A stretch of 63,481 nt of DNA, the filler included, from Octopus bimaculoides (Eukaryota): the NCBI RefSeq assembly GCF_001194135.2. It is 5 parts of 5 records of this genome, joined end to end, with 100 filler letters (N's around TTAATTAATTAA, not from the genome) between each part and the next. Parts side by side here need not be neighbours in the genome. Positions count along the whole stretch, not along the records: positions 1 to 27,148 come from NC_069005.1; positions 27,249 to 51,052 come from NC_068997.1; positions 51,153 to 56,513 come from NC_069006.1; 2 more parts are not named here. One strand, written 5' to 3'. The position numbers were made by a program, and so were the translations under genes. Under the pieces are notes generated by a model, which was not told the DNA's origin, made no database searches, and worked only from the letters and a program-made list of their open reading frames with translations. Positions 1-63,481 of this stretch are shown here, in pieces. Positions within the stretch are counted from its first letter, which is position 1; each line of letters starts with the position of its first letter.

Positions 1-80
<80 letters not shown>

Positions 81-229
81 AAAACTCACACACACACACA
101 TATATAAAAGCGTATGTGGGCACAGAACGTCATGAAACGTACGACAAAAATACGAAACATGAGTATATGGAACAGTGAAGAGAGAAGGCGAAAGTGGAGG
201 AAGAAGCGAACTGGGGTTGATAATTGTGG

Positions 230-650
230 TAGAGATGATGATGACGGGATACGACAATAATGATGATGATGATATTCATGAAGATGATGATAATGATGGT
301 GATACTGACGACGACGATGATGGCGATGATGATGGAGGACGACGATAATGGTGATGATATTGATGATGGTAATGATGATGATGATGATGATGATGACGAG
401 AGGGACGACGACGAGGATGATAGTGATGGCGGTGATGGTGACGACGACGATGACGACGATGACAGGATCGACGACGACGATGATGATGATATTGATGATG
501 GTTGTGATGATGATGTTGATGATAATGATGGTGGTGGTGGTGATGGTGGTAGAGGTAATCGCAGCAATAGCTATGATGATGATGATGATGACGACGACGA
601 TGATGATGATGATGATGATGATAATGACGACGACTTCGATGATGGCGGCG
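230..650. repeat. (GAT/GAC/GGT)n trinucleotide tract; similar tracts at 6851-7510, 14170-14650 and 31540-31660
   Basis: Simple-sequence repeat giving poly-Asp/Ile/His ORF artefacts. Confidence 0.9.
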
Positions 651-961
651 TTGAAAAGGCGACCAATAGGAAAAAAGTGAAGGAATGGATGTGGAGGGAA
701 GAAGAGGTGGAAACAAGACGCAGTAATCCTCAATCAAACATACCTTTGTCCTCCTACAAAGACGTGAAACCCGACAAATTAACATCTGAACTGATTAATC
801 TGCGTGAAATTTACGTAAACACACACACATACACACACACACACGTACACGTGCACGTACATACACACACGTTTACACACTCACAATAAATGTGTGTAAA
901 TATACACACACATTATATCTGAACCTGAGATGAAGATTTATCAATTTTTTACACTGATGCA

Positions 962-1120
962 TTCCTCCAGGGTCGACTTTACCTTTCATCCTTTCGGAGT
1001 CGATAAAATATATACCAGTTGTGTACTGGGGTCGACCTCGGCGGAATTTGAACTCAGAATGTAACGGCAGACGAAATATTGCTAAGTATTTCACCCGGCG
1101 TGCTACCAGTTCGCCGCCTT
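962..1120. mobile_element. Family B SINE pieces in opposite orientations
   Basis: A plus-strand 3' piece is joined to a minus-strand head at the palindrome GTCGAC (~1031). Confidence 0.65.
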
Positions 1121-1136
1121 AGACGGAGAGAATATT

Positions 1137-1335
1137 CATTTCTTTATTGCTCACAGGGGTCTAAACATAGAGGGGACAAACAAGAACAGAGAAAGGGATT
1201 AAGTCAATTACATCGACCACAGTACGAAACTAGTACTTAATTTATCGACCCCGAAAGGATGAAAGGTAAAGTCGACCTCGGCAGAATTTGAACTCAGAAC
1301 GTAGCGGGCTGACGTTTCTGCCAGCTCGCTGCCTT
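1137..1335 (-). mobile_element. SINE (family B here) with 16-bp target-site duplication
   Basis: Head ggcagcgagctggcagaaacg, B-box-like gagttcaaattc. Flanked by identical agacggagagaatatt at 1121-1136 and 1336-1351. Confidence 0.8.
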
Positions 1336-1842
1336 AGACGGAGAGAATATTAAAGAACTGACAGGATAGATTGACATTATATTTCGTTTATCTGCTTGGT
1401 TATTCGACACGTCCATGAAGCGGTGGAAATTGATCTTGCATTACGATTTAATTTCATAAGTTGATTGTTAATCAAATTATAATGTCTGAAGGTGTGAATG
1501 AACTCTAAATTCATTGCATAGCCTTTGTATGTAATATGAAATAAATTGCGGTCATTCACCGAAACGTACGTAACATTGATTTAACTACCTTTCCTCAATT
1601 AAAATCAATAATATTTACTCTGTGAGGATTACAGCGTACATATTCGATAGACGAAGTGGTTCTTCTATGATTAACTGAAATACAACCAATCAGGCTTTGT
1701 TTAATCAAAAGTGTACCATTTACACTGCTAGTCGAAGACTATACTAGCCAGATTCCTGTATTGAGGACTGTTGAGGTCATCACTTGGATTTTCCGTACCC
1801 TCTGAATTATTTTGTGCATATATGTAAATATATATATATATA

Positions 1843-1880
<38 letters not shown>

Positions 1881-2992
1881 CCTGCAGCATATGATGCTGC
1901 AGGTAACATGTGGCCCAGTACAACTTATCGCATGATCGACCCGTCGGTGACTTAAGAAGCAGCCCTGCCAAGTTTGCTTTGTAATAGGAGTGTTTTGCGT
2001 TGGACATCCTGCAGGACTCAGAGAGCGAATGAAGTCAGTAGAGTCAACGGCCATCCGACAACTGGGAAAGAGGAACGCCTAGTCATTAGATATATTTCGA
2101 GAAGAAGGAAAACTCTGATGTAACGTCTGCGACCTCGTTTGGATTCATTAATGTCGACCAGTTCTTGTCTTTGGTTTGGATAATTGCATACGTCGCTTAG
2201 AGCGTGAGACAAGGCCTTTCTACACTTTAAAAAGATACTGAAGCTCAGGCACTGCTTGATTTTTTTTATATCTCTCTTATGCATTACATGCTATGGCTAG
2301 CCATAGGTGTGGATGCTAAAGCTCTGAACTCCTACTGCAAGAGGCGCCCATCGTTGTCACATTGGATTGAAAGACTCGTTTGGAGAGAAAGCGTCAAAGT
2401 TTTTTCAACCCAACGTTTACATGCTATTGTTTATCACTTTATGTGTGCTTCGAGAGCCACTATTCCAATAAATGAAATTAACTATTTCACATTCTCTCGA
2501 AAGTTTATAAAATTTTCATGACATCAACAATACATATATATATATACATATATATATATACTATATAAATATATACAAATGTGCGTGTATGTGTGTGGTG
2601 TGTGTACGTGTGTGTGTGTATGTATGTGGGGGGAGCGTGCATGTGTACGTTTAAACTGTTTGACTCTGACAGTTATAACAGAACAAATGAAATTCGTCCA
2701 GGAGCATTTTACTTTTAAGACGAACGTCTACTATTTGGACAATGACTTTCTATATACATAATTGTCAGTGCGTGTGTGTGTGTGTGTGTGCATGTGCGTG
2801 TGTGTACACGAGTATATGGAAGAATGTGTGTGTGTGTGCGCTTGTCATAGAAATCTATAGAATATTCTAAAAAGAAACGTTAGTGTCACATTATGACAGC
2901 ACATAAATTTGAGATCTCACACGTGGTCGGTTGATGGTATGTGGGCATAGATTTATGTGTGAGCGAGTGTGCCTATATATATATATATATAT

Positions 2993-3023
<31 letters not shown>

Positions 3024-3749
3024 GACACACATTTATGTGCGTTTGACAAGCTTTTTTCGAGATAGAGGTCCGTTTGATTGTCTATGTTTATCAATATGCG
3101 TACGCATATGTAAGCATGTATCGTCGCTTATATGCATACATGCATGCAGGTGTGTATGTATATGCATGTGTCTATGTATGTATGTATGTATGTATGCATA
3201 TACACATACGTACACATGCATACACACCCACACACATATATATATATATACATATGTGTGTGTGTGTTTGAGTGTGTATGTGTATGTACATATAAATATG
3301 TGTGTGTGTGGATGCAGTTATTTGTCTACGTGTGCATGTATATGTATATGTAATTGATAATGTGCTGCGGGTGTATACATATATTTGCATGCATGCGTGC
3401 GTGCATGTGTGTTTGTGCGTGCGTGTGGAGGGGTGTCTAACTGTGTGTGTTTGTGTGTAATCGGTGTAAAGACGAACTGTTCGTTTGTCTATACAAAGAT
3501 TAGTTTATGCCATTGATTTTATACATAACCAAAACGGATTTTTAGATTGCTATGCAAAACTTCACACCGCTCATCTCACCTCTGTCTACTTTCAAATTTA
3601 TGTATTGTCGTCACGGGACGTTGATATTTTTTTGGTGAGGTTTTGCCGGTTATTCAATCATTGTATAAGCTAAAAGTATAAAGACACCTTTTCAAATGAT
3701 AACTTTACCTTGGAAACTTTTATGTACGAAATCCGAACCCCTTGAGTAA

Positions 3750-3898
3750 CTTTCGAAGTGATTTGCTTCCCAAACGCATGGCTCCGGGTTCAGTCCCACT
3801 GCGTGGCACCTTGAGAAAGTTCCTTCTACTATAGCTTCGGACCGACCAAAGCCTTCTGAGTGGATTTGCTAGACGGAAACTGAAAGAAGCCCGTCGTG
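3750..3898 (+). mobile_element. Family A SINE 5' half
   Basis: ccgggttcagtcccactgcgtggcacc...gacggaaactgaaagaagcccgtcg. Related copies at 13860-14060(-), 16710-16850(+), 34040-34170(+), 8920-9120(+), 28830-28905(+) and 54060-54150(-). Confidence 0.8.
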
Positions 3899-3906
3899 TA
3901 TGTATG

Positions 3907-3949
<43 letters not shown>

Positions 3950-5270
3950 NNNNNNNNNNNNNNNNNNNNNNNNNNNNNNNNNNNNNNNNNNNNNNNNNNN
4001 NNNNNNNNNNNNNNNNNNNNNNNNNNNNNNNNNNNNNNNNNNNNNNNNNNNNNNNNNNNNNNNNNNNNNNNNNNNNNNNNNNNNNNNNNNNNNNNNNNNN
4101 NNNNNNNNNNNNNNNNNNNNNNNNNNNNNNNNNNNNNNNNNNNNNNNNNNNNNNNNNNNNNNNNNNNNNNNNNNNNNNNNNNNNNNNNNNNNNNNNNNNN
4201 NNNNNNNNNNNNNNNNNNNNNNNNNNNNNNNNNNNNNNNNNNNNNNNNNNNNNNNNNNNNNNNNNNNNNNNNNNNNNNNNNNNNNNNNNNNNNNNNNNNN
4301 NNNNNNNNNNNNNNNNNNNNNNNNNNNNNNNNNNNNNNNNNNNNNNNNNNNNNNNNNNNNNNNNNNNNNNNNNNNNNNNNNNNNNNNNNNNNNNNNNNNN
4401 NNNNNNNNNNNNNNNNNNNNNNNNNNNNNNNNNNNNNNNNNNNNNNNNNNNNNNNNNNNNNNNNNNNNNNNNNNNNNNNNNNNNNNNNNNNNNNNNNNNN
4501 NNNNNNNNNNNNNNNNNNNNNNNNNNNNNNNNNNNNNNNNNNNNNNNNNNNNNNNNNNNNNNNNNNNNNNCGTATGTTACTATATATACTATGTATTTAT
4601 TTTCCTGTACAGCTGTCTGTCTGTACTCTATTTACTTAAAAATAAACAAGCGATCACAAAAGCATAAATATTATTATTCAATGTCTCATACTACATTTTT
4701 CTGAACCATTTTTGGGATCCTACACCTACCGTTTATCTGAAAAAAATTTTCTTAAATACTTGAAATGTTATCATAAAAGCTACACATTTCTATTCGTTAT
4801 TACATTCAATTATCTTCCCTTTTCTTAGATAGTTGCTCAATTCTGCCGCTAGAAATATGTTTATCCATCTACCCACTTCAATGTCTAGCAAGTTCTCGGC
4901 TTCTTAATGTAACATTCCTTAATAATAAGAATTACAGGAGCGATATTCATTGAAAACTTACTCCTCACTAATTTTCGTTCCGTACTTAGATGATTTTAAC
5001 ATTTTATTTCTTACTTTATCTCTATACAATAATAAAGAATGTGCTTTTTAATTAGTTATGAGCATGTAAATTTTATTAAAAGAAAGCTATTGTTAAAGTT
5101 TGCACCTTATAGAAAATTCTTAAAAATTCTATTTTAAAAAAAATTTTTTTAAATCAAAATGTCTTTTCAAAAGTCTTTTATTACTGAATATCCCAATTAC
5201 AGACATCAGTCAGAGAACTGAGTTTAATTCACCGCAAGATAACATTTTTATAACACTGCAGGATATTAAA

Positions 5271-5314
<44 letters not shown>

Positions 5315-5360
5315 NNNNNNNNNNNNNNNNNNNNNNNNNNNNNNNNNNNNNNNNNNNNNN

Positions 5361-5410
<50 letters not shown>

Positions 5411-5709
5411 CACTTCAAGACAATGAAACAATTTATAAATATTTATATTCTTGTTTATATTTCTTCCGGAAATCTAAAGGTTGCCTAAATTTGTGCAACG
5501 CTACTTCCTACAAACATATCAGTAAAAAACATTTCTCTAAATTGTAAGTTTAATCCAGAGTCAGCCAAATTGTGTTGGTTTCAGTAACCTTTCATATTTA
5601 TTGGGTGTTATTGAAGAAAATGGTTGGAAGAAAATGAATTGCACCAGATATAAACTTCTTTCATTGATGAGAACAATTTAGGCAACGAACTGACAGAACC
5701 ATTGACACT

Positions 5710-5870
5710 CCAGACAAAAAGCTTAGCACCATTTCGTCCGTCTTTACGTTCTGAGTTCAAATTCCGCCGAGGTAGACTTAACCTTTCATCTTCTCGGGGA
5801 TAAAATAAGTACCCGCCCCACCACTCCAATCAAAATTGGTGATCTGTGCCAAAATTTTGAAACCATCAAC
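5710..5870 (+). mobile_element. Family B SINE
   Basis: ttctgagttcaaattccgccgagg...cctttcatc...aataagtacc, shared with the other copies. Confidence 0.7.
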
Positions 5871-7679
5871 GGGGACATTTCTTATTGGAACATTTCCACT
5901 TTCTATTGCCACAATTGTCAACAGCATCGGCACCNNNNNNNNNNNNNNNNNNNNNNNNNNNNNNNNNNNNNNNNNNNNNNNNNNNNNNNNNNNNNNNNNN
6001 NNNNNNNNNNNNNNNNNNNNNNNNNNNNNNNNNNNNNNNNNNNNNNNNNNNNNNNNNNNNNNNNNNNNNNNNNNNNNNNNNNNNNNNNNNNNNNNNNNNN
6101 NNNNNNNNNNNNNNNNNNNNNNNNNNNNNNNNNNNNNNNNNNNNNNNNNNNNNNNNNNNNNNNNNNNNNNNNNNNNNNNNNNNNNNNNNNNNNNNNNNNN
6201 NNNNNNNNNNNNNNNNNNNNNNNNNNNNNNNNNNNNNNNNNNNNNNNNNNNNNNNNNNNNNNNNNNNNNNNNNNNNNNNNNNNNNNNNNNNNNNNNNNNN
6301 NNNNNNNNNNNNNNNNNNNNNNNNNNNNNNNNNNNNNNNNNNNNNNNNNNNNNNNNNNNNNNNNNNNNNNNNNNNNNNNNNNNNNNNNNNNNNNNNNNNN
6401 NNNNNNNNNNNNNNNNNNNNNNNNNNNNNNNNNNNNNNNNNNNNNNNNNNNNNNNNNNNNNNNNNNNNNNNNNNNNNNNNNNNNNNNNNNNNNNNNNNNN
6501 NNNNNNNNNNNNNNNNNNNNNNNNNNNNNNNNNNNNNNNNNNNNNNNNNNNNNNNNNNNNNNNNNNNNNNNNNNNNNNNNNNNNNNNNNNNNNNNNNNNN
6601 NNNNNNNNNNNNNNNNNNNNNNNNNNNNNNNNNNNNNNNNNNNNNNNNNNNNNNNNNNNNNNNNNNNNNNNNNNNNNNNNNNNNNNNNNNNNNNNNNNNN
6701 NNNNNNNNNNNNNNNNNNNNNNNNNNNNNNNNNNNNNNNNNNNNNNNNNNNNNNNNNNNNNNNNNNNNNNNNNNNNNNNNNNNNNNNNNNNNNNNNNNNN
6801 NNNNNNNNNNNNNNNNNNNNNNNNNNNNNNNNNNNNNNNNNNNNNNNNNNNCCACTACCGTCATTAGCTGCAGCACCAGAAGCACCACCACCACCACCAC
6901 CACCACCACCACCACCACCACCACTACTACTACCATCGCAATGACCATTTCTTGTGATAGCTGCAGCGGCAACTGTATGCTGCAACTATCGTTGCAATAG
7001 TCAACCTGTGTTGTGTCTATACAGTGATAAATGCGCGGATAAATAGCAACAGCTGGTGGTGGTGGTGGTGATGGTGGTGGTGGTGGTGGTGGTGATGGTG
7101 ATGGTGGTGGTGGTGGTGATGGTGGCGATGGTGGTGGTGATAATGAAGTCTGATGCTCTACTGCCTCAAACGTCCAGTTTTCTACTGATGATGATCATCA
7201 TCATGTTGATGGTGATGATGATGGTGATGATGTGATAGTCAAGAGGAGAAGAAGAGGGGAGGAGGAGAAGAAGAAGGCAGAGGAGGGGAGGAAGGCAGAG
7301 AAGGAGGAGGAGAAGAAGAAGAAGAAGAAGAAGATGATGATTATGATGATAATGATGAGGTGGAAGGGAGAAGTAGGAGGAGAAGGAATACGATGAAGAA
7401 GAGGTGGGCGAGAATGCTGCTCTCGTCGACACACGCGGCGCTAACAGTGCTGCTGCTGTTGCTACTGCTGCCGCTGCCGCTGCCGCTGATGATGATGATG
7501 ATGATGATGGCGATTAGTTTCTATCTCAGGTGCAAGGTCGAATATCAGCCAATAATATCGAACTGCAGTTAATGGCTCTGGGTTTTTGTATGTCATTAAT
7601 CCTACAAAGATGAAAAGCAAAATTTGACCACGGCAGGATTTGAACCCTTAACGTAATAAGTGTTTTGTCTGCCATTAAA

Positions 7680-8010
7680 CTGGCTCTCTGTCGATAACGA
7701 CGATGAGGGTTCCAGTTGTTCCAATCAACGCAACTAACGTGGAATTAACGTGCAAGGGGCTGAGTACTTCATAGACTTGCGTGCCTTTAACATAGTTCCC
7801 AAGGAGATTCGGTGTGACACAGAATGTGACAGGGCTGGTCCCTTTTGAATTACAGGTACAACTCATTTTTACCAGCTGAGTGGACTGGAGCAACGTGAAA
7901 TAAAGTGTCTTGCTCAAGTACACAACGCACCGCCGAATATCGAACTCACGACCTCGCGCTCGTGAGCCGAAAACTCAAACTACTAAGCCACGCGCCTTTA
8001 CACGCCGTTA
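7680..8010 (-). mobile_element. tRNA-derived SINE (family C here)
   Basis: ccagctgagtggactggagcaacgtgaaataaagtgtcttgctcaag...gaactcacgacc; second copy at 24075-24260. Confidence 0.75.
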
Positions 8011-8671
8011 AAGAACGACATCAAACACAGCCTTTGAAATGTTTGGAATTGGCCGCGTCCGTACAAGAGACTGTTGGAAAGATGGTGGATAATCTTGTGG
8101 GAGTCTACCAAATCAGTTGCCAGACGTCGGAGCTTTAATGTGGTCATGCCCAGGGAAGCAAGACGTTCAGGNNNNNNNNNNNNNNNNNNNNNNNNNNNNN
8201 NNNNNNNNNNNNNNNNNNNNNNNNNNNNNNNNNNNNNNNNNNNNNNNNNNNNNNNNNNNNNNNNNNNNNNNNNNNNNNNNNNNNNNNNNNNNNNNNNNNN
8301 NNNNNNNNNNNNNNNNNNNNNNNNNNNNNNNNNNNNATATATATAATTATTTAAAATTATTTAAAGCCAGAAATCCGGGATCTGGAATTATCTTGTTATT
8401 TTTACTGGTTTATTTTGTCTTCGTCTTCGCTCCTTGTGCTATGTGGACATTTATTGTGGTTTTAGAGTCAGGATTTGACTGCTATTTTTCAGCGTGGCGG
8501 TATCTCTTAGATACCTTGTATTATAATTTTAAATAATTATTACCTTTGATGGTTTTTATTCCCATGCTGGCCACTTGATAAAATCAATATTTTAAATATC
8601 GATCTTATCCTTATTTATTTATATATATATATATATAGATTTATCCTCCCTCTCTTTATTTTATCTTATTC

Positions 8672-8707
8672 CTTTCTGTTGAAGAGCGAAGGCTTGAAAC
8701 GTAAAAG
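8672..8707 (+). ncRNA. Minimal type I hammerhead-like motif (CUGUUGA core variant)
   Basis: CTTT-CTGTTGA-A-GAGC-GAAG-GCTT-GAAA-CGT-A-AAAG; same repeat family as the copy at 17266. Confidence 0.5.
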
Positions 8708-9139
8708 ACTTTCTCACTTTCCCGAGTGTCAAACTAATACACCTGCTTGTTGTTCATACACTTGTCTTCGTCTATAGTTTTGTCTGTAAATTTCAACTCT
8801 ATCCATCCATCCATCCATCCATCTATCTATCTATCCATCCATCTATCTATCTATATAGATAGATAGATAGATATACATATTCATATGCATATGCACGAAG
8901 GGGTGTTTGTGTGCTTCCCCCCCTACACACACGCTCACCACTTGAAAACCGGTTCTGTTTTATTTTCGTCGCTGAGTTACAAATTAGCGTTTTGGAAAAG
9001 GAAGCCGATAGAATAAGCATCAAACCTTAAAAATAAGTACTGGGGTCCATTTGATCGATTAAGCCCGTCGATGCGGTGCCCCAGCATGGCCGCGTTCTAA
9101 TGATTGGAGCAAGTAAAAGATAACAGATCACAGATAAAA

Positions 9140-9300
9140 GATTAGCCTGGTGCAGCACAAAAGAGAGCTGAATCCTAAAAACAAGATAATAGGTGTCAAT
9201 GCTATAGGTGTTTCAATAATAAGCTACGGTTATAGCGATCTCATTTGGAAGCTAAGTGAATTAGCAGAAACTGTACGGGGAAACAACGTTCTGTAATGAA
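9140..9300 (+). mobile_element. R4/Dong-like LINE fragment
   Basis: LNPKNKIIGVNAIGVSIISYGYSDLIWKLSEL, resembling the NKIxAIN...SY....W...EL motif of R4/NeSL-type ORFs. Confidence 0.5.
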
Positions 9301-9758
9301 AGCATGTAACATTCAGCACCTAAAAGCCGACACAGAACGATTACATTTGTCATGAATACAACAGTAGAAAGCTATTGTAAGATATCTTACTGTAAGACTT
9401 CGAAAATATTGTACAAACAATGGAGGAGAATTATTAGATATAGCTAGAAAAACATGAATAAAACAACAACAGCAACGACAACAACAACTGCTTTTTTCTT
9501 TCCCCGTTTCGAGAAGGCTAACAAATGTATGAAACGAGGCTGCGATAACGGACGTTTGTGAGGAGAAAATGTAAAACAACAATAGGAAGTATTATAAAAC
9601 TATAATAAACGCTAATTTAACAACGAGACAACAAAATGTCAGGCTAGGATATTATCAAGATTGGCGAAAGCGGAAGTTTAGAAACCAAATAATCAGCAAT
9701 GGTTGTGAGAAATCTAGGCTGAAAGCTAAGACTGGAGGAGTGATTGTTATTATCGTCA

Positions 9759-9817
<59 letters not shown>

Positions 9818-10211
9818 GNNNNNNNNNNNNNNNNNNNNNNNNNNNNNNNNNNNNNNNNNNNNNNNNNNNNNNNNNNNNNNNNNNNNNNNNNNNNNNNNNN
9901 NNNNNNNNNNNNNNNNNNNNNNNNNNNNNNNNNNNNNNNNNNNNNNNNNNNNNNNNNNNNNNNNNNNNNNNNNNNNNNNNNNNNNNNNNNNNNNNNNNNN
10001 NNNNNNNNNNNNNNNNNNNNNNNNNNNNNNNNNNNNNNNNNNNNNNNNNNNNNNNNNNNNNNNNNNNNNNNNNNNNNNNNNNNNNNNNNNNNNNNNNNNN
10101 NNNNNNNNNNNNNNNNNNNNNNNNNNNNNNNNNNNNNNNNNNNNNNNNNNNNNNNNNNNNNNNNNNNNNNNNNNNNNNNNNNNTCTTCTTCTTCTTATTA
10201 TTATTATTATT

Positions 10212-10415
10212 AAGGCGGCGAACCGGTAGAATTATTAACACGTTCGGGAGTATTTCGTCCGTCAGTAATTTTGAGTTCAAATTCCGTCGAAGTCGAATTT
10301 ACTTTTCATCCTTTCAGGATAGATTAAATAAGTACCAGTTGGGCACTGGGGTCGATGTAATTGACTTACCCCCTCCCCAAAATTTCAGGCCTTGTGCCTT
10401 CAAAAGAAAGGATTA
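10212..10415 (+). mobile_element. Family B SINE
   Basis: aaggcggcga head, gagttcaaattcc B-box, ggggtcgatgtaat core; ends in att repeats. Confidence 0.75.
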
Positions 10416-10460
10416 TTATTATTATAGAAAGGATTCAAGTAACTCCTCCTGAAGATATAG

Positions 10461-10652
10461 AGTCAAAATTACAAGAAGAGTGCCATTGTTATCTAGTGAA
10501 CGATATTTCGACATCTTGTGTTACCTCAATCCTTTCTATATTAACCAAAATGAAGTAGATTGATAAATTTATTTTTTGAACCAGTTAAAGACACACAAGA
10601 TGTCGAAATATTGTTCACTAGATAACAATGGCATTCTTCTTTTAATTTTGAC

Positions 10653-10653
<1 letters not shown>
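10461..10653. repeat. 61-bp inverted repeat with 71-bp spacer
   Basis: Arms 10461-10521 and 10593-10653, three mismatches. Confidence 0.9.
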
Positions 10654-10654
<1 letters not shown>

Positions 10655-10688
<34 letters not shown>

Positions 10689-10870
10689 GTTTGACTTTTG
10701 CTTTCTATTTATACAAGTTGACTCCAGGTCTCACCCAGAGACCTCAAGAGACAACAAGTTAGAAGTTCATGTTGGTGTTATGCCTAGGGTGTCATATATT
10801 TGGTTTTGCACATAGTATTGTTCTGGAGAATGTTTAAGAAAACATAAGAAAATTTTACGTATTTTCCATA
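10655..10870 (-). mobile_element. Non-LTR retroelement 3' UTR with (AAT)n tail
   Basis: Unique-looking segment that runs on the minus strand directly into an (AAT)n tract; family assignment uncertain. Confidence 0.4.
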
Positions 10871-12964
10871 GGATGATGATGATGATGATGATGACGGTCA
10901 TGTCGAACGATGGGTTTGTGTCTGTGCATGTATGTGCGCGTATGTAATTGTTTATATGTTTTTAAAACGTGTATCTTACTCTGTGTGTGCGTGTGCGTGC
11001 GTGTTTGTGTATGTGCATACGCGCCAGTGTATATCTATATGATTATACGCGTTCCTCATTTGTATCATATAAACATCATATTTGGTTTATACTATAGATG
11101 TGTTGCACATACATACATACACACACACACACGTACATATATACATACATACATACATACATACTTACTTACATATTCATACAAAACTTCATCATTTTAA
11201 TATCACTTTAATCCAACTACGAACAAATGTACCGAGGAAAAGTGTATATTTTCGTACATTATTCAAAATGTCCACCACCAAGCTCAATACGTAATCTGCA
11301 TCATTTTACAATTTTAACACTGCTAAAATCGAATTGCACGAACATTTTTCATGCCAATATATTTAAATATCTTTGAATTGAGCTGTAGGAGGTGGAGTTC
11401 NNNNNNNNNNNNNNNNNNNNNNNNNNNNNNNNNNNNNNNNNNNNNNNNNNNNNNNNNNNNNNNNNNNNNNNNNNNNNNNNNNNNNNNNNNNNNNNNNNNN
11501 NNNNNNNNNNNNNNNNNNNNNNNNNNNNNNNNNNNNNNNNNNNNNNNNNNNNNNNNNNNNNNNNNNNNNNNNNNNNNNNNNNNNNNNNNNNNNNNNNNNN
11601 NNNNNNNNNNNNNNNNNNNNNNNNNNNNNNNNNNNNNNNNNNNNNNNNNNNNNNNNNNNNNNNNNNNNNNNNNNNNNNNNNNNNNNNNNNNNNNNNNNNN
11701 NNNNNNNNNNNNNNNNNNNNNNNNNNNNNNNNNNNNNNNNNNNNNNNNNNNNNNNNNNNNNNNNNNNNNNNNNNNNNNNNNNNNNNNNNNNNNNNNNNNN
11801 NNNNNNNNNNNNNNNNNNNNNNNNNNNNNNNNNNNNNNNNNNNNNNNNNNNNNNNNNNNNNNNNNNNNNNNNNNNNNNNNNNNNNNNNNNNNNNNNNNNN
11901 NNNNNNNNNNNNNNNNNNNNNNNNNNNNNNNNNNNNNNNNNNNNNNNNNNNNNNNNNNNNNNNNNNNNNNNNNNNNNNNNNNNNNNNNNNNNNNNNNNNN
12001 NNNNNNNNNNNNNNNNNNNNNNNNNNNNNNNNNNNNNNNNNNNNNNNNNNNNNNNNNNNNNNNNNNNNNNNNNNNNNNNNNNGGACTATATAGAAGAAAT
12101 GGTCTTTACGTTTCAAGGAGGGGAAATTCGATCTCATAAACTCCCCGCTTTCCAGCCAACCTGTTGTTCAGTTTAATGAGGTTCAGTTGAACAATCTCAT
12201 CCACGAGTAACTGCACCAGTCCAGTAGGGGGGAATTGGGCCCCAGCAGATGGAATGCTTTCATAACACCATCACCCGTCACCTTACCACGTGGGGGTAAT
12301 GATCGAAATCTCGGTATATGGGTTTCACACGCTCTGAACGAAAGAGACAATCAATGGAGTAAAAAAAAAATAGTAAAAAATGAACGAATTGATCTGATAA
12401 CCCCAAAGTAATAGATAACTGTGTTTCAGGAAGACTGTTTGGCCTTCCAGGCATAGGTGGGCTTGCGTCTCAGTCTGTAGATCTTATACCTGAGTTGCTT
12501 AAATGTTTTACGGATGCTGACATGGCAAGGAAAGTTCCAATTTATTTCTTGCTTCTTCATTCTTTCGACTTCTACGATTCGTTCGTCGTATTCGTTGCGT
12601 CACCATTTAAGAACGATGATTATTTTCTCGTTTTTTTTTTATCACAATTCATACGTGCAAACATATGCGCATACATACACACACATATTTGTGTGCCTGT
12701 ATGCGTAAACATGTGTGTATATGTATGTGTGTATGTATATATATAATATAAATTGGAGTTATATATATATATACACACACGTGTGTGTGTGATGTATGGA
12801 TGGATAAATACGCATTCTCAGCACACATGCGCAAACACAAGACAAATACACACACACAAACACACACACAGAGAAAGAAAGAGAGAGAGTGAAAGAACGA
12901 GAAAGACAGTGAGAGAGAAAAAATGAGAGATCAAAAATATATATATATAGGGAGAGGGAGAGAA

Positions 12965-13014
<50 letters not shown>

Positions 13015-26237: not shown

Positions 26238-27148
26238 GAAGTATTGGTAATGAGATATCGATAATATATATTGATATTTAGTGATCGATAGCACACATTG
26301 ATAGTAAGGTATCGATAACAGATATTGTCACAGAGATTTTTTGATAGTGTAGTGTCGATAATATATATCGATAATGTTCTATTGATAATGAGGCATTAAT
26401 AATCTAAATCGTATACTGACATATCGATATTGATAACATAAAATCTATATTGACAACGAGATATTGGTAATATAAATTGTAATGCGAGGTATCGATAATA
26501 GAGATTGTATATTCATAGCAAGGTATCGATAAGAAATAGTAATAGTGAACTATCGATGAGATATTGATTATATATATATATATATATATATATACATACA
26601 CACTGATAGTGTGATATTAATAGTAAAGCATTGATAATATATATAGTGATAACTATACATTGATAATGTCTATTGATAATGCTGAACTGATGATATATAT
26701 TGATTATGATATATTGAGTGAACACATTGATGGATGTACCCATCTGATAAGGGTACACCAGGCACATGCATATGTGCGCGACATGGTGATCTCAAACAGC
26801 GCATGACCCCGCAAGTGGGGCCCAGTTAGAATTTTCTTCAGGTCAAGTAGCCCATCTCGCTCAAAAGGTCCCTGAATAAGGGTTGTTTAAGGATGTTGAG
26901 CAAAACACCCATGTTTCCAGAGGTGAATTATCCATACCCCAAAGAATTCCTCTCAACACATGGCTATGATGCTCCCCACTACTTCTGCTCGTGATCAGAG
27001 ATGCACATATTGTCAGCCACCAAGGGACATGCTCAACTGGTTAAGGTCAAACCACTGACAAGCAAATGTGTGGTATTGAGCAGAATATTTGCTGTAGACC
27101 ATCTTTTTATACTAAGACAAAACAATGTACATGATAACACTTCCAATC

Positions 27149-27248
27149 NNNNNNNNNNNNNNNNNNNNNNNNNNNNNNNNNNNNNNNNNNNNTTAATTAA
27201 TTAANNNNNNNNNNNNNNNNNNNNNNNNNNNNNNNNNNNNNNNNNNNN
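27149..27248. other. Artificial scaffold-join spacer (44N-TTAATTAATTAA-44N); same at 51053-51152, 56514-56613 and 61264-61363
   Basis: Four identical 100-bp constructs carrying a six-frame-stop linker. Confidence 0.95.
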
Positions 27249-28078
27249 TCTCTATCTATCTTCAAACATTAGAGTATCGTTGGTCATAAATTGTCGATTT
27301 CGATCAGAGCTGAGTAGGGAATAACCGACAATGAAACAACATCACCAGCAGCAACAACAGCAGCAGCAGAAGCAGCAGCAGAAGCAACAACAACAACAAC
27401 ACCGCTCAGAATTTCCCCTTCAAGCCACAGATGAGAAGTCCATACAGTAGATAACGATCGGAACTACGTGTGTTCGTTGCTGTTAGAAATCGGAGAGCTT
27501 CATACCTGCTGCTTGTCGCGAAACTCCGAACAGAGTACATGAGTGTTTCCTCTGTGTGTGCGTGTGTGTATGTGTCTGTGTGTGTGTGTGTATTTGTGTG
27601 TGCGTGTGTGTTTGTGTGTTTGTGTGTGTATGTGTGTGTGTATACATACATACACACAATTTTATGTATGTATGTCATTGTTCAGTTTTAGTTCAAGATT
27701 TCTTGCCAATAGAGAAAGAGTCGGGTTCTAACCTAGATCCAAGGCTCCACCATTGGTATTTCAACAGGGCATTTTTGTATGTATGTATGTATGTATGTAT
27801 GTATGTATGTATGTATGCTTGTACATATGTATGTATGTACATATGTATGAACATGTGTATGTATGTACATATGCATGTATGAACATATGTATGTATGTAC
27901 GTATATGTATATAATGTTATGGCATACATTTTCTTTTTAAATATTTGATTAATATCTAATTTACCTCTTCTTTCATTTAATTCGAATTATTTTTTATTCT
28001 TTGCCATTTTCTTCTGCTAAATGTTTTCTCCTTTTCTGTACGTCGTCTTCTAAATCCCTTTCTTTTTTCTGCACCCAG

Positions 28079-28353
28079 GAGATCCCAACACGAAACCATG
28101 GTTGGCTACATACGCTGGTTGGCGAGAAAAAGGTGACCCTTGTTTTGGCCGCTGGGTTCGAAATATCTGCGTGTTCGGAATTGGTGATATTCTTTACCTC
28201 ACAGAAAAGAAACATTTATTCGCGAATAAGTTCTATGTGAACCAGCAACCATTAGCTTTAGATTGCATGGAAGAATGGCTGTTGAAGAAGGCTTGCAAAC
28301 CTCTGAATCTGGATCTTTCTTATTACAAAGGACTTCCCTTTATCAAGGCATGA
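28079..28353 (+). CDS. GCNT1-like: Terminal coding exon of a core-2/I-branching beta-1,6-N-acetylglucosaminyltransferase (GT14, GCNT family)
   Basis: Long pyrimidine tract ending gcacccAG at 28078. The phase-1 exon reads (G)DPNTKPWLATYAGWREKGDPCFGRWVRNICVFGIGDILYLTEKKHLFANKFYVNQQPLALDCMEEWLLKKACKPLNLDLSYYKGLPFIKA*. This matches the GCNT C-terminal motif C-x-G-x3-R-x-[IV]C-[IV]FG-x-GD-x9-LFANKF-x8-C-[LM]. Upstream exons were not recognised. Confidence 0.85.
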
Positions 28354-28904
28354 CAGCTGACATAAGATCAATGTCTTTCATTCAGCCAGGATGCAAACAG
28401 GTGACAGGCAGGTTCGAGTCAAGAAGAAGTGCTCCAGTGATTGCTGGTTACGTTTCCCATAAATTATGATAATGTGTTTTTCGTTTATTTTTCATGATGG
28501 TTTTTGTATGTCTTTTATAATTTTTCAAGATTAAAAAAAACACAAAACAAAACATATTTTGATCGATCTATTTATTTTTCTGTCCATCGTCTGTTATGTG
28601 CTCTCTCTCTCTCTCTCTTTCTTTCTCTATCTCTCTCTCCCTCACGCACACACACACACCCTCTCTCTCTTCCTTCTCTTCCCTCTTTATCTCACTCTTA
28701 CCCCCTCACCCCCTCTCTCTCCATCCAGTAATCATCCGGACGTTCGCTGTATTACGCATCTGGCGATCTGTCAAAGTCAGTTTACATCTCGTCTCATCTT
28801 TGTATATGTGTGTATGTGTCTTTATGTTTGACACCTTCACCCCACACTGCTTGACAACCAGTGTTGGTTTGTTTACATCACTGTAACTTAGCGGTTTTCA
28901 ACTA

Positions 28905-29105
28905 TAGGTACAAGGCCTGAAATGTGGGTGAGGAGATGAGTCGGTTACATTAGCACCAGTACTCAACTGGTAGTTATTTTATCAGACTCCAAAAGATGAT
29001 CGACAAAGTCAACCTCTGCAGAATTTGAACTCAGTAAGGTGAAGCCGGAGGTGATGCCGTTAAACATTTTGTCCGGTATACTAACGATTCTGCCACCTCG
29101 ACACT
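28905..29105 (-). mobile_element. Family B SINE (diverged)
   Basis: caaagtcaacctctgcagaatttgaactcag core. Confidence 0.65.
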
Positions 29106-29153
29106 TAAATAACAATAATAATAACAACTGCAATAGCAATAGCAGCTGTAGTA

Positions 29154-29201
<48 letters not shown>

Positions 29202-29616
29202 ATAGTTAACTAACTTATAATAATGGTCGTCACGGTGTTATTAGGGTGGTAATATAAGTATTATTGCCAGAAAAAGATAAAAACGATCTGAAGGAGGTTT
29301 TTCAAGTACTTCCAGTTTTTTTTCTCTTTCTTTCTTTTGCCCAAACCATTGTTCTGGTACCATTTCATAAACTAATGAGGATGACTTTCTTTAGAAATGG
29401 TTAGATATGTATTTATGCAAGCATGTGTGTATGTATGTATGTATGTATGTATGTATGTATGTATGTATGTATGTATGTATGTACGTATGTATGTGTATGT
29501 ACATGGATGGTTGGAGGGATGATCGCTGGATGTATAGATAAATAGGTACAGAGATAGATAGGCAGACAGACAGAGAGAGAGAGATCGACAGATAGATAGA
29601 CAGGCAGATAGACAAC

Positions 29617-29686
<70 letters not shown>

Positions 29687-30205
29687 GTAAAGATAAATAT
29701 AAATATAGATATATGTGTAATAAAACTCTGACACGCATACACAAAAACATGCACACATGCATATTTGCGTGTGTGCGTGCGTGTGTNNNNNNNNNNNNNN
29801 NNNNNNNNNNNNNNNNNNNNNNNNNNNNNNNNNNNNNNNNNNNNNNNNNNNNNNNNNNNNNNNNNNNNNNNNNNNNNNNNNNNNNNNNNNNNNNNNNNNN
29901 NNNNNNNNNNNNNNNNNNNNNNNNNNNNNNNNNNNNNNNNNNNNNNNNNNNNNNNNNNNNNNNNNNNNNNNNNNNNNNNNNNNNNNNNNNNNNNNNNNNN
30001 NNNNNNNNNNNNNNNNNNNNNNNNNNNNNNNNNNNNNNNNNNNNNNNNNNNNNNNNNNNNNNNNNNNNNNNNATGTACGTATGAATGCGTATAAAGTATT
30101 ATTTACGGATGATTGAGAGAAGGAAGAACTGAGGGGGGGGGGAGAAAAGTAAGCACATTCGCTAACTACAACAATAGAAAAGTTTATAAGTATATTGCGT
30201 GGCAC

Positions 30206-30254
<49 letters not shown>

Positions 30255-30398
30255 TGTAATAATAATAATTGGTGATGATGATGATCATGGTGATAATCAT
30301 AATGATGATGGTGATGATGATTAATAATCTAATTGAAGTATACAGACGGTAGAAATTCAATGCTACTAAGAACGGGAAATAAAGCGCAGACTAAATAC

Positions 30399-30441
<43 letters not shown>

Positions 30442-30580
30442 CACATGTATATATACAAATATACAAATTTATAGACATACATGCATACACATATGCACAG
30501 ACATTCACATATATTCACGTACAAAAACACATATACACATATCTACACTTGCATACGCTCACATACATGCATATTCACAC

Positions 30581-30620
<40 letters not shown>

Positions 30621-31563
30621 CCATACACATTTACAGTCTCAATTACTCAAGAAATACATAAGCCAGAAATACATGCTCTGTAAATATAAAATAAAATGAA
30701 ATAAAACGAAGTTTCCGAAATCATGTACAACTAAAACCGCAGTACCTAGCCTCTCCTCTCTGCTGAAACGGGGACTAAAATCCCCACACACAAACCCCCA
30801 GTCTAACCACTATCTCTCAAGCAAAAACCCACTCTAAAAACGCTCTAATCTTTCACTCTAACCTCCACTCCACCACCCCCACCACCACCTCTCTAAAACA
30901 AACACTGAAACTCCCATATTCTAAAACATCCCACACGAAAATCTACGGAGTAGAAACTCACACTCACTCCTCACGCACATGCACACGCACGCACGCGAAC
31001 GCCTAAAACAGAACCTACAAGCGAAAAGCTCGAGCGCAGTAAAGCCTACATAGTAAATACTCACACACACACACACACACACACAGGCACGCGCACGCAC
31101 ACACGCACACATACATACACACACGTGCGCGCTAGAAATGCCCGACACTCAGTGAAAACATACGAAATACATACACTGCCAACATTTCTTAAAAAGACAT
31201 GCCACCTCTGAACACACAATCAGTGAAACACACCAAAACTACTCTTATATAAGTGAAATACACACACACGCATACTCACACACACACACACATACACACA
31301 CACACACACGCTCACACAACGAATTACACAATAAAACACACAAGACACACCAAATATAAATATAAATCAAGGGTTTAGTCAGAACAGAATATATTCCATC
31401 CATTATTAGATATTTTACCATCCGTTCTCTTATTGATTTATTGATTAACTTCGATAATTTTCTGAAATGATTTTCTCGCTTTCAGAAAAGCAGCCATTTT
31501 CTAATTTTTTTCCCTCCTAATTTTTTATATATTTTTACTATAAAATTATCATCATCATCATCA

Positions 31564-31631
<68 letters not shown>

Positions 31632-32008
31632 TGTTGTTGTTGTTGTTGTTGTTGTTGTTGCATTTTTTAAATACAAACATGAATTTACAAATATCAAGAA
31701 GCAAGATTCGATTTTTTCTTTACAGAAACAAAAAGAATAAAAGAAACAAATGTTTCTAAAAATTTCCAAAAGGTTTTAAAAAGTTTGAAATGCATGAAGT
31801 CAACTTGAAAAGTAGATTATTAATTATAGCATTAGTTTCCCATAGGAAGATTTTCAGTAAAAAACATATGAATACATATACAATACACACACACGCACAA
31901 ACACACAGACACACACATATAAATGCACGTGTTTGTGTGTATGTATGTTTATATGTATGTATAAGCTTATATACGTTTATATATACATATGTATATGTAT
32001 GTGTATAA

Positions 32009-32039
<31 letters not shown>

Positions 32040-32050
32040 CGTGTGTGCGC

Positions 32051-32089
<39 letters not shown>

Positions 32090-35000
32090 TATAGACATTG
32101 ATGGCATTTAGAAAATTACTATTTGTAAATCTCACAACGAGAGATATTTAGCAACAGTACTTTGGAGAACAGATTGTTTGCCAACATAACATGGCAGTCC
32201 TGGGTTAGGACGAATGTTGCTGTAATTTATCCCCTGGAGATATCGTCTCCAGCTGGCTATACGACACGATGTATGTCCTTATATTTTCGAACAAGGGAAT
32301 CTAGCACCCCAACTCAGCTCAAAACAATATCTGTGAAATCAAAGGGCGTGAAGCCGCCGCATGCCTCGACCTGCACACGCTGGCTGCTGCGACAGCTCGT
32401 ATGTGTCGGTCTCAGTCAATATTTGCACCACGACCAATGCAAATATTAGACTGAGACTGATGCATATGGGCCATCGCAGCAGTCACTGTGCTCCACGCAC
32501 GGGTCAAATGAATCCAGAAAAAAAGAGAAAGTCAAGAAAGAAATATTGCAATTCAAGAAAGGGCTTCATACTTTGAAATTTCACCAACAGAAATCTAGGT
32601 GACAACATTTTATGCCAAATGAATGAAAGAGAAGGCAAAATTCTATAGCCAGATTCAACATTAGAAAACTTGAAAGAACAAGATAATGCACAAGTAGTAG
32701 CCAAAGAGGATGCAAGAACCATATATAGGCCAATTGAAGATATACCTATGGCTAAAAGCCTTACGGAAATCAATGGTTAAACGTAACGGAAGGTTTGATG
32801 ATTGCTGCCAAAGATCCGACTGCCATCACATCATAAAGGATGGAACAAATTCAGAATGCAAGAGTGAAAGTTGTAAATAAACCATCAACTACTTTGTCTC
32901 TGTATTTCTGGAATTAGTGAAAACCTGAATACATCCACAAGCATAATATAGCAATGATGTACTTCTGCTGGAAAAATACGGTGGAGTTACAAGATCGAGA
33001 CGAGTTGAGGAGTGACAGGCTGTGGCGAAGCAAGGATGTGTGCCGTCTGAAACAACCCTTAAATTCGCCGCTCCAATTAACCCCGGATCCTATACAGGCT
33101 TATGCAGCAGACCCGAAAGTGCCGCATCAACAAAAGCGCAGCCCGGGGTGGACCACCAACATCACTTCTCTCTCTCATCTAACTACGCTACTGGTTGCAG
33201 CAGCATCAACCAAACGTGGTCACCGACAACAACTATGTCACCATCCTCCTGGACATGGCCATCCACACTGAGAGGAAGATAAAAGTTTGATATCGTTTTC
33301 GAAAAGTGATGCAAAAGTAACTAAATTAAACTACAATATTTCGTTTGTTTGGGTTTTATATAGCTGATGTTGGCCCAAATGAAAAACAAACAAACACTAA
33401 AAGACCCTTTATAATTGTCCAAACATCTTATCTCCACCCCTCGAAAAAATCCCATTAAAATATTTCCATTACAAATGATACTTTATAATCCATCATCTTG
33501 AATCAACATTTCTAATCATCATCAAACACAGATATGCGTTTAGATCCATTAGTTTCACATTTAGTGCCTTACAGAGAGAACATGATTGTCAATAAACTTT
33601 ACATATTTTAAAGTGCCAACAAGGTCACGTGGCTTCACCCTAAGTTGATTTACAAGCATGTATAATGAATTAAGTGTATTGATGATCAATTCTTTTATGA
33701 AATCTTTGATGAGTATTGATTAACAACGGTTTCATGAATATTTATTATTCTATGTTGTATATGTATCCATTGACTTAATCGATCATAGATCAATCCGATG
33801 AATAGCTGATTTCAAACTTCGGTGAATGCAATATCGAGAAGCTTCTACACGATCATTCGCTCTACTAGAAATAGAAACTAAATATACTTCAAATCACATC
33901 CTGACTCTTAAAAGCAAAAAAGGCAGGATGCATCGGATAATGTAGTCTTATCCTTAACGGAACGGGATGGTCACGGTTGTGAAGACTCTGAACTTAAGTT
34001 TCCTTGATCAGAGTCAACTTTAGGCAAAACAACAATAGGCGCAGCTGTGTGGTAAGAAGCTTGCTTCCCAACCACATGGTTCCGGAGTCAGTCCTACTGC
34101 AGCAAATTGGGCAAGTGTCTTCTTCTATAGCCCTAGGTCGACCAAATCCTTGTGAATGCATTTGGTAGCAAATAAATGTTTAGAAATTAGTTTTATAGAT
34201 ACTTCAAAATTCCTTTTTTTTTTTTTCGTTTATTACACATTAACTATGAAAAAATATCAGAGAGAGAAACCTAACTGTTTCTTGCTATAAATACTTCTAA
34301 AGCAAAANNNNNNNNNNNNNNNNNNNNNNNNNNNNNNNNNNNNNNNNNNNNNNNNNNNNNNNNNNNNNNNNNNNNNNNNNNNNNNNNNNNNNNNNNNNNN
34401 NNNNNNNNNNNNNNNNNNNNNNNNNNNNNNNNNNNNNNNNNNNNNNNNNNNNNNNNNNNNNNNNNNNNNNNNNNNNNNNNNNNNNNNNNNNNNNNNNNNN
34501 NNNNNNNNNNNNNNNNNNNNNNNNNNNNNNNNNNNNNNNNNNNNNNNNNNNNNNNNNNNNNNNNNNNNNNNNNNNNNNNNNNNNNNNNNNNNNNNNNNNN
34601 NNNNNNNNNNNNNNNNNNNNNNNNNNNNNNNNNNNNNNNNNNNNNNNNNNNNNNNNNNNNNNNNNNNNNNNNNNNNNNNNNNNNNNNNNNNNNNNNNNNN
34701 NNNNNNNNNNNNNNNNNNNNNNNNNNNNNNNNNNNNNNNNNNNNNNNNNNNNNNNNNNNNNNNNNNNNNNNNNNNNNNNNNNNNNNNNNNNNNNNNNNNN
34801 NNNNNNNNNNNNNNNNNNNNNNNNNNNNNNNNNNNNNNNNNNNNNNNNNNNNNNNNNNNNNNNNNNNNNNNNNNNNNNNNNNNNNNNNNNNNNNNNNNNN
34901 NNNNNNNNNNNNNNNNNNNNNNNNNNNNNNNNNNNNNNNNNNNNNNNNNNNNNNNNNNNNNNNNNNNNNNNNNNNNNNNNNNNNNNNNNNNNNNNNNNNN

Positions 35001-35460
35001 NNNNNNNNNNNNNNNNNNNNNNNNNNNNNNNNNNNNNNNNNNNNNNNNNNNNNNNNNNNNNNNNNNNNNNNNNNNNAAAGAACAAAAACGTCTTCATTTG
35101 AAATCCTGTTGGTTTGGCTTTCAATCAATTATTCTTTTATAGAAATTGTCTTGTCTGGTTTGAGGAGATGAGGGACAGAGGGGGGAGGGAGAGGAATAAG
35201 GAGACGGGAAAGACTGTGAAGAGTGCGTGAGAGAGGGAGGGGAAGTAGATGAGAGGAAAATGAAGAGAGAGAGGATGCGAGAGAGAGAGGATGCGAGAGA
35301 GAGAGGATGCGAGAGAGAGAGCAGAGAAAGTGAAAGTTGAAAGGTGAAGAGGGGGTAGAGAAAGAGGAGAGAAGGGGAATTAGAAAGACAAGGGGAGACT
35401 AAAAAAGAGGGAGAAAGAAGAGTAGAGGGGAGAGGGTGAATGAGGAAGTAAGGTAGATAG

Positions 35461-35510
<50 letters not shown>

Positions 35511-35871
35511 TTAGGGACTGTATGAGTGTGACGTAGACTGTATATGAGTGAGAGAGTGAGTGAGTGAGTGAGTGAGTGAGCGAGTGAGTGAGTGGAGAGG
35601 TGACTGGGTACTAAAAAGAAGACTCAATGAAAGAATGACAGCAATAGTGAGTATTACTTAAGAGGGAGAAGATGCGGGGATATATATATATAGAGAGAGA
35701 GAGGCAGACAGACAGAGAGGCAGACAGAGAGGCAGACAGACAGAGAGGCAGACAGAGAGACAGACAGAGAGACAGACAGAGAGGGAGAGAAATCTGTACT
35801 TTTTGTTCAGAATCGATCGTCTACCATTTCAGATCACCATCTCTTAGCACTGATTACAACANNNNNNNNNN

Positions 35872-35908
<37 letters not shown>

Positions 35909-35946
35909 GTATGTATGTATGTATGTATATATATATATATATATAC

Positions 35947-35987
<41 letters not shown>

Positions 35988-36155
35988 CACACACACACAC
36001 ATACATACATACTTGTGTTTACTCACCACTACCACTAACAACAACCACTACAACACAAGTATACCATCTGAATATTATTTGTAGTGTAAATGAGTAGAGG
36101 TGGGTGAGTGACAGAAAAAGAGATTAGTCTCTCTCTCTTTCTCTTTCTCCGTCTG

Positions 36156-36201
<46 letters not shown>

Positions 36202-36202
36202 A

Positions 36203-36252
<50 letters not shown>

Positions 36253-36743
36253 TTCTCCTTCTCCGTCTCACTTTCTCTGACTCTCACTATTCCTCCACCT
36301 TCCCTCTCCCTTCCACTCCAGACGTGTAAGAATGACCTCCTGGTGTGAATGACTCACTCACACAACACGGGAATCTGGCTCAAGTCCAATGAGTAACTTA
36401 ACGACATTTCACACTGGTCAGACCTGGTTCTACTTTAACACTACCAAATCACATCACATGCACATACATTCCCTCTCTCTCTTTATCTCTCTCCCACTCT
36501 CTCACCCTCCCTCTTTCTCACAGACACACATACAGACACAGACACACACACACACATGCACATAGACTTACGCAATGTACATATGTGCCCGTGTCCGTGT
36601 GTATGTGTGTGTGTGTGTGTGCGTGCGTGCGTGTGTGTACGTGCTTGTATGTGTGGGTGTGTGCGCGCGCGTGTATGTGCGTGTGTATGTGTGTGATTTT
36701 ATGTATGTGTACGTATGCATATATATGTATATGTAGATGATTA

Positions 36744-36783
<40 letters not shown>

Positions 36784-37039
36784 ATGTCTGTGCACACGTT
36801 TGAATGTGGTGTGTGCCAGAGGGTTTGCAAATCCAATGGGGGTCTTAAAAGACATGTTAGGATCCACAATGAGCAGAACTTACTTGCAGGTATTGGTAGT
36901 GCAAATCAGAGGTGCAATCTGTGTGGGTGTTTTTTCAAAACACTGTCTGGTTTAAAAAGCCACATCAGACGCCATGAAAGGGCTAAGGTGTAGGTGCAGG
37001 AGGTGGTCAGACTCTGTTTAAGGAGTAGACAACCACCAT
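36784..37039 (+). mobile_element. Two-C2H2-finger ORF end, probably the 3' end of a LINE
   Basis: CGVCQRVCKSNGGLKRHVRIH and CNLCGCFFKTLSGLKSHIRRH, with a long non-TGEKP linker. Starts abruptly after (TA)n, has no splice acceptor, and carries a short 3' tail up to the gap. Confidence 0.55.
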
Positions 37040-37368
37040 NNNNNNNNNNNNNNNNNNNNNNNNNNNNNNNNNNNNNNNNNNNNNNNNNNNNNNNNNNNNN
37101 NNNNNNNNNNNNNNNNNNNNNNNNNNNNNNNNNNNNNNNNNNNNNNNNNNNNNNNNNNNNNNNNNNNNNNNNNNNNNNNNNNNNNNNNNNNNNNNNNNNN
37201 NNNNNNNNNNNNNNNNNNNNNNNNNNNNNNNNNNNNNNNNNNNNNNNNNNNNNNNNNNNNNNNNNNNNNNNNNNNNNNNNNNNNNNNNNNNNNNNNNNNN
37301 NNNNNNNNNNNNNNNNNNNNNNNNNNNNNNNNNNNNNNNNNNNNNNNNNNNNNNNNNNNNNNNNNNNN

Positions 37369-37403
<35 letters not shown>

Positions 37404-37607
37404 GAGAGAGACTTGTACATACATACATACATATACAACATTTACACGTGTGTACAATTCCGTTACCTCTAAACTTAACACCCTGATATTCTCTGTTTTA
37501 GCATCCAACATTGATGAGGTAAAAAGAGAATCAAGCGATGCCACACCATTCTGGACATTAGAACCGAAATGAATAATAAATACATATATTATATCATCAC
37601 GCAGATG

Positions 37608-37646
<39 letters not shown>

Positions 37647-37760
37647 CGAGAGGGAGAGAACGATAGAGAGAGGGAGAGTGTGTGTGTGTGGGGGGAAAGG
37701 TAGTAAGAATGGGAGAGGAAATAAAGGAGTGAGAGAAACCACGCGCTTGTGTGTGTTTGA

Positions 37761-37803
<43 letters not shown>

Positions 37804-38236
37804 TATATGTGTTGATACACACACACACATATATAGATACATGTATATATGCATACCTATACATTTATATTTATGCATGTATATATGTATGTACGTGTGT
37901 GTATGTATGTATGTATGTATGTATGTATGTATGTATGTATGTATGTATGTATATATGCATGTATATTCGTACGTATGCATGCACACACATGTACACTCAT
38001 GCACGCACACATGCACACATACACAGATATATATANNNNNNNNNNNNNNNNNNNNNNNNNNNNNNNNNNNNNNNNNNNNNNNNNNNNNNNNNNNNNNNNN
38101 NNNNNNNNNNNNNNNNNNNNNNNNNNNNNNNNNNNNNNNNNNNNNNNNNNNNNNNNNNNNNNNNNNNNNNNNNNNNNNNNNNNNNNNNNNNNNNNNNNNN
38201 NNNNNNNNNNNNNNNNNNNNNNNNTTGCATACTTTA

Positions 38237-38320
38237 TTCCTACATATGTTTCAAAGGATTACAACCTGTGTGATCTATAGGGATCTTTGATATTAAAATT
38301 GTAACCTTCTCATCAGGGAA
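38237..38320 (-). ncRNA. Mirror-image type I hammerhead motif in the left arm of the palindrome
   Basis: Reverse complement of 38383-38466 with two substitutions in the distal stem II region; CTGATGA, GAAA and GUA are intact. Confidence 0.7.
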
Positions 38321-38382
38321 AGCATGGGAATCATCTTAAACGTAAGACATTAATGTCTTACGATTAAGATGATTCCCATGCT

Positions 38383-38466
38383 TTCCCTGATGAGAAGGTT
38401 ACAATTTTAATATCAAAGATCCCTATGGATCACACAAGTTGTAATCCTTTGAAACATATGTAGGAA
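38383..38466 (+). ncRNA. Type I hammerhead ribozyme motif with extended stem II
   Basis: TTCC-CTGATGA-GAAGG.TTACAA...GATCC-CTAT-GGATC...TTGTAA.T.CCTTT-GAAA-CATATGT-A-GGAA. Palindromic stem III (ACATATGT); GUA at 38460-38462. Confidence 0.75.
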
Positions 38467-38614
38467 TAAAGTATGCAATTATAACATGCGTTTTCTCCAA
38501 TCCTTAAATTCTTATATATATATATATATACATACATGAATCGTTTACATGCCAAGTAGTTAGAAACAGAGGGATACAGTTCTGCTGAAGTGCTGAATTC
38601 ATTCTAGATCCTAT

Positions 38615-39070
38615 AATGCCAACTTGTTTAGCAAGTGTAAGACTGGCGTAATTGAGAACTTCCTGATACAATCACAATTGCACTGGGTTGGCAATGTCGT
38701 CAGAATGAGTGACGAAAGAACATCCAAAGTCCTCATGTAGAGCCAGCTTGAGAGTAGACACAGGAATGTTGGCCGGCCATGGCTCAGCTATAAGGACAAG
38801 CTGAAAAGTAACCTCTTAGCTGACAACACCTTTGAGCGAACAGCCTTGGTACGAACAAAATGGAGATTGTTGTGTCAAAACGGTATTAAAAACTTTGTTG
38901 CAGCCAGCATTAAACAGGCTTTGGATAGCAAGGCAAAGGAGAAAAGCGGACGCAAATATATCACCTGCACTGACCTGTAATCCTCTAACTTGCAACATTT
39001 GTGGACTTCTTTGCAAATCGTTGGTGGGAATCAAATGTCACATTCGACATAAGCATTATGACTGACAAAG
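38615..39070 (+). mobile_element. RTE-like LINE 3' fragment with terminal C2H2 finger
   Basis: IENFLIQSQLHWVGNVVRMSDERTSKVLM*SQL...GRPWLSYKDKLK, then LTCNICGLLCKSLVGIKCHIRHKH*. Confidence 0.8.
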
Positions 39071-39129
39071 CAAGAGTACGTTGTCGGAGATTCACACGTC
39101 GAAATCGACAGGAGAGTCCATCATATATA

Positions 39130-39188
<59 letters not shown>

Positions 39189-40079
39189 TATGTATATAGA
39201 TATATAGATAGATACATACATACATACATACATACATACATACATACATACATACACACAGATATGTGCATATACACACACGAACACCCATACGCACGCG
39301 CGAGCACGCACACACACACACACACACACACACATACTCACACACATATATATACACACTATATATGTATCTGCTATCTGTGTATGTTTGTACCCTTTAC
39401 ATGAAACAGTAACAAAAGCCATTCTATACATATATCCACGTGTATACAGTAGCAACAGTGAATGTCCACAAACGACCATATAAAACATCAGGTTTTTATG
39501 AATATTGAAATGAATCGCAGTTTAGCAGAATCCTCTTTAGATTCTCTTCCATAAAAGCAGGAACTATACAAAGAAATTTATAGGATGAAAGAAAAATGTA
39601 GTCAATGATGGATATTCAAATAATTTCACTAACTTATGCAACAATATAGAGAAGAACTCTATTCAACATAGAGGGAATGTTACAAACATGTCGTACAGTA
39701 ATGAAGCGGAAACAAACAGAAAAATTACAAATAAAATATCTTGTGTGAACCAATTGCATTAAGACTACAGAATAGATGTAAAGGGGTATATATACATATA
39801 TATATACATACATACATATATATATGTGTGTGTGTGTGTGTTAAGCATAAATAGATAAACACATTAATGAATAAATAAACAGCTAAATAAATAAATAAAT
39901 ATAGGCTCCTTGAATAGAACACAGTGAGCGTTACACCTTTTTATAAAGAGGCGTTAATAATATATTGGAGAAAACACGGAAACTAAATATATAAAATAAC
40001 AAATTACATCATATCGTATATTGTGTGTGTGCGCGCGCGTGTGTTTGTGTGTGCGTGTGTCTGTGTAAACATATGCATA

Positions 40080-40119
<40 letters not shown>

Positions 40120-40659
40120 NNNNNNNNNNNNNNNNNNNNNNNNNNNNNNNNNNNNNNNNNNNNNNNNNNNNNNNNNNNNNNNNNNNNNNNNNNNNNNNNN
40201 NNNNNNNNNNNNNNNNNNNNNNNNNNNNNNNNNNNNNNNNNNNNNNNNNNNNNNNNNNNNNNNNNNNNNNNNNNNNNNNNNNNNNNNNNNNNNNNNNNNN
40301 NNNNNNNNNNNNNNNNNNNNNNNNNNNNNNNNNNNNNNNNNNNNNNNNNNNNNNNNNNNNNNNNNNNNNNNNNNNNNNNNNNNNNNNNNNNNNNNNNNNN
40401 NNNNNNNNNNNNNNNNNNNNNNNNNNNNNNNNNNNNNNNNNNNNNNNNNNNNNNNNNNNNNNNNNNNNNNNNNNNNNNNNNNNNNNNNNNNNNNNNNNNN
40501 NNNNNNNNNNNNNNNNNNNNNNNNNNNNNNNNNNNNNNNNNNNNNNNNNNNNNNNNNNNNNNNNNNNNNNNNNNNNNNNNNNNNNNNNNNNNNNNNNNNN
40601 NNNNNNNNNNNNNNNNNNATATATATATATATACACGCTCACATACACACGCACACACG

Positions 40660-41760
40660 CTGGTTGCGAAAAGTATTTCAGGATATATTTGGTAATTCAA
40701 CAAAACAATGCTAATGTAGCAAAAGCTGAATGTATTCTAACAAAAATCTCTATACATGTTCTCGATAAGCTTCCTTATAAGATTATGAATCCACCTTCAT
40801 CTTCAATGACTTCTTCCATGCATGACCTGAATCGTTGACCTGCCTGCACTAAATGGTCTTTATTCGTTTTGGGCATTATCTAGATAATGGTGGTTTTCAG
40901 TGAACCTATGGTACAGCGAAGATGTTCATTAGTCTCTCTTTCGGCAACGTTCCAAACATAGTAGCCCAAGGGATTTAAATATGGCTATTGTAGAGATCAC
41001 ATGTTTAGTGCTACATGATCGTAAAGTTTATCTGACATCTAATCTTGAGTTACATGGTCCTTGTGAGTAGACGCTGAGGCTTGTTGAAACCCATATAGCC
41101 ATAGTTTGAGTACTTCACCCATTCAGAACTTAACAACGGTCTTTAGTGCCTCAACATATCCAGCAACTTTAATTTTAAAATCCTGTGGAAAGGTGTGAAG
41201 TAGCATGATATAACCTTCGTTACTCATCATTCTTCAAGCCATCACAATTGCTGGAAACCTAATATGCATTACTCTGGAGACATCAGAAGGTTCTGTACAT
41301 GAACAACTGTCATTTATCTTAATGCACTTTGGGGTTTCTTCGAAGTTTTTCTCTTCAGAGAAGTACCAAGCGTGACATGTCCGTGAATATCTTTGACCTT
41401 GTTAAGCAACCGCTTGGCACGAAGCAATCGGTTTTTCTATGTCTTTGTAGACATGACTTGGCCTCTCCTGAGTACATACGACTGGTATCGAATGTCCTCA
41501 TTTACCAGTTCTGATAGACCTCTCCTACACCTGAAGTTCTTTGGCGTGGCCTTCATTAATCTTCTAGGATCCTCACTGATAAGGTTTGGAATATGCAGGA
41601 TGAACTGCGGTGTCATTATAGTGTCCAAACTTTTAGAATGTTCGTTTTTTTCTCTGATACACTTGAAACGCTTCAGTTAGAGGCTTCCAATTTCATCTAA
41701 ATTTTACGTACAAGAGATCTTGCAACATTTAGAATGTTGGTAGTTTCTAAATTGCTGCGT
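40660..41760 (-). mobile_element. Decayed Tc1/mariner (maT/DD37D-like) transposon
   Basis: Minus-strand remnants VNEDIRYQSYVLRRGQ, LNPLGYYVWNVAERETN and FRSCMEEVIEDEGG; ends approximate. Confidence 0.8.
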
Positions 41761-43299
41761 TCTGCACAAAGGGCAACAACGACTTTATGTCATTTCATTT
41801 CTTGTGTTAGTATTTTATCTGCTATGGAAGATCAGAAAAGAAAAATATTTTAATTGGTTTGAAGAAAGTAATATACTGGTAATTAAGCATCCTCAAAAAC
41901 CTGTCACACCCTATAAATATAAATTTATCAATCTACCCACTTTTTTTCTCTCTCTCTCTATCTCTCTCTCTCTATCTCTCTCTATATATATCTTTATATA
42001 TATATAAACACACACACCCGCACACACCCACACATGTGGGGGGGGGGCGCGCACGTGTGTATGTATGTATATGAGTATGTGTGTATATATATCTCCATTC
42101 CTGAATATTTAGAACCTACGTTGTATAAAGTTGTTTTACATGTGGGTGTATCTTGCGTAAGGTTATTTTGCCAATAAAAAACACATGCACCGGCAATTAG
42201 CAAATCGATACCAAGGTTAATAGTTCGATCAGTCAATCAGCTGCTTTGTCAGTGTTCTTTCGTCGTCATTCACCAATGACATGCATATCAGTCCCTTTCT
42301 TCCCGAACTCCCTGCTTAAAATGACTTGTTACTAATCCTTTACTGGTTACCACCTATAATCTGAATTGTAAAAAAATTATCGCTTGCATTACTGACTTCA
42401 TCAAATGTTTTAAAATGTCGTCTGCAATTTCTTCTCCATTTAATCCAAGTTGTAGTTTGCTTCTTTTCTACATTTTAAATCCTTCTAATTTCTTTTAAAT
42501 GATTCCAAACTCTGTTGACTTTGAAATTTTCTACATGTGTTTGTAACAGGCAGAAATACTTGATGGACATTTTTTAATCAATTTCAAAGAGATTGCACCA
42601 GTCAGTTAATTAGAATCAACTGTAATCTCCTTGACGTTATTTGCCATTCTTTAATGGTTTAAGATGTCTTCCATAATACTCAGTTGTAATGTTGAAAAAC
42701 ATATAATTTAACAACGTTTTCGGTGAATTTGTTTTGTAATTTAACAGTTTGTCAGGAGAGGAGAAGAAGCAGTGTCCATGATTGACTTTGCCAGGCCACG
42801 CTCTAAGATTAATGTGATTGATACGATTGATGATTACAAGTTACATATTAATGATCAAAACTCTAAATACAAATAATATAAGACATTTACCAGTAGTTAT
42901 CTAGAACTGTAATGATTTATACTAGCAAATCTATCCATCTACGATGGAGGTATAGAATGAGGTAGGGAAGTCAGTCATAACAGCAGTATGTTTTGAGTAA
43001 TATGTAAATGGACTTGATAGTTTACTGGGTGATGTCTTAGAGAAATCATATTATTGTTGGTGATACAACATTCTATTGCAGCTATATGACAGGCGTTTGC
43101 GACTAAATGACACGTGATGACGATTCACTCCCGAACTGAAATAGGCCCCCAGCCTTTGTATCATGAATGGTTATGTGGACCACACCTAACGAAAGCCAGA
43201 GTTTCCTCCGACCACTACATAAGTGTTAAGAAAACATGCTATTTAGATATACTTTTATATTAGTTGATTACACTATTTTACGCTTGAATAGTTTTTTCT

Positions 43300-43525
43300 G
43301 CTGGTGATTAAGAATCTACAAAATTATTTATGAACATCATGTGTTTATACATTAGAAGAATAACTTATCTGGTGGTGATTAAGAATTTACGAAATTATCT
43401 ATGAACTTCATGTCTTCACATGGTAGTTAAGAGTCTACCAAGTTATCTATTGAACCTCAATAGCAGAGTAACTTACATGCTGATGGTTAAACGACTACGA
43501 AGTTATCTATGAACATCATATGTTC
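43300..43525. repeat. Four degenerate ~40-bp direct repeats with unequal spacers
   Basis: Consensus about tggtgattaagaatctacgaaattatctatgaacatcatg, near 43303, 43373, 43421 and 43481. Confidence 0.7.
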
Positions 43526-44076
43526 ACTCGGGAGTAGAAAAGCTCAGCTCTGGTACTTAAGTGGCTGCGGAATGATTTGTGGTAAAATGAGGAAGAGAAT
43601 AAGGATATGAGAGAAAAGAAATGTGAAACAGTGAGCACGAAGGAGTAATTTCAGAGTAAAAGAAAGAGCAGACGATAGAGGGAAAGAGAGAGAGAAAAAA
43701 ATAATGAGCGTGAGAGAATAGAATGATAAAGAAAATGTGAGACATTGAGGAGAAAGTGTGAGGAGGGCAGAATAAAATGAAAGAGAGAGGTAAAGAGAAA
43801 TAATTAGTGCGAGAAAGAGAGGGCAAAGATGTGTGTGTGTGTGCGTGTGTGTGTGTCTGTGTGTGTATGTGTGTATCGTAGATACTTAAACATATGTAAG
43901 TGGTTAGTGAGGGTATATGTGCGTAATAACATATGTATGTTTGCATCTATGTATGCGTGTGTGCACATGCATACATATGTATGCGTATATATATTGTATA
44001 TGTGTGTGTGTATGTACGTATATGTATGTATAAGTATATATATATATGTATATATAAGTGTATATATGTATATATA

Positions 44077-44122
<46 letters not shown>

Positions 44123-45119
44123 TATACATATGCGTGTGTGTATGTACGTATATGTATATATAAGTATATATATATATATACATATATATNNNNNNNNNNN
44201 NNNNNNNNNNNNNNNNNNNNNNNNNNNNNNNNNNNNNNNNATATATATAAGTATATATATATATATGTATATGTATATATATACTTATATATACATGCAT
44301 ATACATACACATATACACGCAAATGGTTATGCATATATCTATGCACACACATACGAACATACAAACACTGACACACATACATATATACACATACAAATAT
44401 ATATAAAAACAACTAACAGACAATTATCTGCAATTATGCTGCTACACTGCACAACTTGCCAATTTCCTCTTCTTTATTGCACTGCACATTGCACAATACA
44501 ACAGCAACAGCAGCAGCACCAACAACATCAATAACAACAACAACAACAACAACAGCAACAATAACAACAACAACAATAATAGCTGGAATAGCATTAGAAG
44601 TAACTGAGTCGACATTGATGTCGACAACAACAGCCACAGCCACAACAACAACAACAGTGACAAGAACAAGACCAGCAATAGTACAGCTTCATTAACTGCA
44701 GTCACGGCAACAACTACTGCAGCAGCAACAAGAACAAGATCAACAACAACAATAACAGCAATATCAAAAACAACAGCAGCAGCACCAGTAATACCAATTG
44801 CATTAACTACAGAAGCTGCAGCGGTTGCAACAACACTTTATGTCCAATTGCCTCATGTGCAGTAGTTTGCAACAACGGCAGCAGTGTTAAAAACTGCAAT
44901 ATCTGCACAATCTCAACAACAACAACACCGGCAGCATTAGCTGCAATGGCTGCAGTAACCGCAGCATCATTACCAGCTGAACTAACTTCAATAGTTACAC
45001 CAGCAACAACACTACAGAGTGCAATATCTACACTAAGTGCAGTACCTGTAAAAAAACAACACCAATACCAGCAGTAATAGGTGCATAAATTGCACAGTCA
45101 CAACAACAGCCCCTTTGAA

Positions 45120-45960
45120 AGACACACAAGATGGAGTAACAACAGTAGCTGTAACAGCAATAATAACAACGACACTAAAAGCTGTAACAGTGACACAACA
45201 TGCACAAATTGCAATAGGGGAAACCGCAACAACAACATCAGCAGTCACACTGACTCCACAATCTCAATAACAACAACAATTTTCAGCTGCACCAGGTGCA
45301 ATAAAGGCAGTAGCTGCAACAACAACAACAACACTATAAAAACTATAACAGTGACACAACATGCATTAACTGCAGTAAGTGAAACAACCACAGCATCAAC
45401 AGCAACAGCTGCACTAAATCCACAATCTCAACAACAATGTTAACTTCCAGCTGCACCATGTGCAATAACGGCAGTAGCTGCAACAACAACATTATATACT
45501 GTAACAGTGACACAACATTCACTAACTGCAATTAGTCAGAGAACAACAGCAACATCAACAGCCACAGATGCACTAACTCCACAATCTCAACAGCAACAAC
45601 GATTTTCTGCTGCACCAGGTGCAATAACGGCAGTAGCTACAACAACATCAATAACAACATTATAGACTGTAGCAGTGACACAACATGTACTAACTGCAAT
45701 TGGTGAAACTACAACAACATCAGCAGCCAGAACTGCACTAACTCTACAATCTCAACAACAACAACGTTAACTTCCAGCTGTACCAGGTGCAATAACGGCA
45801 GTAGCTGCAACAACATCACTATAAACTATAACAGTGACACAACGTGCACTAACTGCAGTAAGTCAAACAACAACTACCGCAGCGACAGCAACAACTGCAT
45901 AACCTCAAACTTAACGACAGCAAAAATATTACTTGCACCAGGTGCAACAACAACAGTTGC
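45120..45960. repeat. About 160-bp minisatellite within an (ACA/GCA)-rich tract (44430-46100)
   Basis: The marker gYaccaKgtgca recurs at 45289, 45453, 45612, 45780 and 45935. Confidence 0.85.
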
Positions 45961-46100
45961 TGTAATTACGGCTCCAGTAGTAACAACTTCAGTCGATTCA
46001 CAATCTTCACAATAAATATAACTACTGCAACAGTTGCATTAGCTACACTGACTTCAACAACACTACAAAGAGTAACAGCTGCATTTACTGCACACATTTG

Positions 46101-46325
46101 CTGCACACATTCCCAAAAATGAAAAAAAGCCCTGGCTGGACACCATTTTGCCAGTGACAATGACGTCATAGATGCTGTAGGAAGTTTCTTGGAGTCTCAA
46201 ACAAAAGAGTTCTTCTACGCCGGGATAATGGCGCTTCAGCGCCGCTGGAGAAAGTGTTCAGCCATCGAGGAGGACTATCATGTTTTGTTTTTTTTGAGGC
46301 TCGAGACTTTTCATACACCCCTCGT
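46101..46325 (+). mobile_element. Mariner (DD34D-like) 3' fragment
   Basis: FPKMKK-LAGHHFASDNDVIDAVGSFLESQTKEFFYAGIMALQRRWRKC, followed by the TIR-like acttttcatacacccctcg-TA. Confidence 0.8.
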
Positions 46326-46332
46326 ATATACA

Positions 46333-47562
46333 CAGGGTGTAACAGGTAAATTTGGACAAGTTTCTAATTGTATAGATTTTGTTTGGAGTCTCAACTTGAA
46401 TATTCACTTGTACTATTTTTTATTTCTGATTGAACAAATTATGAATGTTAGCAAAGAATTAAACCGTAGAAGCGTAATTGCCGAATTATTCCTCGCCGGC
46501 AAAAGTGCTGGGGACATTGTTTGACCCACAAAGTAAGTCAAATCTATTGTTTTCATGGTTGTAGCCAGTTTGAAGAAAAATCGAGATCTTCAGAGAAAGC
46601 CTCACAGTCCTCGCAGTGACCGAAAAGGCACACCTCGCTTCTTGGCAGATCGACTGAATCGAACCCATCAAAATCGATGGCAAAGTTGGCTCAGGATCGA
46701 GGAATCAGTAAAATGACCATTTCTAGGGCTGTGAGACAAGACCTCCATATTAAATCGTATATGAGGAGACACCATAACATTCTAACTACCTGCTCCAAAA
46801 CCATTTGAGCTGAAAGAAGTTCCAAAGTTCTTAGACGTCTCAAATATCGTGGCGGAGACGTCTGCATCTTCGTAGATGAAAAGAAGTTCATGGTAGACGA
46901 AGTTACGAACCGTCAAAACTCACGAGTGATAGCGTACGACCCTTCTCAAGTTCTTTCAGCTATGCATAGCAAGAATCAAGCTTTCATTGTGGTCTTTGGA
47001 GCTGTTGCAAGTGATGGGAAATTGATGCCTCCTCATTTCATTAAAGTGGGTCTTAAAATCAACACAACATGGTATCTCAATCTTAGAAGTTTGTTGCCAT
47101 GGATTAGGAAGCACTATGATGCAAATCGAGTCATGTTTGTACAGTACTCCGCATCCGCCCATTCTTCGAAAACAGTACAAGAATTTTGAAGAGGGAATTT
47201 CCCGTGTTTGTCCCTAAAGATGTCTGGCGCTCCAGCTCGCCAGATTTGCATCCGTGTGATTTTTGGCTATAGGAGGCAGTTGAAGTAATATCCAACGCAA
47301 CTTCTCACTACTGTATGTCTTCACTAAAGGCTTCGATCAAGCGAGTATTCGGTAAAACGAAAAAGAAAGAAATGGCTAAGGTATGGGCATCATTTCGTAA
47401 ATGGATTGAACAGGTAAAGAAAGCAAATGGCGGTCACATTGAGCTGAAAAAAGTGCTAAACTCTCCAGAATGAATTGGCATAAACATAAAATTTGCAGTG
47501 TTTGATTTATACCAATTATAATAAAGATATTTAAATGGTCCCAATTTACCTGTTACACCCTG
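46333..47562 (+). mobile_element. Full-length decayed Tc1/mariner (maT/DD37D-like) transposon
   Basis: TIRs cagggtgtaacaggtaaatt / aatttacctgttacaccctg; TA on the right, CA on the left. Transposase remnants DEKKFMVDEVTNRQNSR, VFGAVASDG, AHSSKTVQ, SSSPDLHPCDF, NGGHIE. Confidence 0.9.
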
Positions 47563-49294
47563 TATGTGTGTGTTTGGGGGTGGGTGTATACATATATGCT
47601 CCAACGGGACAGTCTGTTGGAACAAGTACCCTTCACAGTCGATTTTTTTCAGCGTGGCTCGTCTGCTTGTTAACGTTTAGTCTCTCTTGCATACGGGATG
47701 GTCCTTTACAGATTTCCAGTTGTTCGGGTGTTTAGATTAAATCAGGCTGGATAGTTCTTTTAGGAATAACAAAGTAGTATTTATTTTGATGTCTTCGTAA
47801 TTTTGATATCTTCGTATTTAAAATGTTGTCGTTTGGTTATGAAGAAGTTTTTCTTTTCACTAAAGAATGTTCATGGAAATTTTTGTTGCTGAAGTTCAGG
47901 ATGGATTAGGTGATATTAACACTTGCAATATTTTGTTCTTTCGAATATAATTCAGAGATTGATAATGCGGCCGTGTTGCTTTGCTTCATGTGAACTTATG
48001 GTTTTAAGTTCAGTCTTTTGAAGGTGTCCTCCCACGTTCTACAATGTGAGTTAGGGAATTGTGTGTCTTCGGGCCTTAAACCGTGACTCAATAAATTATT
48101 TTTTTCATAAATTACCAAAATGTCATAACACTTTATTCTGACAATTTCAGTTACGTCCTTTGTTGTTTAAATTGACGGATTTTGGAGATAAATGGCAGCA
48201 GAAATGTTTTCCAGGGTTATAGGGCTTATTAAATGATTTAGCACACCAACCACCTGCGGTGATGCTCCTCATATTCGTCATGCAGCTATAGCTTACTTTT
48301 AACTTTAGCCGACTAAATACTTTATAATATTCCTGCCTTGTGGAGAAATGTTTCTGAATCAGGCTTAGAAAATTCTTGTCAATATTGAGTTTTACATTGA
48401 AGAAGTATGGGAGGTTGAATTAGATTATATTACTTGTATGGTAATATTTATTTATTTACTTTATTCAGGCAATAAAACAGCTACTATTCATTACTAACAC
48501 CACCACTACTACAACCTCTACTGCGACTGCGACTGCTACTATTACAACCACCGCCGCTATCATCCCCACTAGCACCACCACCACCAACAACAACAACAAC
48601 AACGGCAAAATCATTTCGTCTTTACTTTCACTTTTCGTTTCTTCCTCCATCTTTCCAATATTCTCTTTCTCTCCCTTTTGCTCTTTCTTCCGTTCTCTCT
48701 TTCTCTCTCTTCCCGTCTCTTTCCTCTTACTCCTACCCTCCCCCTCTGATTTTATTTCTTTCATTCTTTGTCCTCATGTTTATTGGAGTTTTTTTTCAAA
48801 GTTTTTGCTGACTTTCGTTTTCTGTCTTTGTTTCTCTTTCTTTCACTTTCTTTCTCTTTTTTCACTTTTTCCTTTCTTTCTTTCTTTCTCTCTTTCTTTC
48901 TTTCTTTCTTTCTTTCTATCTTTCTCTCTTTCTTTCTTTTTTTCTCTTTTCCATTTCTTTACTGTTCTCATTCCTCTCTTTTCTTTTCGTTTAATTTCAT
49001 TCATGTTTTATAATCCCCATTCATTCCTATTCCGACAATATTGCCTTCCGTAGATTCCTCCTCCTCCTCCTCCTTCTTCAAATTAATTTCCTTAATTCAT
49101 TTCTCTTCCTTTTGTCTTTGTCTTTATTTCTATCTTCATTTATTTCCTTCTTTTTCTTTCTCTTCCCCTTTCTTTAATCCTTTTTGCCCCTTTTCATTTC
49201 CTTTCTCTCATCCTTCATTTCTTACAATATTTATCTATTTCTTTTCTTCTTCCTTTCCTTTTTATCTTCAGTGTTGTTGTTGTTCTTGTTGTTG

Positions 49295-49407
49295 TTGTTA
49301 AGACAGAAATCTGGCAAAATTGTTTGAACGTCGGGCAAAATACTTTGCAATGTTTCTGGCCGCTCTTTCTGTTTTGAGTTCAAATACCACCGAGGTCAAT
49401 TTTGCCT
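49295..49407 (+). mobile_element. Family B SINE 5' part, cut by a gap
   Basis: ttttgagttcaaataccaccgaggtcaattttgcct. Confidence 0.6.
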
Positions 49408-50243
49408 NNNNNNNNNNNNNNNNNNNNNNNNNNNNNNNNNNNNNNNNNNNNNNNNNNNNNNNNNNNNNNNNNNNNNNNNNNNNNNNNNNNNNNNNNNNNN
49501 NNNNNNNNNNNNNNNNNNNNNNNNNNNNNNNNNNNNNNNNNNNNNNNNNNNNNNNNNNNNNNNNNNNNNNNNNNNNNNNNNNNNNNNNNNNNNNNNNNNN
49601 NNNNNNNNNNNNNNNNNNNNNNNNNNNNNNNNNNNNNNNNNNNNNNNNNNNNNNNNNNNNNNNNNNNNNNNNNNNNNNNNNNNNNNNNNNNNNNNNNNNN
49701 NNNNNNNNNNNNNNNNNNNNNNNNNNNNNNNNNNNNNNNNNNNNNNNNNNNNNNNNNNGTTACATCATCAATAAATGTAATACAAGTAAAAAAGAGAACT
49801 TTTTTTTTATCTTCGCTTTGTAGTCTTTATTCACTTATTCCGTCTTTTGTTTTTTGCTAATGAAAAACACTTCAAAAGTTCGATTTCCACTGAATAAACT
49901 AATTACAACCGTCCTCGATTTACACACCACTCGCTCCACATGATTTTTTTTATAACACAGTGTTAGGTTTTTGTTGTTTTTTGTTTGTTTTCTTTTTGTC
50001 TACAGAAACGCTACATCGTCGTTTCATTTCTTTGATAGTTTGTTAGATCACATTCAAAACAAACGCTTCAGTGAATCATATTTTTTCAAAATTTCGTGAA
50101 ATATTTTTGAAACTATATAACAGAGTTTCAAATGTCATGAAAGTTGATTTCTCTGGAAATGAATTACAGTATATTAATCATCTTCAAAATGGATAAATAT
50201 TCTTTGTTTATGGGTTAACAACGCTACCAATAGTTTCATGTAG

Positions 50244-50342
50244 AGAAAAATCTCTCAACAAGTTATCAAGCCTGCCACATGGGAACTCGTCTTCATCTTG
50301 GATGAGAAAATTAAGGTTTTCTATGTGCCTGTGCCAATCCAT
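50244..50342 (+). CDS. Candidate 99-bp phase 0-0 internal exon of an unidentified gene
   Basis: tttcatgtAG|AGA...CAT|GTAAGT; open frame RKISQQVIKPATWELVFILDEKIKVFYVPVPIH. No homology recognised and no partner exons found. Confidence 0.3.
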
Positions 50343-50402
50343 GTAAGTATTATGTATGCATGAATGTATCAATGTATGTGTGTGTGTGTGTGTGTGCGCG
50401 CG

Positions 50403-50448
<46 letters not shown>

Positions 50449-50452
50449 CTCA

Positions 50453-50497
50453 CAACTGCCTGATGATCGTTTACATGAAACTCTGAGTAACAGTTTG
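50453..50497 (+). ncRNA. Decayed type I hammerhead-like motif
   Basis: CAACTG-c-CTGATGA-TCGTTTACAT-GAAA-CTCTGAGT-A-a-CAGTTTG. Stem III ACTC/GAGT and stem I AACTG/CAGTT are intact; stem II is weak. Confidence 0.45.
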
Positions 50498-50787
50498 TAC
50501 AGTCTTTTCAACTTGTGGTATTCAAACACTTTTCTCACCCCCCTCCTTGTTTTTTGTGTATGTACTTGCATGTGTGTGTGTGTGAGTCTGTGCGTGTGAT
50601 CCTGCCTAACTGAACCTCCCCCGCCTCTTGAATGCTTGTCTCCTTTCTTAGCTTTTTCTCACGCCTTTGCCACTTCTCCAGAACCACTTTGTCTCATCTG
50701 CACTCGGATTATCATTGAAGCTTCGCGAATTCTACCATCATGGATCTTACTGCACACTGCTCTGCGCGCGCGCGTCTGTGTGCGTGT

Positions 50788-50826
<39 letters not shown>

Positions 50827-51221
50827 TGTGTGTGTGTGTGCTCGCGCGCGCACATGTGTGTATGTAGCAAAACGAATAAAATAACAAGATAACATGTACA
50901 AGCCAGAAGAAGAAAGAGCCTGTTTTATATATTCTTTTAGTTTTGAAAAATGTTGTGAAATTAATTTGTCGTAATTAGTCATATTACTAATGATGGCACC
51001 AGAGAAGAAACACATTTTGTGGCTATATATGTGTGTTTATGGATGTCTGTGTNNNNNNNNNNNNNNNNNNNNNNNNNNNNNNNNNNNNNNNNNNNNTTAA
51101 TTAATTAANNNNNNNNNNNNNNNNNNNNNNNNNNNNNNNNNNNNNNNNNNNNATATATATATATATATATATATATATACACGTATCTATATTCAGCTAT
51201 GCGCGTTTGTACATTTATATA

Positions 51222-51800
51222 CGAGATGGTATCAAAAAGTTCCCGGACTAGTTGTGTTTAAAAAAAAATAACGTATTTACATGAGTTTTAGCACCATCTG
51301 CTTCGAAATAGTCACCTTGCGCAGCAATGCACCGGTCCCGGCGTTCCTGTCACTTTTGGAATCCAGCCTGGAGGACGTTTTCCGTAAGGAAGTCGAGAAT
51401 CTTCCGCGATTTGTTCTGGATCTCGACAACGGCGTTAAAACGGTGACCACTGAGCTGTATTTTCATCTTGAGGAAGAGATGGAAGTCCACAGGCGCTAGA
51501 TCTGGCGAATAGGGTGGGTGCAGAAGCGAAACCATGTTGTTTTGGGCGAGAAACTTCACGAGTGTGGAGACCTTGGTGACAGAGTGCATTGTGGTCCTGA
51601 AGAGTCCAATTCCTCACGCTCCACAGATCCGGTCCCGTTCACAGGATGTCCTCCTTCAAACGCTTCAAAACGTCGTTGATCGTCCTCCGACGAACCTCGT
51701 GCAACAAGCTGACGGAATTACCAGTTGTGACGCTCGTGGTAGGTCTTCCAGATCGCTCATCGTCCAATGACTGAAAGAAATGAAAGATAGAAGACTCGCT
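51222..51800 (-). mobile_element. Truncated mariner (DD34D-like) element
   Basis: LLHPPYSPDLAPVDFHLFLKMK, GHRF and RDRCIAAQGDY. TIR-like TA-cgagatggtatcaaaaagttcccggact at the left end. Confidence 0.85.
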
Positions 51801-51981
51801 TTTGCTGGAACTAAGTTTCATTAATTCATTTATATGTCTCGATATTACTCAGAGTGTCGAGGAATTTATGCGAATCAACAGTTATTCAACAATGCGTACA
51901 CATATGTGAGGTGTGTGTGTGTGTATACATACATACATACATACATAAGTACGTATGTACGTATGTATGTATGTATGTATG

Positions 51982-52031
<50 letters not shown>

Positions 52032-52959
52032 CCTATCTATCTATCTCTTTATGTATACATATACATATATATACATATACAATATTAAATTTAAATGTTG
52101 AAGTGAATCAAAGGTTTTTGGGGGTTTTTAAATGGCTTATAAATACCTTCCACGCTGCAATTGTTTTTGTTTCAGCACCCGATCTCAGATCAGGTCACTC
52201 TCTATGCAAGTACATCTCCGTAATATGTATATGTGTGTGTGTGTGGGTGTGTGTATGTATTTATGCATGTATGTTTGTATGTATGTATATGTGTGTATAN
52301 NNNNNNNNNNNNNNNNNNNNNNNNNNNNNNNNNNNNNNNNNNNNNNNNNNNNNNNNNNNNNNNNNNNNNNNNNNNNNNNNNNNNNNNNNNNNNNNNNNNN
52401 NNNNNNNNNNNNNNNNNNNNNNNNNNNNNNNNNNNNNNNNNNNNNNNNNNNNNNNNNNNNNNNNNNNNNNNNNNNNNNNNNNNNNNNNNNNNNNNNNNNN
52501 NNNNNNNNNNNNNNNNNNNNNNNNNNNNNNNNNNNNNNNNNNNNNNNNNNNNNNNNNNNNNNNNNNNNNNNNNNNNNNNNNNNNNNNNNNNNNNNNNNNN
52601 NNNNNNNNNNNNNNNNNNNNNNNNNNNNNNNNNNNNNNNNNNNNNNNNNNNNNNNNNNNNNNNNNNNNNNNNNNNNNNNNNNNNNNNNNNNNNNNNNNNN
52701 NNNNNNNNNNNNNNNNNNNNNNNNNNNNNNNNACTGCTTACACCTTCCCTCTCTTTAGAAGTAATTGTCCCTTTGCTATCACCACTAGATAAGAAACAAT
52801 AGAATTCTGAGACAGTTAAAACTTTTGTCTAGAATCAATTACTAGCCTGATAGACCCTGCTATGTCAAGATGGACTTATATATTCTTCCTCTGCTCTCTC
52901 CCACTTGGTTTTAATATGTTGCCACATTTGTAATATGTCTTTTTTTCTACATTTTTTCG

Positions 52960-53048
52960 TGCAGCTGAAGATTGCTCTTCATATTGCATTTAAGGTAATA
53001 CTCACATTACTTAAATAAATTGAAGTAGCATGAAACGTGCGTACTGCA
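52960..53048 (+). ncRNA. Type I hammerhead ribozyme motif with long stem II
   Basis: TGCAG-CTGAAGA-T.TGCT.CTTCA...ATTTAA.GTAAT-actcac-ATTAC.TTAAAT...TGAAG.T.AGCA.T-GAAA-CGTGCGT-A-CTGCA. 5-bp stem I; GUA at 53041-53043. Confidence 0.7.
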
Positions 53049-53109
53049 ATCACTTTTGAAATCCGTGTTGCTTATTGTTTGATTATATATATGTATATAT
53101 ATATAGTAG

Positions 53110-53900
53110 GCATCCATCGGTCTTGAGAGTCCATGGATCTGCCCCCTTAAGAGGTTGTGTCAGCTGCTGATGGTGGCTCAGCGTCTTTTGTGGCTGCACA
53201 CGAGAGTGGCAGTCACATACACAATGGCTGCATTTGAAGGAGCTCTCTGTCGCTGCTGTTGATTTTTCCTTCCGTCGAGTGTGCTTTTCTTAGATGGCGA
53301 GTACCTGTTTTTCTTCCACTTTCTTCATTCCTTTTTGCAGTATTTGCCTCCAGTGTGGGTAATCGTTTGCAACCTCCTCCCGTCTTAGGACGTCCAGATT
53401 CCAGATAAAGCAACTTCATATATCTCTTACATACATCTTTGAAACGAGAAAATGATGTCGTCTTGGTGCTTTTGTGCCGGTAGCCAATTCGCCATACAGG
53501 AGATCTCTTGGGACCCTTCCGCCTGGCATGCGATGAACATGACCGAGTCAGCGCAAACGATGCTGCTGGAGCAAGATGTGTATGCTGGGTATCTTGGCTC
53601 GGTTGAGGACTTCGGTGTTGGCGATGTAGTCGGTCCACTTGATGTCCAAGATGCGTCTTGAATTGCGAAGGTGAAAGACGTTGAGACGCCGCTCCTCTCT
53701 AGAGTAGAGGCACTGCGTCACACTGTTATAAAGCAGCCTACTAAGAACACACGCCTTATAGACAACAATTTTAGTGTCTGCAGTCATTTTTTTGTTTTCC
53801 CAAACTTCTTCGCCAAAAAGGTTAGTAACATCCTCATAAAAGGTTTCATAGCATTTTCTTTCAATTTTTTTTTCATCACCTTTACACTTCAAAAACTGTA
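53110..53900 (-). mobile_element. RTE-like LINE 3' fragment
   Basis: KIVVYKACVLSRLLY, FHLRNSRRILDIKWTDYIANTEVLNRAKIPSI, QQHRLR, then a C-x2-C-x3-CHSR zinc-finger-like end; abuts (TA)n. Confidence 0.85.
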
Positions 53901-55615
53901 TTAAGTAATCCTCGTAGACTTTCATGTGTGAGTGTCTATATATATATATATNNNNNNNNNNNNNNNNNNNNNNNNNNNNNNNNNNNNNNNNNNNNNNNNN
54001 NNNNNNNNNNNNNNNNNNNNNNNNNNNNNNNNNNNNTATACTCTTTTACTTTTTTTACTCTTTTACTTGTTTCAGTCATTTTACCGTGGCCATGCTGGAG
54101 CACCGCCTTTAGTCGAGCAAATCGACCCCAGGACTTTTTCTTTGTTAGTCTAATACTTAATCTATAGATTCTTCTCTAATAATAAGGAAATGCTATCCGT
54201 TTTGTGCGGAATCCACTTTATGTTAAGTTGACAAAGCCTTCAGTCTTTGTTGACACTAGTCTTGCTTCCATTTGTCGCAGAGGATTTGAAAAAAAATTAA
54301 AGAGCGTTGTTCTTTGTCTTCTGATTAATCCATGAAAGAAAAACATTGCTTTGATTAGAAGTGAACAGAAATAAAGAGGCGTTCGCTGGTGTCGATACAG
54401 TTGCGTTCATTAATGTGTCCCTCCTTTGTTAAACCGTTACTGAGAGATTTAAAGGATATTTGGCTGTTATTTCTAGCAGTCTGAATGAGAACACAGCCAC
54501 TCTGTCAGAGCTGATAGCTCTGATACTTGTCATGTGTCTAGTTTTGTTTTTAGGATTCTGGTCGCCATGTTGTTTGATATAAAAATCCATGGATAGCGAT
54601 CTACCCTCTTCAGCAACAAAATCTCCAAGTCTGGAGTCATTGGAAACGGTCAACAAATAGACATTGGAGAGATTAAAAGATGAAGGTGAAAGAAAGGTGT
54701 AGAAAAAGAACCAGGCGATGGAAAGGAAGGAAGGAAGGAAGGAAGGAAGGAAGAAAGAGGAAAGCTGAGGAAGGTTTAAACCGAGAGAGAATGAAAACGA
54801 GAGTGAAGAAAAGAAACAATGAATGAAAGAAAATGAAAGAAAGGAAAGAGAAGGAGGAAAAGAGGAAGGAAGAAAGAAAACAGAAAGAATGAGCGAGGGG
54901 ATGAAAAGAGAAAAATGAAAGAAATCGAGAAAGAAAGAAACAAAGGAGCAAAAAAAGAGTAGGAAAATTAATGGAGGTTTAAAATGGGAAAGAATGAGGA
55001 AGTAAGTGAATAAAAGAAAAGAAAGAATTAATAAAAGAAATGGAAAGAAAGAAAAAGGAAGGACCGAGAAAAGAAAGCAGAAAGAATGTATGAACGAATA
55101 ACAAATGAAAACGAAAGAGTGAATGATAGACAGGAAGTAAAGAGAGAAAAAAGAAGGAAAGAATGAAAGAGAGAGAAGGAAATCTGAGGAAAATTAAAAC
55201 TGAGACAGAGTGAAGGAGACAGTTAAGAAGGAAAAGGAAGAAAGAACGAATCGAAGAAAAGGAAAGAAAGTATTGAGAAGAAGGAAACGAGGAAGGAAGA
55301 AAGAATACAGGACGAATGAACGAACGGATGAAAATGAAGGAATTGTTAAATGAAAGAACGAAAGGAAAAAGAAACAAACAAAGAAGGAGGGGAGTAAAGA
55401 AAGAAAGGAAGAAAGAAAGAAAGAAAAACGAAAGAAAGAAAGAAAGAAAGAAGGAAAGAATTGGAAATTGTAAGTAAAGAAAAGTGAAGAAACGTCATGG
55501 TAAATTGGAATTTTGGTGAGGCTTCATGTGATGTCTGAGACATCTCGGAGTAGGGTGGGGATGTGGGAGGGAAGTGCAGAATATAATGACTCACAGAATG
55601 AGGAGATGAAACAAA

Positions 55616-55650
<35 letters not shown>

Positions 55651-55879
55651 GTTTATATGTATACATTTATATATACATACAGATATCTATGTATATNNNN
55701 NNNNNNNNNNNNNNNNNNNNNNNNNNNNNNNNNNNNNNNNNNNNNTATATATGCATGTATGTATGTCCAATACGCACACACTTGTAATGTAGGTTATATA
55801 TGGTCTATATATGTAGTATGTATATAATATATATACATACATATATGTCTGAATATGTCAGAATGTTTGTGTGTGTGTG

Positions 55880-55919
<40 letters not shown>

Positions 55920-56659
55920 TGTGTGTGTTTGTATGCGTGTGTATGGGTGTGTTTGTGTGTGTGTGTTTGTATGCGTGTGTATGGTCGTTTTTGTGTGTGT
56001 GTGTGCGTGTTTATGTTTGCGCGCGCGCGCGCGCGTGTGTGTGTTGATACAGTGAAATAGAAATAACAGAGAGGGAGAGACAGAGAGAACAAGGGAGAGG
56101 TGATTCGGTCAGAAAGTGAAGAACTGGTTCTGCTGTTTTGGAACCTATTGTTTGTGGATACACAAACCTTCAGCATTTGTCGAATGTCCGTTCGTTGAGT
56201 GAGTAGAAGGTGGAGGGATGAATACAAAGGGAGGTGGAGACAGAGAAGCAGAGAAGGGGGGGGGAATTTAGAGGGAAAGATAGGAATTGAAAAGGAGAAA
56301 GAGAGGCAGGGAGTAGAGAGAGGTTTTTGGTGTTCTTCTGGATTTTATGGAGCTTCGCAAACAAATAAAGAATTGGTGGGAGTCGCTTGTTTGTGTACCA
56401 ATATGCATACATATATATATATACATATATACAATATACATACATATATACATACGTGTGTGTGTGTATCAATGTATGCATATATTAATGAAAACAGTTT
56501 AGATTGTTCAAATNNNNNNNNNNNNNNNNNNNNNNNNNNNNNNNNNNNNNNNNNNNNTTAATTAATTAANNNNNNNNNNNNNNNNNNNNNNNNNNNNNNN
56601 NNNNNNNNNNNNNCACACACATGTTTATATATACATCCATATATACATATGCGTACGTA

Positions 56660-57050
56660 CAGACACCCCCCATGTGACCATGCTGGAGCACCGCCTTTAG
56701 TCGAGCAAATCGACCCCAGGACTTATTCTTTGTAAGCCTAGTACTTCTTCCATCGGGCTTTTTTGCCGAACCACTAAGTTACGGGAACGTAAACACACCA
56801 CCATCGGTTGTCAAGCGATGTTGGCGGGACAAACACAGACACACAAACATATATACGCACACACATACATATAATACATATATACGACGGGCTTCTTTCA
56901 GTTTCCGTCTATCAAATCCACTCACAAGGCTTTGGTCGGCCCGAGGCCATAGTAGAAGACACTTGCCCAAGGTGCCACGCAGTGGGATTGAACCCGAAAC
57001 CATGTGGTTGGTAAGCAAGTGACTTACCACACAGCCACTCCTACGCCTAT
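56660..57050 (-). mobile_element. Near full-length tRNA-derived SINE (family A here)
   Basis: A-box-like tggctgtgtggtaag, B-box-like ggttcaatccc, core gtggatttgatagacggaaactgaaagaagcccgtcg, internal microsatellite, 3' gcggtgctccagcatgg. Confidence 0.85.
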
Positions 57051-58689
57051 GTATGTATAATATCTATGTATGCATCATATGTAGTAACTTTTCACGCATC
57101 AGTGGGGCAGGTCCAGATTTCTTAATTCTAATTACTAAATATTGATCCATCACTTTTCATCTGTAATTAAATTTTATAATATCTGAAATGTTACAGAGAC
57201 CATACGGTCCAAGAAGATAAGAGTTTTCCATTACCATTGAAGTTGGAATCCGAATGAATACCTCATATTATTAAATTGTTATAATGGATCTAGAAGGAAA
57301 ATTAAATCTTTTCCATGTTATATGATTTCTTTAACAAATGCCTTTTGTATGTCATCCACCGAATATCTGTTGCTAAGTGAAATAAACTTTATCAGCAACG
57401 TATATTTCAGGAGAACAAACACAGAATCGTACGCACAGAAATACACATATAGAAATATGCACGTATTTACATACATTAATATATGTATATACACATACAC
57501 ATACATTAATATATGCATATACACATACACATACATATCCGTATGAACATACACATACACATCCGTATATATATATGCACAAAAGCATGCACCTATACAC
57601 CTATGCATAAGCATGGCATAGATGTATACGTGTGTTGTGTATGTGTGATACTGTGTGTGTGTGTATGTGGTAACATGATTCGCATTGGAAATGTATTGAA
57701 TGCAAAAGAAGCTGCAGTCCTAGATAAATATCAGAAATTAAAGTAACGAAACTGATATTCTATAAATAATTTGCAACTAATTCAACATTGCAAATATTTA
57801 CATGTACGTTTTTGATATTTACGTTTTAGCTGGTAAAAATGAACTTAAATATGCAAATGAGATAGCTAAGTGGATTTCAGATTAAATTTGTTTGCATAAT
57901 ATATAAACAAGCAAACGTTTATTATCTTATATTCTTTGAATTAATAAGTATTTCCTCTCCACACTTTTGATAAAGCTCTGTTTATGTGTGATTTAGCTTA
58001 CAAAGCTATTACAAACGAAAATATGCCTTCAAATATCTCCGACATGTATTATACATAATGAATATTAATGAGATGTGGCATGAAAAATGCGCCAAGAGAA
58101 CAACAAATGAAATAAAGCGTTTCTTTTTTTTTTTTAATATATACTTACATAAATATTAACATTTTCCAGGTTTATGACTCGCACGACGACTCTGTAAATA
58201 TTTTTCCAAATAGTTCTCAAATTGTGCAAACGATTTTATGTATGTTTACCTGTTCTGTTTTAATGCAACCAAACAAAGCAACATGGAATAAAATTACATA
58301 CTTGGAAACAGACATTAGATAGACAAAATTCTAATGATCTTTATAAATGTGCTACAAACGATTCGTTTCTGTATTTCAACCTGAAAAGTACCCAATGATG
58401 TAAGATGCATTGGCACTGAAATTTATTCTTTATTTATATAGATATTACTTGTTTGCGAACAGAAAATGACCAATATTATTCTTGTGTAACCTTCCCAGCA
58501 ACTCATGTTGCATGCAGAGAATAACGAGTGTTCTTGTATACTTCCAAGAAATACATCATTATTTTGGTGCTCCAGATAGTTTATGATAGTGAGATGAATA
58601 TAGTGACCTCACTATAGTGTATAGTAATCCCAATAAAGAGAACATTCCTATTTACCTCTTTGTTACACCAAATATTCAGGAAAAATAAT

Positions 58690-59060
58690 TTCATATAAAT
58701 TCGGATCTGCTCATTATTATCCGATAGGCGGATTGACAACACCATGCAGCTAAACGACAATAAATTTGAATTAAATCCCTTCGGTAAGAAGCTGCACTCA
58801 ATCTACCATGGTCTTTCCTCTGGTGAAAATCTCGTGGAAGCAAACACTGAAAAGGACCCCGGCGCAATTGTCGGCAATGACTTAAGCTGGAATGCTCACA
58901 TACACACAATGTCGACATGGCCCGAAGGGTTGTTCACCCGGATTCTCAGGACTTTCCAGTCTAGAGACCCTTCTATCATTATCCTTCTCTTCTCTAGCAT
59001 CATCTTTTCTCAGCTTGAATACTGTTGTTCGTTCTGTGTCTCCCTACAAGAAACAACATC
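58690..59060 (+). mobile_element. CR1/L2-group LINE fragment (post-RT region)
   Basis: MQLNDNKFEL...EKDPGAIVGNDLSWNAHI...ILRTFQSRD...LEYCC. Confidence 0.75.
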
Positions 59061-60350
59061 CCTGAGACCAATCACACACACATACACACACACAGAATGA
59101 CGATATAACAGGTCTTGAATTTTGAGATCATTTCGAGAAGTTCAAGTTGTATTCCCTTCGGAGCCACAGTGAGCGCTATAACATTTGTATGACGTGAAAA
59201 ATAATCCAACACCATTGCCCAAGAGACGTTGACATCAAGTTTAAGATTCAGTGTAGTCTTTGTCCCTATGCCAGCCGTCCTCAACAAAAACCATGCTCGC
59301 ATCACATCACAACATTACGTAGAACTATGTCACTTCTCTTTAACACATGCCAAGACACATAAAAGAAACATAACTCAGTATTTTCTGTTACCCAAGCTAG
59401 AGACTTTACAATACCCCTTGGTAGATGTATCTCTTTCTCTCTCCCTCTCTCTCTCTCTGTCTCTCTCTCTCTGTCTCTCTCTCTCTGTCTCTCTCTCTAT
59501 CTATCTATATATGTATACGTGAGTGGGTGTAGTGTGTGTGTGCTCCTCCTCCACCGCATTCTCCCCTCCTTTCCACCACAACCACCTCCTCCACTTCTTT
59601 CTCCTTCCCTTCGTCATCCTCCTTCTCTTCCACTTCCCCTCTTCCTTCTTCCTCCCCTTCCTTCTTCCTCCCCTTCCTTCTTCCACTTCCTTCTTTATCT
59701 TCTCGTCTTCCACTTCTACTGCTTTTTTAGCCACTAACCACACTTGAATCTGCTTTGTTACTGACCCTTTACTTGCTCTGTCCAACTTCTCAAAATCTAT
59801 TTACGTTTTTATTTTTATTTATAATTTGTTTCCTCTCGAGAGAGGCAGCACACAAACAGCGAAAGACGAGCGGTGTAAGAACGCACGCAAATATTCGATT
59901 AATTTTCACTTGGAACATTTGCTCGAACTGGTGTTAAAAAACAGAGTTGGAACAGAATTGTAATTGGTTGTTAAAATATGTGTTAAAATATTTCTTTGTT
60001 TTCNNNNNNNNNNNNNNNNNNNNNNNNNNNNNNNNNNNNNNNNNNNNNNNNNNNNNNNNNNNNNNNNNNNNNNNNNNNNNNNNNNNNNNNNNNNNNNNNN
60101 NNNNNNNNNNNNNNNNNNNNNNNNNNNNNNNNNNNNNNNNNNNNNNNNNNNNNNNNNNNNNNNNNNNNNNNNNNNNNNNNNNNNNNNNNNNNNNNNNNNN
60201 NNNNNNNNNNNNNNNNNNNNNNNNNNNNNNNNNNNNNNNNNNNNNNNNNNNNNNNNNNNNNNNNNNNNNNNNNNNNNNNNNNNNNNNNNNNNNNNNNNNN
60301 NNNNNNNNNNNNNNNNNNNNNNNNNNNNNNNNNNNNNNNNNNNNNNNNNN

Positions 60351-60381
<31 letters not shown>

Positions 60382-61221
60382 AAAAAGAGAGAAAGAGTGA
60401 GGGAGAAAGAAAGAACCAAAGGTGAGCGCGATTCAAAAAGGGGAAAGAAGTTCAACGTAATTCCTCCAGCTACGATAAATAGAACCCAGATCTATTCACA
60501 TCACATTTAAATGCCTTACCAAATGGGACATAATGAACAATATAGTTGTACATACACAAGGGATAGAAAAGCCAGTGTTGAAATATCTATGAACAAAGTT
60601 GGTCAAACAGGGATGACATGCAAATAATTAGTAATAACAAACACTATCACCACCACCACCACCACAAAATTGGCAAGACGCTGGAAAATTTGCAGTATTT
60701 CCAAAATACCTTGGTGCATTATACATATCAGCTAGCGTTCATGTTGTCGCTTATGTACATTATACATAGAATCATAGCCGGCTACATGCAAACCACACTT
60801 CTGCTCCGTCAAACCAGAGCTGACTCTGAAAAGCAATAACATAACATATTGTATTTTCTAATTGTGAGTGTGTCAGTATATACATACATATATATATGTG
60901 TGTGTGTCCGCTTAAATGCGTAAAATATTCAAATGACAAAGTACAGTAATTTATTTGAAAATTTTATTTCATCGTTTTTTTTCTTACCAAATATGTTATT
61001 TCGTACAACCAAACTGGTATGCTTCAAATTGTGGATAGTTATATTAAAACTCTGAGATTTCAATGTAAACATGAGGAATGATTTCCTGAATATATAAACA
61101 ACTGATCTTAATCAGCTTCGTTTTTTTTTTATCGTCATTTAATGGTATAGCCCAATGTTTATAAACTTATACATATATAAGGATATATGTTACATACAAA
61201 CATACATGCATACATACATAC

Positions 61222-61263
<42 letters not shown>

Positions 61264-61363
61264 NNNNNNNNNNNNNNNNNNNNNNNNNNNNNNNNNNNNN
61301 NNNNNNNTTAATTAATTAANNNNNNNNNNNNNNNNNNNNNNNNNNNNNNNNNNNNNNNNNNNN

Positions 61364-61592
61364 GATGTGCCACCCTCCTAAGTGTGTCATTGGGCTCCCC
61401 ATATGTGCCGCTCGGGGTGTGCCCCTCTTCAAAGTGTGCCAGTGAGCTCCCCATATGTGCCGCCCAGAATGTGACGCCATTGATGTGCCACACTCGTAAG
61501 TGTGCCATTGAGCTCCCCATATATGCCGCCATTGATGTGCCACCCCCGTAAGTGTGCCATTTGGTTGCCATAGAGCTCCCCATATGTGCCGC
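61364..61592. repeat. GC-rich ~50-60-bp tandem repeat (also at 63350-63481)
   Basis: Unit gatgtgccaccc...aagtgtgccattgRgctccccatatgtgccgc, in the same orientation on both sides of the satellite. Confidence 0.9.
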
Positions 61593-61610
61593 TAACCCAA
61601 TATAACGGTA

Positions 61611-63100
61611 ATAACGGAAACTAACGGCAAATAACGGAAAGTAACGGAAAGGATCGGAAAGTAACGGAAACTAACGGCAAATAACGGAAAGTAACGGAAA
61701 GGATCGGAAAGTAACGAAAACTAACGGAAACTAACGGAAAGTAAAGGAAAGTAACGGAAATCAACGGAAACAAATGGAAACCAACGGAAATTAAGGGAAA
61801 CTAACGGAAAATAACGCAAAATAACGGAAAGTAACGGAAAGTAACGGAAACTAACGGAAATTAACGAAAACTAACGGAAAATAACGGAAAGGAACGGAAA
61901 CTAACGGAAATTAACGGAAACTAACGGAAAGTATCGGAAAGTAACGGAAACTAACGGAAATTAACGGAAACTAACGGAAAGTAACGGAAATCAACGGAAA
62001 CTAACGGAAATTAAGGGAATGGAATTGAAACTAACGGAAATTAACGGAAACTAACGGAAAGTAACGGAAAGTAAGGAAAACTAACGGAAATTAACGGAAA
62101 GTAACGGAAAGTAACGGAAATCAACGGAAACAAACGGAAACTAACGGAAACCAACGGAAATTAAGGGAATGGAATTGAAACTAACGGAAACTAACGGGAA
62201 AGAACGGAAAGTAACGGAAAGTAACGGAAAGTATCGGAAAGTAACGGAAACTAACGGAAACTAACGGAAAATAACGGAAAGTAACGGAAAGTAACGGAAA
62301 GTAACGGAAACTAACGGAAACCAACGGAAAGTATCGGAAAGCAACGGAAAGTAACGGAAATCAACGGAAACCAACGGAAATTAGGGGAAACGAACGGAAA
62401 CTAACGGAAACTAACGGAAAATAACGGAAAGGATCGGAAAGTAACGGAAACTAACGGAAATTAACGGAAACTAACGGAAAGTAACGGAAAGTAACGGAAA
62501 TCAACGGAAATAAACGGAGACTAACGGAAACCAACGGAAATTAAGGGAATGGAATTGAAACTAACGGAAACTAACGGAAACTAACGGAAAATAACGGAAA
62601 GTAACGGAAATTATCGGAAAGTAACGGAAACTAACGGAAATTAACGGAAACTAACGTAAAATAACGGAAAGGAACGGAAACTAACGGAAATTAACGGAAA
62701 GTATCGGAAAGTAACGGAAACTAACGGAAACCAACGGAAATTAAGGGAATGGAATTGAAACTAACGGAAACTAACGGAAACTAACGGAAAGTATCGGAAA
62801 GAAACGGAAACTAACGGAAATTAACGGAAACTAACAGAAATCAACGGAAACAAAGAGAAACTAACGGAAACCAACGGAAATTAAGGGAAATGAACGGAAA
62901 CTAACGGAAAATAACGGAAAGTAACGAAAAATAACGGAAAGGAACGGAAACTAACGGAAAGTATCGGAAAGTAACGGAAACTAACGGAAAATAACGGAAA
63001 TTAACGGGAACTAACGGAAATTAACGGAAACCAACGGAAACTAACGAAGACTAACGGAAAGGAATGGAAACTAACGGAAACGAACGGAAAATAAAGGAAA
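61611..63100. repeat. 10-bp satellite, 149 units, consensus (c/g/t)taacggaaa
   Basis: Units stay in register with the 10-base blocks across the whole array. Confidence 0.98.
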
Positions 63101-63145
63101 GGAAAACGATGCTCTGGAATGAAAATTTTTGATGGTCTCCACCCG

Positions 63146-63297
63146 CTGCTAACTCCTTGCTCTCCAATTTCTACCACCCGCTGCTATCTCCTTGCTCTCC
63201 ACCCGCTGCTAACTCCTTGCTCTCCACCTACTACCGCCTTGCTCTCCACCCGCTGCTAACTCCTTGATCTCCACCTGCTACCGCCTTGCTCTCCACC
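63146..63297. repeat. About 25-bp tandem repeat
   Basis: ctccacccgctgctaactccttgct and shorter variants. Confidence 0.85.
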
Positions 63298-63302
63298 TAA
63301 TG

Positions 63303-63344
63303 TTAGGGTTAGGGTTAAGGTAAGGATTAGGGCTAGGGTTAGGA
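63303..63344 (+). repeat. Interstitial telomere-like (TTAGGG)7 degenerate tract
   Basis: ttaggg ttaggg ttaagg taagga ttaggg ctaggg ttagga. Confidence 0.85.
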
Positions 63345-63481
63345 ATACGAATGCCACCCAGGATGTGCCGCTAAGGATGTGCCACCCTCGAAAGTGTGCC
63401 ATTGGGCTCCCCATATGTGCCGCCCAGGGTGTGCCGCCAATGATGTGCCACCCTTCTAAGTGTGTCATTTGGTCTCCCCAT

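Follow-up and report, generated by a model that had tools for sequence, protein, structure and literature searches.

Hammerhead-like motifs in Octopus bimaculoides DNA probably mark the 3′ ends of several Penelope-like retroelement families

Minimal hammerhead ribozymes (min-HHRs) of metazoan Penelope-like elements (PLEs) have type I topology, a helix I of 4–5 bp, an unpaired base after A9, a G10.1–C11.1 pair, a palindromic 15.2–16.2 segment and a loop 3 that is palindromic or absent. They occur in thousands per genome and in several heterogeneous families, mostly as single motifs, and some form opposite-strand pairs 100–700 bp apart (PMC4209133). PLEs of the Hydra clade carry a C-terminal endonuclease (EN+) and include Hydra-1_Obim of Octopus bimaculoides; their hammerheads are 3′-terminal, with a near-palindromic stem III of 3–4 bp and a stem II that has U-U or G-U at its base, and the elements insert into (TA)n and leave inverted, 5′-truncated copies (Craig et al. 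2021, PMC8557442). The same source considers that PLE hammerheads may be passengers. Non-LTR retrozymes of animals consist of tandem arrays of at least two hammerhead units and give rise to circular RNAs (PMC7229834; bioRxiv 10.64898/2026.07.22.740005). The Poseidon element PAc of Anolis inserts at AT-rich targets, where both strands are cut and extended; RNA-seq ends are reported to be absent from its hammerhead site, and core mutants inserted normally in vitro (Frangieh et al. 2024, PMC11167929).

The window analysed here is the whole 63,481-nt stretch of Octopus bimaculoides DNA, in which an earlier note had listed eight type I hammerhead-like motifs. A direct check of the sequence found all eight where that note had placed them (Table 1). 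In every one, stem I, core, stem II, GAAA, a short stem III and GUA or GUC follow in type I order, as had been claimed. Since 38237(-) and 38383(+) are the two arms of one palindrome, the eight real motifs represent seven independent insertions; stem III was self-complementary or nearly so in all seven, in line with its earlier description as very short and often palindromic. The CUGANGA core ascribed to all eight was present, with GAAA and NUH in type I order, in six (26008, 16926, 38237, 38383, 50453 and 52960), whereas 8672 and 17266 both read CUGUUGA, a hammerhead-derived but non-canonical core from which the invariant A6 is absent. At 22624(-) the initial half of a core occurs without GAAA, and this site was left out.

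Table 1. Positions of the hammerhead-like motifs and associated elements in the window
Feature	Position	Strand	Remarks
Family A1 minimal hammerhead-like motif	8672..8707	+	CUGUUGA core (A6U); predicted cut after 8703
Family A1 motif	17266..17302	+	CUGUUGA, with the A6 position at 17274; cut predicted after 17297
Family A2 minimal hammerhead	26008..26042	+	Intact core; predicted cut after 26038
Decayed A2 copy, core broken	20111..20228	-	Between (TA)n tracts; absent from the earlier note
Family B hammerhead	16926..16975	-	Predicted cut at 16933; truncation at the 5′ edge of stem I
Second family B copy, inverted, 5′-truncated, tail only	16976..17161	+	Faces the hammerhead-bearing copy head to head
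Family C hammerhead, left arm	38237..38320	-	Palindrome 38225-38478; adjoins N gap
Family C hammerhead, right arm	38383..38466	+	(TA)n lies 50 nt downstream; cut predicted after 38462
Family D, decayed Hydra-type hammerhead	50453..50495	+	Predicted cut after 50489; architecture compared with published table by eye
Family E, Hydra-type hammerhead	52960..53048	+	(TA)n lies 40 nt downstream; cut predicted after 53043; table comparison by eye
Broken Hydra-clade PLE remnant	20406..21776	-	RT, thumb, linker; ends near endonuclease start at (TA)n and gap
Second small Hydra-type PLE fragment	48159..48452	-	Thumb/linker region; tblastn E 2.7e-09 with P0003
Strict-descriptor matches	26008, 16930-16975, 38237, 38383, 52960	+, -, -, +, +	

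The window was scanned with a strict descriptor (core CUGANGA, stem I of at least 3 bp, stem II of at least 4 bp), composed post hoc with the motifs and the published min-HHR description already known, and 100 block-wise dinucleotide shuffles of the window served as control. Five matches were obtained against a shuffle mean of 0.05 and a maximum of 1, and none of the 100 shuffles reached five; the similar density in shuffled sequence that the earlier note had named as counter-evidence was not found. With position 6 left free there were six matches against 0.14, and the loosest setting gave 11 (all eight motifs and three poor ones) against 1.03. A simpler earlier descriptor, with no unpaired base after A9 and at least one loop base in stem III, detected the two palindrome arms only. 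U3–A8 core variants numbered zero in the descriptor scan of the window.

If the motifs were chance matches in AT-rich, repeat-rich DNA, one would understand why the Rfam scan proposed earlier gave 0 matches in the window to any of 4227 families at gathering score, and why single motifs mostly neither fold as a hammerhead nor outdo their shuffles as monomers (z +1.56 to -2.40 for seven motifs). The weak Rfam matches listed (150 of 284) were microsatellite-driven miRNA matches with no hammerhead among them, and 50453 satisfied the loose descriptor only. Against a chance origin, the observed count was equalled by 0 of 100 shuffles in each of five CUG-core settings. The stem covariation that had been suggested as a check was also detected: stem I, which is not fixed by the search pattern, covaried over 11 distinct flank pairs, with 25 of 33 cells pairing against 17.8 on permutation (p 0.003, the related rows being non-independent), and the majority letters of family B repair its stems. 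Chance is hardly credible as the general explanation and is ruled out for the motif set; it could still hold for one weak motif.

A microsatellite or gap followed the cut site at 40–119 nt in 7 of 7 independent motifs, one of the seven being a gap, against a background median of 350 nt (rough p about 5e-5 with a post hoc threshold). Two head-to-head inverted arrangements were present in the window, in which repeats were compared by masked self-BLAST. The architectures match the published min-HHRs and Hydra-clade PLE hammerheads, which upholds the attribution in the earlier note to PLE-type minimal type I hammerheads from several families. The motifs are real type I hammerhead-like sequences, and we consider it very likely that they mark the 3′ ends of at least five families of Penelope-like retroelements. 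Their short, 5′-truncated and mostly decayed copies, single or head to head, would have been made from RNA and placed into (TA)n-type microsatellites.

Compared by eye, families B–E match the Hydra-clade hammerhead table and share the (TA)n preference, but they are identical to none of its rows, and the published hammerhead of Hydra-1_Obim does not occur among the CTGANGA sites of the window. The motif at 38383 combines a long stem II with an 8-nt stem III that is a perfect palindrome; 52960 has a 5-bp stem I and a long stem II with U-U closing. Both of these stems II are much longer than most table entries. In 50453 a near-palindromic 9-nt stem III is combined with a stem II of 1–2 pairs at most and a mismatch beside the core.

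Reads were examined at two of the seven insertions, 17266 (A1) and 16926 (B), and depth was high at both. In family B the majority letters of related reads repaired stem II and made stem III a perfect palindrome of 8 nt, the stem-repairing letter making up about 98% of the DNA depth at 16938 (stem III) and about 95% at 16964 (stem II). The inverted structures at 16860-17161 and 38225-38478 could alternatively be MITE-like fold-back DNA elements whose fixed inverted repeat carries a hammerhead by accident, or assembly artefacts. In keeping with this, 16855-17045 folds as a long hairpin (z -10.95), and the palindrome at 38 kb, seen in the assembly sequence, borders an N gap. However, past 16975 the family B contigs ran into different 5′ sequence in 84 and 101 contigs from two organisms, so the inverted arm is no fixed part of family B. 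The family C arms form a 127-nt inverted repeat with zero spacer in which 3 of 127 positions are mismatched, and both 3′ ends face (TA)n, like published inverted PLE copies. Taken together, we judge a fold-back or artefactual origin very unlikely. A fixed-TIR (MITE) element at 16926 was rejected as a candidate, the loose ends of reads at 16975 ruling against it, and opposite-strand joints at 16975 were not taken to show recurrent inversion, since the inverted repeat in the reference itself is able to yield them.

The PLE reported earlier at 20.5–21.7 kb is a genuine element, extending over 20.4–21.8 kb, but a broken remnant full of stops and frameshifts. Its putative assignment to the Hydra clade comes from motif checks and a by-eye likeness to Hydra-1_Obim, in which 40 of 60 residues of one stretch are identical by hand count. 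Microsatellite borders it at both ends, as in (TA)n insertion. In the linker before the C-terminal endonuclease, which aligns to the linker region of P0027, CxCx5C is visible with the third Cys replaced; the DKT/RWK-bearing region is missing. A library HMMER scan with the RT fragment of the remnant gave 1,591 matches. The 13 matches at least 600 aa long all carry the DKT/DKS of the Hydra type (DKG in 0 of 13), with the full CxCx5C in eight and RW[KR]A in seven. Pfam recognised nothing in the RT fragment of the window, and a word-indexed protein search with it returned no match. The CTGATGA at 20449(-), which directly follows the PLE frame, belongs to the coding sequence of the remnant and was discarded as a hammerhead. 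No hammerhead is attached to this remnant. None of the window's motifs connects to a PLE reading frame or is tied to an intact PLE, in which they differ from the min-HHRs of PLEs. Mobilisation by PLEs like this one had been proposed; that this particular element moves the hammerhead-bearing copies found no support, given the stops and frameshifts throughout and the absence of the Hydra-1_Obim hammerhead from the CTGANGA sites of the window. Among 16 metagenome loci, one (L006) contains a family-A-type motif that follows, at a distance of about 680 nt, a frame with an RT (Pfam RVT_1, E 5e-08) plus a nuclease-like part; in the remaining 15 no link to a Hydra-type ORF was seen, and the 13 long homologues gave no tblastn match in any of the 16. 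The L006 frames had no match in the window, which thus holds no family A parent.

The motifs at 8672, 17266 and 26008 had been described as one short repeat family. They are related but form two subfamilies, because 8672 and 17266 are 76% alike and either is 64–65% like 26008; the decayed A2 copy is 74% like the 26008 copy. The A1 copy with the 8672 motif is ~180 nt long (about 8640-8822) with microsatellite on either side, and that with 17266 runs from about 17200 to a 10-N gap at 17378. No family A copy in the window reaches about 250 nt, a size equally compatible with a short non-autonomous element and with truncation. An unpaired base after A9, G10.1–C11.1 and a palindromic stem III, features shared with the min-HHRs of Cervera and De la Pena (2014), were found in all three motif-bearing copies; in 26008 the unpaired base is A and stem III has no loop. 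Family A differs from those min-HHRs in a stem II of only 4 bp, and the available text of that paper reports U3–A8 without mention of the U that A1 has at position 6.

At 17266, A1 was very deep in DNA and RNA reads, with an RNA depth at the motif of about 2,290 and 2,150 in two runs. Depth dropped toward the 5′ end, and the loose ends past the 3′ end were (TA)n; the reads show monomers that are dispersed and run out in (TA)n. The abundance of A1 in RNA and the short, non-coding units would suit non-LTR retrozymes, in which transcripts of short non-coding tandem units are cut by paired hammerheads and circularised. Retrozyme families can moreover include numerous solo monomers and originate from the ends of PLEs (Li, Clavereau and Pollet 2026, bioRxiv 10.64898/2026.07.22.740005). 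Short non-coding units, a type I hammerhead, kinship to PLE ends and possibly dispersed monomers are common to retrozymes and the present copies. The defining tandem arrays and circular RNAs, however, were seen neither in the window nor in the reads: none of the six tandem arrays in the window (period at least 40) lies at a motif, and the A1 loose ends are (TA)n rather than the start of a next unit. In ordinary RNA-seq from a single study, without RNase R treatment and with about 6% of each run read, no RNA ends piled up at the predicted A1 cut site 17297, no site in the reads at A1 was rich in molecule ends, and 0 of the 15 joints listed (of 44) tie the A1 3′ end or cut site to the A1 start. 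Helix I is 3–5 bp against the canonical 6. The circular-RNA retrozymes put forward earlier are thus unlikely. That some copies are host-adopted ribozymes cutting host transcripts is highly improbable: A1-like sequence is plentiful in RNA, but both read directions are equally deep at A1, the predicted cut site has no pile-up of ends, and the window copies differ from their family majority by private changes that break the structure.

We return to copying from the 3′ ends of PLE RNAs. From established PLE biology, the PLE protein (RT plus GIY-YIG nuclease) would nick AT-rich repeats and reverse transcription would start from the 3′ part of the PLE RNA, so a hammerhead near the RNA 3′ end would be the piece kept most often. 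Extension from both cut strands would produce the head-to-head pairs. The ribozyme of a parent family would be a weak cutter, acting as a dimer by way of its palindromic stem III or with help from protein. The lone copies in the genome are predicted to lack activity for the most part and to ride in read-through transcripts as passengers.

Family A1 likely multiplied while its core was crippled. Its core change is predicted to cripple cutting in what is a very abundant family, one that looks young and lineage-restricted with roughly 10^4–10^5 copies, which suggests that A1 spread without a working ribozyme. Our more specific proposal is tentative, possible and somewhat short of probable: A1 would be a young, roughly 190-nt Penelope-derived element that, once its core had changed to CUGUUGA, multiplied within a single octopus-like lineage until there were tens of thousands of copies; this change would refold the motif into a plain hairpin. 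PAc, likewise without RNA-seq ends at its hammerhead site, is an intact autonomous element with an active, protein-assisted core, whereas A1 is a natural core variant without a known parent frame.

The overall arrangement, with hammerheads at PLE ends, is already described (Cervera 2014; Craig 2021), and the general pattern is ordinary for PLE-bearing animal genomes. No published description of these families was found in a literature search to which most subscription papers were closed (octopus or cephalopod hammerheads, A6U/CUGUUGA cores, octopus non-autonomous Penelope), and the present work chiefly adds undescribed repeat families to the octopus genome. The evidence suggests one unusual point, a young and very abundant A1 family with an altered ribozyme core. 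Comparing a young, high-copy, core-mutated family with its intact sister would allow the role of PLE hammerheads to be tested on natural sequences. If our reading of A1 is true, the family would be natural, genome-scale proof that catalysis by the PLE hammerhead is dispensable for mobilisation, or even hinders it, and the intact-core sister family A2 would be its built-in control.

All eight type I hammerhead-like motifs that the earlier note had placed in the window (named here by start position: 8672, 17266, 26008, 16926, 38237, 38383, 50453 and 52960) were found where it put them. The window has a G+C content of 33% and contains 7,631 N in 31 gaps; gaps or simple repeats mask about 37% of it, a make-up that marks it as animal scaffold DNA. 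Compared with 100 local dinucleotide shuffles, a strict-core descriptor gave 5 matches (0.05 in shuffles), the same descriptor with position 6 free gave 6 (0.14) and the loosest one, which included all eight motifs, gave 11 (1.03). These counts, reached in none of the 100 shuffles, come from a descriptor that admits the published minimal form and was composed once the motifs were already known; a simpler first descriptor picked up just two. The shuffled control proposed in the note placed the motif count above chance at all three settings. The Rfam check, also proposed there, returned no hammerhead, neither at gathering score nor among the 150 listed of 284 weak matches. Folded as monomers, the motifs were not unusually stable, in keeping with the view that such motifs require a partner. 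The hammerhead-like feature is real and of a known kind.

Since 38237(-) and 38383(+) are the two arms of a single palindrome, differing at 3 of 127 positions, there are seven insertions and not eight. The CUGANGA core ascribed to every motif held except in 8672 and 17266, which read CUGUUGA, with U at core position 6 (A6U). The short repeat family to which these two and 26008 had been assigned splits into two subfamilies, A1 (8672 and 17266, 76% alike) and A2, which joins 26008 with a decayed copy (74% alike); likeness between the subfamilies is 53-65%. The others are families B (16926), C (the palindrome), D (50453, with a decayed stem II) and E (52960). In each of the seven insertions stem III was fully or almost self-complementary, and the predicted cut site was followed by a pyrimidine-rich tail and, at 40-119 nt, by a microsatellite or gap, against a background median distance of 350 nt. 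Two head-to-head inverted arrangements with outward-facing 3' ends were observed. None of the tandem arrays of period at least 40 in the window contains any motif, the 167-nt tandem repeat included.

Further elements are collected in the table. The short element between microsatellites is possibly a deleted hammerhead copy. Both dispersed repeats are presumably SINE-like, and one copy of the 130-nt repeat adjoins the family B copy at the latter's 3' end. We take the short frames to be remnants of Tc1/mariner transposases and LINE reverse transcriptases; a Pfam scan at E 0.05, which covered three of the four, matched none of these.

Paired copies, repeats and frames in the window
Feature	Position	Remark
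Head-to-head arrangement 1	38225-38478	palindrome
Head-to-head arrangement 2	16860-17161	tail-only copy joined to hammerhead copy at 16975/16976
Decayed A2 copy	20111-20228(-)	
Penelope-like element remnant	20406-21776(-)	
Short element between microsatellites	22470-22655(-)	CTGATGA, without GAAA; 45-51% likeness with copies of family A
Dispersed repeat, ~130 nt, five copies	16716-16846, 3765-3894, 13900-14029, 34063-34166, 56887-57016	74-82% to first
Second dispersed repeat, 9 pieces	17485-17656, 10252-10419, 17760-17878, 28895-29058, 1200-1303, 5730-5813 and others	
Tandem repeat, ~167 nt, 4.3 copies	45182-45874	Thr/Asn-rich low-complexity stretch
Long array of 10-nt unit	about 61500-63000	
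Short frames	46123-46524 (+), 46809-47189 (+), 53548-54045 (-), 58699-59100 (+)	

Two RNA runs (one study) and DNA contigs from organisms A and B were mapped to 16860-17377 at 80% likeness. Summed depth over family B reached 288,000 in A and 105,000 in B, compared with about 35-60 and 14-23 for single contigs; this corresponds to roughly thousands of copies in both, as an order of magnitude, depth not being copy number. When the family's majority letter is put in at 16938 and at 16964, a perfect 8-nt palindrome and a stem II of 7 bp are recovered; 16926 is thus a degenerate copy from a family whose hammerhead is intact. Other sequence lay 5' of 16975 in 84 and 101 contigs from the two organisms, which indicates that the inverted arm is not fixed in the family. 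Depth over A1 was about 3,000,000 in A (10,000 records aligned, more than half at ≥95% identity across the stretch) vs about 1,000 in B, which points to a recent burst, of the order of 10^4-10^5 copies. Coverage of A1 thinned out in the 5' direction, and the loose ends carried (TA)n past the 3' end as well as at varying positions on the 5' side, as expected of dispersed monomers. With no motif in a tandem array, the suggested retrozymes (tandem hammerhead units giving circular RNA) are unsupported.

No row with another letter at 17271-17277 occurred among the 40 listed (70 more exist), a listing that retained rows backed by far fewer reads, and the 15-contig loose-end consensus runs through CUGUUGA; U6 is therefore likely the A1 majority, with A6 as a possible minority. 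RNA depth over the A1 motif was about 2,290 and 2,150 in the two runs, equal in both mate directions. At no site of the mapped stretch did at least one fifth of RNA molecules begin or end; this negative is weak, as the depth sufficed for A1 alone, the family predicted to be dead. Separately, 216 and 166 RNA reads shared a loose 5' end at 17285 (agreement 0.98), probably from a single, well-expressed A1 copy that has lost the first half of the core through an internal deletion.

The family A pattern matched 16 loci in metagenome contigs, all with A6 although the pattern allowed U. Stem I, left unconstrained by the pattern, paired in 25 of 33 cells against 17.8 on permutation (11 distinct flank pairs), in line with the stem covariation that the note had proposed to look for. 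In one locus (L006) the motif lies downstream of two frames: a reverse transcriptase (RVT_1, E 5e-08), and one that contains a CxxC linker and that we take, from its motifs, to be nuclease-like, Pfam giving no nuclease match; the other 15 loci lacked such a link. In L014 and L015 the motif lies ~2 kb from an uninterrupted, presumably Rho GTPase-like frame. L016, the sole match in gene-dense, bacteria-like DNA, has a poorly paired stem I and is probably a chance match.

The Penelope-like element (PLE) named in the note as a possible mobiliser is real, but is a probable Hydra-clade remnant broken by stops and frameshifts. It aligns with a 713-aa library protein over residues 140-537, and its CxCx5C-type linker is missing one Cys. 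In one stretch it has 40 of 60 residues in common with the published Octopus family Hydra-1_Obim (hand count), a likeness that makes an octopus the probable host. All 13 long homologues carry DKT or DKS and none DKG; a Pfam scan of the fragment gave no match. Since it stops near the nuclease start and is without a hammerhead, it shows what sort of partner the genome harbours, not which element mobilises the motifs.

The consulted part of Cervera and De la Pena 2014 (PMC4209133) describes minimal hammerheads located in the terminal repeats of PLEs. An animal genome holds thousands of them, in several heterogeneous families; most are single, some form opposite-strand pairs, and even dimers have low activity. 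Family A shows these hallmarks. Extracts of Craig et al. 2021 (PMC8557442) give Hydra-clade hammerheads a near-palindromic stem III of 3-4 bp, and describe their PLEs as inserting into (TA)n and as occurring in inverted copies truncated at the 5' end. Judged by eye, this build is shared by 16926, 38383, 50453 and 52960, none of which is identical to a row listed in those extracts. The present families were not found in the literature searched, a search with Repbase, Dfam and Lunse 2017 outside it.

That literature held no data on A6U activity; for A6C, published extracts report strongly reduced Mg2+-dependent cleavage with activity left in Mn2+. In the predicted folds of both A1 copies, the GAAAC segment is paired with U6 and U7 and the motif becomes a simple hairpin; from this and the A6C data the A1 ribozyme is predicted to be crippled. 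For PAc, the Poseidon element of Anolis, the consulted part of Frangieh et al. 2024 (PMC11167929) reports that both strands are cut and extended, that AT-rich DNA is preferred, that core mutants still insert in vitro and that RNA-seq has no ends at the hammerhead site. By analogy with PAc, the most likely course is that a PLE protein cleaves (TA)n tracts and makes a copy of the 3' portion of its own RNA, which would leave short copies retaining the hammerhead, and use of both cut strands would give head-to-head pairs.
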